DNA of 64,000 nt, from the NCBI GenBank assembly GCA_963706575.1, contig CAVPNL010000004.1, positions 256,001 through 320,000 of the forward strand, written 5' to 3'. This document shows, piece after piece, positions 1 to 64,000 of this stretch. Under the pieces are notes generated by a model, which did no database searches, had not been told where the DNA came from, and saw only the letters and a program-made list of their open reading frames with translations. Both the position numbers and the translations under genes were made by a program. Positions within the stretch are counted from its first letter, which is position 1. Every line of letters starts with the position of its first letter. This stretch comes from an uncultured delta proteobacterium (lineage in GTDB: Bacteria; Desulfobacterota; Desulfobacteria; Desulfobacterales; JAHEIW01).

Positions 1-633
1 TGGCAACGGATGCAGCACGACGGATATATCGGATTTGAATTGTTTTTCCACCTGCTTTCCGCTGAATATGTGGACCATGTCGTCAAAAAGATTTGTATAG
101 GTGTCAGCCACCCGCTTCATGGACTGTTCGCAGCGTTTCTGAAATAGGGGATAGCGTTCCTGGCCGTCTTTCAATTCGCGGAATGAAATCCAGTTTCCCG
201 TAGCCGGCAGCCCCTTGCCGTATAAAACGTAGCTGAGAAAGGGAACCGCTACCCAGGGATTGATATGGATGTCGGCGGATAGATTTCCCTTGGTATCGAC
301 GCTGAAATCCTTGCCCAGCACTTTGAGCGTCAGTTTGCCGCCTGCGAATTTAGCGCCCACTTTTTCTGCGGCGCGGGCAAGATCTGCAGCGGCGACCTCG
401 TTTTTCAGTCCTACCAGGTAGTCTGCCCCCTCTACAAAAATATTATTCGGATCTTCGTCTGCCCCGGAAAAGCGCTCGATGGTTTTCTGGTCCAGCTTGG
501 GGCAGTCTGTGATTTTTCGCCTACCCTGGAAAACCGCTCCGGCAAATGCCAGACATGTCTTTTCGCCGCACTCCCGGCAGTTGGACTTGTCGAGCAACTG
601 AAAGATTTCCATAGCGTGTTTCGGTTGCGGCAT
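1..633 (-). CDS. Fe-S cluster (CxxCxxxxC) domain / DUF3786-like protein, runs off the window end
   Basis: Own translation from ATG at 633: MPQPKHAMEIFQLLDKSNCRECGEKTCLAFAGAVFQGRRKITDCPKLD...; not in the ORF track because it is incomplete. Confidence 0.75.
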   Translation of the reverse strand, partial: MPQPKHAMEIFQLLDKSNCRECGEKTCLAFAGAVFQGRRKITDCPKLDQKTIERFSGADEDPNNIFVEGADYLVGLKNEVAAADLARAAEKVGAKFAGGKLTLKVLGKDFSVDTKGNLSADIHINPWVAVPFLSYVLYGKGLPATGNWISFRELKDGQERYPLFQKRCEQSMKRVADTYTNLFDDMVHIFSGKQVEKQFKSDISVVLHPLP

Positions 634-860
634 GCCGCCTCTCTTTCACTGTCATTTCAATTCGAATAAACCGTGCCACCCCAAATTTTTACCATTAACA
701 AGCAAAAGGTCAAGGTTTGCCTTCTTTTAAAATTTAAAAATTTTAAGATCAGGTGGATGATTACAACATTTAGCAGTGGTTTCAGTTTGGGGTTGATTGC
801 CGGCCCGATAAAAACTATAAAAACCCTAATCGACAGCTACATTTCATTTGGAGGTTTCTT

Positions 861-1241
861 ATGTCATATCGCTTTCATCACGTTCATATCATCTGCAAAG
901 ATCTTGAAAAAATGGTTCGCTTCTTTACTGAAGTCCTGGAGGCAAAGCTGACCGACCTGAGAAAATTCGGCACAGCCGACGGGGCTTCCCTTGATTTAAA
1001 CGGCACCACCGTTAACCTGAGAGTTGCTAGAGAAGATGAGGAAATGGTTGGAGATGCTTCACAATCGACATACGGCTATGATCATATCGGCCTGGAGGTC
1101 GAAGATATCGAAAGCGTATTCAAAGACCTGACTGCACGGGGATTTTCATTTTTAATGCCGCCCACGGAAATACCCCACCTGAAAATCGCCTTCTTCAAAG
1201 GTCCTGAAGATATTACGATTGAATTATGTCAGCCGGCCTAA
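861..1241 (+). CDS. VOC/glyoxalase family protein
   Basis: HHVHI...DHIGLEV...GPEDITIEL metal-binding motifs; GGAGG RBS. Confidence 0.85.
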   Translation: MSYRFHHVHIICKDLEKMVRFFTEVLEAKLTDLRKFGTADGASLDLNGTTVNLRVAREDEEMVGDASQSTYGYDHIGLEVEDIESVFKDLTARGFSFLMPPTEIPHLKIAFFKGPEDITIELCQPA

Positions 1242-1297
1242 CTAGAAGTGGTCCGAGGCCCTTTCAGTGCCAGAATTGTCTGATATTCCATTTGATT

Positions 1298-1489
1298 TTA
1301 TCCGGGTGTTGCGGTCTTGGTGGGGTTAGATGGGTGGTTTTTGGGTTGATTAATCGTAACGGCTCTGTTGCTTGGCATTGATCGCCTGTTTTTCTCATCC
1401 TGCTCGGGTTTGCTGGATAGAGAAACAAAAAAAAGTCCTAAATACCCCAAACACAAAAGGATGATGCCGATGGTGGTCAAAGTAGTCAT
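1298..1489 (-). CDS. small single-TM hypothetical protein
   Basis: Hydrophobic N-terminus; follows the 1532-1705 ORF on the same strand. Confidence 0.45.
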   Translation of the reverse strand: MTTLTTIGIILLCLGYLGLFFVSLSSKPEQDEKNRRSMPSNRAVTINQPKNHPSNPTKTATPG

Positions 1490-1531
1490 AAAAAATCAGC
1501 CCTTTTTAAAATTTGAAACGCTCAATTCAGG

Positions 1532-1705
1532 TTAAAGTTTATTTAATTCGTCTTCAGGAATACCAGTTAAACGACCCATTTCAACGGCTTGTTTTAAAAG
1601 CTCACCCGGCGGATCGTCACCCCGATTTCGAATTCTTGAGATTTTTAGAACGAATTTGAGGTACTCAAGCTTATTTTCAAAAGGATATTTATCGTCTATT
1701 TCCAT
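1532..1705 (-). CDS. small hypothetical protein (57 aa)
   Basis: Own translation MEIDDKYPFENKLEYLKFVLKISRIRNRGDDPPGELLKQAVEMGRLTGIPEDELNKL. Confidence 0.5.
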   Translation of the reverse strand: MEIDDKYPFENKLEYLKFVLKISRIRNRGDDPPGELLKQAVEMGRLTGIPEDELNKL

Positions 1706-1937
1706 GTCAGCCTGCTACGGATATTACGTTTAGGACGGCTCCGTCATAAAGTCCACTCTACAGTAGGCAACCCCCAGGGACAAAAACCATGCGCATCGGA
1801 TTGGTTTTCATTAATCGGACAGTTACTATCATCGGATTATTTTAGATGGAACTTGAGCCGGATTTCGCTGTTTTTAAAGGGCAATGTTGAGCATTTGAGA
1901 TTTGAGGTTATCGATATACGCTTTCGGCAATTTCTTA

Positions 1938-2123
1938 GAACCCATCTCAAAAATAGGATTTTGGTTCAAGATCGCGGCGGGGCCGTTTTCCCGCGTTGCG
2001 GGATTCCCCGTCATCTTATAATCTTTGTGGGTCGCAAACCGGAGGCATACTGTTGTATGTCGAGGATTTGAAACGAGGGTCCAACAAAGATATTGGGCCA
2101 AAAGACATTTTTGAGATGGATTC
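1938..2123. mobile_element. MITE-like element with 17-bp terminal inverted repeats GAACCCATCTCAAAAAT/ATTTTTGAGATGGATTC
   Basis: Near-identical TIRs delimit 22393-22647. Confidence 0.65.
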
Positions 2124-2532
2124 TTGTTGACAGCAGCGTTTGACATCCAGCCATTTAAGTTGTGAAATTAATTACATAATTTTGGATAACCGGTTACCAC
2201 CCCTGGCATAGGCTCGCTGTCATATTTATCATAACTATATGAAATCATTATATTATATTTTTTATGTGAACAGGCTTGTTTAGCATGATATTTGCAGAGT
2301 CTTATTTAAGGGGGGTCATATGGGATTTTAATACCGTTCACCGATAGAAAAACCCCTCTGAGGAATTACATCACAATACCGCTTAGATTCAACAATTACA
2401 CCCGCCAATTGTTTCTCAATTATCCATCTTTGCGAATGGTTTAACCCGATTGCCTTTTATGCGTGGCAGCGACAGTTGTCTGGGTTGGCCTCGCGCAAGT
2501 CAGGAAAGGCTCTGGTCGGAGGTAAAATTGTG

Positions 2533-3888
2533 ATGTCCCATAATATCGGTTTTGTTTCAACGCGATTTGCGGGAATAGATGGGGTTTCTTTAGAAGCCGG
2601 CAAGTGGGCGGATGTATTAGAAACCGAGGGGCACAACTGTTTTTGGTTTGCCGGCGAGCTGGATAAAGATCCGGAAAAAAGTTATCTGGCTCCTGAAGCG
2701 CATTTTAAGCACCCTTATAATCAGTGGATAAACCGGCAGGTTTTTGGAAAAACAGACAGAACGTCTTCTGTCATGGCCTCCATTGAAAACCTGAAAAACA
2801 TCTTAAATGTCCGGCTTCAGGAATTCATCGATAATTTTCATATTGACCTTTTAATTGTCGAAAACGCGCTGGCGATTCCCTTGAACATTCCGCTCGGTCT
2901 GGCATTAGCGGAACTGACTGCAGAGACTCAGATTCCCACCATTGCCCATCATCATGATTTTTTCTGGGAAAGAAATCGTTTACGGATAAATGCTGTCGGA
3001 GATTATCTGCACAATTTCTTTCCACCCCGATTGTCCAACGTCCAACATGTCGTTATTAATTCCATGGCGCGTTTTGAACTAATCCGCCGTCGAGGCATTA
3101 CGGCAACCATCATCCCCAACGTACTCGATTTCGACAACCCGCAACCCGTCAACCACCGGGATTACATAAATTTTCTTGAATCCTTCGGACTGCAACAAGA
3201 CCATAAAACCATACTGCAACCCACCCGCATTGTTCGCAGAAAAGGGATCGAGCATGCAATTGACCTGGTCGAAAATCTAAAAGATCCGCACTATAAATTG
3301 CTTATATCCCACGAGGCCGGTGATGAGGGTTTGGAATATGCCGAATGGATCAAATATTATGCCCTTAAACGTGGCGTAGATCTGCGGTTGGCCCAAAAAT
3401 CCATATCGAGTCCATGGCTTCATCCAAGGCATCATGTGAATGGACATTCCCTCTGGAATGTCTACGCTCATGCCGATTTTGTGACCTTCCCCAGTCTTTA
3501 CGAAGGCTTTGGCAATGCATTTTTAGAGGCCATTTATTTTAAAAAACCGCTGCTTGTGAACCGCTACGCCACCTTTGTGAGCGATATCGAGCCCAAAGGA
3601 TTCGATTTAGTGAAAATGGACGGGGAGATAACGGCTAAAACCGTGCAGGAGGTCAGAAAAATTTTGGATTCACCGGAGAAAACAGCAGAAATGGTGAATC
3701 TAAATTATGAAATCGCCAAACGGCACTATTCTTATGACGTTCTGCGGTGCCTATTGAATCCGATTATGGATCGAATGCTGGGCAAAGTGGATTTTGAGGA
3801 AAACGCCGTAATTTCTATGAATCGGCAGGCGGTATACGATTTAAAATTAAAGCCGGATGTGTGTCTGTTTTCTTATCTAAAGAATTAG
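2533..3888 (+). CDS. GT4 family glycosyltransferase (mannosylglucosylglycerate synthase-like)
   Basis: TRFAGIDGVSLE N-terminus, HHHDF, PSLYEGFGNAFLEA motif; likely start ATG 2533. Confidence 0.8.
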   Translation: MSHNIGFVSTRFAGIDGVSLEAGKWADVLETEGHNCFWFAGELDKDPEKSYLAPEAHFKHPYNQWINRQVFGKTDRTSSVMASIENLKNILNVRLQEFIDNFHIDLLIVENALAIPLNIPLGLALAELTAETQIPTIAHHHDFFWERNRLRINAVGDYLHNFFPPRLSNVQHVVINSMARFELIRRRGITATIIPNVLDFDNPQPVNHRDYINFLESFGLQQDHKTILQPTRIVRRKGIEHAIDLVENLKDPHYKLLISHEAGDEGLEYAEWIKYYALKRGVDLRLAQKSISSPWLHPRHHVNGHSLWNVYAHADFVTFPSLYEGFGNAFLEAIYFKKPLLVNRYATFVSDIEPKGFDLVKMDGEITAKTVQEVRKILDSPEKTAEMVNLNYEIAKRHYSYDVLRCLLNPIMDRMLGKVDFEENAVISMNRQAVYDLKLKPDVCLFSYLKN

Positions 3889-4071
3889 GTATGAATTTTT
3901 TGGGTAATAAATGAAGTAATACGATCACAACTCAAATGCTTCTATGGTTATCAGACTTTACAGATTCGCTCTATTCATTGCCTGGATTACAATTTTAATC
4001 TGGGTTGCACTTGAAGTGGATAGGATGAAAATATTAAAATTTTAGTCTCAATCGGCAATTTGGAAAGATCG

Positions 4072-5247
4072 TTATTCTTTTATAAAAAGCTTGCGAGGAA
4101 AATTGGCAAAAGTTTCATGGCCGTCATCGGTGACGCGCAAAGATTCGCTGCACTCAAAGCCCCAATCGTCCATCCACATCCCCAGGATCATATGAAACGT
4201 CATATTCGGCTCCAGAATTGTTTTGTCTCCGGGCCGCAAACTGGCGGTGTGCTCCCCCCAATCCGGCGGATAGTTTAATCCCACGGAATAGCCAATGCGG
4301 GATTCTTTTTCTAAACCGGCCCGGGCAATCACCTGACGCCATGCCAATTCGATTTCTTCACACGTCACGCCGGGCTTAATCGCATCGAGTGCCGTATTAC
4401 AACCCTCGACCACAACCTTGGAGGTGTCAACCAGGTTGCCGGGCGGGTTTTTACCGAGATACATCGTTCTTGCCAAAGGGCTATGGTAGCGGTTATGGCA
4501 GGCTGCCAGTTCCATATTTACAGCGATTTCATTTTGATACGGTTCGTCCGTCCAGGTAAGGTGTGGGGTGGATGTCTTTTCTCCGCAAGGCATCATCGGA
4601 ACGAAGGACGTATAATCACCCCCGTAGCTGTCTGTTCCACGGATTTGAGTACGATAAATTTCAGCAACCGCATCACATTCTCTAACGCCCGGTGCAACGG
4701 TATCAATGGCCGTTTGCATTACGCGCTCGGCGATTTTCCCGGCCTTTTGCATAAATTCAATTTCCCTGGCTGATTTTACTATTCTCACCCAGCTGACCAA
4801 TAAATTCGCATCATCAAATTTGGCGTTTGGCAGGCTCTTTTGCAGTTCGACAAAACTTTTGGCACTAAAATAATAGGCATCCATTTCCGTGCCGATGGTT
4901 TTTGTATCCCATCCGCGTTTTTTTATTTCATCCGCGACAACCTGCATCGGGTGCTTGACGGGCGTTTGAACATAATCATCCGCATAACCGATGATGCGTT
5001 CATCGGATAAATAAGTGGTATGTTTAGCGCCATTGGCATCCATACCGCGGCCAATCCAGATGGGTTCGTCATCGTCTATCGATAGGACCACAACCTGCGG
5101 AACATAAAAAGACCAGCCGTCATATCCGGTTAAGTAATTCATATTGGCCGGATCGGATACGACAAGAATATCAATACCCTTTTCTGTCATACTCATTTTG
5201 GTTTTGCGCACCCGCTCCTGATATTCTTCAATGTCAAACAGTGCCAT
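4072..5247 (-). CDS. doeA: M24 (Xaa-Pro) family peptidase, ectoine hydrolase DoeA/EutD-like
   Basis: DPANMNYLTGYDGWSFYV, GGDY, PHLTW, SRIGYSVGLNYPPDWGEHTASLR motifs typical of DoeA/EutD. Confidence 0.7.
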   Translation of the reverse strand: MALFDIEEYQERVRKTKMSMTEKGIDILVVSDPANMNYLTGYDGWSFYVPQVVVLSIDDDEPIWIGRGMDANGAKHTTYLSDERIIGYADDYVQTPVKHPMQVVADEIKKRGWDTKTIGTEMDAYYFSAKSFVELQKSLPNAKFDDANLLVSWVRIVKSAREIEFMQKAGKIAERVMQTAIDTVAPGVRECDAVAEIYRTQIRGTDSYGGDYTSFVPMMPCGEKTSTPHLTWTDEPYQNEIAVNMELAACHNRYHSPLARTMYLGKNPPGNLVDTSKVVVEGCNTALDAIKPGVTCEEIELAWRQVIARAGLEKESRIGYSVGLNYPPDWGEHTASLRPGDKTILEPNMTFHMILGMWMDDWGFECSESLRVTDDGHETFANFPRKLFIKE

Positions 5248-5302
5248 GGCGCCTCCTCGATCGTTTTCATTTTTATCGTTATTTGTGGATACCCTTCACA
5301 AA

Positions 5303-6364
5303 TCAGCTTGTTTTGCCGTTGATCCTTATCCGGCAAACCTCATCCCCTCTTGTCTTACACTGAGGAACTTCGGCAGTAAACGCGGCATCATAGTTTGATG
5401 CTATTCCCGTATAACATCTCTCACAGTATATTCTCATAGTTGACAGTCCACCCAGCCAATTCCACGTTTCAGCAAAAGGACAATAAGAGACCTCTATCTC
5501 GATCCCATCAGCGTTCACTTTTGTCTCTGTCTCCCATGAGATCCTGTAGGGGTGGTCAAAATTAAAATATAAGCTTTCCGGTCCGTTCCCCCACTTTTTC
5601 TCATCCCTTTGCTTTCCAAGGGTGGCCGCACGGCTTACCGCCCAAAGATCTATGATTTTAGCAAATTCGGCTTCCGCCTCATCTGGGTGGAATTCTGAAA
5701 GTACTTCCCAGAGAAAATAAATTCTGCCGGCCGTAATACGGGACTTGCGCCTTAGACCGCACCATACGGCTTCTTTTTCAGTGTCCCTTTGCCAGTCCTT
5801 TAGGACATCCTGTCCTGGATATGGATCGATTGCCTCTGGCTCTTTGGCATTTGGCGGCAGGACAAAATTAAAAGTGCATTCATCATCTCTTTTCATTATA
5901 CATTCGGGAATAACAACGACAGCGTCCGGGTGGTATCCCCTTACAAATTGTATATGGAATTCATCGCATAAAACGTGTCCCCACAACCAGAAATCACTTT
6001 CGCGCCAGGGTTCTGAAACCGGGCAGGCGCATTCACCCTTTTTTACCGGGACCTTGACATTTCCGGGGTGCCAGCTCCCTTGCTTCTCCCATTCATCCAT
6101 TAAATGGTATGTCGCTGCGGCACTGTCCCAGTTTTTGCATAGTGTTTCCACATTTATGGGAAGCCCAAGGGCCATATGTCCCTTGCGCAACTCGCGCCCC
6201 CGCCACTGCCCCCATCGTCTAAGCCACCGCCTTACGGTGCGCTCACCCTCTGCGCCGAAGTCTTCGGTGAGTGCTCTGGCCGCTTCCATATAAAACCAGC
6301 CCGATGCGCGGATCATTATCGGTAACGCTGTCGTGATTTCTTCAATCGTAATTTCTTTAGTCAC
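5303..6364 (-). CDS. tandem ATC-hydrolase (L-2-amino-thiazoline-4-carboxylate hydrolase)/V4R-like domain protein
   Basis: Two repeats of CP(V/F)xExW...C...(M/T)xxDxxCxF/I. Confidence 0.65.
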   Translation of the reverse strand: MTKEITIEEITTALPIMIRASGWFYMEAARALTEDFGAEGERTVRRWLRRWGQWRGRELRKGHMALGLPINVETLCKNWDSAAATYHLMDEWEKQGSWHPGNVKVPVKKGECACPVSEPWRESDFWLWGHVLCDEFHIQFVRGYHPDAVVVIPECIMKRDDECTFNFVLPPNAKEPEAIDPYPGQDVLKDWQRDTEKEAVWCGLRRKSRITAGRIYFLWEVLSEFHPDEAEAEFAKIIDLWAVSRAATLGKQRDEKKWGNGPESLYFNFDHPYRISWETETKVNADGIEIEVSYCPFAETWNWLGGLSTMRIYCERCYTGIASNYDAAFTAEVPQCKTRGDEVCRIRINGKTS

Positions 6365-6515
6365 CGGGTACCTCTCTATCCCTATTTATTAGACACTGAC
6401 GATTCGACATTATATCCGATAGACCATAAAATCAATTCATTTGAAGCCTCAGCCGGCTCATTCTTTTAGTGTCAAAATCGATCTTTATCGGGTGGCCGCC
6501 GTTCACCTTTCACCT

Positions 6516-7811
6516 TCACGTTCTGGAATGTAAAAAGGACTCACGCCATTTAACCGGTTCTTCAAGAACAAAAGCACCAACTGCAGCAAAAAGTGAGGTT
6601 ATCATACTTGCTAAAATAGGAATCGTATAACTCTGAAGCAGATCAAAAATGAAGCCGGCAATAGTCGGGCCTATCAGATTTCCTACGGCAACGCTGGTAT
6701 AAATCATGCCAATAATACCACTTATGTTTGGGCCGCTGAAATAATCCGCTGTCACTGCCGGCAAAATTGCAACATAGCCGCCATAGCAGGCGCCAAATAT
6801 GAACGCAAATATGGCCAGTTGCCAAACATTTGCCGCTACCAGCCACCAGGCAAAAATGGCTGCAGCGCCAACGTACATGGCAGCAAGCGATCGGCGCCGA
6901 CCGAACTTATCCGCGACGCTGCCGAGTAAAAAGCGCCCCACGATACTGCCAACACCAATCAGGCTGAATAACATAACCCCGGTTGCTTTCGGCAGCCCGA
7001 GATCATTTGAAAAAGGTATCAGGTGAACAAAAGGAATAAACAGCCCCAGACCAAAGCTGAAAGATCCTGCATAGAGAAGCCAGAACGGCTTTGTGCGCAA
7101 AGCGTCTTTTAAGCTTATTTCACGAACACCTGTTGCTTCAGGTTTAAAAGTTTCTTGGGGTGTATTGAGGGCATCAGCCTCGATCACGTCTCCGTCCGGA
7201 GCCAAACCGCGCCTTTCCGGTGATTCAGCGATAAGAATCGCCGCGCTTACGCCGCAGATAAAAACCAGGATGCTCATAACTAGATAGGCAGTGCGCCAGT
7301 CACTCCAGTGAATCAGGGCTGCAGAAAAAATTGGCATTCCTAAAGTGCCGAGACCGATCCCCATAACGGCTAAACCGGAAGCGAGACCGCGCCGTTTCAC
7401 AAACCAGCGCTGCACCACCCCCATGGAAGGCGCATAAGCGAAGCCTATACCGACCCCGATGCCAAGGCTGTAGACCGCATATATTTGCCACATCGTTTTC
7501 GCCCGGCTGGATAGCAATAGACTTATGCTGATGACAATCACGCCAAAAATAATGACGCGGCGTGAACCAAAACGGTCAGCAATCTGCCCACTAAGCGGGC
7601 TGAGGCTGAAATAGAGAAACCCGGCAATTGCAAAAACAAATGAAACGGAACTGCGGGATGTGCCAAATTCCATCTGCAGTGATTCAAAAAAGGTCGAAAA
7701 GGTATAAGCACTGCCAAATGCCAGCAACAGTATTACGAAAACACAGGCAACAATAATCCAGCCGTAAAAAATAGTCTTCTTTTTTGAAAGCGGATTTTGG
7801 TTTTTATCCAT
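6516..7811 (-). CDS. MFS transporter (OFA/MCT-like)
   Basis: About 12 TM segments, GQIADRFGSRR and ADKFGRRR loops, WFVKRRGLASG. Confidence 0.9.
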   Translation of the reverse strand: MDKNQNPLSKKKTIFYGWIIVACVFVILLLAFGSAYTFSTFFESLQMEFGTSRSSVSFVFAIAGFLYFSLSPLSGQIADRFGSRRVIIFGVIVISISLLLSSRAKTMWQIYAVYSLGIGVGIGFAYAPSMGVVQRWFVKRRGLASGLAVMGIGLGTLGMPIFSAALIHWSDWRTAYLVMSILVFICGVSAAILIAESPERRGLAPDGDVIEADALNTPQETFKPEATGVREISLKDALRTKPFWLLYAGSFSFGLGLFIPFVHLIPFSNDLGLPKATGVMLFSLIGVGSIVGRFLLGSVADKFGRRRSLAAMYVGAAAIFAWWLVAANVWQLAIFAFIFGACYGGYVAILPAVTADYFSGPNISGIIGMIYTSVAVGNLIGPTIAGFIFDLLQSYTIPILASMITSLFAAVGAFVLEEPVKWRESFLHSRT

Positions 7812-7836
7812 CTCAAACGTGTTTGTGGGGATTATT

Positions 7837-7938
7837 GAGGTTGGGCCACGCTAACTATTTGACATTATATTACATAGATCTTAAGATCAAGCCATTTGGC
7901 ACCCAGGAAGGCCTATATTAGGATCAAAATCACCCTTC
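7837..7938 (+). mobile_element. isolated left end of the RAYT/HUH element
   Basis: gggccacgctaactatttgacattat...tcaaaatcacccttc matches 55935-56030. Confidence 0.75.
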
Positions 7939-8005
7939 ATGTAAAAAAGATATAGTTTAATTGACTTCAAAAGCATAAAGCGCAGGCATTTTCGGAGGTC
8001 GTATA

Positions 8006-8983
8006 ATGAGACACCTACCCTTTCCGGAATTCTTAGAGAAATCTCGATGCATCCTTGGCGAGGGTGCCGTTATTGAGCGCCTGCGCCGCAACAGCGAACT
8101 CGACCTTGATCCCCATATCGTTAATTCGGCATTTATCTATGATAAGGAACAGCGTACTGCGATTTCTGGAATCTATCGACAATATCTTGATATTGGCCTC
8201 AAATATAATCTCCCCCTGCTCCTTTCCACCCCAACCTGGCGAGCAAGCCGAGAACGTATTAAAAAAGCGGGTTATGAAAAATCGGACGTGAACGGTGACA
8301 ATTTCCGCCATCTCGATGGAATGCGCAAAAGCTATGGCGAATATGCCAATAAAGTCATCATATGTGGTTTGTTGAGTTGCCGCGGAGACGCATATAATCA
8401 GTCAGAAGCCCTTACATCAAAGGATGCACACAAATTTCACTCATGGCAGGCGAATAGACTCGCAGAAGCAGGAGTGGACTTCCTTCTTGCCGCCACTTTA
8501 CCTGCACTCAGTGAGGCAATCGGCTTGGCAACAGCGCTTGCCGCCACCGGAAAACCGTACATTATGAGTTTTGTGTTTCGCCCTGAAGGCACGCTGCTGG
8601 ATAGTACCCCTTTGAAAGATGCCATTTCCATAATCGATAGTGACGTCAATCCAAAGCCCACAGCCTATATGGCCAATTGCACGCATGCCTCTATTTTTAA
8701 AACCGCCATCATGCACGATACCAATTCGTCTGCCACTGTCAGAAAACGAGTCGCAGGGCTATTGGCCAATACGGCCGCACTTAATCCTGAAGAACTCGAC
8801 GACAGCGATGACCTGATTGAAGAGGACCCTCAAATTTTTGGTCAATCGCTGGCCAGCCTTCATAGTGAATTGGGCATAAAGGTTCTTGGGGGATGCTGCG
8901 GAACTGATGACCGGCATATCGACAATTTAGCAGAAAGACTTGTTTCGGATAATTTTGAGCCTGAACAAAGGGCGCAGTGTTGA
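8006..8983 (+). CDS. homocysteine S-methyltransferase family protein
   Basis: ANC and GGCCG Zn-binding motifs. Confidence 0.88.
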   Translation: MRHLPFPEFLEKSRCILGEGAVIERLRRNSELDLDPHIVNSAFIYDKEQRTAISGIYRQYLDIGLKYNLPLLLSTPTWRASRERIKKAGYEKSDVNGDNFRHLDGMRKSYGEYANKVIICGLLSCRGDAYNQSEALTSKDAHKFHSWQANRLAEAGVDFLLAATLPALSEAIGLATALAATGKPYIMSFVFRPEGTLLDSTPLKDAISIIDSDVNPKPTAYMANCTHASIFKTAIMHDTNSSATVRKRVAGLLANTAALNPEELDDSDDLIEEDPQIFGQSLASLHSELGIKVLGGCCGTDDRHIDNLAERLVSDNFEPEQRAQC

Positions 8984-9021
8984 GCATGCTCTTAAAGGGG
9001 TTTTGAAACCACTTCTATACT

Positions 9022-10383
9022 TTATAACTTCTCCAAAATCTCCGCCTCGGCCTCTGTAATGGATTGATCCAACAGAGATATCATCTCATCAATCTCTTCT
9101 TTTTTTATAATAAACGGAGGCGCAATTAAAACATGGTCTCCGCGATGGCCATCTACGGTTCCCGCACCCGGATATATGATCAATCCATTTTCAAACGCCT
9201 TTTTCGCAATTAAATTGGCAACGTAACCAGATTCCTCAAAATCAAATGGTTCTCTGGTTTTTTGATTCTTAACAAATTCCATCCCCAGCAAGAATCCTTT
9301 GCCTCGGATGTCTCCCACAATGGCATGTCCGGATAGCGGTTTCAATTGCTCCATCAAGTATCCTTTGAGCTGTTTTACATTTGCGATTAAATTATGCTTT
9401 TGCATATATTCATGTACTTTAACACCTACGGCACCTGCCATGGGAGTGCCGGAATACGTATGCCCCGGAGCGAATATCCCTTTTTTTCCATCTCTCAATA
9501 CGCGATAAATCTTTTCTGATATGACGATACCGGCTAAGGGGTAGTAACCTGCACTGGCGCCTTTAGCAAAGACAATCATATCCGGAGTAACATCCCAATT
9601 TTCAATTCCAAAATTTACTCCCGTACGCCCAAATCCTGTCATGACTTCATCAACAATAAACAATATATCAAACTCATCGCATATTTCTCGGATGATCTTG
9701 TAATATTCTGCAGGGGGGGTTATGGCACCGCCGGCGGCTCCGACAACCGGTTCAGCAATAAATGCGCTAATATATTCCTCACCGATCATTTGAATGGTTT
9801 CCTTTAACCGGTAGGCGCAAGCAACATTGCAAGCAGGATATTCACTTTTTTCCGGGCATCGATAGCAATAGGGTGCGTTTATCTTCGGATATGGCAAAAG
9901 AGAAGTCACAAAATTTTTTCGCCGTGCGACATGTCCGGACATGGATAATGCGCCCATGGTTATCCCATGGTAGCTCAGCCAGCGTGAAATAATCAGCTCT
10001 TTTCTGACCTTATTCCGTTCTAAATAATATTGGTGGGCAATCTTGGCGGCCATCTCGGTGCCCTCGGAACCGCTGGAAACAAAAAAAACCCGATCAAGGT
10101 CTTTTGGCGCCATTTCGGCAATTAGTGCTGCCAGCTTTTCAGTCGGTTCACTCGTAAAATGTGATCTAAAAACATATGCGACTTTCTCAGCCTGGGCAGC
10201 ATATGCTTCACCAATTTCCTTAACGCCATGGCCAATATTACAAACCACCGGCCCTGAGCTCCCGTCAATATAACGTTTACCGGATGAATCATAAAGATAA
10301 ATCCCTTTGCCTTTCTTTACTGTAGGCGCAATTGATCTTAAGTTGTAACGCACAAAATGGCTATCTTCGATATTCTTTTTCAT
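9022..10383 (-). CDS. class III PLP aminotransferase
   Basis: SGSEG, SYHG, IVDEVMTGFGRTG, FAKG, GHTYSG; likely start ATG 10383. Confidence 0.9.
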   Translation of the reverse strand: MKKNIEDSHFVRYNLRSIAPTVKKGKGIYLYDSSGKRYIDGSSGPVVCNIGHGVKEIGEAYAAQAEKVAYVFRSHFTSEPTEKLAALIAEMAPKDLDRVFFVSSGSEGTEMAAKIAHQYYLERNKVRKELIISRWLSYHGITMGALSMSGHVARRKNFVTSLLPYPKINAPYCYRCPEKSEYPACNVACAYRLKETIQMIGEEYISAFIAEPVVGAAGGAITPPAEYYKIIREICDEFDILFIVDEVMTGFGRTGVNFGIENWDVTPDMIVFAKGASAGYYPLAGIVISEKIYRVLRDGKKGIFAPGHTYSGTPMAGAVGVKVHEYMQKHNLIANVKQLKGYLMEQLKPLSGHAIVGDIRGKGFLLGMEFVKNQKTREPFDFEESGYVANLIAKKAFENGLIIYPGAGTVDGHRGDHVLIAPPFIIKKEEIDEMISLLDQSITEAEAEILEKL

Positions 10384-10414
10384 AATTAAAAGTCCTTGGA
10401 GCCAATTTATTATT

Positions 10415-10507
10415 GGGGGATCGGGCCACGCCAACTATTTGACATTATGCACATACATCATAAAATCAAGTTGTTAAGCCTAAAATACGGTCCTTTTTTT
10501 AGCTCTT
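10415..10507 (+). mobile_element. miniature RAYT derivative (left end fused to partial right end)
   Basis: gggggatcgggccacg...cataaaatcaag joined directly to ttaagcctaaaa...ttttttagctctt. Confidence 0.75.
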
Positions 10508-10686
10508 CCAGAGCGAAGGACGGGGCTTCCGGGGCCATGAGTTGCCTACCGCGGCGAAGCTCGCCAGAGCGAAGACGGGTCGTCTTCGACCACGAGCTGT
10601 CAACGGCTTATTAAAAATACCCCCCTTTCCTGCTTTCCATTCCCAATATTACAAAATGTAGAGTTTCACCTAAAAGAAATCGTTGT

Positions 10687-10748
10687 GATATACGTGGATA
10701 TCAAAAGTTTTGGTGGGTGGTAAATTCCACCGATATGTTGAAGATATC
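10687..10748 (+). repeat. GATAT-N6/7-ATATC site (two units, 45 bp apart)
   Basis: gatatacgtggatatc at 10687 and gatatgttgaagatatc at 10732. Confidence 0.75.
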
Positions 10749-11228
10749 AAAGTTTTCATAGCAGATCCCATCACCACAATATATGGTATAGCCATATAAT
10801 AAGAAAGACGGGGATTTTTATCCTCAATCCAAGCTTTCTAAATCATATGTTTAATTGAACAATGATAGCCGGATGCTACGATTTTAATATGATCAATTTT
10901 TATGCTAATCAATAAATAATCATATCAACAGTTTATTATGCGTTTGCCCGCCACTGCTTGCCATAATCATCTGATATAACGATTAATATTGACATGTTCT
11001 ATAAATTAACCTATAAAATTTTTCTCCAGTTCTTAGTGAAGCGCCCTATTTCACTTAGCTACCCGTTTTTCCCACTTTGTTAGTAGTTTATTGTTTTATT
11101 GACATTTCATTTCAATAGATTGGTTATCTCACATCGTATCTTAGGGGACTATGAAAGAGCAAATATTAAAATTCCCGTTTTAATGCATCAATGGGAACGG
11201 TATTTCACATAAAAGGGATAATTTTTCT

Positions 11229-14200
11229 ATGAAACCGAAAGTGATGCTGATAGGCGAAGTGGTTATTCGATTCTTTATCATTGCCGGATTCAGCCTTGCG
11301 GTCAGTGCAGGCGCGCAAAACCTGCCTAGTGAAATCGGTGGTGAATATGCACTGGGCAAGAACCTTACGGGAGATGAATGCAAGCTGCGACGAGTCCAGC
11401 CGAGAGATGCGGCGGGCGGTAAAGATGAGAGATACTTGCTCCATTGCGAGGGATGGTCGCAGCCGAGCGGTCGGCTAATCGTGTTGCGGCAAAGAAATTT
11501 CCCGATTGCTAGGTTGCTGGAAAAAAGCCCTTGGGCGCAGAATATCCGGGAATCATGCGAGTGTGAGGAACCAAGGGCGGAAACCAGCATCGAGGGCGTC
11601 GAGGCAATGATGCGAAGCTGCCAGCACAGGCTCGGATGGCGTCAGATGATGTTCGTTGCAAAATACGGACGCGACTTCTACCTCGCAGACTTTCTGCCCA
11701 ATAATGCTCCCCTGATCGAACGAGCCATCCTGGTTTCGATCGGGAAGATGAGTACGGACACCTCGGTTTCTCAGGGAAAACGGATGATCGCCCTTCGAGC
11801 GCTGGAGGAGCTTATCGGAAAAGATACGAATCTTCCCTCGATCAAGGAGATCGGCGACGTCGTCGAGCTGATCAATCTGGCACGCCGGCAGCATGAAGCC
11901 CGGCTTTACCGGCAGTCTGAACTGACATGGCAGCGCGTTTTGAAGACCCAAGAAAGATTGTTCGGAATGAACAGCCCTGCGCTAGCGTTCTCGCTGCTGT
12001 ATATGGCCCATCCAGTCCGACACCAGCGCCGGATCGACGATTCTCTGGAACTCGTAAAAAGGGCCGAGCCGTTGGTTTCAAAGTCCCGAAACCCTGACCT
12101 GATCGCGCGTTATTTCAACGATCTTTCCCTGGACGCACATGAGCGGAGGAATCACGAAGCAGCCGCCGCCTTTGCCGAGAAGGCGATCGCCGCCTTTCCG
12201 GCTGATTATACTGACATGAGCATAAACAGGAGCAGGCGAAGGGGCAGAGGCACGGGGGCGCTGGCACAAGCTTACTATAATCTATCGCTAGCCAAGAGAG
12301 GAACCAACGATTACGCCAGCGCCGAAAAAGCGGTGCGAAAGTCGTTTGAGATGTTTAACAAGCTCGAAGGTTTCGACGGTACCTGGACGAACCGGGGCCG
12401 CATGCTGCTAGTAAGAGTCCTTACGGAGCAGAAGAAATTCGACGAGGCCGAGCGTTACCTGGCCGACGCTCTTCGTTCCGCCGAGAAAATGTACGGCCAC
12501 ACGATCTGGTGGGCCAACGCAAAGGTCCTGGAGGCCAGGTTGGCGGAGGCTATGGCCGATCATACCATGGCCCTGGAAGCTTACCGCGCATTTGCCTCCA
12601 TCGCAGCTCGGGAGGAGTTCTCCTGTTTCTATGGCCCGTGCTTCAGCCCCTACCTGGACTTGCTCACGTCACAGGCCGACTCCGACTCTGAGGCTGCCCA
12701 GGCCGCCCTGCGCGAGGCGTTTTCAGTCGTGCAACTGATGGACTTTCCGGTCGTCAGCACGGCGATCAATCAGCTGGCCGCCCGGGTTAGTGCCGGTGAT
12801 CAGGAGATCTCGGCCTATACGCGCGAACAGCAGGACCTGGCAGAGCGGCAGATCCGCCTGCGGGCGGAATTGATGCAGGAAGCTCTGAAGCCCGAGAAAA
12901 ATCGTTCCACGGAAAAGGAAGACACCATCGAAAGGGAGATCCACCAGATAAGGGTGCAGCTCGAAGAACGCGAGCTGAAGTTGCAGGACCGCTTTCCCAA
13001 GTATGCCCAGCTTGTGACCCGCAAGCCGGTGGATGCGCTGCAGATCGCTGAGGTCCTGCAGCCGGAAGAAGGGCTGCTCTATTTTTCACACGTCGGTGAC
13101 AAGGGCTACACGTTTCTGCTGCATCAAGGACGACTTAAGCTCCATGCAGTTAATCTGCCACAAAGGCAACTCAAGCATAGAGTCGCGGCGTTGCGCGAAG
13201 GACTGACCCTGGATGACGGCAAGTTGCGTCCCTTCGACGCTGCTCTTGCGCATGCGCTGTACCGCGACCTTGTCGGTTCTCTTTTGGATGTCCCGGGTTC
13301 AATCCGTCGGCTGGTGATTATCCCGACGGGGCCGCTGCTCAGCCTTCCGCCGGACGTCATTGTCTCTGCAGCGCCGGAAACGACAGAGAAGACGGAATGG
13401 CTACTCCGCCGGTTCAGCATTTTGGTGGTGCCGGATGTGCGCGCTTTTATGAATCTGCGGCGCATCAGCAAATCCGAGATAACATCTACCGAATTTCTCG
13501 GCGTTGGAAATCCGAGGTTTGCCGCCGAAGCATCCGGAACAACCTCTGCGGGGCGGGTAAAAGATTCAGGCACACAGAATCGGGGGCTTCAAGTCGCCGC
13601 CTCTGATCTAAAACTCCCAAACGATCCCTGCCAGGAAAATTGGAATGTCCGTGAACAGGTTGCCGGCCTGACACCGCTCCCCGAGTCTGCTGAAGAAGTC
13701 CGAGTTATGGCAGCTGAACTTGCTGCCGGCAAAGGCACGCTCCTGCTGGGGGAGAAGGCAACCAAGTCCGAACTTCTCAAAGCAGGCCTGGATACGAAAG
13801 CGATTATCGCTTTCGCCACCCACGGGCTGCTGCCGGAAGATCTTTTCTGCGAAAACGAACCGTCGCTGGCGCTGGCGCCCGGATCTCCCGGCGACTTGCA
13901 GGATGATGGTTTGTTGCGGGCGAGCGAGATCTCCGTCATGCGTCTCAATGCAATTCTGGTGATACTGTCGGCCTGCAACACGGCGGGAGCGGACGGGCAG
14001 CTTGGCGGCGAGAGCCTGTCGGGGCTGGTCAGGGCCTTTTTTTATGCCGGCGCAAGAAATGTGCTTGCGACCCATTGGCAGATCGCGTCTCAACCGACGG
14101 TAGAACTCACGACGGGCATGGCGCAGAAAAAGGCACAGGGGCTCACCTGGCCGGATGCACTTCGTGAGAGCAAGTTGCGCATGATGGACAATCCGGTGAC

Positions 14201-14249
14201 GTCCCATCCCTTCTTCTGGGGCGGATTCAGCCTGGTGGGTGGCGGCTAA
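11229..14249 (+). CDS. secreted TPR + CHAT (caspase-like) domain protein
   Basis: Signal peptide, TPR-like helices, IIPTGPL, FATHG (His), LSACNT (Cys), HPFFWGGF end. Confidence 0.9.
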   Translation: MKPKVMLIGEVVIRFFIIAGFSLAVSAGAQNLPSEIGGEYALGKNLTGDECKLRRVQPRDAAGGKDERYLLHCEGWSQPSGRLIVLRQRNFPIARLLEKSPWAQNIRESCECEEPRAETSIEGVEAMMRSCQHRLGWRQMMFVAKYGRDFYLADFLPNNAPLIERAILVSIGKMSTDTSVSQGKRMIALRALEELIGKDTNLPSIKEIGDVVELINLARRQHEARLYRQSELTWQRVLKTQERLFGMNSPALAFSLLYMAHPVRHQRRIDDSLELVKRAEPLVSKSRNPDLIARYFNDLSLDAHERRNHEAAAAFAEKAIAAFPADYTDMSINRSRRRGRGTGALAQAYYNLSLAKRGTNDYASAEKAVRKSFEMFNKLEGFDGTWTNRGRMLLVRVLTEQKKFDEAERYLADALRSAEKMYGHTIWWANAKVLEARLAEAMADHTMALEAYRAFASIAAREEFSCFYGPCFSPYLDLLTSQADSDSEAAQAALREAFSVVQLMDFPVVSTAINQLAARVSAGDQEISAYTREQQDLAERQIRLRAELMQEALKPEKNRSTEKEDTIEREIHQIRVQLEERELKLQDRFPKYAQLVTRKPVDALQIAEVLQPEEGLLYFSHVGDKGYTFLLHQGRLKLHAVNLPQRQLKHRVAALREGLTLDDGKLRPFDAALAHALYRDLVGSLLDVPGSIRRLVIIPTGPLLSLPPDVIVSAAPETTEKTEWLLRRFSILVVPDVRAFMNLRRISKSEITSTEFLGVGNPRFAAEASGTTSAGRVKDSGTQNRGLQVAASDLKLPNDPCQENWNVREQVAGLTPLPESAEEVRVMAAELAAGKGTLLLGEKATKSELLKAGLDTKAIIAFATHGLLPEDLFCENEPSLALAPGSPGDLQDDGLLRASEISVMRLNAILVILSACNTAGADGQLGGESLSGLVRAFFYAGARNVLATHWQIASQPTVELTTGMAQKKAQGLTWPDALRESKLRMMDNPVTSHPFFWGGFSLVGGG

Positions 14250-14440
14250 TGAAAATGATAGGTGTTTTGACTTGTTGAGATGTTAAAAAATATAGAGCTC
14301 GACCTTTCCGAGCACTTCTTGTCATATTACTCTGTGATCAGTACCAAATAACTGGCGTGGTTTAAAAATAGATAGTGTTGATTTTTTGAAATTATGTAGA
14401 ACCCTAGATATTGTGGTTTGCCCAAAACCTAAAAATTGCA

Positions 14441-14549
14441 GATTAATTGAGAATATCACTAAAACAGAAAATCTGTCGTATCATCTTTGATATTTCGAAT
14501 ATTACAACTTGTTCATGGCTTTAAAAATCTTTGATAAGCTGGAGGTATC
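14441..14549 (+). repeat. GATAT-N7-ATATC tripartite site (degenerate)
   Basis: gattaattgagaatatc 14441, gatatttcgaatatt 14489, gataagctggaggtatc 14533. Confidence 0.7.
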
Positions 14550-14554
14550 CAAAT

Positions 14555-14585
14555 AAAAGGCAGAGCCATTGCTGACTCTGCCTTT
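14555..14585 (-). terminator. intrinsic terminator hairpin shared by three modules
   Basis: aaaaggcagagccattgctgactctgccttt; similar hairpins at about 16513 and 47140. Confidence 0.6.
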
Positions 14586-14667
14586 ATAGTTAGTGATAAA
14601 TTCCAGCTAAAAATTTCCAAAAATATGAAAGTTCATAATTTATATCAGAGCCAATAGATCGCAAAGA

Positions 14668-15252
14668 CTATTCTTTTTTATCTACTTTGGAAAACTTTGC
14701 GCCTTTTAAAGAGATGTCAGCAATGAGACCTTTGGCATCAAATACGAAGCCGACAACGGGGTCTTTTAAAGTCCTTGTATCAGCACGTTCGCCTCCTCCA
14801 ACAGTGAATAAGGCGACATTGCCATCTACACCGGCTTCCCAGCCTTTGCTTGCTCTAAATTGTTTGAGAGCTTCATCTGTCATAAATAAAAGAATAATAT
14901 CTTTAGATTGCCCTCCAATCTGAAAACCGATGGAGCCAGAGATGGTATTATAATAATCAACTGTTTTCCCGCCGACTCGAAGAGCTCCTTCTCCATATTC
15001 ACCGCCTATTATAAATGCCCCCTTTACAACATTGGGCATAACCAGCATTCCTTTAGATGCTTCTACGAACTCCTTGGCCCCTTTAACTTGCTTGTGAAAG
15101 CGTTCGATGGCAGCATCCACGCTGACATCAATTTCCTTTGCGGTTTTTGCATATAGATTACTGGATAAAAAAACACCAATTATCGTGATCAACAAAAAAA
15201 CCCGAATCGACCATTTATTTTTTATGGAATTATTAAACAAGTCTGTGTTCAT
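14668..15252 (-). CDS. YSC84/SYLF lipid-binding domain secreted protein
   Basis: GAFIIGGEYGEG, GSIGFQIGGQ, KGLIADISLKG. Confidence 0.85.
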   Translation of the reverse strand: MNTDLFNNSIKNKWSIRVFLLITIIGVFLSSNLYAKTAKEIDVSVDAAIERFHKQVKGAKEFVEASKGMLVMPNVVKGAFIIGGEYGEGALRVGGKTVDYYNTISGSIGFQIGGQSKDIILLFMTDEALKQFRASKGWEAGVDGNVALFTVGGGERADTRTLKDPVVGFVFDAKGLIADISLKGAKFSKVDKKE

Positions 15253-15305
15253 TAGTTTCCTCCCTTTCAAATTTTGCTGATTAAGTAAACTGATCTTTTG
15301 ATATT

Positions 15306-15435
15306 GGGGGGCCGGGCCACCCTAATTATTTGACGTTAAGCCACATAAATCATAAAAGCAAGCCGTTAAGCCTAAAAACGGTTCTTTTTTTAGCTCTTTT
15401 TGCAAAATATCAAATCCTTACTACGGGCTGACCCC
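15306..15435 (+). mobile_element. complete 130-bp MITE derived from the RAYT element
   Basis: ggggggccgggccac... left end joined to ...gcaaaatatcaaatccttactacgggctgacccc right end. Confidence 0.8.
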
Positions 15436-15456
15436 GTTCGATTTTTTCGACAGTCT

Positions 15457-15811
15457 CTGAATTGAACGCACCAAATATGTCCAGATTGAGATTCTTTTCC
15501 CAGGAACTGATGTCTGCGCCGATAGCCATCGCCCCCGCGTTTGAAATCAGGACGTCCAGACCGCCTAGCTCATTTCCGGCTTTTTCAATCCACTCTCTCA
15601 GTGCATCACCGTGCGTAATATCCACAGTTCCGCCAAAAGCTGAAACACCTTTTGATTTCGAGGCATTAACAGCTTCGGAGATCTGGTTGCTGTCGCGTGC
15701 GCAAATGACAACATTGCAGCCTTCGCCAGCCAGTGTTTCGGCGATGGCACGGCCAATCCCTCTAGTGCCGCCAGTTACGATAGCCCTTTTTCCGTTTAAT
15801 CGAAGATCCAT
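15457..15811 (-). pseudogene. SDR oxidoreductase, truncated by an IS1182-type end
   Basis: TGGTRGIG and NAG motifs; coding similarity stops at ttttttcgacagtctc (15442-15457); no YxxxK. Confidence 0.8.
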
Positions 15812-15927
15812 ATGCTTGCCTCCTTCAGAGACAGACTGTTCAGAAAATAGGGGCATCGGGGAAAGTTTCCCAAAAAGCACAGTTTAAAATTGAAAACTGA
15901 ATTTCAGCCAAACTTTCTGTTAGGGGA

Positions 15928-16224
15928 CTACCAGAGGCCTATGCCATAGATATTATACTCTGGTTTGGTTTCAAGATGTTTCTCGATAATTTCATTTAGC
16001 CTGATACGGCGTTCGTCCCTCTTCCATTGCTGCCAATGTTCTAAAGATATCCACCTGCCTATCACCAAGCATTCCTCCGGGCGATCTAAGTTCAAAAATG
16101 TTTCGCCTGAAATGTATCCCGGCTGCCTGACCGCAAGAGCTCTTAATTCTACTATGTGAGGCAAAATCACCTTTGCATCAATCCCATGCTTTGTTATTCG
16201 CTTTATTAAAACTCCAATCGCCAT
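15928..16224 (-). CDS. antibiotic biosynthesis monooxygenase (ABM) domain protein
   Basis: LRALAVRQPGYISGET...W...W; paralog of 40219-40527. Confidence 0.8.
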   Translation of the reverse strand: MAIGVLIKRITKHGIDAKVILPHIVELRALAVRQPGYISGETFLNLDRPEECLVIGRWISLEHWQQWKRDERRIRLNEIIEKHLETKPEYNIYGIGLW

Positions 16225-16583
16225 GTTCCTCTCCTTTCAATAATTCTTTTATGCTAAGTTAAGAAAAGATTGCCTTTGGAGAAATGGGGTCCGGAGCAGC
16301 ACAGATTCAAGGAATAAAATTCGATAGATGTGTTTGAGGAAAAATTATCAGTTGAGGCTTAGACCTAATATCTCAAGCAGATATAGTACCCTGCTGTGAA
16401 AGTCAAGAACAATAGGATACAATGTGGTGGTTTATGAGAAACAAGAATTTTGGGGTTACTTGTCAATAACACAACTTCACCCAAATTGCATGTATATTGT
16501 AGGTATCCAGACAAAAGGCAGAGCCATTTGCTGGCCCTGCCCTTGTGTGTAACTTATCCACCACAATCTAAATTATTGGTCAA

Positions 16584-16880
16584 TTATCCTTTTAAAGCTT
16601 TTATCATATCATTCACTTGGCTTTCTGTTGCTATCGGAATAACCTTGAAAGTGCAAAATGGTACGTACTGCTGGAGAGAACTCATCACTTCCAACTCAGT
16701 ACCTTCATTTATAGCATATCCATTGGATTCACCAACAAATGATCCCCAGTCCTTTGTTATTCCTTTTTCGATGTCTTGCCTGACCATTGCCATCAACATA
16801 CCCCAGCCTTCACCTCGCTCTTTTGGATCAACCGGAATTTGCGTTTGTACCACTTCCCAGAGAACAAGATATTTTCCCAT
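16584..16880 (-). CDS. DUF3303-like hypothetical protein
   Basis: MGKYLVLWE...KDWGSFVGESNGYAI. Confidence 0.6.
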   Translation of the reverse strand: MGKYLVLWEVVQTQIPVDPKERGEGWGMLMAMVRQDIEKGITKDWGSFVGESNGYAINEGTELEVMSSLQQYVPFCTFKVIPIATESQVNDMIKALKG

Positions 16881-17318
16881 GACTTTTTTCCTGCCTTTTT
16901 TAATGGGTGAGCATAATTTGCACGGTAATTTATTGGAATCCCCCAACAGGATATAAAATCCCGTCAGGAGCCTGGCATGCATAATTTTAGTGGTTTCTCC
17001 ATTGAATCTTTACCTGATTATTAGGTTAAATTTTAATGGAAACCAGTATCTATTTCAGAGGGAAAATAACTTTTAGATTGGGAATCCGTTCAATGGGTAA
17101 GCAGGAATTTCAGAAAAGAAATTATGAGAACTAACAGTGAGTGTGAGAATCAGCTCCAATCGAGCACAATGTTAAATTTCAAATATTACAGGCACCATTC
17201 AATGTCAATGAAATTCAATCGTTATTGGCGTCGGGCCGCCCTCCGGACTCCATCCTAATTTCACCGGATAATTAATATTTAAGATTTTATTGAATGGTAC
17301 CGATATAAAAAGAAAAAA

Positions 17319-17717
17319 ATGGAGAATAAAATGAAAAAATTTTTACCAATTATCGCATTGTTTTTGATTATCACAGGGTGTTCAACTGTATCTGAGTCAC
17401 CGACAGTCCAACTCAATGTTATAGAAACCTGGACCGGATATGCTAAAGGAAGAGGTGGAGATTGTTCAGATGCCGAGGTCCAGGTTAATGTACTTGACGA
17501 TTACAGTATTATCGGGACGGCACAGGTCACCGATTTCAACATGGTAATACAGCTAAAAGGACAACTATCAGGTGATGGGGAGTTGCGTGCAACAGGATTT
17601 GGAGCTGGAGGGGTTGCGGTCTCATACAAAGGAAATTTTAATGGCGGCTCTGCATCCGGCACATGGATCAGCAGCAGACCCGGTTGTGACGGAACCTGGG
17701 AGTTGGCAAAAAAATAA
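17319..17717 (+). CDS. putative lipoprotein
   Basis: Lipobox IITGC; beta-rich sequence. Confidence 0.7.
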   Translation: MENKMKKFLPIIALFLIITGCSTVSESPTVQLNVIETWTGYAKGRGGDCSDAEVQVNVLDDYSIIGTAQVTDFNMVIQLKGQLSGDGELRATGFGAGGVAVSYKGNFNGGSASGTWISSRPGCDGTWELAKK

Positions 17718-18126
17718 TATTCGGACAGGGGTGGAGCGTGGTGCAAATTGCCTGAGGGAAGAAGCGGGGCATCCTTCTCCACCTCCGCCCGAATTTAAGC
17801 CGCTATCTACACATTTCATCCATTCTGGTTATTTCAAAGACCCTGTTTTAATATGCTAATTTATTGTTAGACAGGTCCATGATGCATCTAAATTTCTGAA
17901 TGCTAATGGTGCGGGAATATTCTTTTCGCATTGACAACTGTAACATAAATCATTAAAAACTAAATATAGAAACGACTCTTTCTTTAATCACCGCTGACCC
18001 TTGATTTAGTAAATCTTCCTCTTTTACTACTCTATTTTACTACGAATCGGAAATGCAATGATTAAAAACTGAGTCTTTTCTCCTCAATATTCCAAACTAA
18101 TTTTACTGACAACTGATGATATTCTT

Positions 18127-18783
18127 ATGGCCGAAAAACCAACATACACAGAATTGGAGCGTAAGGTCACCCAATTAGAGAGAGAAATCCTGGAATATGT
18201 GCGCAAAGAAAAGGAGTTTACCAGGGATCAAAAATTGGTTGGATACAGCCACCTTAAGCGCACAATAAGCCTGATGAAGATTAATGAGGAATTGAACAGA
18301 GAGATTAAAGGTCTAAAACATGCTGACAAAGAAGAACTGGGGTATGTTTTTAATAAGCTTGAAGAGCGTATTAAAGAAATAAATTGTCTCTATGATATCT
18401 CAAGCCTCAAGGCTGGAGAGAATTTTTCTTTGGATGATATTCTCCAAGAAATTGTCGATTTCATTCCTTCGGCAATTCAATACCCTGAAATTGCTTGCGC
18501 TCGTATTATCTTTAATCGTTATGAGTTTACAACAAAAAATTTTAAAGAAACCAAATGGAAACTATCCCAAGAAATCAAAGTGAATAATGAACGGATTGGT
18601 GCTCTGGAAGTGTGTTATCTGGAAGAAAAACCAGAGCTTGAGGAGGGACTGTTCATTAAGGAGACAAAAAATTTAATTACCTCTATCGCTGAAAGCATTG
18701 CACAAATTGTCGAGCGTGATTGGGCGGAAATAGAAATAAGAAAATGCCGGAAGAAAATTGAAGAAATCCTCAAACAAAATTAA
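18127..18783 (+). CDS. hypothetical protein resembling a sensor input region (coiled coil + GAF-like)
   Basis: KPTYTELE N-terminus; ERIKEINCLY...QYPEIACARI...GALEVCY motif seen in sensor kinases. Confidence 0.6.
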   Translation: MAEKPTYTELERKVTQLEREILEYVRKEKEFTRDQKLVGYSHLKRTISLMKINEELNREIKGLKHADKEELGYVFNKLEERIKEINCLYDISSLKAGENFSLDDILQEIVDFIPSAIQYPEIACARIIFNRYEFTTKNFKETKWKLSQEIKVNNERIGALEVCYLEEKPELEEGLFIKETKNLITSIAESIAQIVERDWAEIEIRKCRKKIEEILKQN

Positions 18784-18952
18784 TGACTTCTAACTTTTAC
18801 CAGTTTCTCATTTGAAATGTGGACTGCCCCTAAAACCTAATCTACCATACCATGACCGCAACTACTCAGTGATCATCGGTTCATTTTTTCCATAAAAACA
18901 AAAGGCACCCCTCTCAAATGGAAGGATGCCCTTTTTTACTTGGAATTGAAAG

Positions 18953-19153
18953 TTATATCACAGTGACATTTGCAGCGGCAGGACCTTTTTGTCCTTGCTC
19001 TATGTCAAAGGAAACTTGGTCGCCCTCATTGAGGGATTTAAAACCGGCTGCATTGATTGCTGAATGATGAACAAACACATCCGGTCCGTCTTCCTGCTCG
19101 ATGAACCCGAATCCTTTATGGTCATTAAACCACTTAACAGTTCCATTAGTCAT
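18953..19153 (-). CDS. csp: cold-shock protein
   Basis: GTVKWFN..KGFGFI, DVFVHHS, GQKGP. Confidence 0.95.
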
Positions 19154-19363
19154 AATAACATTCTCCTTTCTTAAAATTTTCAACGTCGCAAACTGGAGGA
19201 TGCCACTCTGACAAATGGGTTGTTCCCTCAGAAAGAAACCGTCCCGACTATATAGGTCGGGACTTAATTGATTGGGTGGAACATAATCCTTCTTTAGGCC
19301 AATAGCAAGCTAATTATTGATCTTTTTAAGCGGAATACTCAGATTAGGTTATTTCAAAACCTT

Positions 19364-19380
19364 GATATGTTGGAGCTGTC
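19364..19380 (+). repeat. GTTGGAG-core unit of the GATAT site
   Basis: ttcaaaaccttgatatgttggagctgtcaaaggtttt. Confidence 0.6.
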
Positions 19381-19715
19381 AAAGGTTTTAGAACTGCAAA
19401 GAAACCTTTGTTATACGGTAATTTATTCTTACTTTATCCCAGCCTTTTGCATAGCGGCCTTGTTACGCTCACAACTATCCGGAGGATATGGACACCTATT
19501 AAAGGATTTCTCAAGAGAGTACTAAGGAAAGGTTGCTCTGATGCCACGCAAAAAAAGATATTATCTTCACAGAGAAAAAGGGGGCATCCTATATTGGGGA
19601 TGTCCCCCTTCTTTCCATAAAAAATAAAGGCGGCTAAAATTATTTTTAGCCGCCTCTTATTTTTCTATAACTTATTCGTTCTTTGTTTCAGATTAAAAAT
19701 CAGCTCGGATTAGCA

Positions 19716-21357
19716 TTAGTCTAACATAGTGGAAATGGCGATGAGTTCACCATTGGGTGTTACAATATACAAAAAGCCATCATTACTTAACGCGAGATGA
19801 CCGCTGGCCGGATAATCCCATACATCGGTTCTGGTCTCCAGATCAACGGCATAGGTTGTAGATTCAGTGCTCACAAAAATAAGATTATCTGTCACAATCA
19901 TGGGCGCAACAATACTTTCATCCTTCAGTGGCGGTTGCCACGGTAGCCAACCCTCATAGAAGAACCGTCGCTCTCATCGAGTGCATGCAGAAATCCCTTA
20001 TTAACGGCGTAAATGATTCCATTCGCCAAAGAGGGCTGTCCGCTAAACTTTTTCCTCAGGTCTCTTCTTCATCTCCTTCAACTTTTCACATCTTGCGGGA
20101 TTTCCCAGCCGATTTTCTGCTTATGCCGGATTAAGCAAAACTGATAAGGCGACCACCATTAATCACAATAACGTTATTCAGGCTGCCCAGTACAGGGGCC
20201 AAATCCATGCTGAATTGGTCGAGTTCTTTCCAAACATAATTCGGATCAGGAATACTAAATTCCAACTCACCGACTTCCAAGATCGAAGACTGTACAGTGA
20301 ATCGAAGACCAATTTAGAATTGTAAGGTCCGGTGTAAGCAATGACATGATTCTGATTGACCGCCGGCGTCCATTGTTCGTAAGGAGGCAAAGGCACCCAA
20401 GGCGGATCCCACAATTCTTCTCCAGTGGCACCATTAAAACCATAGACACCCCCAAACCAAGAAACAGAGGAGCCTTCTCGACACGATGGCTGCCACCCAT
20501 ATATATACCAGCATTTACCTCATCATTTACAACTTCCTCATAAATGGTTGGCGCATAAAACCGAAACGATTGGTTTGATAAGATCGGTATCAAAGATCGA
20601 CGTCGCTCCGGGTTAAGTTGTCCAGCACCAAATGCCCATAAAATGGATTTGATCGGCCACACCGGATTGAATATAAACGGTACTGCTAGCGTAGGCCGGC
20701 GGATTTATGGAATAAATATCACCAAAATCATAGCTCCTGATCAGTCCACACGGTCGTCTCCGTTGCGCTATCCAACGCCATTACCAGGTGTGGTCCAGAC
20801 TCCCAGCCGTAGTGACAAAGACTTTTCCATCACCGGCTGCGACCGGATTTAGCGGAATGGATTCAGTTCGAGCTCAGCGACTTCAGCTATATTTTTAGTC
20901 CAGCTATGGGAAAATTCATTCGTGTTCAAAAAGACCGGAACATGACCGGTATGATCTGCCCTGCCCTGATACGTCGACCATGGTACGCTCCGACTTCTCT
21001 GAACGCGGCGACTCCGGTGGAAGTGGTTCTTGTTTTTCAGCGGCTTTAAAATCTCTCGTCTAATACATTTTGAAAAAATTCAACAGTCATCTCTGTGAGG
21101 GGCGGATTAAAAGTGTGCCTTCTTTTTCGGGCGTGATCGTTAGAATGCCGTAATGAAACTCTTGAAAAACATAGGCTCCATCGGCGTCTGTGATAGCGCA
21201 TTATCGAACCATCACCGTCTTCCCCTTCACCATCCAGATATACGGTGACACCGTCAACTCCTTCCCCATCAGCGGTTGTGATGGTTCCTGAAATTTTACA
21301 GCCCGCAACTGCGACTGTGGATATTAGGATAAAAACGAGAAACAATCGGCGTAGCAT
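19716..21357 (-). pseudogene. secreted PQQ-type beta-propeller protein, multiply frameshifted
   Basis: Fragments in several frames: lipoprotein signal (VAGC) with ISGTIT..GEGVDGVTV, WSTYQG..DHTG, YAPTI, YAVDLET...WDYP. Confidence 0.6.
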
Positions 21358-21551
21358 GTTAATTCCCCCTGTTAATAAAAATTAGTTTATTTTTCTTCCT
21401 GCCCTCAAAGGCCTGTTAGAAGTGCTCTATGTATGATCAGTTTTGTTTTGATTTCGGAAAGGCGGTGGCGGGTATTTATTTCTGAATTAAGAAAGTACTA
21501 AATGGTAGCAGTGCAAATCAGCAAAATCAAGACAAAAATACTCATACTTTT

Positions 21552-21594
21552 CAGCACTTTACAGTATTTTACAGCATTTGACAGCACTTGACAG
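21552..21594. repeat. 10-bp period tandem repeat CAG(C/T)A(C/T)TT(T/G)A, about 4 copies
   Basis: cagcacttta cagtatttta cagcatttga cagcacttga cag. Confidence 0.7.
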
Positions 21595-21788
21595 TTCAGG
21601 GAGGAATTTCACCTTAAAAAGCATAGCGGATACAGCATTAAAGCACCATTTTACAAAGTAATAAGGGGCGGAGATGGGGGAGAACGCAAACAGCTACCCG
21701 GTTCGGGTTACCTCCGTCCCGCCTGAAGTGGTTTCCTATTTCCAGGCACACCAACAGCATGCTGTGATGCCATCGGCGAGCTGACCCG

Positions 21789-22112
21789 TTATATATTTTC
21801 CTTTATATTTTTATAGATCACCAGAACCCATACGATTATGACACAAAGAACAAGGCTTCCTACGATAATACAACCGATGACTAATAAGATTTTTTCAATT
21901 CTGGATTCAGTTGATTTATTTCCTTGAGCTTCCTGATTGAATTTCCATTTTTTAAATATGTACTCCCCCAAAAAAAAATTAAGGACAGCCGGCACAATCG
22001 CAAAATATGGATTTAAGGATTGGCCAAAAAGTTTGTTAAATTCCTTAATTATATAAAAAAGAATAAATGCAAAGATTAACCATATCATTGCCCTTGCGAT
22101 GAAAGCTGCCAT
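21789..22112 (-). CDS. small membrane protein (3 TM)
   Basis: Three hydrophobic segments. Confidence 0.6.
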   Translation of the reverse strand: MAAFIARAMIWLIFAFILFYIIKEFNKLFGQSLNPYFAIVPAVLNFFLGEYIFKKWKFNQEAQGNKSTESRIEKILLVIGCIIVGSLVLCVIIVWVLVIYKNIKENI

Positions 22113-22340
22113 TGGTAATTATCCCATATACTTCTAAATGTATGGTAATAATTGAATATAGACAACCTCACAATTAAGAACTATTGCTTCGAAAAGATCC
22201 AATAGGATGATAAGCAGAATCAGGAAAGGAAGACCGGAAAAAAACAGCGTGAACCGTGATCTTTAAATATTTATAAATAAAATATTCTGTCCTTCGAATC
22301 AATATTATTGTTGCTGAAAATTGATCATCCTTAGAAAAAT

Positions 22341-22752
22341 AAGGGGACGGTCATGAATATCTTACGGCGCTCTATTCCTCGGCAAATAATATGAACCCAT
22401 CTCAAAAAAGCGTCTAAGTGCCCATGGCTGTGTTGCCCCGCAAGCGGGATTCGCATCTGATTTTTTGGATTAGGGTGCAGCACAGGCCTCCGATAAATGC
22501 TCACATACTAGCCCATCATGTATGCTGAGAACAACGACTTTGCCGATCGGCCTGCGCCTTGATGCATACCTTAATCTTTTAAGATCAGATATGTAATCCC
22601 GCAGCAGCGGGGCCATGAACCCTAATCCACATTTTTGAGATGGGTTCATGATGGAATGCCCCGGGGGCATCTATGCGGGCTTTGCGTCCCTTAGGAAGCC
22701 TAAGACATAACGCTCATCAAAAAGAAATGCATTTTTTCATATCCGTCCCCTT
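22341..22752. mobile_element. AAGGGGACGG/CCGTCCCCTT-bounded element containing a nested MITE (22393-22647)
   Basis: Outer 10-bp IR; inner TIRs gaacccatctcaaaaa/tttttgagatgggttc flanked by AT on both sides. Confidence 0.55.
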
Positions 22753-22770
22753 TATGTCCTGTTGTTTACT

Positions 22771-23959
22771 CTACTCAGGGCAAGGCCAGGGAACATCTTC
22801 TTCTTCGGTCCATGTAATTATGTAAGGATTCTTATACCAGTCAGGTACTTGGCCCTGACCGTAGCAACGATAATCCCCAAAATATTCGTCAACATGGCTG
22901 ATGGATACATATCTTGTTCCGCTTTCTTTCTGCAATGCCTCGGCATTTATTCCATTCACTTTCTTGACTCATACACATTTTTTTCATCCATTGAGTCTCG
23001 CCTTCGTTAATTTCACTTTGATTATGACAGCAGCCACCACCCAATTCTTCGCAGATCTGTATCTCAGCCTCCAGGGTTAAGCTTATACAATCGTTCTTAC
23101 AGGCCTCATGTTCATATTTAAACCAATCCGGAAAACCGGCGCAGTTTTCTTCGTTGTCTAACACAGCGCACATGAATGCCGTCTGAGATTCATCCTTACT
23201 TAAAGTGGCTTTTGCTTGATTATCATCAGGCTCAAGACTGTCGGATATTTCATTTGAATCAACATAAATTTTGTACTTGATAAACTTCTGGTCTTCCGGC
23301 CAGATATCTCCTTTTTTAACCATAATTTTTGCTTCTACGCCTGTTTTCAGGGCTATCCAAAACCTGGTGGATAGTTGTTCTGTAGATTCCAAAAATGAAC
23401 CCAGTGGACCTAAAAGTTTAACGTACAAACCATAATCAGATGGATCTACCGCCTCAACTGAAATCTCGAACCAACTGCCGAAGTTTGAATCCGGTGCTTT
23501 GATTGTATAAAGGTCTTCATCATCTTCATGATGAAGTATGCTTTCATATTCTACGTCAGGAATTAGAGAAGATGTAACCACTAAAGGAAAAATTTGACCT
23601 GTTGTGAACGCATAGCAAAATGCCCCTGTCGAAGCATATGCGCTTGCTCCAAATCTAATCTGACCCTCTGGTAAATTGTACCCTTCTGCGATCCAAGCAG
23701 TCCGTTGACTGTTGAACTGAAAGACGTCGGTAATCTCATCAATAACAGTATCATCTTCGTAAAGTTGGGCTTCCAGAGAGTCCCTATCAGTTGTACCGCA
23801 ACCGTCGTGCGCTACAACAAGATCATGAGGAGTAGTAACATGAATAGGCTGAAAATCCTTAAAGGGTGGATCATGTATTAGGATGCGACTACAGCCAGAT
23901 AAAAGAATTATAAAAAAGCCGGTGATTAACAAAGCTAAACGGGAGAGATTTTTCTTCAC
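22771..23959 (-). CDS. putative lipoprotein with Cys-rich C-terminus (probable frameshift near 22950)
   Basis: Lipobox LLSGC; GGAGG RBS; overlapping ORF 22771-22959 looks like the continuation. Confidence 0.6.
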
Positions 23960-24533
23960 AATAACCTCCTTTTATCATGTTGCTTCTATTGAACATTCTG
24001 TTTTTTTCTGTTTTTGCTTTTTAAATACCTCACCGTATACGAAATAAGGCTATTGTCAGTTGGCAGGAAGGATGACACAATTAAAAAGACCCTCGAATAC
24101 GAAACAATTACATAATTACTCCCAACAAAACATCCAAGTTTTGTTAAAAGCAAAATAGGCACATTTTAGAGGAATGCCCATCTAATATTTACCTAATTTG
24201 CTTAAAGTTGAAAATGAAACCAGTACCTATTTCATCAAGAGGGGCAAATCAGGTGTTGAGTAGGTCAATCAACAGACGAATGTGAATAGCAGAGTGATTT
24301 GTCGGTGAAATATAATTTGAGATGTGAAATTGAACTTCTGGAAGCGCACAATTATTAAACTAATATTTGAAAACCGAAATAAATGTCAATAATAATCGAT
24401 TTATCCGTCAAATTTCAAAGGGTATTGTCAAGCTTTTATATATTGGAAACACAACTATTGCAATCTTTGGTGTCAAATTGTATAGAAAAAGGGGAGATCC
24501 TTTTACCCCCTTTTCCGTATTGAATTGTAAATT

Positions 24534-25745
24534 CTACATTTTTCTTTTAAGCGCCAACATCGTAATGTCGTCGAATTGATTGTCTTGTTGAAAATCCCTG
24601 AGATATTTATCAATATGGATAAACATCTGCGATAAACTAAGTTGCTGGCAATCACAAACAAGTTTGGTAAACCTGTCCACCCCGAACAATTCATCATAGG
24701 GAGAACAAGCTTCGGTAACGCCGTCGGTGTATAAAACTAAAATCTGTCCAGTTTCCAGCTTGTCCACGTAATCCTTATACGACTGTCCCGGACTAACGCC
24801 CAGAGCCGTTCCATGTTTGCATGAGAGCTCCCTGCAGGAGTCGTTCGGCCCAAATAACAAGGCGGGGTTGTGACCTCCGTTGGAATAGGTCAGCCGGCCG
24901 GTGGGAAGATGGTAAAAAGCTACATAAGCGGAGACAAACATCCCGGTGTCGTTCCCTTCACAGAGAAGGTCGTTTGTTTCTGCCAGTACTTGCGATGGTG
25001 ATTTAAGCTGCTTTACAATGGATCGAAAAATCGTACGGCTGATCATCATAAAAAGAGCGGCTGGAACTCCTTTGTCCGATACATCCGCTATGATCACCGC
25101 CAGGTGGTCATCATCAACAAAAAAATAATCGTAAAAATCACCGCCGACCTCCCGGGCCGGGGTCATCATCGCATAAAGGTCAAACTCGCGGTGTTCGGGG
25201 AACGCCGGAAAAGTGGACGGCAGTATGCTTCTCTGAATCTGGGCGGCGATGTTTAATTCGCTCTCTATTTTTTCTTTGGCCGCGCGAAGTTTATATTCCA
25301 CACGCTGGCGCTCAGCAATCTCCTGTGTTCGCTTTTCAACGAGTTCTTCAAGGTGATTTCTATGGAGTTTGAGATCCAGATGATTCCTGACTCGGGCTTT
25401 AACCAATTCAGGATTAAACGGCTTGGTTATATAGTCAACAGCGCCAAATCCCAGCCCCCTGGCCTCATCTCCTTCTTCCTTTAAAGCAGTAAGGAATATT
25501 ACCGGAATATTTCGCGTTATCTCCATTTCTTTAAGCTTTTGACACACCTCGTAACCATCCATGCCCGGCATCATTATGTCCAGCAGGATGAGATCGGGTG
25601 GGCTCTTCTTAATATCTTCCAGGGCCGATTCTCCATCCGTGGCCACAACAACTTTATAATCGTCAGCGAGAGTTTCAAGGAGAATATCGATATTGGCTTC
25701 CGTATCGTCAACTACCATTACGCGCATACTGGATAGCTCTGACAT
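24534..25745 (-). CDS. response regulator with PP2C/SpoIIE phosphatase domain (RsbU-like)
   Basis: REC (VVDD, LLDIMMP, TKPF) + VGGDFYD, IADVSDKG, LYTDGVTE, DDIT. Confidence 0.92.
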   Translation of the reverse strand: MSELSSMRVMVVDDTEANIDILLETLADDYKVVVATDGESALEDIKKSPPDLILLDIMMPGMDGYEVCQKLKEMEITRNIPVIFLTALKEEGDEARGLGFGAVDYITKPFNPELVKARVRNHLDLKLHRNHLEELVEKRTQEIAERQRVEYKLRAAKEKIESELNIAAQIQRSILPSTFPAFPEHREFDLYAMMTPAREVGGDFYDYFFVDDDHLAVIIADVSDKGVPAALFMMISRTIFRSIVKQLKSPSQVLAETNDLLCEGNDTGMFVSAYVAFYHLPTGRLTYSNGGHNPALLFGPNDSCRELSCKHGTALGVSPGQSYKDYVDKLETGQILVLYTDGVTEACSPYDELFGVDRFTKLVCDCQQLSLSQMFIHIDKYLRDFQQDNQFDDITMLALKRKM

Positions 25746-25755
25746 ACTTTGGCCT

Positions 25756-28700
25756 CTACCTTTCTAATTGCTCCATGATTTGTGACAGCAATTCCTGTCC
25801 TTCCTTGAACTTATACTTCTCGACGTATCGACTTAAATCCTTAAGCCCCTGAACATATTCATCAGGCCAGATATAACCGTCTATTTCCTTCACTATTTCT
25901 TTGCAAGGTTTTGCCTCTCGTTCCAAAACATATGGTCTTAACTTTAAAAGCAGTCTCTGGAGTACTGCCTCATCAGCAACAGGTCCTTTGGATCGATTTT
26001 CTTCTTGTTTAAAATCAACACCGACAGCATTGCTTATCGAGTCCAGGACAATATTCAATTCCTTTTCGAATTGATCTAAAAGATTTTCAAGATCACTCGC
26101 CGACTGTTTTCTTACGGCTGTTTCCATCTCAGAGGCGGTTTTCTCCAGATCAATTGCTCCGATATTACCGGAGACTCCTTTAACTGTATGAACCAAGCGT
26201 TTAGCAAGTTCATGCTCCCCATTATTTAGGGCGCTCTTGATCTGGGAAGTCGCATCAGCATAATCTCGATGAAACTTTGATAAAAGGTCTACATAAAGTG
26301 ACTCGTTGCCACCTGCTCGAACGAGGCCTGTTTGCACCTCAATGCCCGTCATCTCTACCGGAAGCCGTTTAGCTCTTTCCGCAATTTTCTGTCTTTTTTT
26401 AGCAAAAATATCATCCGGTATTGGTCGTTTACCAGGTTTGATCCAAGTTAATAAGGTCGAAAAAAGCTGATCGGGATTAATCGGCTTGGTTATATGGTCA
26501 TTCATTCCGGCTTCAAGGCTCTTTTCCTTATCACCGGCCATAGCATGCGAGGTGATAGCAACAATGGGCAGATCTCTGAATCGTTCGTTTTTTCGGATCT
26601 CCAAAGTGGCTTTGTAACCGTCCATTATTGGCATCTGGACGTCCATGAGCACGGCGTCAAACTCCTTATCCTGAACAACATTTAGCGCTTCTTGTCCATT
26701 GTTGGCGATGGTCACTAAAAAACCAACCCCTTCGAGAAGTTCCTGCGCCAACTGCTGATTGATCTCATTGTCTTCAACCAGAAGGATCCGAGCGCCCTGA
26801 ATCGCTTTTAACCGTAGGATCATCTGGTCCTCTATCGCCGGTGGCCGGATCAGTTCAGAAGTATACCGGTTGACGGTTTGAATAATCGTGTCAAAAAGGT
26901 CAGATTGACTGAATGGCTTGACCAAAAAGCTCTCCAAGCCGACTTGGTCAGCCTGCCGCATGATTTCCGCGCGGTTATCGTCGTCAACCATGATGATCGT
27001 TGGGATTTTTGATTGAGTATCAGAATCCTTTTTGCGCCGCGGTGCCTCGAAACCTTTCATCCCCGCTATCTTCCAATCAATCAGCAAGAGCTCATAAGGC
27101 CGGTCCTTAGAGGCATTCTCCAGTTTCTTTAAGCCCTCCTGACCCGATACCGCCAGCGATATGTCGAAGCTAAAAGATTCAAGCATTTTTTGCATGCTAT
27201 CCAGAGATGCAGCCTCAGCATCCACCACCAAAACCTTCATCGCCTGGAGGATCTTTGTCGATTTAAGAAGTTTATCCTCTTTCTGCGAACTTCGCCCAAA
27301 GACGGCAGTGAAGGTAAACATGCTGCCCTTGCCTACCTCGCTTTCAGCCCGGATATCTCCGTCCATCATATTTACAAGAACTTTGCAGATGACCAAACCC
27401 AATCCGGTACCGCCGTATTTACGGGTTGTGGAAGTGTCCGCCTGAGTGAAAGCTTGAAAAAGTTTATCAATCTGCTTCTCGCTCATGCCGATGCCGGTGT
27501 CCCGTACTGAGAAACGCAGGGTGATCTTTTCATCCGATTTTTCCATCAGCTCGGTTGTTAGCACGACTTCGCCCTTTTCGGTGAATTTAATAGCGTTGTC
27601 ACATAGGTTGACTAGAACTTGGTGGAGTCTTAGAGGATCTCCCACCAGTAAATGTGGTATCCGGGGATCGATATGAAACAGCACCTCGAGATTTTCTTTT
27701 TCCTGGGCTTTGACAATGACCATGGTGGCAAGATCATTTAATGTCTCGGTCAGATCAAAATTCACCTGTTCCATGTTCAGTTTTCCGGATTCGATTTTTG
27801 AAAAATCTAAAATGTCATTGAGAATACGGAGAAGAGATTTAGAGGAATTTTCGATCTTTTTAAGGTAATCTCGTTGCTTAGCTGTTAAATCCGTTTTTAA
27901 GGCCAGATAGGATAACCCGATAATGGCATTCATCGGGGTGCGGATCTCATGACTCATATTGGCAAGAAATTCGCTCTTTGTTTGGGCAGCGGCCTCGGCA
28001 GCTTCCTTTGCGATCTTAAGTTGGCTGGCTTGTTTTTTTTCGGTTATATCATCGATAATGCCTTCGTAATAAAGTATGTTGTTATTTTCATCCCTGATCT
28101 CGTGACTATTCTCTGATACATCGATAATTTCACCATTTTTGCGATAAACCTGCGCCTCAAAACCCCGGACCACTCCCTCATCTTTAAGCAGGTTTTGCAG
28201 TCTTTTCCTGTCAGCAGAGTTTACGTAAAATTGAGTGCTTACGTCCGTTACTTCTTTGATCATTTCTTCAGGCGATGCGTAACCCAAAATTTGAGCAAAA
28301 GCGGGATTGACCGTCATCAGCCGGCCTTTGGCATCTGCTGTTGATCGGTAAATTCCTACTGTGGCATTCTCAAAAATACTGCGGTATTTCTCTTCCGCTT
28401 CTCTTATGGCCACTTGACCGTCGTGAAGCTTAACGGACATTTCATTAAAAGCTGCGCCCATCTTCCCAATTTCGTCTTTAAAGGGTAGATAGACGGTCTC
28501 TCCTAAATAACCTTCTTGTAACTTGTTTATAGCGTTATGAAGCACGGAAACCGGCCGGATGACGAATCTGGAAAGCATAAAATTAAGGAGAACGGACATA
28601 AGAATCAGTGTCGTTAACAAGAGCGTCAGAAAAATGGTAATGGACAGACGGGTTTCCTTGATCAACTCTTGGAAATCATAATATATTTCGATATTAGCGA

Positions 28701-29136
28701 TCTCCTGACCGATTACCTCAATCCCACGGGAATAGATACCCAGCGATCTTCCCTGATATGACTTTGTCACCAATGAAGCCGAACGGACGTTGGCATTTCG
28801 GTTTAGTTCCTTTAAACGTTTGGAAAATGACTCATCGGTGGACAAAAACAACTCACCATCAGGCAGATAGATGCTTATCGCAGCAATTCCCTCAACCTTT
28901 GAAATATCTTGGAGAGTTACCGCCAGGGCTCTCTTTTGTTTAGCGAATATTTCATTGGCTAGGTCTTCATATTTTTGCTGAAAAATCGTGTCCAGCAGCA
29001 ACTCGATCTTTTCCACATGGGAGTCGTGTCGGCGGATTTCAAATGGGTAGAGAATCGTTCCGAAAATAATCGCTATAACGAGACACGTAATAAAGATGGC
29101 TATATTGATTTTGAATCGTAGGCTTCTGTTTTTCAT
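25756..29136 (-). CDS. hybrid sensor histidine kinase (TM-HAMP-PAS-HisKA-HATPase-REC-REC-Hpt)
   Basis: [32 protein letters not shown], two receivers, HTVKG Hpt. Confidence 0.95.
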
Positions 29137-29200
29137 TTTTCCAACATATTAAAAATATTTTCTTTTTAAGTTGTGGATTGTCTTTTTCCAAAAAATTGAT

Positions 29201-30316
29201 TCAGGGTTCCAGGGTTTTAAGATAATGTGCTTTACCATTTTTTATTTCCATAAAAACAGCACTCTTGACCGGATCGCCATGATTGTTGAAACTAATGGTT
29301 CCAGTTACGCCTTTAAAAGTGCGGGTGTTTGCGATGGCATCCCGAATCTTTTTCCTATCGGTGGATTTTGCTCGCGTGATGGCTGCGGCCAAAAGCATCG
29401 TAGCGTCATATGCAAGCGCGGTGGTGACGATATGACTTTCCGAATGAATATTATATTTTTTGACAAAGGCCCGGGATTGATCCGTATCCAGATAAACGGA
29501 CCAGTGGGTGCTGTAAAAACCATGTTTTAACTCTGAGCCGCCTTTTCTGAAAAAAGCCGGTGAACTCCATCCGTCTCCACCAAGAAAAATTGACGATGTC
29601 CCTGCATTTTGGGCCTCTTTAACGATCAAGCCGCTCTCATCGTGGCCGGGGACAAAAAGAACGTCTGCATTGGCGTTAACGGCTTTTTTAATTTCTTTGT
29701 CAAATTGTTGCTGCTTTAGCTTATATTCTAGTTCAAGCAGCACCTTACCACCCAGTTGCTCAAAGTTTTTACGAAATATTTCGGATAGCTTGAGGCTATA
29801 ATCACTGGTAACATCCACGAAAATGACGGCAGTGGTTATATTTAGATCCCGACGTGCAAATTTGGCGATTATCTTGCCCTGAAAATCATCGGTAAAGCAA
29901 ACCCTGAAGATATAATCTCCGATTTTAGTCACTTCAGGATTTGTTGAGTAACTAGAAATCATAGGAATCTCGGATTCCTGCGCTACTTTGGCGGCCGCAA
30001 TGGAATGGGAACTCCAATCCGATCCCACGATGGCGACAACATTGGCTTCAGCCGCCCGTTTTGCTGCTACAGTAGAACCGATGGGTGTGCTTTGATTATC
30101 GTACACCACAAGGTTTATTTTTCTCCCTAAAACTCCGCCTTGTCTGTTGATCTCACCAACCGCATAACCCACTCCTTGAAGTGCCAATGCATTGGATTCG
30201 GCCGCGGCCCCCGTCACCGCATAAATGGCTGCAATGTCAATGGGCTCCTCCCCATGGGCCGGTGACACTAAAAAGAAAATAATTAGAAAAAACAGAATGT
30301 ATCTGCTCTCTTCCAT
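29201..30316 (-). CDS. LivK-type (branched-chain amino acid) periplasmic binding protein
   Basis: EINRQGGVLGRKI, YIFRVCFTDDFQG, GVTGTISF. Confidence 0.88.
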   Translation of the reverse strand: MEESRYILFFLIIFFLVSPAHGEEPIDIAAIYAVTGAAAESNALALQGVGYAVGEINRQGGVLGRKINLVVYDNQSTPIGSTVAAKRAAEANVVAIVGSDWSSHSIAAAKVAQESEIPMISSYSTNPEVTKIGDYIFRVCFTDDFQGKIIAKFARRDLNITTAVIFVDVTSDYSLKLSEIFRKNFEQLGGKVLLELEYKLKQQQFDKEIKKAVNANADVLFVPGHDESGLIVKEAQNAGTSSIFLGGDGWSSPAFFRKGGSELKHGFYSTHWSVYLDTDQSRAFVKKYNIHSESHIVTTALAYDATMLLAAAITRAKSTDRKKIRDAIANTRTFKGVTGTISFNNHGDPVKSAVFMEIKNGKAHYLKTLEP

Positions 30317-30385
30317 GGGACCTCCTGCTAAATTTCCGATTTGCAGGTTGAAGCTTCTCGTGTCGAAGATCATGAACACCTCTTT

Positions 30386-31501
30386 CTAAGGTTTGATGGC
30401 CTTGTAGTACTCGGGCCTACCCTTATCCAACTTTATAATGATGACTTCTTTGTCGAGGGGATCTCCATTCTCATCAAAGGATATTATTCCGGTGGCAGCT
30501 TGAAACCCTTTGGTTTCAGCAATGGCGTCCCTGAGTCTATCTCCATTCAATGTAGCCGCGCGGTTTATGGCGGTTGCTAACACTGTGAATGCGTCATATG
30601 CCAACGGAGCGCTCATATTCTTTATTTGCATATCATATTTCTTACGATATATTTTTTTGAGGTGAATGCTTTTGGGAAAAGGAACATCAGGATGCCAGGG
30701 AGCAGAGTGGTAGCTGCCGTCAACCGCTTCTCCGCCATATTTGTATATTTCATCCCAGGCATCACCGCCAAGAAACGTTGCCTTCACCCCCATGGATACA
30801 GCCTGCTTGATTAAGAGTCCACTGTCTCTCGTGTATCCCGGGACATAAACCACGTCGGGCGCAAGCTTTGCTGTTAATTCAAGCACGTCGGAAAAATCGA
30901 CCGCCTTTCCCCTGTAACTTCCATCTAAAAGAATTTTACCGCCGATTCGCTTAAATGCATTCATGAAATACTCGGCAAGCTTTATGCTGTACTCCTCATC
31001 GATGTTTTTCAGAACAACCGCCTTCCGGGCTCCGAGACTGGCGTAAGCAAATCTCGCCATCGCTTGTCCCTGGAATGAGTCGATAAAACAGACGCGGAAA
31101 ATGTAATTTCCAATCTGAGTGACTTTGGGGTTAGTCGAACCCGGTGAAATCATAGGGATCCCCGCTTTTTGGAGGGTGGGTGCCAGGGCAAGGGAATGAG
31201 AACTCCAGTGTGCTCCGATAACGGCTGCGACACCCAGTCGAACTACTTCTTCGGCCGCCAGTTTCGAGCCGATGGGTGTGCTTTTATTATCCAGTGTGAT
31301 TAACCTAACGGGATGTCCAAGCAATCCTCCTTCATTGTTTAATTCCTCGGCAGCCAATTTTACCATCTCTATGAGAGGTGCATTGTGTATTGCCGCAATC
31401 CCAGTTTCGGAAAAAACCGCTCCGATTTTGACCTGCTCGGACGCAAAAGATGAAAAAGAAAGAGCCTCCATCAAACACAACAAGATTATAATTCTTTTCA
31501 T
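30386..31501 (-). CDS. LivK-type periplasmic binding protein (paralog)
   Basis: GGLLGHPV, YIFRVCFIDSFQG, ATGIISFDENGD. Confidence 0.88.
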   Translation of the reverse strand: MKRIIILLCLMEALSFSSFASEQVKIGAVFSETGIAAIHNAPLIEMVKLAAEELNNEGGLLGHPVRLITLDNKSTPIGSKLAAEEVVRLGVAAVIGAHWSSHSLALAPTLQKAGIPMISPGSTNPKVTQIGNYIFRVCFIDSFQGQAMARFAYASLGARKAVVLKNIDEEYSIKLAEYFMNAFKRIGGKILLDGSYRGKAVDFSDVLELTAKLAPDVVYVPGYTRDSGLLIKQAVSMGVKATFLGGDAWDEIYKYGGEAVDGSYHSAPWHPDVPFPKSIHLKKIYRKKYDMQIKNMSAPLAYDAFTVLATAINRAATLNGDRLRDAIAETKGFQAATGIISFDENGDPLDKEVIIIKLDKGRPEYYKAIKP

Positions 31502-31525
31502 AATTTTCTCCCTTATATATCTGCC

Positions 31526-31708
31526 ATGAAGAAAATGGTTGACGAAATATTTATTCTTGCTGAAGGCTTAAAGAAGCTTTGGGCTGAATTAGGAGCGCTC
31601 TATGAAGAGGAAGAGGAAGAGGAGGATGCTGTTTTTTCAAATTTGCTACTCAAGATACTGGATCTAATCGAGACGAAGACTGAAAAGGTAATAGCCCTCT
31701 GCCTGTAG
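31526..31708 (+). CDS. small acidic hypothetical protein
   Basis: ORF only. Confidence 0.3.
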   Translation: MKKMVDEIFILAEGLKKLWAELGALYEEEEEEEDAVFSNLLLKILDLIETKTEKVIALCL

Positions 31709-32313
31709 CTTAAAATACCAATACAAAATTGTTTATGAGAGGTCAAGAAAAAACAAAATAATGAATGGGACCGAATCGATGGATTTTCATCTAAACGATA
31801 GTATTGCGTATTATCATTATAACATTTTGTCGACTGCCCATTTTTTCATTCGTGCCTGAAGCTGGAATTTGGAGGGATAAAAAATTTGAGGAGTTTGCGG
31901 GTGCGCGGTGCAAATTATTCCTGAATCAAAAGCAACTGGTCACTTCAAGCGGCTATCTTTGCAGCCGCGCCGATTGAAACCAGTGGTTGTAGTCTGCCGC
32001 TCTTCGCGCTCTGACTGGCAGGTCACGATTAAATTTTGCGTATGTAAGATATATGAAATTCTGGATGGTAAATTTTAAATTACACATGATTATTTCGTAC
32101 CAACTTGATCTCCAACTTTATGAGTAAAAGCCGGTGGAGCTTTTCAGCTCCATCCGGCTATGAGAGTGCGTATGATCATCGGCAAAATTAGTCCAGAAAG
32201 TCTATAATAAGCAACGAGGTATAAGTGCCTGAATGCGAAAGGCGAATTTTTGTATTGTTAATATTCGCAAATACACGCGCTTTTAGATTATTTAGACACA
32301 AGAAATGCAGCAG

Positions 32314-32904
32314 CTATTGAGTATCCGGTGCATAAATGCACATGACATTGAGTACAACACGGGCAAAAATATGATTATTGTTTGGGTGCTGAATGAACTG
32401 CCAACCGATAGGAAGTTCTCCTGGTTGGCAAGTCATACCTTCGAGTCCTGGAACTCTGTCATCCTCGTCATAGTATTTGCACACCGGACGCAGGACATCA
32501 TTGTATCCAGTACCCTGAAACCGAACCTCCCCTCCGGGCATAGCCAAGTACGTATATGCGTTGCCGCTGATAGCGACATCATCAGGAATGTTGTCGCAGT
32601 AAACGATAATCGGATCAGGTGTAAAGCTCGGATCAGGTGTAAAGTAGGGACTAACCTCAATAACTTTCATATATTTTTCTAAAATACCAGCCGATCCTTG
32701 TGGTCCTGCTAGTCCCTGCGGTCCTGCTGGTCCCGGAGGCCCCTGTGGTCCTGGAGTCGATTTATTATTATCAAACTGTTTGATCAGACTAAATAAAAAT
32801 GCAAACGGCTTTCCGGGTACATGGTCCTTTTTAGCAAGAGCAACCTGTGGAAATCCTATGAAAAATACACCTATCAATACGATCATGATCTTGATAAATT
32901 TCAT
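32314..32904 (-). CDS. secreted protein with short collagen-like Gly-X-Y repeat
   Basis: Signal peptide MKFIKIM...ALA; GPQGPPGPAGPQGLAGPQGSAG; GGAGG RBS. Confidence 0.75.
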   Translation of the reverse strand: MKFIKIMIVLIGVFFIGFPQVALAKKDHVPGKPFAFLFSLIKQFDNNKSTPGPQGPPGPAGPQGLAGPQGSAGILEKYMKVIEVSPYFTPDPSFTPDPIIVYCDNIPDDVAISGNAYTYLAMPGGEVRFQGTGYNDVLRPVCKYYDEDDRVPGLEGMTCQPGELPIGWQFIQHPNNNHIFARVVLNVMCIYAPDTQ

Positions 32905-33042
32905 AGTTAACCTCCTATCAATTGAATATGAATCAAGAACACATAAGCCCACCTTCTCCCATTATTAAGGCGTTACTTCCCCATAACAAAAAAAGCCGCG
33001 CCACCCTGTTTTCCAAGGTAACCCGGCTTCCTATCCGACATC

Positions 33043-33117
33043 TAGGCAACCCGGCTATCTCTTTGAGACCCGTGGCTTTCCGTCCCCTTCTCACAAAGGG
33101 TTTGGCTTTGTCATGGA
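33043..33117 (-). promoter_or_regulatory. c-di-GMP-I (GEMM) riboswitch
   Basis: Minus strand AAAGCCAAACCCTTTGTGAGAAGGGGACGGAAAGCCACGGGTCTC...AGCCGGGTTGCC, followed by a GCCG...CGGC-U7 terminator (about 32989-33030). Confidence 0.9.
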
Positions 33118-33251
33118 ATTAATTGTTTTTTTAACGATAAAAATTAATTTGCAAATATGCGTACTTTATATGTATCGGCATTTCTAAAATTAACTTTAGA
33201 AAAATTTTTACAATTCAAACTTCTTCCAAAGATCGAATATCAGCCAATTCC

Positions 33252-33312
33252 AGATATGAGAGTATCACCAAAACGGGGAACTTGTGATATCATCCCTATT
33301 CTTGATGATATC
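33252..33312 (+). repeat. GATAT site variant
   Basis: agatatgagagtatcaccaaaacggggaacttgtgatatc; nearly identical to 49910-49955 and 48870-48902. Confidence 0.7.
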
Positions 33313-33395
33313 ATAACAATTTTTGAGCTTTATAATTCAGCACAATGATCACGAATGAGAGACTATTGGTTTGAAATGTGTGAGGTTATATTCTG

Positions 33396-33626
33396 TCACT
33401 CAACAATCTCGAGTATGTACCTTTTACGTTTCTTTCCAGCAGCTGCACTTAAAATTGTCCGAATTGCTTGGGCTGTTCTGCCCCGTTTGCCAATGATCTT
33501 TCCCATATCCGGCTTTGCTACCCTTACTTCCAACACCGTGGTGTGGCTACTTCCAATTTCATTGACAGAAACCTCTTCCGGCTGATCAACAAGTGCTTTT
33601 ACAATTTTAGTGATCAGATCCTTCAT
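33396..33626 (-). CDS. khpA: KH-domain RNA-binding protein KhpA
   Basis: IVKALVDQPEEV...DMGKIIGKRGRTAQAIRTIL. Confidence 0.9.
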   Translation of the reverse strand: MKDLITKIVKALVDQPEEVSVNEIGSSHTTVLEVRVAKPDMGKIIGKRGRTAQAIRTILSAAAGKKRKRYILEIVE

Positions 33627-34117
33627 AGCCCAGCCTCCCCATCTGTTATCCGGTATTTATTCAGAATCAAACTATATCGATCCTACCTCTATATGCAATA
33701 TAAAATTACTAAGCACTGCATTAGAGGGGGGCTGGATTCCGACAGGATATAGGCTTATAAAATGAAAGGGGTGACTCCGAAGAGTCACCCTGAATGGTGC
33801 AGAACATTAGCACAACATTAATCGATCCAATTTCAAAAGCACCGATTCCATACTAAAAAAAGTATAGTTTAAATGTCAACCCCATTTTCCGAAATAATCT
33901 AAGTCCATAGGACTCACGGTAACCGTTGTGGTGCCGTATATAGCTCCCGCCTAATGCTATACACAACCTTTGACAACAACTCCGGATTTATGTATCTCTA
34001 CTTAGCGAATTCGACCTCACAAACATTGTTAACCCAAATAGTTTATCAGATATCGGAACATGTATAGAATGCAGTTGTTTAATAGGATATTGTTTACGTG
34101 AAAATATTAGGTGGCTC

Positions 34118-34717
34118 TTGAAAACCAGTAATGGAAAAACAAGCGTACCGATTGTTGGTGAAAACGTACCCAAAAAGAAAACTTATTTTTTGCCGTGGAT
34201 AGGTAAATTTATATTTGCAATATTCGGATGGAGTTTCAAAAATGAATTTCCCAATATTCCCAAGTTTGTGATTATTATTGGGCCGCATACATCCAATTGG
34301 GATTTTGTTTTTGGGATAGCAGCTATGTTTATATTAGGCGCCAAAATTTCATGGATGGGGAAGCAACCACTCTTTCGAAAACCGTTTGGTGGTATTTTTC
34401 GATGGCTTGGTGGAATACCCATAGATCGAAGTTCATCTCATGGTGTAGTTGATACGATGATCAACCAATACAAAAGTATGGACGAATTCATTCTCGCCAT
34501 AGCACCTGAAGGAACACGAAAAAAAGTGGAGAAGTGGAAATCCGGCTTTTATCGTATTGCTACAGGTGCTGATGTTCCGATATTGATGGCGTGTTTTGAT
34601 TATAAGAATAAGATTATCAGCTTTGGTCCATTAATATATCCTTCAGGGAATTTAAATGCTGATATAGAAGATATGCAGTTATTTTTTGAAAATATAAGGG
34701 GGAAGAAATCTCAATAG
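34118..34717 (+). CDS. lysophospholipid/PlsC-like acyltransferase
   Basis: PHTSNWD (HX4D), APEGTR. Confidence 0.88.
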   Translation: MKTSNGKTSVPIVGENVPKKKTYFLPWIGKFIFAIFGWSFKNEFPNIPKFVIIIGPHTSNWDFVFGIAAMFILGAKISWMGKQPLFRKPFGGIFRWLGGIPIDRSSSHGVVDTMINQYKSMDEFILAIAPEGTRKKVEKWKSGFYRIATGADVPILMACFDYKNKIISFGPLIYPSGNLNADIEDMQLFFENIRGKKSQ

Positions 34718-34996
34718 AATAAAATGCATAATCGTTACAGGGGACGCTTGTGACGGGTGCTGAATTCAGACCTGAAGGTTCTCTCAGCAAACCCAAGTTT
34801 CTATGATACCTTCAAAGTGACACCGAATGAAACTTTAGGCAATTTTACAGATATGAAACGGATATCAGAAGAATTTTCAGGCTTCGAAAAGCTGTTGTTA
34901 GTTGGTATCTTAAAATCTAACGAAAAACTCAGCTTCGCTAATTACCGTATCAATTGCTGTGCTGGGTTAGCCCTTGATTTAAATATGGACCCATCA

Positions 34997-36043
34997 TTAC
35001 ATGTCAATGCCATCTATAAAAACTGGAGCTTCATGGAGCTTTAAGTTATCTTTAAGCGGTTTAATGTAAAGAGAAATATTAGTAGAAATCCGAATAAATC
35101 CCTTCAAACTATTTAGCAGAGGATGGTTTCGCTCGCTTATGCAAAAAATTTGCTTTATATTCTTCTTAAAGGCGAAGTTATTAATGTATCTTATGAGAAT
35201 GGCCAGATGGGAGGGTTCTTTATATCCAATTAGAGTAAGCAGGATCTGATTCAATTGATCACCCGGTTTAAGAGCTTGCGGCAAAACTCGTGTTATAAAC
35301 AGCAAACGACCGATTATCTTCACCTTTAAATTAAGCGATTTCAAAGTGAGTTTCATGACTTGGCTCCAGTCCCAAAAACCTAAGCAGGCCAGGATCTCTC
35401 CTCTATCTTCCAAAACGAGCAAGTTTTCCATTGAGAATTTAGGGACTCGGCTAATGAATCGAGCTAAAATCTCAGCTGATGCTGGTTCATACAATTCGTG
35501 ATTCTGCCAGGTTTCGTTTAACAATTTGGCCACATTCGTCAAATCATCCGATGTAGCAGATCTAATTTTTTCTCGAGACTGTATGGCTACCTCTTTTCTG
35601 ATTACTATACCTGGCATTGCGAGCTTGCGGTGTAATTTGAAACCCAGGCTTTCAACGAGTTTAATCGAAGGCAGATTTTTTTCCATGATCAAGCCGTAAA
35701 CAAGCACTGCACCATTTTGTATTAAGTGATCCTCCATGTTTTGAAGAAGGCTTTTTGCCAGGTTCTTTTTCCGGTGGTTGGGGTGGACGAATGTCTGAAA
35801 TGAGTACCCCACTCGGCTAAGTTTGCCGCTAACAAGGGCGTTTCGCATTGCACAGGCGTGTGATGCAATGATTGTGTCTCCCTCGCACGCAGCATAAACC
35901 TTGTATGATTCATATGCTTTAGCTCTGGCAAAAAAGTCAGGTGTATTGACAACAGATACGATTAAATCGGTACCTTGTGGGCATTTGGCCTGAAGCTTTT
36001 TCAGCGCATCGTTATCATCTGGAACTGCTTCACGTATTTCCAT
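34997..36043 (-). CDS. GNAT family acetyltransferase (two domains)
   Basis: FVHPNHRKKNLA, N..SIKLVESLGF. Confidence 0.75.
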   Translation of the reverse strand: MEIREAVPDDNDALKKLQAKCPQGTDLIVSVVNTPDFFARAKAYESYKVYAACEGDTIIASHACAMRNALVSGKLSRVGYSFQTFVHPNHRKKNLAKSLLQNMEDHLIQNGAVLVYGLIMEKNLPSIKLVESLGFKLHRKLAMPGIVIRKEVAIQSREKIRSATSDDLTNVAKLLNETWQNHELYEPASAEILARFISRVPKFSMENLLVLEDRGEILACLGFWDWSQVMKLTLKSLNLKVKIIGRLLFITRVLPQALKPGDQLNQILLTLIGYKEPSHLAILIRYINNFAFKKNIKQIFCISERNHPLLNSLKGFIRISTNISLYIKPLKDNLKLHEAPVFIDGIDM

Positions 36044-36133
36044 ATTTCAGCCTTTCAAAGCATTCCAAGTAATTCTCTAATCAGGTGAGCGCTTACCAAT
36101 ATCGCCACGCATCACAGAATACAGATATATTGA

Positions 36134-36241
36134 GAGACTGTCGAAAAAGTCCCAAAATGGTGATTTTAGTAATTTCGCATGCAATGAAATCAATAATTAA
36201 CAAACACCAATTTTACGGATTTTGGGTTTTTCGACAGTCTC
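36134..36241. mobile_element. 108-bp IS1182-type MITE inserted in a GATAT site, TGA duplication
   Basis: gatatattga-[gagactgtcgaaaa...ttttcgacagtctc]-tgagagtatc. Confidence 0.85.
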
Positions 36242-36347
36242 TGAGAGTATCTTAATGGCTCAGCGACTTGCATACAATGTCCGCTACAATCGCTTGTTAA
36301 GCAATAAATCGATTTTCCTCAGCCGGGGCCGCTCGACCAAACAAGGG

Positions 36348-37436
36348 TCATGCCGAGAATCGACTCACCGCGTCTTCGTTCCATTCCACGCCTGTGCCGA
36401 TGGCGTCGTCTATGATCGCCATGCCTTTCTCAATTCGGAGCGGCTCGGCCAGGATGGGGTTCCACCAGTCAGCATACTCCAGCCAATGCGCTGTCGGCGT
36501 GCAGCACAGGAGGCGCGCACTGATCTCTGGCCAAAGATGGTTGGACACACGCATACCTTTTGCGTGTGCGAGTGTCGCGGCCCTGAGCCAACCGCTCACT
36601 CCGCCAATCTTCATCACGTCTGGCATTAGGAAGTCCGATGCTTGGGCCTCAATAGCGTGCAGCATGTCCAACGTTCCCCACCAGTTCTCACCGCACTGGA
36701 TTGGGGTTCGCGCTTCGCGTGCTACAAGTGCATGCCCGGCATAATCGTGGGCGAGCGTCGGCTCTTCGACCCAGGTGAGGCCCTCGTCGTCGAGAACCCG
36801 CAGGCGTTCTACTGCCTCTGTCGGAGTGAGGCACTGGTTGTAGTCCACCATGATGGCCATGTCGTCGCCCGCTGCCTTACGAATGGCGCGCACAACGGCG
36901 ACATCCTCTTGCACAGTGGGGTAGCCAATCTTGGCCTTGACACCTGTGAATCCTCGCTTCGCCCAACTCTCGGCGCCCTTTTCGGAGCCTTGCACGCCGT
37001 CGTACCCGACCGCACCGTAGGCACGAACCGGCTTCTCCATCCCCCCGAGCAAGCGCACGAGTGGCATGCTGTGAACGCGAGCCAGCGCATCCCAAAGTGC
37101 CATGTCAATCGCAGCGAGCGCAATACCGACTAGACCTTGCGGCCCTAACAATCGGAATCGTTTGGCGAGTTTTTGCTCGACTTCGGCTGGAGCCAGGACG
37201 TCACCCTGCACCAGGGCCTCGAAATTCTGAATCAGCTCAGCTGTCGGCTTGAGCGCGGCCGGCGTGTAAGTGAACACGATGCTGTGCCCGCTGATTCCGG
37301 TGTCGGTTAAAATATCCGTCAAGACCAGAGGCGACTCGGTAATCACGCCGCTCGCGGTCTGATGCGGTTCTGTCATCGGCACCCGAACAGCCCTCACTCT
37401 GAAGCCTTTAATTGTCGGCGATGAATCTTTTTGCAT
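36348..37436 (-). CDS. mdlA: mandelate racemase (enolase superfamily)
   Basis: KAKIGYP, MVDYNQ, WVEEP, GENW, MPDVMKIGG, SNH, TPTAHWLE match mandelate racemase motifs; GC-rich relative to flanks. Confidence 0.8.
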   Translation of the reverse strand: MQKDSSPTIKGFRVRAVRVPMTEPHQTASGVITESPLVLTDILTDTGISGHSIVFTYTPAALKPTAELIQNFEALVQGDVLAPAEVEQKLAKRFRLLGPQGLVGIALAAIDMALWDALARVHSMPLVRLLGGMEKPVRAYGAVGYDGVQGSEKGAESWAKRGFTGVKAKIGYPTVQEDVAVVRAIRKAAGDDMAIMVDYNQCLTPTEAVERLRVLDDEGLTWVEEPTLAHDYAGHALVAREARTPIQCGENWWGTLDMLHAIEAQASDFLMPDVMKIGGVSGWLRAATLAHAKGMRVSNHLWPEISARLLCCTPTAHWLEYADWWNPILAEPLRIEKGMAIIDDAIGTGVEWNEDAVSRFSA

Positions 37437-37611
37437 ATCCTCCTCCGATCAGTTTGTTCAACATTAATATTGAGTAGACGTCTTGTTTTTGTATTATTTA
37501 AGGCATCTTAGTAGGCGGCAATATAATATTCCTATATGGAATAAAATGCAGATTTATATTCAGGCGAGAATTTTGATGCCATATTCTTGAAACAGTTTAA
37601 TCGATATTACA

Positions 37612-37692
37612 GATTTATTGAGAATACCTGAAAAATACCTAAACTACAGATATGCCAGAATATCACAACATTTTTAAGACTTCAAAAACCTT
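37612..37692 (+). repeat. GATAT tripartite site, units 1 and 2 (unit 3 continues at 38247)
   Basis: gatttattgagaatacc 37612, gatatgccagaatatc 37649 (37 bp apart). Confidence 0.8.
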
Positions 37693-38246
37693 CTTGAAAA
37701 CTGATCTTTCATCGAAGATACAAAAGTTGCAATGGTACTGTGATCGGGCCGCTGGTTGCCAGACAGCGCCATAAAGGTCACGTTCTCACAGCAGGCCCTT
37801 TCAATTTGCCGCGAGGATATCAGCCCCCGCGCGTAAGCCAACAATACCACTTTTAACAAAATCTTAGGATCATAGGCACTGCGGCCTGTCTCGTCATTTT
37901 TGTAGTTGCCCTCAAATACCGACATGTCCATGCGCGTCTCAATGAGCATATGGATGGCAAACTCCAAACTGCCGGGCACCAGTTGCTCCTCTAATGAAAC
38001 CGGGATTAAAACCTTTTGGGAATAATCATAACGCTTAAATTTGGCCATTAATTTGTCCACTCCATATTTGCCTGGTTGTTGTATCAGAAACTAATCTATA
38101 CCTAGCAATAGGACTAGACATTGTCAAACGAAAAAATACAAGGATAGCCGATATTTGCGGGATATTGTTTGGAGCTTTGAGTGGGATAAAAAATTATAGA
38201 TCTTATAGAAAAACCACCTTCAATTGATACCTTTTTCGACAGTCTC
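37693..38246 (-). mobile_element. truncated IS1182-family element (N-terminal transposase fragment from 38048 + one end)
   Basis: GRSAYDPKILLKVVLLAY..GLISSRQIE..C..N..F..L...PDHSTI; end ttttcgacagtctc at 38246. Confidence 0.85.
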
Positions 38247-38390
38247 TGGAGATATCAAAGGTTTTAAAACCGTAATGAAACCCGTGTTACATAGAAGCAG
38301 TTAGCAACGACTTATATCTTACCAATGATTTGATTATATTGATTATTTCAGGCTCGTATGAGTTAACAAATCGGCTTGTTTGGGCATCTT

Positions 38391-39452
38391 CTAAATATCC
38401 AGCAGGCTCTTTTTGATCACGACCTGTTTGAGAATTTCAATGCTGTCGAGAGCTTTACCAGCACCTATAGCTATTGTTGATAATGGATCTTCGGTTATTG
38501 TTATCGGAAGGCCGACTTCCTCTCTGAGAAGTTTGTCCATATTTTTTAAAAGAGCACCACCGCCGGTTAATACAATTCCCCTTTCAGCGATGTCTGCAGC
38601 CAACTCCGGCGGAGTTTGTTCCAAAACCGTTTTCACCGTCTGCACAATGGCATCTATCTGCTCGGAAATTGCTATCCGTATCTCTTCTGAATCAATGGAT
38701 AAAACGTTGGGAATTCCTTTTGTAAGGTCTCTGCCCTTAACTTTTATTGTTTCCAGATTCTGAGGGTCCGGGGATGCATTTCCGATTGTGGTTTTAATTG
38801 TCTCAGCTGTCCGCTCGCCGATCAATAGATTATACTTCCTCCTGATATACTGTATGATTGCAAAATCCATCTTATCACCGGCCACCCTGATGGATCGACT
38901 GTAAACAATTCCTGCCAGAGAAATAACAGCAACCTCTGTAGTGCCGCCGCCGATATCAATTACCATATTGCCTATGGGTTCTGTGAAAGGGAGGTCGGCC
39001 CCAATTGCGGCCGCCATCGGCTCTTCAATCAAAAATACTTCGCGAGCCCCCGCAGCTTCCCCTGCTTCCCTGACAGCGCGCTTTTCAACCTGGGTAATTC
39101 CGGATGGCACGGCGATAACAATTCTCGATCTTACAAATATCCGCCGATTATGCACCCTGCGAATAAAATACCGCAGCATAGCCTCGGTAATTTCAAAATC
39201 AGCAATAACACCGTCAGCTATCGGACGAATGGCTACTATATTTCCGGGTGTCATTCCCAGCATATTTTTCGCTTCAAGACCAACAGCCAAAATGCGATTT
39301 TTTGCCCTCTGGCCCGTTTGAATCGCAACAACTGATGGCTCATTCAATACGATACCCTCGCCTTTCATCCACACGAGGGAATTTGCAGTACCCAGATCAA
39401 TGGCCAGATCATTCGAAAATAAACCCATAACTGCATTAAAGATAGAATTCAT
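38391..39452 (-). CDS. mreB: rod shape-determining actin MreB (orphan paralog)
   Basis: [34 protein letters not shown]. Confidence 0.93.
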
Positions 39453-39493
39453 ATATTCTCATTGCACTTCGAAAGATAAAGATTTGAGCGTAT

Positions 39494-39700
39494 ACCAGTT
39501 ACGTGACCGGCAAACCGGTTATGGCGAGAGGGGCCAATTTAATAGCGAAAATTCCTTTTATTGGGATTTAGACAATAAAATCATAGGACCCTATATTTCT
39601 TAAAACGCCTGTTTTACCCCTACAATGGTATCTTTAAGCCTAAATAACGGGCCTTTTTTTATCTCTTTTTGCAAAATATTAAATACTTACTGCGGCCCCC
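39494..39700 (+). mobile_element. 3' fragment and right end of the RAYT element
   Basis: accagttacgtgaccggc...gcaaaatattaaatacttactgcggccccc matches 56741-56952. Confidence 0.85.
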
Positions 39701-39727
39701 TTTTACCCCCTTTTAATTCATTACTAT

Positions 39728-40165
39728 TTAACCGGCCGAACTAATATCTCCAGTGATTTCATTAGCGTAAGTACTAATTCTGTTGATTATATCAGTAACG
39801 TCTTGGTCGTTAATTCCGCGATCTCGAAGTGTATCAAGGAGATGGTTAACGAAAAGAGTAAAGTGGTGTTTAGTTATACCTCTGCCATGGTGGACATGAC
39901 TAAGGGGTTTACCCGTATAAGTGATAGGGCCATCAAGAGCCGCAACAAAGAACTCTCGTTGCATGCTCCGTAGCTTATCAATAGAGGTATTCCTAAAAAA
40001 CGGCTTCAGTTCAGGGTCGGCCAATATACGATCATAAAAGTCATCCACAACCTCCCCGATCATTTGCTTACCGCCGATTCGTTCAAATAGCGTTGGATAG
40101 TTATTTGGCATTTTGAATCTTTCTACTTCAGAATCTTTGATTTTCTGTGTGACACTCTCGTTCAA
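39728..40165 (-). CDS. group 1 truncated hemoglobin
   Basis: LFERIGG, FYDRILAD, F..ALDGP..YTG..L..VH; start possibly 40111. Confidence 0.88.
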   Translation of the reverse strand: MNESVTQKIKDSEVERFKMPNNYPTLFERIGGKQMIGEVVDDFYDRILADPELKPFFRNTSIDKLRSMQREFFVAALDGPITYTGKPLSHVHHGRGITKHHFTLFVNHLLDTLRDRGINDQDVTDIINRISTYANEITGDISSAG

Positions 40166-40218
40166 TTATCAGCACGAATGAGGATTAGAATAAGGATTTC
40201 ATTCCTCTAAGGTAATTA

Positions 40219-40527
40219 TCAATCAGTCTGACTGGCAGTCATCGGCGCATAAATATTGTAGTGGGTTTCTTCGCCAGTTAAAGCTTCAATTTTACTCTCG
40301 ATATGGGTTCTTTCTTTATTGTGTTTCCATCTATTCCAGTCATCTACAGTTTCCCACAAACTGATTACCAAACAATCGCCGGGATGTTCTAAATCACATA
40401 AAGTCTTACCGGAAATATATCCGGGTTGGTGCAGTGCAAGTGCTCGCATCTGCAAGATTAAAGGAACCAATTTTTTTGCATGACCGCCTTGCTTTATCTT
40501 CCTTTTAATTAAGACTTCGACCGCCAT
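40219..40527 (-). CDS. ABM domain protein
   Basis: MRALALHQPGYISGKT; paralog of 15928-16224. Confidence 0.8.
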   Translation of the reverse strand: MAVEVLIKRKIKQGGHAKKLVPLILQMRALALHQPGYISGKTLCDLEHPGDCLVISLWETVDDWNRWKHNKERTHIESKIEALTGEETHYNIYAPMTASQTD

Positions 40528-40727
40528 ATTACCCTCCAAATTTTGAGTTGGGCATTTAATATTGCGAAGTGGGTTAAATGATCAGTTTTGATAATCAATA
40601 GTTCAAGATATTTACCATTGCACCAGTGTGACGTCAACTTTTGATGAGAATATCACAATTTTGGCAATTTTAAAGATATCAGCGGTGCTAAACAAGATGC
40701 ACGACATTTCACAGAAGGGGCGGTTTA

Positions 40728-40979
40728 TTATTCGTTGGACTTGACCGGCGTCACTTTGCCCACAGCATCGAGCCAGCGGATTAGTAGGGATGGTGAAGAA
40801 CGATACCAGTTATCTTTGAGGTCATGGGCTGAGGGTGGAGCAACACGACACCAGGCACCATCAGAATACCGGATTAAGGAAACGCCGTCTAAGACCATCC
40901 GAACACTGCCGTCACCATATTTAGAAACTCGTCGTGCCATTTTCACGCTCCTGTTTAGGGGGGATGATTGAGGATACAT
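40728..40979 (-). CDS. hypothetical protein
   Basis: ORF; probable start MARRV after AGGAG. Confidence 0.4.
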   Translation of the reverse strand: MYPQSSPLNRSVKMARRVSKYGDGSVRMVLDGVSLIRYSDGAWCRVAPPSAHDLKDNWYRSSPSLLIRWLDAVGKVTPVKSNE

Positions 40980-41206
40980 AAGGGACTTACATTTTAACTT
41001 AATCAGTTTTTTTTCAAATTACAAGGCTTGGTTGGGCGGTCGCCGGTTAATCCTTGCGGACTGGGGTTCTTTTTTTTACCTCACCCAGCCACTTGGCCCA
41101 ATATCAAATAAAAAACCCTATCAGAAGTAACTGACAGGGCGATAAGTTCTTTGACAACCTGCTGGGACTGAGTCGCTTATGGATCAGTCCCAATTCCCAT
41201 TCTTGG

Positions 41207-41572
41207 TTGTGATATAAAAGCAATATCACAAGAATTTCGGAGATTCAAAACTACAGGTTGGAGTAACATGCAATTTTAGAATGTAAAGATATTTTGGTTT
41301 GCCAGATGATATCCACAACTATCAGCGTTTGTTACGTATAGATAGCAGTCTACAATTCAGCCAAAGTTTGGATTCCAACCATTAATATAAAACTTTGAAA
41401 AGATGCTTAAATAGCAGATTATTACAATTGTGATAAAAAATGAATATCGCAAGTTTTTCAGAGTTTCAAAACCTTTGATATGTTGGATATCAACGGTTTT
41501 GTAGAGCGTTTATTCATGTGATTTTTGCAGATAGTTGAAAAGGTTTTTGCCCTCTGATATGTTTACAGTATC
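41207..41572 (+). repeat. cluster of GATAT units with no gene between them
   Basis: ttgtgatataaaagcaatatcacaa (unit 41211), units at 41432 and 41477 (45 bp apart), unit at 41556. Confidence 0.75.
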
Positions 41573-41901
41573 TGTAATTTATGGATGATTATGAGAACTT
41601 TGATATATAGCAGAAACATGCAAATCGGCATTCAGACCAGCGATCAAAGATATCTTAAATATTTTTAGCCGTTACAAATTATAGCTTTGTTGGATCACGA
41701 TTCATAAAGCCGGAGCTAACTTGTCAACCCACTACACTTCAAGCCTGCGCAAACTTTTCCTAAAACCGCATATCTTCCGGCGGAACCTCAATTTCAATCA
41801 GAAGATTCAGCATTGCGCAAAATTTTCTTTGGTCAATTTAATATTCAATAATAAAAAAGGGGCATTAGATGCCCCTTCGATTGTGCTGCTAATAGATCGA
41901 C

Positions 41902-42162
41902 TTACTCGGGGACCAGTGATTTGATGACTCCCTTACTATCGGCTTCCACGTTGACGGAATCACCTGGTTTTAAATTCTTTAGGCTTTCCATGTCTATGTC
42001 TGGACCTGTCATAAGCTTTTTTACATCACCGGTATCATCCTTTATTGTCAACTCCTTAGTAACGGGATTGAAGGAATCCACTGTTCCGGTTATTTTTTGA
42101 GTCTCATCAGCGGATACAGCTGCAACCGCGATAAAAGAGAATACAAAAAGAGCCATGAGCAA
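41902..42162 (-). CDS. small secreted beta-rich protein (probably frameshifted at 5' end)
   Basis: Signal peptide, ITGTVDS...LKPGDSVNVE. Confidence 0.6.
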   Translation of the reverse strand: MLMALFVFSFIAVAAVSADETQKITGTVDSFNPVTKELTIKDDTGDVKKLMTGPDIDMESLKNLKPGDSVNVEADSKGVIKSLVPE

Positions 42163-42338
42163 TCATTGATACAGATTTTTTTAACATTTTTAACTCCTTA
42201 GGGTTTCTAATTAATTTTGTTTTTTTTGATTCGCTTATCCGTGACAATCCACACTGGATCAATTCTTAGTTTCTCCTTTCTTTACACCTCCTTTTCCCGT
42301 AGTTAGACTTTCAATTCCTGCCTTTCTTTTTATGTCAT

Positions 42339-42354
42339 TGCAAATGGTATACCA
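42339..42354 (-). promoter_or_regulatory. putative sigma-54 promoter
   Basis: Minus strand TGGTATACCATTTGCA (GG-N10-GC) upstream of the 41902 gene. Confidence 0.5.
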
Positions 42355-42668
42355 AAACAACCAGTTTCAATATCTATTTGAAATTTATAAATATTTTTAC
42401 TTGAAATGATTTTTGGCATCTTACTTGTGTATGATTTACCTTACACAAGCTAACAGGAAAAAGAATGAATTAGAGTTGTAAGTAACCGAGGATTCTATGT
42501 TTAATAAACATTTAAGGATTTTTATTCACAGTGACTACAAAATCGTACTCAAATCAAGTACCGCGGAGGATATTTTAAAGACTCAATCTTTATTTATATC
42601 ATAACATTCATAGTTACTTAGGTGAAAAATTGGATTGCTAATTGGCTAATTATAAAAAGATTTATGAT

Positions 42669-43214
42669 TCATCCGGTAATGAATAAATTGGAGATAAATA
42701 ATCGCTTTCTTGTTTTATTTCTTCTACTATCTTTTTGACATCTGTTGTCTTTCCATTCACCATTTCCACTACTATTTTTGAGTCCTTCAAGATTTAAACC
42801 AGAAACAATCATACTCGAATTTGCACCTACCCTGTGCATTGCCCTAACCAACTTATATATTTTGTCCTTTTGCGGATGATTCTGCCATGGGTGCTTTTTA
42901 CTTACAACGACAACATTTAATGACTCAAATTTATCAGAAACCTGTTTCGTGGCAATCTTATCGACTTTATGAACGATTTGCCTGAGGTCATTGGCTATTT
43001 CCCGCAACTGATTGGTCTGCAATTCATGCTTGGTATTATGTGGAGATTGTCTTTGATCTGAGCTAAGTAGATTAGCGACCGCCCTTTCAATAAATTGGGT
43101 AATGGTTTTCCCTGTCAATTTTCTTTCTTTATCTATCAGATTCTTTAGTTCAGCAGACACCTTAACCGTTATGGTCTTCTTGTCTTCTGAAGCATGCTTT
43201 TCTTTCTTTTTCAT
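42669..43214 (-). CDS. hypothetical protein with N-terminal ribbon-helix-helix-like segment
   Basis: KTITVKVSAELKNLID...TITQFIERAV. Confidence 0.5.
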   Translation of the reverse strand: MKKKEKHASEDKKTITVKVSAELKNLIDKERKLTGKTITQFIERAVANLLSSDQRQSPHNTKHELQTNQLREIANDLRQIVHKVDKIATKQVSDKFESLNVVVVSKKHPWQNHPQKDKIYKLVRAMHRVGANSSMIVSGLNLEGLKNSSGNGEWKDNRCQKDSRRNKTRKRLFISNLFITG

Positions 43215-43989
43215 GTGGCTAACCTGGCACTTATCGTTCATCTGTATTTTTTTATTATTTGGCTATAGCTGGTTCGGTTATATTTAATATTCGCTGGACT
43301 CTATGGCTGCTTGGCCGCCGGTTTCTTCGATAGGTGCGTTTCGAAGAGACAGTATTTTTGATGATCAGGAACGAAAAGAGCGATTAAAAAGAAAACTTCT
43401 GGCAGCATAGAGTTTAGAAGTTATGAAACCTTGATGAATTTCTTTTTGCTAAGGTTATTTGGCAAATTAATGTTTTTCATCTAAATACTTTAACATTAAT
43501 ATTGCAAAAACACCGATAAGTACCATGGCAAAATTAACAATAAGTACCATCTTTAGTTCCTTTTACTCATGGACAAATGAATTAGAGATGCTATTATCCA
43601 TTTAAATATTGCAAAACTCATTCCATTTTTTATTGGAAATTTTTTGTAAATAATCAGGGATGTTAAGAATGGCAGGGTAGGATTCTAAAACGGAGATGTG
43701 TACAATATTATACGGAGCGTAAGATATTTTATAATTAAATCAACTTAGTGATTTATAGATACACGAAATACATTTTTTTACATTTCATGCGCCAGTCCTT
43801 AATTTTTGGCCATGCAAAAGAGAATAAATTAGCGTGCCTGATGCGAAAATTTGGAGGGTCCGGAATTTTGTTAGGTGTGGTCACGAAATATCCAATTTGG
43901 GATTTTGTAGATTGGGTTAAATAAGCTGAAATTTCGCAATAGGAAAACTTGAGATATCACAACAGAAAACCAAATATCATCCAGGTTGC

Positions 43990-44046
43990 TATTAATTGAG
44001 AATACCTGAAAAATACCAGAAGTGCAGATATCGTAATCTGATATCA
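43990..44046 (+). repeat. GATAT site (units 37 bp apart)
   Basis: tattaattgagaatacctgaaaaataccagaagtgcagatatc. Confidence 0.75.
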
Positions 44047-44053
44047 CAGGTTT

Positions 44054-44353
44054 TTAAATTAACTTTGCTCCGTAGCCGAGTTGATAAGATGATCCCTGAA
44101 TTTCTATACACCACATGATTTTGACATCAAAATACTGATGGGATTTACTTATAAATTGCTGTGGTGGTTTCTTAATTGATATGGCTATCTCATGTCCTTG
44201 TAAAAGGTCTTCGTTAGTTTCGAAATACAATCCCTCCTTACTAAAGTTGTACATAGTGCCCTTGTAAAAAAAATCAGCTGGACTCGTATTATGCAGAATA
44301 GGAGTTTCACATGGAATCCGCTCAGATTTTCTGCGTTCAATGCCAGTATTCAT
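44054..44353 (-). CDS. PilZ domain protein
   Basis: ERRKSER (RxxxR) and NFSKEG (NxSxxG). Confidence 0.85.
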   Translation of the reverse strand: MNTGIERRKSERIPCETPILHNTSPADFFYKGTMYNFSKEGLYFETNEDLLQGHEIAISIKKPPQQFISKSHQYFDVKIMWCIEIQGSSYQLGYGAKLI

Positions 44354-44446
44354 TTGTTCATCTCCTCCGCTTGATAAGGTCGCCGATAATTTAATCTTAG
44401 AAAACATGCGATTACTTGCAAGTATCCTACGTTGGCATCAACCTGT

Positions 44447-44498
44447 GATACATTGATAATATCACCAACACAGGAAATTTCAGATATCAAGCGATATC
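44447..44498 (+). repeat. GATAT site (units 36 bp apart)
   Basis: gatacattgataatatc 44447, gatatcaagcgatatc 44483. Confidence 0.7.
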
Positions 44499-45231
44499 CT
44501 AAAAACAAAACCCCACCTCTCAATTTGAGAAATGGGGTTCTGGAAATAAAAACATAATACCCTCCGGTAAAGGGTTATTATTTATTTTTTTTCGTACTTT
44601 TGAAGGGCTTCATGCATTCAGCGTCTTATAGCCTCTAAGCGTGTATTATTTCGGAAAGTTCTAGATAGTACTTACAATTTGAAAGATCTATCTTGCTCTA
44701 AATCGTCCATTGTTTTTGAATATTTAGCTTTAGATGATTGACCAATTTTTGACAATAAACCGATTAGCAGGTAGGTCAAGGTCAGAAAAAGTATAATCGC
44801 TAAACTAGCAAATATTATGATCTCAAATTTTGGCATTATTTACCCTCAACAAAATATTTAATGCTTAACAGTATCATAAATTATATGTAGTTTCTATAGA
44901 CTAATTTTGGTGATTGGTCTTTATTAAACCATTGGAAAAAAGGGAGGGATGTCATTTGTCTTCTCCAAATCGGACTCCTGGTAAACTTAAAACAATGCTC
45001 CACAATACCGAAAAAACTCTTTCAACGCCGTTTTAAGCGATTAAAATTCGTTCTGAAGAGTTAATGGGGGAAACGGATAGTTTCTTTGGTAATTTTTTAA
45101 CAAGATTTAAACTAAAAACTTTTCGACAATTTGAGGGGCAGGATCGTTTAGATTTTGTCCCTATTCCCTTCTTTAATTGTGATATAAAACGTGTATCACA
45201 ACTTTTTCAGAGATTCAAAAGTGCTGATATG

Positions 45232-47087
45232 GTTAAGTGGCGCAGGGGGATTTCACCCCTACGCTCTCCAAGATCCGTACGTGACAGTCTCCCGTCATAC
45301 GGCTCCTACTGTCCAGCCGTCGGCCGAAAGCCAAATTCCCAAGTCGCAATTAGTCTGGGTTCACGGCGTGCAATGCGACCTAACCAATGGGTCGCCTTGA
45401 GCCAGTGGCCTCTCAGCCTTTTGTATTTCCGCATCGCCCAACGAACCAAGGCATACTGAAGCTGACGGAGTATGGGACGCAATGCTGATTTGTAATATTT
45501 GCCATAATAGTTTAACCAACCCCTAATCACAGGGTTGATTCGACTGGCAATATCCTCTAATGAAGATGAGCTCCATAAATGCAACTTCCAGCCCCTTATC
45601 GTAGCACTCATCGCTTTGATCGCTGATTTGCTCACCGCTGGTGTAAAACCCACAAAATAGTTGCGACCTTTACAGTCGCGCGGTCGAAAGCAGTAACCAA
45701 GAAAATCAAAACTCTCATGCTTATAGTTTCCGGGGCGTCTTACATCCTTACAATAGACAATTTTCGTCTTCTCCGGATGCAATTGCAACTTGCAGCGTGC
45801 CAGCCGTCTTTCAATGACCTTCAGCATGACCTGCGCCTGAGGTTCTGTACGACAGTGGACAATAATATCATCCGCATATCTTGCAAATGGTGTACTCGGA
45901 TAATTCACCCGCATCCACTCATCAAACGCGTGGTGAAGAAAAATATTGGCCAGCAGGGGGCTTATCACTCCCCCTTGGGGTGTGCCCTTTTCTGTTTCGA
46001 TGAGACTACCGTCCTCCGATTGTGCCGGAGCTTTCAGCCATCTCTCGATGTAGAGCAGCATCCACTTGCTGTCCGTATGCTTCTTCACCGCGTACAACAT
46101 CAGCTCATGGTCAATGTTATCGAAGAACCCCTGTATGTCCAGATCGATCACCCAGTTGTACCACCAGCACCTTTTGCGAACCACGCCAACTGCATCCAGT
46201 GCTGATCTGCCTGTTATGTAACCATAAGAATCCGGGTCAAAAATCGGCTCTACATCGGGCCCCAGACACATCTTGACCACCATCTGCGCCACGCGATCCG
46301 ATACGGCTGGTATACCCAACCTTCTGGATCCCCCATCGCTTTTGGGTATGTCTACCGTGCGCACCGGCGGAGGAAAATAACTGCCCGAGGACATCCGATT
46401 CCAGATCTTATAAAGGTTGTCCTTGAGATCAACCTCAAAATCTTTGATCGACTGCCCATCGACTCCCGCAGCACCTTTGTTCGCCTTTACCCGACGATAG
46501 GCTTCCCAAACCACCTGCTTGGAAATACTAAACGACTTTGTTTTAGTAATAGGCTCCTCCCATCTCTGGTTGACCGCATCGCTAAAACCAGACAGCACAA
46601 CTCCTTCGCTCCACCTGCATTACACAGACTTCCTCACTACTACGAGTTGTTCCGCCCCCGTGTCCCGCATCGGTACTCTCACGCTTGTGGGTCCTCCACT
46701 TGCGTTTCTCCCTTAACATCGGAACGACAGGTTCCCACGTTCCGCACAAAAGCCTGGATCAAGTTCATGCCATCTCTATGCCGGACGCCGCCCAGACAAT
46801 AAACAGGCTCCCTCTGGGCTTTTCCTGCAGACCTCCAAGTATCCGCAGTTTTGACGACATCTCAGATATTTCGACACCTCATCAATGGTTCGCTTGTGCT
46901 CATCTCCTTGATCCATACCTGACACAGTCTTGGCCATGCCTTGCCCTTAACGCTCACCACAACGGCTCTTTACCGATGCAGCTTAAGGTGGTTTGAAGCC
47001 TGCTCCTGCAAGCCGACTCCGAAGGGCCCTCCTTCATCTTCCGTGCAGTTACGCACACTTTATATTAAAAGTGCGCTCGTGGCGCAC
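45232..47087 (-). mobile_element. group II intron (bacterial class D / RmInt1-like)
   Basis: 5' GUGCG at 47087; domain V GAGCCGTATGACGGGAGACTGTCACGTACGGATC and domain VI ending ...ACTTAAC at 45232; removing it restores gctgatatg|ttggagaaatc. Confidence 0.92.
45306..46550 (-). CDS. ltrA: group II intron reverse transcriptase/maturase (no endonuclease domain)
   Basis: VKANKGAAGVDG, GTPQGGVISPLLAN, RYADD, INPVIRGWLNYY; the codon after GGAGGAG is ATT (46550). Confidence 0.9.
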   Translation of the reverse strand: MTKTKSFSISKQVVWEAYRRVKANKGAAGVDGQSIKDFEVDLKDNLYKIWNRMSSGSYFPPPVRTVDIPKSDGGSRRLGIPAVSDRVAQMVVKMCLGPDVEPIFDPDSYGYITGRSALDAVGVVRKRCWWYNWVIDLDIQGFFDNIDHELMLYAVKKHTDSKWMLLYIERWLKAPAQSEDGSLIETEKGTPQGGVISPLLANIFLHHAFDEWMRVNYPSTPFARYADDIIVHCRTEPQAQVMLKVIERRLARCKLQLHPEKTKIVYCKDVRRPGNYKHESFDFLGYCFRPRDCKGRNYFVGFTPAVSKSAIKAMSATIRGWKLHLWSSSSLEDIASRINPVIRGWLNYYGKYYKSALRPILRQLQYALVRWAMRKYKRLRGHWLKATHWLGRIARREPRLIATWEFGFRPTAGQ

Positions 47088-47192
47088 TTGGAGAAATCAC
47101 AAGTTTCTGCTTTCCGAATAAAAGCCAAAATGGAAATAGCAAAAGGCAGGGCCTTGACGACCCTGCCTCTTTTCTGATTTCTTAGTTATGGT

Positions 47193-47717
47193 TCACTGTT
47201 TTGGTTCGATTATTTTCCAAGTTCCCGTTCCTCTACTGATAGCCTGGTGTGTTCCTTCTGCGGCAGGTCTCATAGGCCTTCTAGTATATTCTATGCCTCC
47301 CTCAATTCCTTTAAATTTTCCAGTCCCTCCTACAATTTTACCCTTTCCACTAACTGGGTTGGGTCCAAGCTGGACTCCCTCTTCCGTAAGTTCCATGACT
47401 ACTTTATCACCATCTTTGTCTATATTAAATATATACCCCCTTAGGCTCCCTACACCATTTTCGAAATACATAACGCCTATATTATGTATTGACATACCGT
47501 GGAATGGACCCGTGTTACTATCACTGACTCTTACTCCAAAATTTTCATATGTGAATGCAAAATTTTCTTTATCGAGGGGGTAAACTTTATGAGTACCTCC
47601 ATAAGTGACAGTGCCAGAAATGGTGCCTTCTTTTGCCATCTCTGCCTTCGAGAAAGGCACTAAAGCGAGCAAGAAAACAAGCGCCAGTATTGATGCTATA
47701 ATTATTCTCCTCATCAT
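47193..47717 (-). CDS. secreted hypothetical beta-barrel-like protein
   Basis: Signal peptide; GKIVGGTGKFKGIEG. Confidence 0.7.
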   Translation of the reverse strand: MMRRIIIASILALVFLLALVPFSKAEMAKEGTISGTVTYGGTHKVYPLDKENFAFTYENFGVRVSDSNTGPFHGMSIHNIGVMYFENGVGSLRGYIFNIDKDGDKVVMELTEEGVQLGPNPVSGKGKIVGGTGKFKGIEGGIEYTRRPMRPAAEGTHQAISRGTGTWKIIEPKQ

Positions 47718-48095
47718 TTACCTCCTTTTTGTGTAGGTGTCGCGTAGGGTTACGTTCTTTTCAAATGGTCATTTTGTCTCCTAACAGAACAGCTACATCT
47801 GTTAGGAGAAAGATTGGCACATTTTGAGTGGTATCTCCATTTCACTTTTCCCGAATATTTGGGTTAAAGTTCGTGGGAACCGGAGTCTATATGAGTGGCG
47901 AAAGCATATTAGAATTTGCAGAGTCGCTCAGCAGGCGAATGTGAAAGGGAAAGAAAACTGATAATGAAAATGAATTTTAGATAGGAAATTGAACTTCAGG
48001 AAGCACGCAAATAACAGCCTTATATTTGATACCAGATCTAAATGTCAAGCGAAATGCATTTATTTGTCAGATTTCACAAGCTGATGTCAGGTTTT

Positions 48096-48194
48096 GATAT
48101 ATTGAGAATACCTGAAAAATACCGAAAGTACAGATATGCCAAAATATCACAACTTTTTTATGTCCCTAAAAACCTTTGATAAGTTGGAGAGTAC
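48096..48194 (+). repeat. complete tripartite GATAT site (units at 48096, 48133, 48178)
   Basis: gatatattgagaatacc / gatatgccaaaatatc / gataagttggagagtac; spacings 37 and 45. Confidence 0.85.
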
Positions 48195-48207
48195 CAGATA
48201 TATGGAT

Positions 48208-48264
48208 TCTTAACGGCTGAATGGAGCGGCGCTGTCAAGCGTTCGCTCCCATGATGTGTTAGGA
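48208..48264. other. attC-like hairpin
   Basis: TCTTAAC-ggctga-ATGGAGCG...CGCTCCCAT-gatgt-GTTAGGA. Confidence 0.5.
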
Positions 48265-48759
48265 TTTATTATATTTGACCAATGTAAAAGGCTATCCACG
48301 TTATTTTAAGATGACTTACTACCGTTCCGTGAACTTCCCCGATCCGAAGCTCATGAGCTGACACTGCTGTCTGGCCATCTCAATAATCTCCTTTTTCGTC
48401 ATGTCGCCACCAATGGGCTGTTAGGTGTAGTGAGTGAATGGGGTTTTTAATGCTGCCGGCCCTATGGATTTTACGCAACAGGCACCTTATCCAAACCTTA
48501 GTGAGCGAATTCTTTTAATGAGATCCCCCTGAGACCTGGGCGCCGGTCCTGCCGGGTGATTGAATGTTGGACGAGCCAGTTTTACATGCAAATACGAATA
48601 AGCATATTAATACGACTAAAATTATTTTTTTCACGGCCTTTCTCCTATTTTATTTTTTGTCTTTGTATAAAATTGAGCATCAAAAAGAAAACAACTAACT
48701 ATAAATATTTGGCTAAAGACCTTCGTTGTCAATTGTTATTTCAGGTGGTGATATATTGA

Positions 48760-48867
48760 GAGACTGTCGGAAAACCTAAAATGTGTGTTTTTAGTGCCTC
48801 TAAGTACTTGATATTACTATACCCGAATTTTGGAAAATGGTTGAAATTAGACTTTTTCGACAGTCTC
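48760..48867. mobile_element. 108-bp IS1182-type MITE inserted in a GATAT site, TGA duplication
   Basis: gatatattga-[gagactgtcggaaa...ttttcgacagtctc]-tgagaatatc; orientation opposite to the 36134 copy. Confidence 0.85.
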
Positions 48868-48905
48868 TGAGAATATCACTAAATCGGGCAACTTGTGATA
48901 TCATT

Positions 48906-49829
48906 TCAATTTTTTCCGGTTTTATTCCAATGCTCTATCAAAAGAGGAACGATTTTTTCCGGCTGATCTTCTTGGACAAAATGCCCAGCCTCTGAAATTT
49001 TATTGAAATCAACATTAGCACCTCTTTTAGTTAATCTTGCGTGCATATCTTTCCCAATCCATAGTGGAGCAAAACGATCATTTTCTCCCCAAACCAGCAT
49101 TATACTAACTTGATAAGAGTTGGTAGGCCTTTGCAAAAATTGCGTTTTATTTTCAGGCAAAATCAAGGACAAGTGTGGGATTTGTTGCAGGGCTAAAGAT
49201 TTTGCCATATTTTTATATAGTTTGATCCAATACCGGGTTGATTCGCTGTCACAGAACATTTCAAAATAACTTTTTAGAACTTTTGGGTCTAATCTGCTCG
49301 AATCATTAAACGATCGTATCATTGCAAATTTGAAGAACTGTTTGGGGAACCATTTAAACGCTATTTTTGGCAGCAGTGGAATGTTAAGAAAAATTAAGTG
49401 CCACATACCTGACAAATCGGTCTTCCAAAAGTTCGTATTCATAACAGTGGCGGATATAAGTGATTGAGGTTTAAATCTTGCGGTTTGCAGAGCCAATGCA
49501 CCGCCCCAATCATGTCCGATAAAATGGTATGATGGAAGTTGAAGGGTTTCAACAATGGTTTGGTGGTCTTCATATAGCCTGCTAATAGAAGCCTCTCCTG
49601 ACTTTGAACTCTCTCCAAAACCTCTTAAATCATAAGTTATAAGCCGAAAGCTTTTTGTAACGGCATCCGGCAAACTTGATATCAAATGGTCCCAACAATG
49701 ATGATTTTCGGGAAATCCGTGAACAAATACCAACGGCATTGCTTCATTTTTAGTGTCCCAAAGAGCAATTGTTACTCCATCATCCATGGTGATGTATTTC
49801 CTAAAAAAATTAACTTTACTCAACATCAT
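48906..49829 (-). CDS. alpha/beta hydrolase (epoxide hydrolase-like)
   Basis: HGFPE, DLRGFG, GHDWGG, AGHFVQED. Confidence 0.9.
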   Translation of the reverse strand: MMLSKVNFFRKYITMDDGVTIALWDTKNEAMPLVFVHGFPENHHCWDHLISSLPDAVTKSFRLITYDLRGFGESSKSGEASISRLYEDHQTIVETLQLPSYHFIGHDWGGALALQTARFKPQSLISATVMNTNFWKTDLSGMWHLIFLNIPLLPKIAFKWFPKQFFKFAMIRSFNDSSRLDPKVLKSYFEMFCDSESTRYWIKLYKNMAKSLALQQIPHLSLILPENKTQFLQRPTNSYQVSIMLVWGENDRFAPLWIGKDMHARLTKRGANVDFNKISEAGHFVQEDQPEKIVPLLIEHWNKTGKN

Positions 49830-49986
49830 AAACTCCGAAGGTTATAAACAAGAGTGTAATGCAAGTCTTTGGATAATCGCCAGATAAACAATTGTCAGCC
49901 AATTACTGATATATATTGAGAGTATCACCAAAACAAGGAACTTGTGATATTATCCCCATTTTCTGAGAACAGTATCTCAATAATAG

Positions 49987-50154
49987 TTAACTTTTTTTTG
50001 AAGTTACCGTCTGAAAGGATGAAATTTGTTGCTTCAATTTTTTGGCTTTACACTTTGGGCAACTGTATTTTTTCTTTTCATATTCGGCAATAGAAAGGAC
50101 TATGCTAAAAGACTTTTTACATTTTTCACAGAAGAACTCATATGTGGGCATCAT
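49987..50154 (-). CDS. FmdB-family zinc ribbon protein (55 aa)
   Basis: Own translation MMPTYEFFCEKCKKSF...SCPKCKAKKLKQQISSF; AGGAGG RBS. Confidence 0.85.
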   Translation of the reverse strand: MMPTYEFFCEKCKKSFSIVLSIAEYEKKKYSCPKCKAKKLKQQISSFQTVTSKKS

Positions 50155-50363
50155 ACACCTCCTTTTGTTAGTGTTTTAAGCAGATGTACTCAGTATGTGG
50201 ATTATTTGAAGGAGCGCAAAAATCAGATGAGAACCAGATTCGATTCCGTAGTTTGAGAACCGCTCCAGACCAGTTGGAATAGCAGGATCAGGTATAGGTT
50301 GTTCGAATTTATATCCAAATCGATGGGCTTTTTCAATCAAAATTCAGGATTCTGGAAACTGGC

Positions 50364-50462
50364 GATATATTGAGAGAAACCCAAATATCGTAATTTTACA
50401 GATATGCTAAAATATCACAACTTCTCGAGGCCGGTCAATTTTGCCGATATGTTGGAGATATT
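50364..50462 (+). repeat. complete tripartite GATAT site (units at 50364, 50401, 50446)
   Basis: Same 37/45 spacing as 48096-48194. Confidence 0.85.
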
Positions 50463-50502
50463 CGCAGCTGCTCGGATAGACCGCGCCACTTTTTGGAGAC
50501 GT

Positions 50503-51441
50503 TCATTTTTTATTAAGTATTTCTCGAAAAGTTTGCTCCCGAAACATCGAATCGGCCAAACGCACATTGGGCATATGCAAACAATTATTTAACACCTTAG
50601 GACCATGAATGGATAACAATTCAGGTTTTACATTCACATGTGGCATACCTCCTTGCGCGTCGTGCAAACTTTCCCACTCAACCATAACTAAATATTCTGC
50701 AGGTACCGTATAGCCCTCCCAGACATCTGCAGTGCGTTGCAGTTTGCTACCTGAACTATTCTTAAGTTTTTCCAGCATGGATTCAACAGTGGCATGTCCA
50801 CTTCCTAGAGTTGAAAGGCCAATCCGCTTGAGGATCTGGCAGCCGACCATACCCGTGGATTCTCTAAGTTTTCCCATAGTTGCAGTTTCGCCGGCTTCAA
50901 ATTCCTCTTCTTGGCCTGGACGGACTTTGTGCAAAGCCATAACGGTGACAGTTTGTCCCGAATCCACTGCGTAACCATCAGATTCCCCAGCTGCACTCCT
51001 CCTTAACCATTGATTCATTGAGATAAGCTTGGGCAAATCACTGTAAACAACTCGATAGATGGGTTCTTCTGGGCCTTCTAATAATACATCACCGCATTTC
51101 GCACACGTATCGACAACTACGTCCTCAAATGTTTCATGAAAATTCTCATGCGCCTCCCACGATTCCCAGTAGGTAAACTGATCAATCCAAATATGAGAAA
51201 GTCGATCGCCCATGTCTGAGCTCGCGCCCCATCGCATACCCATGGGGCATGCGCCGATTTGCTTCATTAAATCGAAGCCTTTAAACCCGGGTGTTAGCGC
51301 TGTAGCAAGACACATTTTAGAACTGGCCTGCTTCATCATTCTCATTAAGTCGGGATCGTTGTTAACTAAAACGCGGTTAATTGCAACATACAGTGGTGAC
51401 TTAGGTTCAGCATCAAATAATTGTTTTACATTTGCTTTCAT
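50503..51441 (-). CDS. sor: sulfur oxygenase reductase family protein
   Basis: YVAIN, KMC..TA..PGF.GF, W..WEAHENFH, CAKC, GPEEPIY, H.V.PG.E..FE, YLVMVEW, FREILN align by eye with the SOR motif order. Confidence 0.8.
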   Translation of the reverse strand: MKANVKQLFDAEPKSPLYVAINRVLVNNDPDLMRMMKQASSKMCLATALTPGFKGFDLMKQIGACPMGMRWGASSDMGDRLSHIWIDQFTYWESWEAHENFHETFEDVVVDTCAKCGDVLLEGPEEPIYRVVYSDLPKLISMNQWLRRSAAGESDGYAVDSGQTVTVMALHKVRPGQEEEFEAGETATMGKLRESTGMVGCQILKRIGLSTLGSGHATVESMLEKLKNSSGSKLQRTADVWEGYTVPAEYLVMVEWESLHDAQGGMPHVNVKPELLSIHGPKVLNNCLHMPNVRLADSMFREQTFREILNKK

Positions 51442-51609
51442 AATTTTAACCCACCTTTCCAATAAACAATAAGGTAACGAAATAATTTATCTCTTTTACG
51501 GATATAGATATGATCCCAAGCAAAAAACGTTTCTGGGATGCGATATACTTATTAAGTGAGTTTTTCTTAATTTAGTATATTTTGTATAAAAAATATTTGG
51601 GATCTAACT

Positions 51610-51879
51610 TTATTTCAGGATACCATATTTCTTCAAATTGGATTTTATATAGGGCCAATGCAAGACAATATGTACTGCGATCACAACTATGAATATCAAT
51701 GCAGCCCATTCATGAAGGGCAATAAAAAAATGTCTTAAAGAAACCGAAAAACTTCCCCTGGCTTCATATCCCCTTGGCAATACAAGCCAATTTAGCAAGC
51801 CAGTGCTGAATAAAACAATAAAGAGGATAAAGGATATTACGTTGACTATCCAAAGCTTTGAAGATCTTCCATTAGACAT
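51610..51879 (-). CDS. DUF4405 family membrane protein
   Basis: TGLL.W, LHEW..., HIVLHW. Confidence 0.8.
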   Translation of the reverse strand: MSNGRSSKLWIVNVISFILFIVLFSTGLLNWLVLPRGYEARGSFSVSLRHFFIALHEWAALIFIVVIAVHIVLHWPYIKSNLKKYGILK

Positions 51880-52027
51880 TCGCTTCTTTCAATTAATTGC
51901 ATTATTTATAGAGGTTGATTTAGTCCGGAAAGTTCACATTCTCATGAAAAATTTATCTTTTGTTAGGTTGCTTAGTCTGGAATAAATACAGAATAATTGC
52001 CAGATACCAAAAAAATCATCCGATGGC

Positions 52028-52070
52028 GATATATTGAGAGTACATGCATTTTGGCAAAATTACAGATATG
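52028..52070 (+). repeat. GATAT site (units 37 bp apart)
   Basis: gatatattgagagtaca 52028, cagatatg with gatat at 52065. Confidence 0.7.
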
Positions 52071-52090
52071 CACTCTAACGCCATATCTCC

Positions 52091-52399
52091 TTAATTAAAA
52101 ATTAGAATGGCAAAGCCGATTCCGAATCCTATTAATGGAACAATATATTTCAGATATTTCTCTTTAACTCCAGTTTTTCCGCTCAACAGCCTCCCTCTAT
52201 GGTTGTGTATTCTTACCAGGATACTAAGGAGATAAAAGCCAACGCAACAAATTGCATAAATGGCAATATTAGCTGCTTCAGGAAATCTATCAAAATATAT
52301 AAACAAAAATGAAAGCAATAAACCCGAAGTAAAAGAAATAATAAGCCAACTAAACTCATTATTCCAATTCATACGATCGGTTTTTTCGTCATAGCCCAC
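52091..52399 (-). CDS. small membrane protein (3 TM)
   Basis: Hydrophobic segments; lies between two GATAT sites. Confidence 0.6.
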   Translation of the reverse strand: MGYDEKTDRMNWNNEFSWLIISFTSGLLLSFLFIYFDRFPEAANIAIYAICCVGFYLLSILVRIHNHRGRLLSGKTGVKEKYLKYIVPLIGFGIGFAILIFN

Positions 52400-52487
52400 T
52401 GAATATCCACCTTAGATGTCGCCATACATGATAAATGGCAGTTCACACATGCTTATTCAGACATATAACAGCCATACACCAGGTTGT

Positions 52488-52875
52488 GATACATTGAGAG
52501 AAACACAAATATCGCAATTTTACAGATACCATATGGATATCTGCACCGTATCGCATTTTTAAATCTGCTGTCAAATTGAAGTCCCGAAAAATGAGGCTTT
52601 GAGACAATAAAAAGGGCAAATCCATAGGATCGGATTCACCCTTTTGAGTTGTGATTTAAAGCGAATATCGCAGGAATTTTCAGATTTGATATCTACCGTT
52701 TTGTTAGAGTAATCGCAGCTATTTAAAGGCAAATTTTATTACCAAAAAATAGCAGACACCTAAAAGATGGCTCTCTTGTGATTAGTTTACAATATCTGAA
52801 AATATGAGGATGCAAGATACTTGGTTTTTATTGTTGATATCTGTAATTGTGGCGCATCTGCGATATGTTGGTACC
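52488..52875 (+). repeat. cluster of GATAT units
   Basis: Units at 52488, 52525, 52653, 52780, 52816, 52862. Confidence 0.7.
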
Positions 52876-52934
52876 ACAACTGTTAGAAATGCTGGCAAGC
52901 GACTGTTGTATATAGCAGTATTTCATTAAGTTAA

Positions 52935-54815
52935 TTAATCAGGCAGACCCGCCTTGCGGAGTGCCCCTAACCAGCGGTTTTTTAAATCAGCATCCTTAAA
53001 TGGATTTACTTTTCCAGCATCCTGCTCTACGGAAAAATTTGGTTTAATCCGCAAAACTTCGGCAGCAGCTTCACGTGCTTTGGTCTCATTGCCCGACATC
53101 TGATATGCATATGTTAGTCCCCAATAGGCAAAGAGATAATCGGGATTACGTTCTATAGCCCTATTCCACAACGGTATCGCTTTTTCATACTGTTCAGAAA
53201 AGGCATAGGCAAAAGCCAGGTTGTTCAGATACATGAGAGGTGAGACAGGATTGAGGCGGATGGCCTTTTCAAGATATAAAATGGCTTCGTCATAGCGACC
53301 GGTGAACCTTAAGACCATCCCCATAAAAAAATGATCTACTGCAGAGTTGGGACTTAATTCGACGGCCTTTTGCGCCTCGATGATGGCCTTTTCATGTTCG
53401 TTTCTCAACAGAAATACCATGCCAAGCAATCGATGCGTGACGGTATCTTGACCGGACAAATCGATGGCCTTCAGAGTCAACTGTTCCGCTGTTTTAATCG
53501 ATTTGGCGCGATCTTTTGTCCTATTGAACCAGACATCGTCCAGATGTGTATGTGCCAGAAGAGTATAGGCACCCCCATATTCGGGATCAAGGGTAATAGC
53601 TTCTTGCGCCAACCTTCGTGCCTCAATTGTATCTGCTGTTGTTCTACGGTACAAGTGTTCATTCCCTTTTAGAAACTTCTCATAGGCTTTAAGATTGGTC
53701 GTTTTTATCGAGGAAAACCGGCCCCAGTCTGCCTCTGAAAGTTCCACTTGCATTGCAGCCATGATTTTCATCGCGATTTCATCCTGCAGGGCAAAGATAT
53801 CCGTCACCTTCCGGTCGTAATTTTCCGCCCATAAATGGTGCCCTGTTGTTGCATCAATCAGCTGAACCGTGATACGCACGCGATCATCAAATTGCTGCAC
53901 ACTACCTTCGAGCACATACCGAACTGCCAGTTCTTCTGCAATTTGCTGAATTTTTACAGGTTTTCCTTTGTAAGCAAACGTGGAGTTGCGGGCAATTACA
54001 AGAATATAAGGAACCTTTGAAAGTGACGTGATAATTTGTTCGGTGATTCCGTCGCTAAAATACTCCTGCTCGGAATCGCCGCTCAAGTTGTCAAACGGAA
54101 GTACGGCAATAGAGGGCTTATCCGGCAATGGATACGCCATCTTCTCCACAGAGGCAGGCTCTATTCGCTTAGATTGTTCGATGTATAAATACCATCCTGC
54201 TAATCCGATGAGAATAACCACAGCAGCGGCAACGGCCACCCACCTTTTTGTTTTCCTCTTTTCACCAATGATCTTGCCGACGGCTTCCGGTTCCATTAAA
54301 ACTTTATAGACACGCACCGGCGCTGCTATGTTTTTAACGCTGTGTTCACCTAAATATTCATAACCCAGTTCAAGTTTAGTTTTTAGCTGGTCGTAGGCGG
54401 TCCCTGAAATGCAAATGCCGCCTCCTTCTGCCATGCCTTCCAGGCGGGCAGCTATATTGACCCCGTCGCCGTAAATTCTGTTATCTTCCTCAACAATATC
54501 ACCCAGATTAACGCCGATTCGGAATAACATCCGTCGGTTCTCCGGCAAATCAGCATTTCGTTCACTCATCTCTTTTTGGGTTTCAACAGCACACCTGACC
54601 GCATCCACGACACTGGAAAATTCTGCCATAAGATTATCACCGGTCATATCAACTACTCGTCCACTGTGTTGCTCAATTAGAGTGGACATCGAATTACGGT
54701 AGGTGTTTAAGGTTTGGATTGTCGTTTCCTCATTATCTTCCATCAAGCGGCTGTAACCGACAACATCGGCACTGAGTATGGCGGCGAGTTTACGTTTAAA
54801 ACCTTCTCCTGCCAT
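52935..54815 (-). CDS. class III adenylate/guanylate cyclase with TolB-like and TPR domains
   Basis: ADVVGYS, GDNLMA, RIGVNLGD, GDGVNIAARLE, KPSIAVLPF, TPRs. Confidence 0.92.
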   Translation of the reverse strand: MAGEGFKRKLAAILSADVVGYSRLMEDNEETTIQTLNTYRNSMSTLIEQHSGRVVDMTGDNLMAEFSSVVDAVRCAVETQKEMSERNADLPENRRMLFRIGVNLGDIVEEDNRIYGDGVNIAARLEGMAEGGGICISGTAYDQLKTKLELGYEYLGEHSVKNIAAPVRVYKVLMEPEAVGKIIGEKRKTKRWVAVAAAVVILIGLAGWYLYIEQSKRIEPASVEKMAYPLPDKPSIAVLPFDNLSGDSEQEYFSDGITEQIITSLSKVPYILVIARNSTFAYKGKPVKIQQIAEELAVRYVLEGSVQQFDDRVRITVQLIDATTGHHLWAENYDRKVTDIFALQDEIAMKIMAAMQVELSEADWGRFSSIKTTNLKAYEKFLKGNEHLYRRTTADTIEARRLAQEAITLDPEYGGAYTLLAHTHLDDVWFNRTKDRAKSIKTAEQLTLKAIDLSGQDTVTHRLLGMVFLLRNEHEKAIIEAQKAVELSPNSAVDHFFMGMVLRFTGRYDEAILYLEKAIRLNPVSPLMYLNNLAFAYAFSEQYEKAIPLWNRAIERNPDYLFAYWGLTYAYQMSGNETKAREAAAEVLRIKPNFSVEQDAGKVNPFKDADLKNRWLGALRKAGLPD

Positions 54816-55042
54816 AACGGCACCTCCCTTTTAGGGTTTCAAACAGAGGAACTCAGTATGTGGGCTATTCAAAGGGGCGCAAAAATCAGATGAGAAATCG
54901 GATTGGATTCAGTTGGTGAAGCATCGCTTCAGGACTGTTGGAAAAAGAGAATCAGGGTTTGGTTAGATGTATTTATATCCAAATCGATGGGTTTTAGTCA
55001 ATAAAATAAGGATGTTTGTAGCTGGTGATATATTCGGTACAT

Positions 55043-55217
55043 GGGGATCGGACCGTTCTATTATATTGATATTTATGAAAAAGAGGTCCAGTCATACGTG
55101 TTTTTGAGGTCTATACTGCTCTTTTGGGAGTCAAAACCGGCATTATAGTCCCATATATGAGCCCCATATCTGGCATTAATCTATATAATTTTAACTCCGT
55201 AGCGCGGCTGGACTTCC
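55043..55217 (+). mobile_element. second MITE-like family (GGGGATCGGACC...); its 3' 115 bp recur at 56958-57072
   Basis: ctatactgctcttttgggagtcaaaaccggcattatagtcccatatatgagccc is identical at both loci. Confidence 0.6.
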
Positions 55218-55238
55218 TTTGTATCAATGCTGGACTTC

Positions 55239-55535
55239 TTATTTTAGCTCAAAACCCAAATTGATACTTTGGTTGATGACGACATTTTTTTTGGGATTTT
55301 TAAGGAGAGCATTAGCAACATCTAAAATTTTAAGGCGCTTGAATAAAGTATTGGCGTCACACCTATCCCAATATTTTTTAGTAAATTTTACGACATATAT
55401 TTCATCATTATTTTTAACGCTAAATGTTAGTGCCATGCGGTCTTCATCATAGGCTTGGTCTATAGGAAGTCCGGGGAATCCAATAGAAAGATATTTATAA
55501 ACTGCATCAAATTTGTATTGATCAAATTCGGTCAT
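55239..55535 (-). CDS. hypothetical protein
   Basis: 98-aa ORF with AGGTG RBS. Confidence 0.55.
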   Translation of the reverse strand: MTEFDQYKFDAVYKYLSIGFPGLPIDQAYDEDRMALTFSVKNNDEIYVVKFTKKYWDRCDANTLFKRLKILDVANALLKNPKKNVVINQSINLGFELK

Positions 55536-55626
55536 AATATTCGCACCTAAAAATTGATTGATGTCAGCATTCAGTTCTTTGATACTTTGCCAGGACAGAG
55601 TTGTTTACTCTTAGTCCCTATTAAAA

Positions 55627-55716
55627 TTATGGACGCATTTTCTTATCAAGAATTTTATAAACAGCATATACAACACCTACAATGATGACGAAGATCAACA
55701 AATCCATGAGTTCCAT
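55627..55716 (-). CDS. 29-aa single-TM peptide downstream of riboswitch
   Basis: MELMDLLIFVIIVGVVYAVYKILDKKMRP with GGAG RBS. Confidence 0.6.
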   Translation of the reverse strand: MELMDLLIFVIIVGVVYAVYKILDKKMRP

Positions 55717-55824
55717 TTTCAGCTCCACAATTGTTGTTTGCTTCTATGTCAAGACTGCAATCCACTACAAACGCAAAAGCCGAGCCACCCTTTTGCGCAG
55801 GGAAACCCGGCATTTTAAACCACC

Positions 55825-55899
55825 CAGGCAACCCGGCTGTCTGCTTGAGACCCGCGGCTTTCCGTCCCCTTCTCACAAAGGGTTTGGCTTTATCGTGGG
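55825..55899 (-). promoter_or_regulatory. c-di-GMP-I (GEMM) riboswitch
   Basis: AAAGCCAAACCCTTTGTGAGAAGGGGACGGAAAGCCGCGGGTCTC...AGCCGGGTTGCC; GCCGGG...CTCGGC-U4 hairpin at about 55776-55812. Confidence 0.9.
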
Positions 55900-55927
55900 A
55901 GAATTTAATTCTCAATATGGTGGTATT

Positions 55928-56952
55928 GGGGGTCGGGCCACGCTAACTAATTGACATTATGTCACAAACATCATAAAATCAAGCCGTTTTAGGCCTTAGA
56001 AGCCCCATTTTGGGGTCAAAATCACCCTTCTAAGGAAAAGGTTGCTTTAATGGCACGCGCAAAAAGACATTACCTTCCCGGGCACGTCTGGCACATAACA
56101 CACCGATGCCACAAAAAGGAGCTTTTGCTAAAACTAGTTAAAGACAGGCAAAGGTGGCTTTATTGGTTGTTTGAGGCTAAAAAACGATATGGTTTGTGCA
56201 TTCTCAACTATATCGTAACATCAAACCATATTCATCTTCTTGTGGCAGATGATGGGTCTCGAGATGCCATCCCCAGGTCAATGCAACTGTTAGCCGGACG
56301 AACCGGGCAGGAATATAATCAGCGCAAAAAGCGCAAGGGTGCTTTCTGGCAAGATCGCTATCATGCAACTGCTGTGCAAAGTAATTCGCATTTAATCAAA
56401 TGCATGACCTACATTGATCTGAATATGGTGCGTGCAGGTGCGGTAAAGCATCCACAAGAGTGGATTCACAGCGGATATCATGAAATTCAAAAGCCCAAAG
56501 AAAGATATGGTTTAATTGACTTCAAAAGCCTAATGCAGCGGCTGCCGATTGAGTCCAAAGACGAATTGAAGGAGGCGCATTATAAATGGATTGAAGAACA
56601 ATTGAAAAAATCACAGCTGGTTCGTGAAAGCAAATGGACTCAAAGCATTGCTGTTGGAGAAAAATCGTTTGTTGAACAAATAAAAAAACGGCTTGGTATT
56701 CGTTCTAAAGGTCGGAAGATTCTCGAAAATGAAGGTGACCACCAGTTACGTGACCGGCAGACCGGTTATGGCGAGAGGGAACAATTTAATAGCGAAAATA
56801 CCTTTTATTGGGATTTAGACGAAAAAACCGTAGGGTCTTATATTCATTAAAATGCCCATTTTAGCCCTAAAATGGTGCCTTTAAGCCTAAAAAACAGGCC
56901 TTTTTTTAGCTCTTTTTGCAAAATATCAAATACTTGCTGCGGCCCGACCCCC
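55928..56952 (+). mobile_element. HUH/RAYT-type element with 12-bp TIRs GGGGGTCGGGCC/GGCCCGACCCCC
   Basis: Similarity to copy 2 ends close to these IRs; internal TTGACA-N17-TAAAAT at 55951-55979. Confidence 0.88.
56050..56850 (+). CDS. REP-associated tyrosine transposase (Y1 HUH)
   Basis: HITHRC, SNHIHLL (HUH), FWQDRY, YIDLNMVRAG..HP..W..S. Confidence 0.9.
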   Translation: MARAKRHYLPGHVWHITHRCHKKELLLKLVKDRQRWLYWLFEAKKRYGLCILNYIVTSNHIHLLVADDGSRDAIPRSMQLLAGRTGQEYNQRKKRKGAFWQDRYHATAVQSNSHLIKCMTYIDLNMVRAGAVKHPQEWIHSGYHEIQKPKERYGLIDFKSLMQRLPIESKDELKEAHYKWIEEQLKKSQLVRESKWTQSIAVGEKSFVEQIKKRLGIRSKGRKILENEGDHQLRDRQTGYGEREQFNSENTFYWDLDEKTVGSYIH

Positions 56953-57296
56953 TTTTCTTTTTTGAGGCCTATACTGCTCTTTTGGGAGTCAAAACCGGCA
57001 TTATAGTCCCATATATGAGCCCTTATCTGATATTAATCTTTATAATTTTAGCTCCTTAGCGCGGCTCGACCCATAGATAACATTCTCGGTGAAATTGTAA
57101 AGAAATGTTCGTCCTTGTCCAAATAAGGTTGTAGAAGGGATGTCCCCTTTGTTTCCAGATTTAAAAGCTGCCGGGTTTTTAGAATTGACACATATCATAA
57201 AACGTGCCAATCGAAGTTTATGGAACCTTCCATTAGAACCCTGTATCCTGACCCGTCCGAATCCCTTGTTTTAAACCAATCGGGGATCGGAAGAAA

Positions 57297-58613
57297 ATGA
57301 ACTCGAAGAATTTTTGTTTTTTGATTTTTTTCATTGTTGTTTTATTGGCGGGCTTTGGCCTTTCGGATGGGGCCGGTAATCAAACGCTCAGTGCCAAAGA
57401 ACAACTGGGCAAATCCATATTTTTCGATAAACAATTATCGCTCAAGCGCAATCAGTCCTGTGCATCCTGTCACGATCCTGCTGCCGGTTGGGCCGGCCCG
57501 GATTCTGCCGTAAATGCCCGTGGAGCAGTTTACGAGGGCTCTGTTGCCGGCCGCAGCGGCAACCGCAAACCGCCGAGTGCTGCTTATGCAGCAACCCACC
57601 CCAAACTACACCTGTTTATCGACAAAGATGAAGACGAGCAATTGTTTATTGGCGGTAATTTTTGGGACGGTCGGGCCACCGGAGAAGAGCTGGGCAATCC
57701 GGCAGCCGATCAGGCCCAGGCGCCTTTTGTTAACCCTGTTGAGCAGGCACTGCCGGATATGCTCTGTGTCGTTTACCGCGTTTGCACCCCCGCCGCCCCT
57801 TATCCGGTATCCTTCGAGGAGGTCTGGGGAAGCGGTGCCTGTGAAATCAGCTGGCCGGAAGATTTCGATAAAATGTGTGCACAGAATGAAATTTCGATAC
57901 AGCTAATCGACAGGGAAATGGACAGGGCCCGTAAGATTTTTGATCAAATCGCCCTGTCTATTGCGGCTTTTGAGGCTTCGGACGAAGTGAATCCCTTTTC
58001 TTCTAAATTTGATAAATATATGAAAGGCCACGCAACACTGAGTGAAATTGAACAGATCGGTTTAGATCTGTTCAAAAATAAAGGCAAGTGCGCCGATTGT
58101 CATGTTCTGGACCCGGGCCCCGGAAATACACCACCGCTTTTTACGGACTTTACATTCGATAACCTGGGAATTCCCAAAAATCCTGAAAATCCTTTCTATA
58201 TCATGCCTTCAGAAGTTAACCCGCAGGGACACCGCTGGGTGGATAACGGTCTCGGCGGCTTTTTGCAGACCCGCCCCGATTTCAGGGAACACCGGCTGGA
58301 CAACATCGGAAAGCACAAGGTTCCGACGCTTCGCAACATTGATAAACGGCCGCATCCAGATTTCGTGAAATCCTACGGGCATAACGGCTATTTTAAGGAT
58401 CTAAAACAGATCGTCCATTTCTACAATACCCGGGACACTCTGGGCATCTGCTGGGGCGCTGATGGGGAGATCGAGGGTGAAACCTGCTGGCCCCCGCCGG
58501 AGGTAACCCTCAATGTCAATTCAGAGGAACTGGGAGATCTTAAGCTCACGGACGCCGAAGAGGATGCGATTGTTGCATTCTTAAAAACATTGACCGACGG
58601 CCACACTGATTAG
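57297..58613 (+). CDS. di-heme cytochrome c peroxidase/MauG family protein
   Basis: Signal peptide, CASCH and CADCH, FWDGRA, KVPTLRN, YGHNG, IVAFLKTLT. Confidence 0.9.
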   Translation: MNSKNFCFLIFFIVVLLAGFGLSDGAGNQTLSAKEQLGKSIFFDKQLSLKRNQSCASCHDPAAGWAGPDSAVNARGAVYEGSVAGRSGNRKPPSAAYAATHPKLHLFIDKDEDEQLFIGGNFWDGRATGEELGNPAADQAQAPFVNPVEQALPDMLCVVYRVCTPAAPYPVSFEEVWGSGACEISWPEDFDKMCAQNEISIQLIDREMDRARKIFDQIALSIAAFEASDEVNPFSSKFDKYMKGHATLSEIEQIGLDLFKNKGKCADCHVLDPGPGNTPPLFTDFTFDNLGIPKNPENPFYIMPSEVNPQGHRWVDNGLGGFLQTRPDFREHRLDNIGKHKVPTLRNIDKRPHPDFVKSYGHNGYFKDLKQIVHFYNTRDTLGICWGADGEIEGETCWPPPEVTLNVNSEELGDLKLTDAEEDAIVAFLKTLTDGHTD

Positions 58614-58651
58614 GCAAACAGCAAAGAGAAATGAAAAAGGCGTATTGTATT

Positions 58652-59668
58652 GGGTCGGGCCACGCTAACTAATTGACATTATATCACAAACATCATAAAA
58701 TCAAGCCGTTTTAGGCCTTAGAAGCCCCATTTTGGGGTCAAAATCACCCTTCTAAGGAAAAGGTTGCTTTAATGGCACGCGCAAAAAGACATTACCTTCC
58801 CGGGCACGTCTGGCACATAACACACCGATGCCACAAAAAGGAGCTTTTGCTAAAACTAGTTAAAGACAGGCAAAGGTGGCTTTATTGGTTGTTTGAGGCT
58901 AAAAAACGATATGGTTTGTGCATTCTCAACTATATCGTAACATCAAACCATATTCATCTTCTTGTGGCAGATGATGGGTCTCGAGATGCCATCCCCAGGT
59001 CAATGCAACTGTTAGCCGGACGAACCGGGCAGGAATATAATCAGCGCAAAAAGCGCAAGGGTGCTTTCTGGCAAGATCGCTATCATGCAACTGCTGTGCA
59101 AAGTAATTCGCATTTAATCAAATGCATGACCTACATTGATCTAAATATGGTGCGTGCAGGAGTGGTAAAGCATCCGCAAGAATGGATTCACAGCGGATAC
59201 CATGAAATTCAAAAGCCCAAAGAAAGATATGGTTTAATTGACTTCAAAAGCCTAATGCAGCGGCTGCCGATTGAGTTTAAAGACGAATTGAAGCAAGCAC
59301 ATTATAAATGGATTGAAGAGGAATTGAAAAAATCACAGCTGGTTCGCCAAAGCAAGTGGACGCAAAGCATTGCTGTTGGAGAAAAATCGTTTGTTGAACA
59401 AATCAAAAAACGTCTTGGTATTCGTTCTAAAGGTCGGAAGAGTCTCGAAGATGAAGGTGACTACCAGTTACGTGACCGGCAGACCGGTTATGGCGAGAGG
59501 GGCAAATTTAATAGCGAAAATTCCTTTTATTGGGATTTAGACAACAAACCCACAGATCCTCCTTAAAACGCCCATTTTACCCCTAAAATGGTCCCTTTAA
59601 GCCTAAAAAACGGCCTTTTTTTTAGCTCTTTTTGATAAATATCAAATACTTACTCTGGCCCGACCCCC
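58652..59668 (+). mobile_element. second copy of the HUH/RAYT element
   Basis: Near-identical to 55928-56952, same orientation. Confidence 0.88.
58772..59566 (+). CDS. REP-associated tyrosine transposase (Y1 HUH)
   Basis: Near-identical to 56050-56850. Confidence 0.9.
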   Translation: MARAKRHYLPGHVWHITHRCHKKELLLKLVKDRQRWLYWLFEAKKRYGLCILNYIVTSNHIHLLVADDGSRDAIPRSMQLLAGRTGQEYNQRKKRKGAFWQDRYHATAVQSNSHLIKCMTYIDLNMVRAGVVKHPQEWIHSGYHEIQKPKERYGLIDFKSLMQRLPIEFKDELKQAHYKWIEEELKKSQLVRQSKWTQSIAVGEKSFVEQIKKRLGIRSKGRKSLEDEGDYQLRDRQTGYGERGKFNSENSFYWDLDNKPTDPP

Positions 59669-60382
59669 TTTCGCTTTCGCATGATGGGCTCCTTCTGGCT
59701 GTGGGGTTGGTGGTTCTTCCTAACATTACCAGATCGCCTGTCATGTCCACTATTTATTTATATGGTGCACTTTGAATTTGAATTCACCAAATCGTTTCGA
59801 TCAGCAACATCGTTTACAATCCTGCGCTTTTCGATTCCTCTTACGATTACATGATGCAAAGTCCCAGGGACATCCAACCGGGCTCGACGCGGCATCGTAT
59901 CCCTCCTGCCCAACTATTTTTATCAATCACGTAACACAAATACAAATAAGTTTTTTTAGTCAACAACGTCCCTTAATTCGAGCTATAGAAAGCAACTCAT
60001 TTGCTTCATTCTGTGCCATTATCAGTCTTTAATTCAGGATGTCTTTCATAAAAACCTGACAACTCTTCTAACGGACCTTGACAGTCTGGGCATATTAAAT
60101 CTTGGCAATCTTTTTTGTAAAAAGGCTTTATACATTTTGGGCACATCAATACCTTTTTGTCATCCCTTGCTTTCTTTTCTGCCTCAATCGTCTTTTCTCT
60201 GAAAGAGGACCAAATAAAAAAAGCTCCTAATATTATAAGCCCTCCGCCAAAAGGCCATTTAATTTCTGTAAAATCAAAATCTTAGCGCGATCCTAATATG
60301 ATTAGATAATAGGATTTATGATTATCCAAATCCAAACAATCCCATTAAACATCCTAATCAATGTAGGTTATCCTTTTCATAC

Positions 60383-63300
60383 TTATTTCTCACATGATGT
60401 AGAATTCTGGCTTGATGAAAGAAAGCTATTATATTTCTCAAAAATCGGTCTCGCAAAACTACCAACATAGCCCCCTAATCCTTTTGGGGGTCCAGTTTGT
60501 GGAAACCAGCCATATATTAAATCTACTATTGCTCCAGAATATGGTGCGGCAATATAAGCGGCTGATATAGCCGAAGGCGCAGCAGTTATAGCAGCTGCTG
60601 CTGTCAATGGTACGGCTTCACTAACAAAAGCGACACCTAATGCTGTTTGCGCGAGAGGGTGACCATTCATTGCGATGTCAGCGGTTGCTTTCGACGCTTC
60701 ACCAACTGCATAGCGCACCCCCTTTTGTACCCTCTACAATTGCCTTTTTAATACCGGGAAGAATATCAGAGAATTCTAACCCTAACGGATCAATCAGATT
60801 TATTGGATCATTTAATACATACCCATAAAGATCCGTATCACCACCGGCAAAGAAGATGGGATCCTTTGCAGTCCAGCGCCCTACATCCGGATCATAATCC
60901 CTGAAACCAAATCTGACCAACCCGGTATCACGATCATGCAAACCGCCGGCAAAACCGAAGGGAATCTTAAAAGCCTCATTGGTATCAGCAATGATGTTAC
61001 CGAATGAATCGTAATCTATTCTTTTTACCACATTGCCGGCCGAATCCGCAACCACTCTCAAAGATCCCACCTGGTCATAGGTCAGATAATAGGTTACTGC
61101 CTTCTGTCGTTACTGCCACCGGCATGCGATCATCGGCATATTCAAAGCGCATCAAAAGATTATCAGATCCGTCATAGACTGCCAGCAGCCGCGTCAGACC
61201 CTGCCAAAGGTATTTTTCCGTTATGACTCCGTCTGACTTCTTTGGCAATTCGGCGACCCAGCGGATCATGCAAATATTCAATTAGCCGTCCATCGGGCAG
61301 ATGTGACACTCTAACAGCTCGCCGCGGGAAGAATAGATATAAGACGTTTTATCGGCTGTATTGGTTCGATCGGTTTTATGGTTAAAAACCCGTCAAGGTC
61401 ATACTCATATTTCATGTCACCGACCGTCAGCAGGTGATCTTCTTCCGAATAAGTGTAATTTCTTCCGGAAATCCCACGCAAGGTATTCATCTCATAATTT
61501 CGGGTACCGTTGGCATCATAGCGATATTCTTCTACTAAGATCACCGTCTTTGGTGACCGTCAGCAGCCGCCCCATGTAATCGTATGTGTAGCTATAAGTT
61601 GCAGTAACACCGGCGACGGTTTCAGTCTTTTGAGTGATTCGGCCGTTGTTGTCGCGGTAAGATTCCAGGAGGCCACATTTTGGGTGCCGACACTGACACC
61701 CTGCCCTTCTACTTCGCCATAGCCATTGAATAAGCGGGTCAAGATTAAAGGCGCCTCCGGAGACTGATTCAGGCAAACCATTTTCGCTGTTGCGGGATAT
61801 GGCAAAACTGCCGGCAGCGGTTAAAAGCCCATCATTGTCATAAGTATAATTGACCGTGTGGCCGGCATAGGAAAAGCAGGAAATGTCAAAGTCATTATTG
61901 TAGGTGAAAGTCTAAGATTGATTCAGTGTACCGCTCAGCGTCTCCGATGTGACCAGTTTGCCGTCGTAACTCGTAGGTAGTCGATTCGGTATCTTTTGTG
62001 ATCGAATCAATCTTCGTGCCGCAAAATAGGTGTAAGATCAATATTACCTTCGGGAGTCTGAATTTGTGATAGCCTGGTGTTGTCATAAATGTTGAATGAT
62101 CTGTTTGCCGGAAGGAAAGTTTGTCTCGATCAAGCGCCTGTCTTTGTCATACACATAATGGTAACTGCCGCTTATTGGCGTCGTATAGGAACTGTTTCGG
62201 TTGACCTTGTTGTAATCCAAACCGTGGCTGAAATGCCGACTGGATTGGTCAATACCGTCATATTTCCGTTGGCATCATAGGTAAAATCAATGAAGTTGCC
62301 GTCGGGCCGATTGATGCCGGTTATACGCCCAATATGGATCATATTCATAAGTGGTTGAGTGGCCTTCAGGATCGGTGACGGATTCCAAGAAATCCATCAG
62401 CATTGTAGGTAAAAGAGGATTGTCTGGTGTTTGTGCTGACGGAAGTTAAGTCTTCCCCTTGAATCATAATCGTATGCTGGTTTGATGACAGACCCGGCCA
62501 CAGCTGACACTTTCCACCAGCAGGGTCGCCGGATCGTAGAGTGAGGTTATGGTTCTGCCCTCGGGTGAAGTAACGGTCTTTTGTGCTGCGAGGGTGTTGT
62601 TCTGAATACTAGTAGCCTTACCGTTAACGGCAGCCGTCTCAACGATCAGGTCGGCAATATCATCCTCGTTGGTATCGGTGTAGGTCTTATCAATCGTCGT
62701 TATTCTTTCTAATCCTGCTGGCGTGCTTTCCGTCATCTGTTTTACAGATTTGTACTTATATTCTGAATCAAGATCGTAGATGTATTCCAGATCGGTGCCG
62801 CAGGGAAGGGAATGGTTTTCGATCAAACCATCATCAGACTGCTCAAAATGGGTAAGCGCTCCTGTAGGATCGGTAATTGTAGAAGTATATTTTCCCGTTG
62901 AATCTGTTTGGTCAAGAAAAGAAGTGAGATTGCCTTCAGCCGATAGGACTTCAGTCATGATCTCACTGTTTACGTCGACCGTTCGGGTATAGGTCCATTG
63001 ACCGCCTTCTTCATCCAGAACCTCTGCTAATCTACCTTTGTCATCGAAAACATGTTTAAATTGATTTCCGGCCGGTTCAGTCTCCACCAGCATCAGCCCG
63101 TCTGATGTGTACTCAAAATCATAGTAACTGCCATCAGCATAGGTTACGCGATTGAGGTGGTTATTCGCATCGATTGCCAGTTCGGTCCGAATCCCATCCG
63201 GTGAAATAATGGCGGTAGGCATGCCAGCCACCGCGTCGCGCTCGATGCGGATAATGTTTCCAAACTGATCCGTAATAGCCACTAAATTGTTTTCCCCATC

Positions 63301-64000
63301 ATAATCGAAATCATACAATGAAATCCTCGTATCCAAATCAACTGTCTTCATATGACGCCCGTCGCTGGACATAATATATCCCAGGCCGCTTTCTTCGGTA
63401 AATGAGAATGCTGATCCGGGGGTTGCCACTTTTATCCCTGAAGATGGTGAACCTACTTTCCGGACACGACCGTTAAACATATCGGCGATAAAAATATTTC
63501 CAGCAGGATCTATAAGTACATCAGTTGGGCGATTAAGCTGAGCCAGGGATGCCAAAACACCATCCCCTGAGTACCCTCCACTGGTATTGTTAAAACCTGC
63601 CACGGTGGTTATGACACCATGCGTATTGACTTTACGAACGCTGTTATTCCAGGACTCAACAATATAAAGATTGCCCGCAGAATCCATGGTTATTTCTTCA
63701 ACGCCATAAAGGTAAGCCTCGGTTGCAGGGCCGCCGTTACCAATCGTCCCCCAGGCTCCGCCACCGGCAACCGTTGTGATAATACCGCTGGGATCTACTT
63801 TCCGAACCCGGGATCTTTCTGCAATGTACAAATTGCCCTCTTCATCCAAATAAATGTCCGTAGGATCATTCAATTGAGCCTGAACGGCCGGTCCACCATC
63901 GCCTTCTGAACCAGCGGTGCCATTGCCGGCAACAACTGTCAAGACGCCGGCGGGATCCATTTTCAAGACCTTATGCGTGCTAACGGCCGCATAAATATTA
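60383..64000 (-). pseudogene. NHL-repeat + YD/RHS-repeat (teneurin-like) protein, many frameshifts, start outside the window
   Basis: NHL repeats (VAGNG..GDGGPA..A.L..P), YD repeats, RHS core PFGFAGGLHD..TGLVRFGFRDYDP..GRW..KDP...DPLGL, then a hydrophobic C-terminal tip. Confidence 0.85.

Follow-up and report, generated by a model that had tools for sequence, protein, structure and literature searches.

Co-oriented three-unit junctions as parts of a candidate gene-shuffling system in sediment sulfate-reducing bacteria

Results

An array of palindromic units between unrelated genes

The window analyzed here, a stretch of 64,000 nucleotides (C4:256001-320000) in a 5.67-Mb Desulfobacterales genome of 25 contigs that is 92% complete, contains an array of palindromic units positioned between unrelated gene modules (Table 1). 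The CHAT, Ysc84, mandelate racemase, MreB, PilZ, alpha/beta hydrolase and SOR modules named in an earlier note, which had been made from the sequence alone, were all matched by Pfam, and the modules named there as khpA, FmdB and cyclase gave KhpA, a zinc ribbon (FmdB-type) and a cyclase. The units are arranged with a fixed phase: the claimed spacing of 36-37 bp from unit 1 to unit 2 was found in the sequence at all nine places quoted for it, and that of 44-46 bp from unit 2 to unit 3 at all seven. Eight perfect copies of GATAT-N6/7-ATATC are present, against a mean of 0.155 and a maximum of 3 in 200 dinucleotide shuffles. The proposed single orientation is likewise borne out, as the unit-1 12-mer (at most one mismatch) matches 10 times on the plus strand (shuffle mean 0.33) and the unit-3 12-mer five times (shuffle mean 0.2), with neither found on the minus strand. 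Several units in the array are split by insertions (intron, IS1182, MITE) that were absent from the earlier note.

The anatomy of the units required revision. The GATAT-N6/7-ATATC form describes the eight perfect copies, whereas the majority of units are imperfect, and the inverted arms are present but are not 5 bp long: in this genome and at the sites of its relatives, each unit is composed of two ~14-bp inverted arms (AAAA-N5-GATAT) around a 7-bp core. Conservation is strong in the inner arm and weak in the outer arm. A two-arm core with a central overlap is the usual layout of tyrosine-recombinase core sites. Among sites with enough flank, the core is ATTGAGA in 104 of 142 copies of unit 1 and GTTGGAG in 82 of 131 copies of unit 3, counts that derive from sites collected by profiles built on the same motifs. 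The core of unit 2 is variable, with AAAATGA the commonest (15/115), and its spacer, described previously as 6 or 7 bp, is so only in part and ranges from 6 to about 17 bp. The site at 52780 had been read as unit 1; it carries instead GTTTACA, a fourth core that is also present at 41556.

Table 1 Units, insertions and associated features in the window (window coordinates)
Feature	Position	Strand	Remarks
Half junction, unit 2 and unit 3, opening the array	10687..10748	+	
Full junction: unit 1, unit 2 (long spacer), unit 3	14441..14549	+	
Lone unit 3	19352..19380	+	End of homology with CspA module C18:90279-90798
Unit 1 (left half with short deletion) and unit 2, adjoining khpA	33250..33305	+	
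Unit 2 and degenerate unit 3	34850..34910	+	
Unit 1 interrupted by 108-bp IS1182-type MITE (36134-36241)	36124..36251	+	TGA duplicated
Unit 1 and unit 2, with part of the unit 2-3 linker	37612..37700	+	
Truncated IS1182 (to 38246), then right half of unit 3	37701..38263	-	
Module from unit 1-2 to unit 2-3	40638..41268	+	
Orphan end of two-recombinase unit (inverted repeat and core ATAGCAG)	41325..41348	+	
Unit 2 (core AAAATGA) and unit 3	41432..41493	+	
Unit with fourth core GTTTACA	41556..41572	+	
Unit 1 and unit 2	43990..44050	+	End of PilZ gene directly behind
Unit 1 and unit 2	44447..44498	+	
Unit 2 and left part of unit 3	45181..45231	+	
Group II intron with RT/maturase (45306-46598) inside unit 3	45232..47087	-	
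Right part of split unit 3	47088..47105	+	
Full junction	48096..48194	+	
Unit 1 split by MITE (48760-48867), then unit 2	48750..48905	+	Hydrolase gene end 48906
Unit 1 and left arm of unit 2, with zinc-ribbon (FmdB-type) gene 49987-50154 (-)	49910..50154	+	
Conserved leader of ~180 bp, from unit 1 into cargo gene	50155..50355	-	Promoter-like TTGA(C/A)-17/18-TATAAA, untranslated stretch, RBS
Full junction	50364..50462	+	
Unit 1 and left arm of unit 2	52028..52075	+	Module behind 98% identical in G018, linker differs
Recombinase element without gene: unit 1, unit 2, -35/-10, terminator hairpin, unit 2', core	52488..52720	+	
Outward -35/-10 of the gene-less element	52574-52545	-	
GTTTACA unit, unit 2 (long spacer), unit 3	52780..52880	+	
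Second leader copy, before cyclase gene	54816..55043	-	
Variant unit 1 (core ATTCGGT), closing the array	55027-55043		Beside second leader copy

Distribution of the units

Searches of the genome with profiles of the unit 1-2 and unit 2-3 pairs returned 38 and 33 matches, respectively, at E<0.01, and 46 and 44 at E<=1, where the reversed genome gave 1 and 0. We retained 80 cores, which lie as 20 clusters or single sites across 10 contigs, and the array in the window is thus no single, unique platform. Only one of the 80 cores lies inside an ORF of at least 150 aa, in agreement with the intergenic position first reported. Genome-wide, 59 of 60 neighboring cores are co-oriented, and of the 79 ORFs lying between sites, 67 run on the opposite strand, compared with 801 of 1498 in the flanks. 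The distance from a site to the next start codon ranges from 78 to 1985 bp. No link of site orientation with replication was observed (12 vs 9 clusters, no bias, with a weak skew), and no Rfam family was found at the junctions at gathering scores. Within the family, both profiles match each of the 24 other genomes; outside it, they match 3 of 16, and across the order the unit 1-2 profile has matches in 12 of 151 genomes.

Modules change neighbors at the cores

Breaks of synteny inside the cores had been put forward as a check on the recombination hypothesis, and flank switches are indeed found at the cores, with module order not kept across sites. A 352-bp zinc-ribbon module is 98.7% identical between C1:3920 and C1:174490, and at each end its flanks switch precisely at the unit-1 core; the zinc-ribbon module of window position 49910 recurs, among the matches listed, at C1:3920, C1:174490 and C1:177808. 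The segment at window 40652-41254, from unit 1 to unit 3, is 94% identical to C4:351180-351782 with different flanks. A switch at unit 2 is provided by the module behind 52028, whose 98% identity with G018 begins at unit 2 and follows a different unit 1-2 linker, and a switch at unit 3 by contig C8 and genome G004, which have a common module from the unit-3 core onward. Unit 2 as the only crossover point is ruled out by these breakpoints at units 1 and 3. Altogether 32 pairs of sites have one far flank in common at >=75%, and both flanks are common in none of the 28 pairs in which both could be measured, the pairs being few and not independent of one another. Repeats with switches within a few bases of the cores have linkers that are only about 65% alike. 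The flank switches occur at identical cores, which in sequence terms would place the crossover inside matching spacers.

Across the 36-55 kb stretch, no match to any of the 24 relatives exceeds about 2 kb. Rearrangements were also sought in contigs from four sediment assemblies of four studies, where most joints have short sides that possibly belong to other organisms, and sides below about 40 letters were given little weight. One contig of 899 bases (X1 record 4) matches 44411-45231, continues with TTGGAGG, so that unit 3 is intact, and then matches up to 48199, without the intron and the module that follows it (the 45.2-48.2 kb segment). A second contig follows 48894-49914 and departs at unit 1, and a joint of unit 2 to unit 2 (48903 to 49964, side 33) is present in two studies. 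Circles were not found among the sediment contigs, in which joints that go back carry other core letters; as read from their sequence, the contigs are alternative arrangements, not circles.

A recombinase gene nested within the units

The recombinase had been placed outside the window, and a candidate tyrosine recombinase is found on another contig, C18. Ten tyrosine-recombinase matches are present in the genome, and one family, of 278 aa, sits inside units in relatives (loci L147, L159, L154, L178 and L181). The proposed scan for a recombinase beside the sites yielded this candidate; its only copy in this genome lies away from the large arrays. In relatives, the element is ordered as unit 1, unit 2, RBS, gene, terminator hairpin, unit 2' and a core 38-39 bp further, and at inspected loci the recombinase is a single gene between RBS and terminator. 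The protein is composed of a core-binding and a catalytic domain (Pfam PF14659 and PF00589) without an arm-binding domain. Of 32 copies with full coverage, 30 keep the R-H-R-H-Y residues, including that of this genome, and 5 of these 30 with the full catalytic set contain stops. The predicted structure (pLDDT 78) is best matched by archaeal XerA (5hxy), and the 278-aa protein is a Xer-like simple tyrosine recombinase. The family has 4289 database matches at E<=1e-30, labeled only 'integrase'. Reading of 26 of 33 recombinase genes requires a +1 shift after codon 17-19, in 21 cases at a run of nine adenines (A9). The own copy (C18, about 107741-108580) contains all five residues and the A9 run; a unit 1 is positioned upstream and an inverted unit 1 downstream, with nothing more of the unit set, and its flanks show no match to the gene-less element described below (z -0.2 and 1.8).

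The 3' flanks of the recombinase genes at L147 and L159, both in G023, align with window 52606-52788 (z 16.6 and 37.5), which identifies 52488-52720 as a recombinase element without its gene; the promoter region and the terminator of the 278-aa gene are retained. Against mononucleotide shuffles, 9 of 32 3' flanks and 3 of 31 5' flanks match the gene-less element at z>=4. It is present in six full-length copies in the genome, with 16 matches in relatives' loci. The junction itself appears to be the remnant of a recombinase-carrying element, and exchange seems to take place at all three units.

The recombinase gene was found in 7 of the 24 site-bearing genomes of the family and not in the other 17, two 97%-complete ones included. 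Across the 151 genomes of the order it was found in 34, and in 6 together with the unit 1-2 profile; copies in other families are mostly without these exact sites. This patchy pairing of gene and sites may reflect diverged sites or loose coupling. Other tyrosine recombinases near the sites of relatives, of phage type and IS91 type, were rejected for having no constant link to the sites.

Outward promoter-like sequences and a shared leader

An outward TTGAC[AG] motif is positioned within 100 bp upstream of the recombinase gene at 13 of 32 loci, compared with 1, 3 and 3 of 30 controls, and is found in all six gene-less copies. The conserved leader heads unrelated ORFs, which by their N-termini include a zinc ribbon, cyclases, a dehydrogenase-like protein and others. 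Unit 1 lies beside the leader in 30 of 36 matches, a count in which the relatives' loci were selected for carrying sites, and, in the present genome, in all seven, of which one counts via a variant core added to the pattern. The leader promoter escaped a generic scan for promoters. We also considered the leader as a structured RNA and rejected this, since no consensus pairs were found among 12 sequences.

Insertions in the cores

The cores are landing pads for the intron, IS1182 and a two-recombinase unit. In unit 3, the group II intron has parted G from TTGGAG, and the hairpin loop TTGGAG of its domain I is complementary to the 5' exon end. The match of this exon-binding loop to the core points independently to an old site that is treated as a safe landing place. 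Of 8 other loci with true matches, in a sample biased towards sites, 4 carry a related intron at this position and 2 have one elsewhere in the units. IS1182 and MITE ends fall at unit 1 or unit 3 type cores in 13 of 16 cases (own genome, among the matches listed), with a target duplication of TGA or TGG, and a full IS1182 copy of 1853 bp lies inside unit 3 at C1:180724-182576. The two-recombinase unit (2.1 kb) is present in at least two copies, 99.4% identical, that lie within unit 3 and are flanked by the 7-bp core GTTGGAG as a direct repeat, and a further one lies inside a unit 1 (L092). It was the first lead as owner of the sites and was demoted because its family, among the matches listed, uses many unrelated cores; these include many without GATAT arms, and the family has end repeats of its own. 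Comparable parasites are described for integrons (IIC-attC introns, PMC3001079) and for pdif sites (the IS1202 family, PMC10132070).

Discussion

Comparison with known systems

The main inference of the earlier note, of an integron-like platform with a site of its own kind, is supported. As in integrons and CALINs, one-way arrays of unrelated genes are parted by a repeated site. Further likenesses to the integron are a tyrosine recombinase that faces away from the cargo, a promoter-like sequence upstream of its gene that is aimed at the cargo and may be a counterpart of the Pc promoter, which drives the cargo of integrons, and a group II intron in the bottom strand of the site, as for IIC-attC introns (PMC3001079). 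The attC site is a single-strand stem-loop in which R'' pairs to R', with extrahelical bases (PMC3053210). The junction, by contrast, has three cores at fixed spacing rather than an attC-type stem-loop, there are many arrays per genome and no single attI, and the cargo keeps long leaders. In attC-like fold tests, six of seven junctions were no better than z -1.7, and the seventh, 41432, folds (z -4.4) through back-to-back arms, not around the GTT/AAC pair. None of 15 matches to IntI (TIGR02249) in the own genome scores over the cut-off (best 85 bits vs 265), the small recombinase reaches 44 of the 265 bits over model positions 15-179 only, and a true IntI was found only in G007 and G023 among the genomes examined. 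Fold tests, IntI search and a comparison with the host dif thus agree with the original statement that the sites are neither attC nor dif.

A res site has three phased two-arm subsites, one of them the crossover subsite, and a cognate resolvase. The junctions are similar in having three phased two-arm subsites and differ in having breakpoints at all three units; with switches at three units and no serine resolvase (PF00239) found in the 92%-complete genome, a serine-resolvase res site is ruled out. The host dif, canonical in pattern, is at C2:141712. Its arms differ from the AAAA-N5-GATAT junction arms and it lies elsewhere, which rules out dif/pdif identity. The pdif sites follow an 11+6+11 layout with XerC and XerD arms, alternate in orientation, reside on plasmids and need like spacers (PMC13141974), whereas here the layout is ~14+7+14 in triplets that are co-oriented and chromosomal and have a recombinase candidate of their own. 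Acinetobacter dif modules are alike in their spacer crossover between matching spacers and in sites that are hunted by a dedicated IS family (PMC10132070).

The RIT, BIM, Tn554 and GInt elements, which have two to four recombinase genes (PMC3414803, PMC8138268, PMC5385486), are likewise mobile elements run by simple tyrosine recombinases, and GInts are also alike in varied cargo, while circle excision belongs to GInts (PMC5385486). The element here, unlike any of these, has a single small gene, and what it leaves behind are multi-core junctions lined up in tandem. For IntDes, an arm-binding domain and changes in the catalytic residues are described (PMC8138268); the 278-aa protein has neither. 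The shufflon shares the use of many sites for one recombinase (PMC3414803) but differs in that the sites here are direct, not inverted, and the cargo genes are whole. No account of the system was found in the literature searched, mainly the main text of freely readable papers; the supplementary family tables of PMC8138268 and PMC3414803 may include the protein family. The repeats are real and not ordinary, and in this literature they belong to no described family.

A model for module exchange and its alternatives

From the sequence evidence, we consider it likely that one small tyrosine recombinase runs a gene-shuffling system and that these sites are the junctions of that system. The geometry of the units, the breakpoints at the cores, the nesting of the gene, the conserved slip site and the parasites are all directly observed. 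The autonomous element, as seen in relatives, spans ~1.2 kb and is composed of unit 1, unit 2, promoter and RBS, recombinase gene, terminator, unit 2' and unit 3. Loss of the gene would give the 230-bp gene-less element, and joining of unit 2 to unit 2' would give the 100-bp 1-2-3 junction; the three forms are homologous, and the order of events is the one we infer. The recombinase is predicted to bind the arms, each unit functioning as a standard core-type site with a 7-bp overlap, and since the overlaps differ (ATTGAGA, variable or AAAATGA, GTTGGAG and GTTTACA), like cores would recombine with like. A stretch between units with the same core and direction would leave as a circle and enter another like unit, presumably as double-stranded DNA. 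New cargo is probably caught by junctions landing at weak look-alike sites that flank a gene, and the weak outer arms fit such capture. The outward promoter-like sequences at unit 1/2, provided that they are active, would explain the opposite-strand cargo. The conserved A9 run may hold the enzyme level low through +1 slippage.

Three other explanations bear on the same observations. The junctions might be relic MITE-like ends of a small tyrosine-recombinase transposon that accumulated in tolerant islands, with exchange as a by-product of homologous recombination or IS activity, as would suit the many units that are degenerate, deleted or interrupted, the lone sites, the stops in 5 of 30 otherwise complete recombinase copies, and the occupation of the same spots by IS1182 and introns. 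We regard this as unlikely, given that the switches lie only a few bases from the cores in repeats with linkers about 65% alike, that co-orientation is strict and the cargo lies on the opposite strand, and that one leader is fused to many unrelated ORFs with unit 1 adjoining in 30 of 36 matches. The core exchanges could instead be real but made by XerC/XerD or by the two-recombinase unit, the 278-aa gene being a passenger. XerC/D-like genes are indeed present in five of five relatives searched and in the own genome, as against 7 of 24 family genomes for the small recombinase, and two-recombinase copies sit in unit 3 with the core repeated and another in unit 1 (L092). The arms of the canonical dif at C2:141712 are unlike the junction arms, however, end repeats of another kind and many cores without GATAT arms mark the two-recombinase family, and what the gene-less element keeps is the promoter region of the 278-aa gene together with its terminator. 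We regard exchange by another enzyme as unlikely.

That the palindromes are transcription-factor operators is very improbable. They do lie upstream of opposite-strand genes and adjoin promoter-like motifs, but the conserved cores are asymmetric, the orientation is fixed, the distance to the start codon varies from 78 to 1985 bp, gene context is not kept across relatives, and the DNA breakpoints at the cores largely refute the operator reading. Returning to exchange by the small recombinase, we lean towards a capture and shuffling system of its own kind in the Desulfobacterales, with one frameshift-controlled recombinase, junctions of three or four mutually exclusive cores that would make it a natural cassette-exchange system, portable outward promoters for the cargo, and site-hunting parasites of its own.

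Significance

If this is true, the arrays would represent an independently built solution to the role of the integron in abundant sediment sulfate reducers, one that integron finders miss because neither IntI nor attC is present. The 278-aa recombinase, with several natural and mutually exclusive 7-bp cores, is a potential cassette-exchange tool that can be tested on plasmids. For the sediment sulfate-reducing bacteria themselves, the junctions would offer a way to move unrelated genes into and out of one-way arrays with parts that are not those of the integron.

Recombinase gene and junction cores

The candidate enzyme of the system, a 278-aa Xer-like tyrosine recombinase, is mostly encoded by a gene that needs a +1 slip at an A9 run. 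The copy at locus L147 (G023:C1:204124-204957) has an A run of eight and is in frame, and in it a Cys replaces the catalytic Tyr. This combination, a single case, is consistent with selection against an unregulated enzyme. An inverted unit 1 and inverted units with the fourth core, GTTTACA, lie 3' of the recombinase gene in two places, downstream at locus L159 and at about position 107450 of C18, the contig holding the genome's own copy; exchange at these units could invert the gene. Deletions of 4-6 bp adjoin cores at window positions 33250, 40638 and 41257 and at C4:351170, and are possibly scars of imprecise exchange or of IS excision.

Cargo, hairpins and other repeats

The cargo, most of which lies on the strand opposite to the sites, includes a sulphur oxygenase reductase gene in a host lineage of apparent sulfate reducers; the CHAT-TPR gene is an exception to the cargo orientation. 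The second leader-like stretch has four matches in the genome. Non-coding repeat families related to the transposase-gene repeats occur at window positions 6393, 7826, 10406, 15297 and 39494, and the ~155-bp element bears no relation to junctions.

Features of the window and genome (window coordinates unless a contig is named)
Feature	Position	Strand	Remarks
attC-like hairpin	48208-48266		14 bp behind unit 3; folding z -2.2/-2.8
Sulphur oxygenase reductase gene	50503-51462		cargo
CHAT-TPR gene	11229-14249	+	about 58% GC
Second conserved leader-like stretch	47923-48090; 24264-24452		adjoins unit 1
Two REP-associated tyrosine transposase-like genes	56050-56847; 58772-59563		in near-identical repeats
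Two c-di-GMP-I-GGC riboswitches	33041-33115; 55823-55897		mutual identity 90%
RHS/YD-repeat and NHL protein fragments	60383-63966
~155-bp inverted-repeat element	G000:C14:133214-133370		multi-copy; many further places

Hairpins similar to the attC-like one are also found behind unit 3 in locus L107 and at C4:221679, although IntI is absent from the organism's own genome. Cargo uptake may include integron cassettes.

The cores ATAGCAG, ATTGAGA and GTTGGAG are common to two-recombinase units, which are separate mobile units inserted in cores, and to the ends of single-recombinase elements, in which the 278-aa gene is nested in the units (L025, L016, L041, L092 and L001 compared with L164, L166, L168, L180 and L183). 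The two-recombinase units may be specialised parasites of the junction system.
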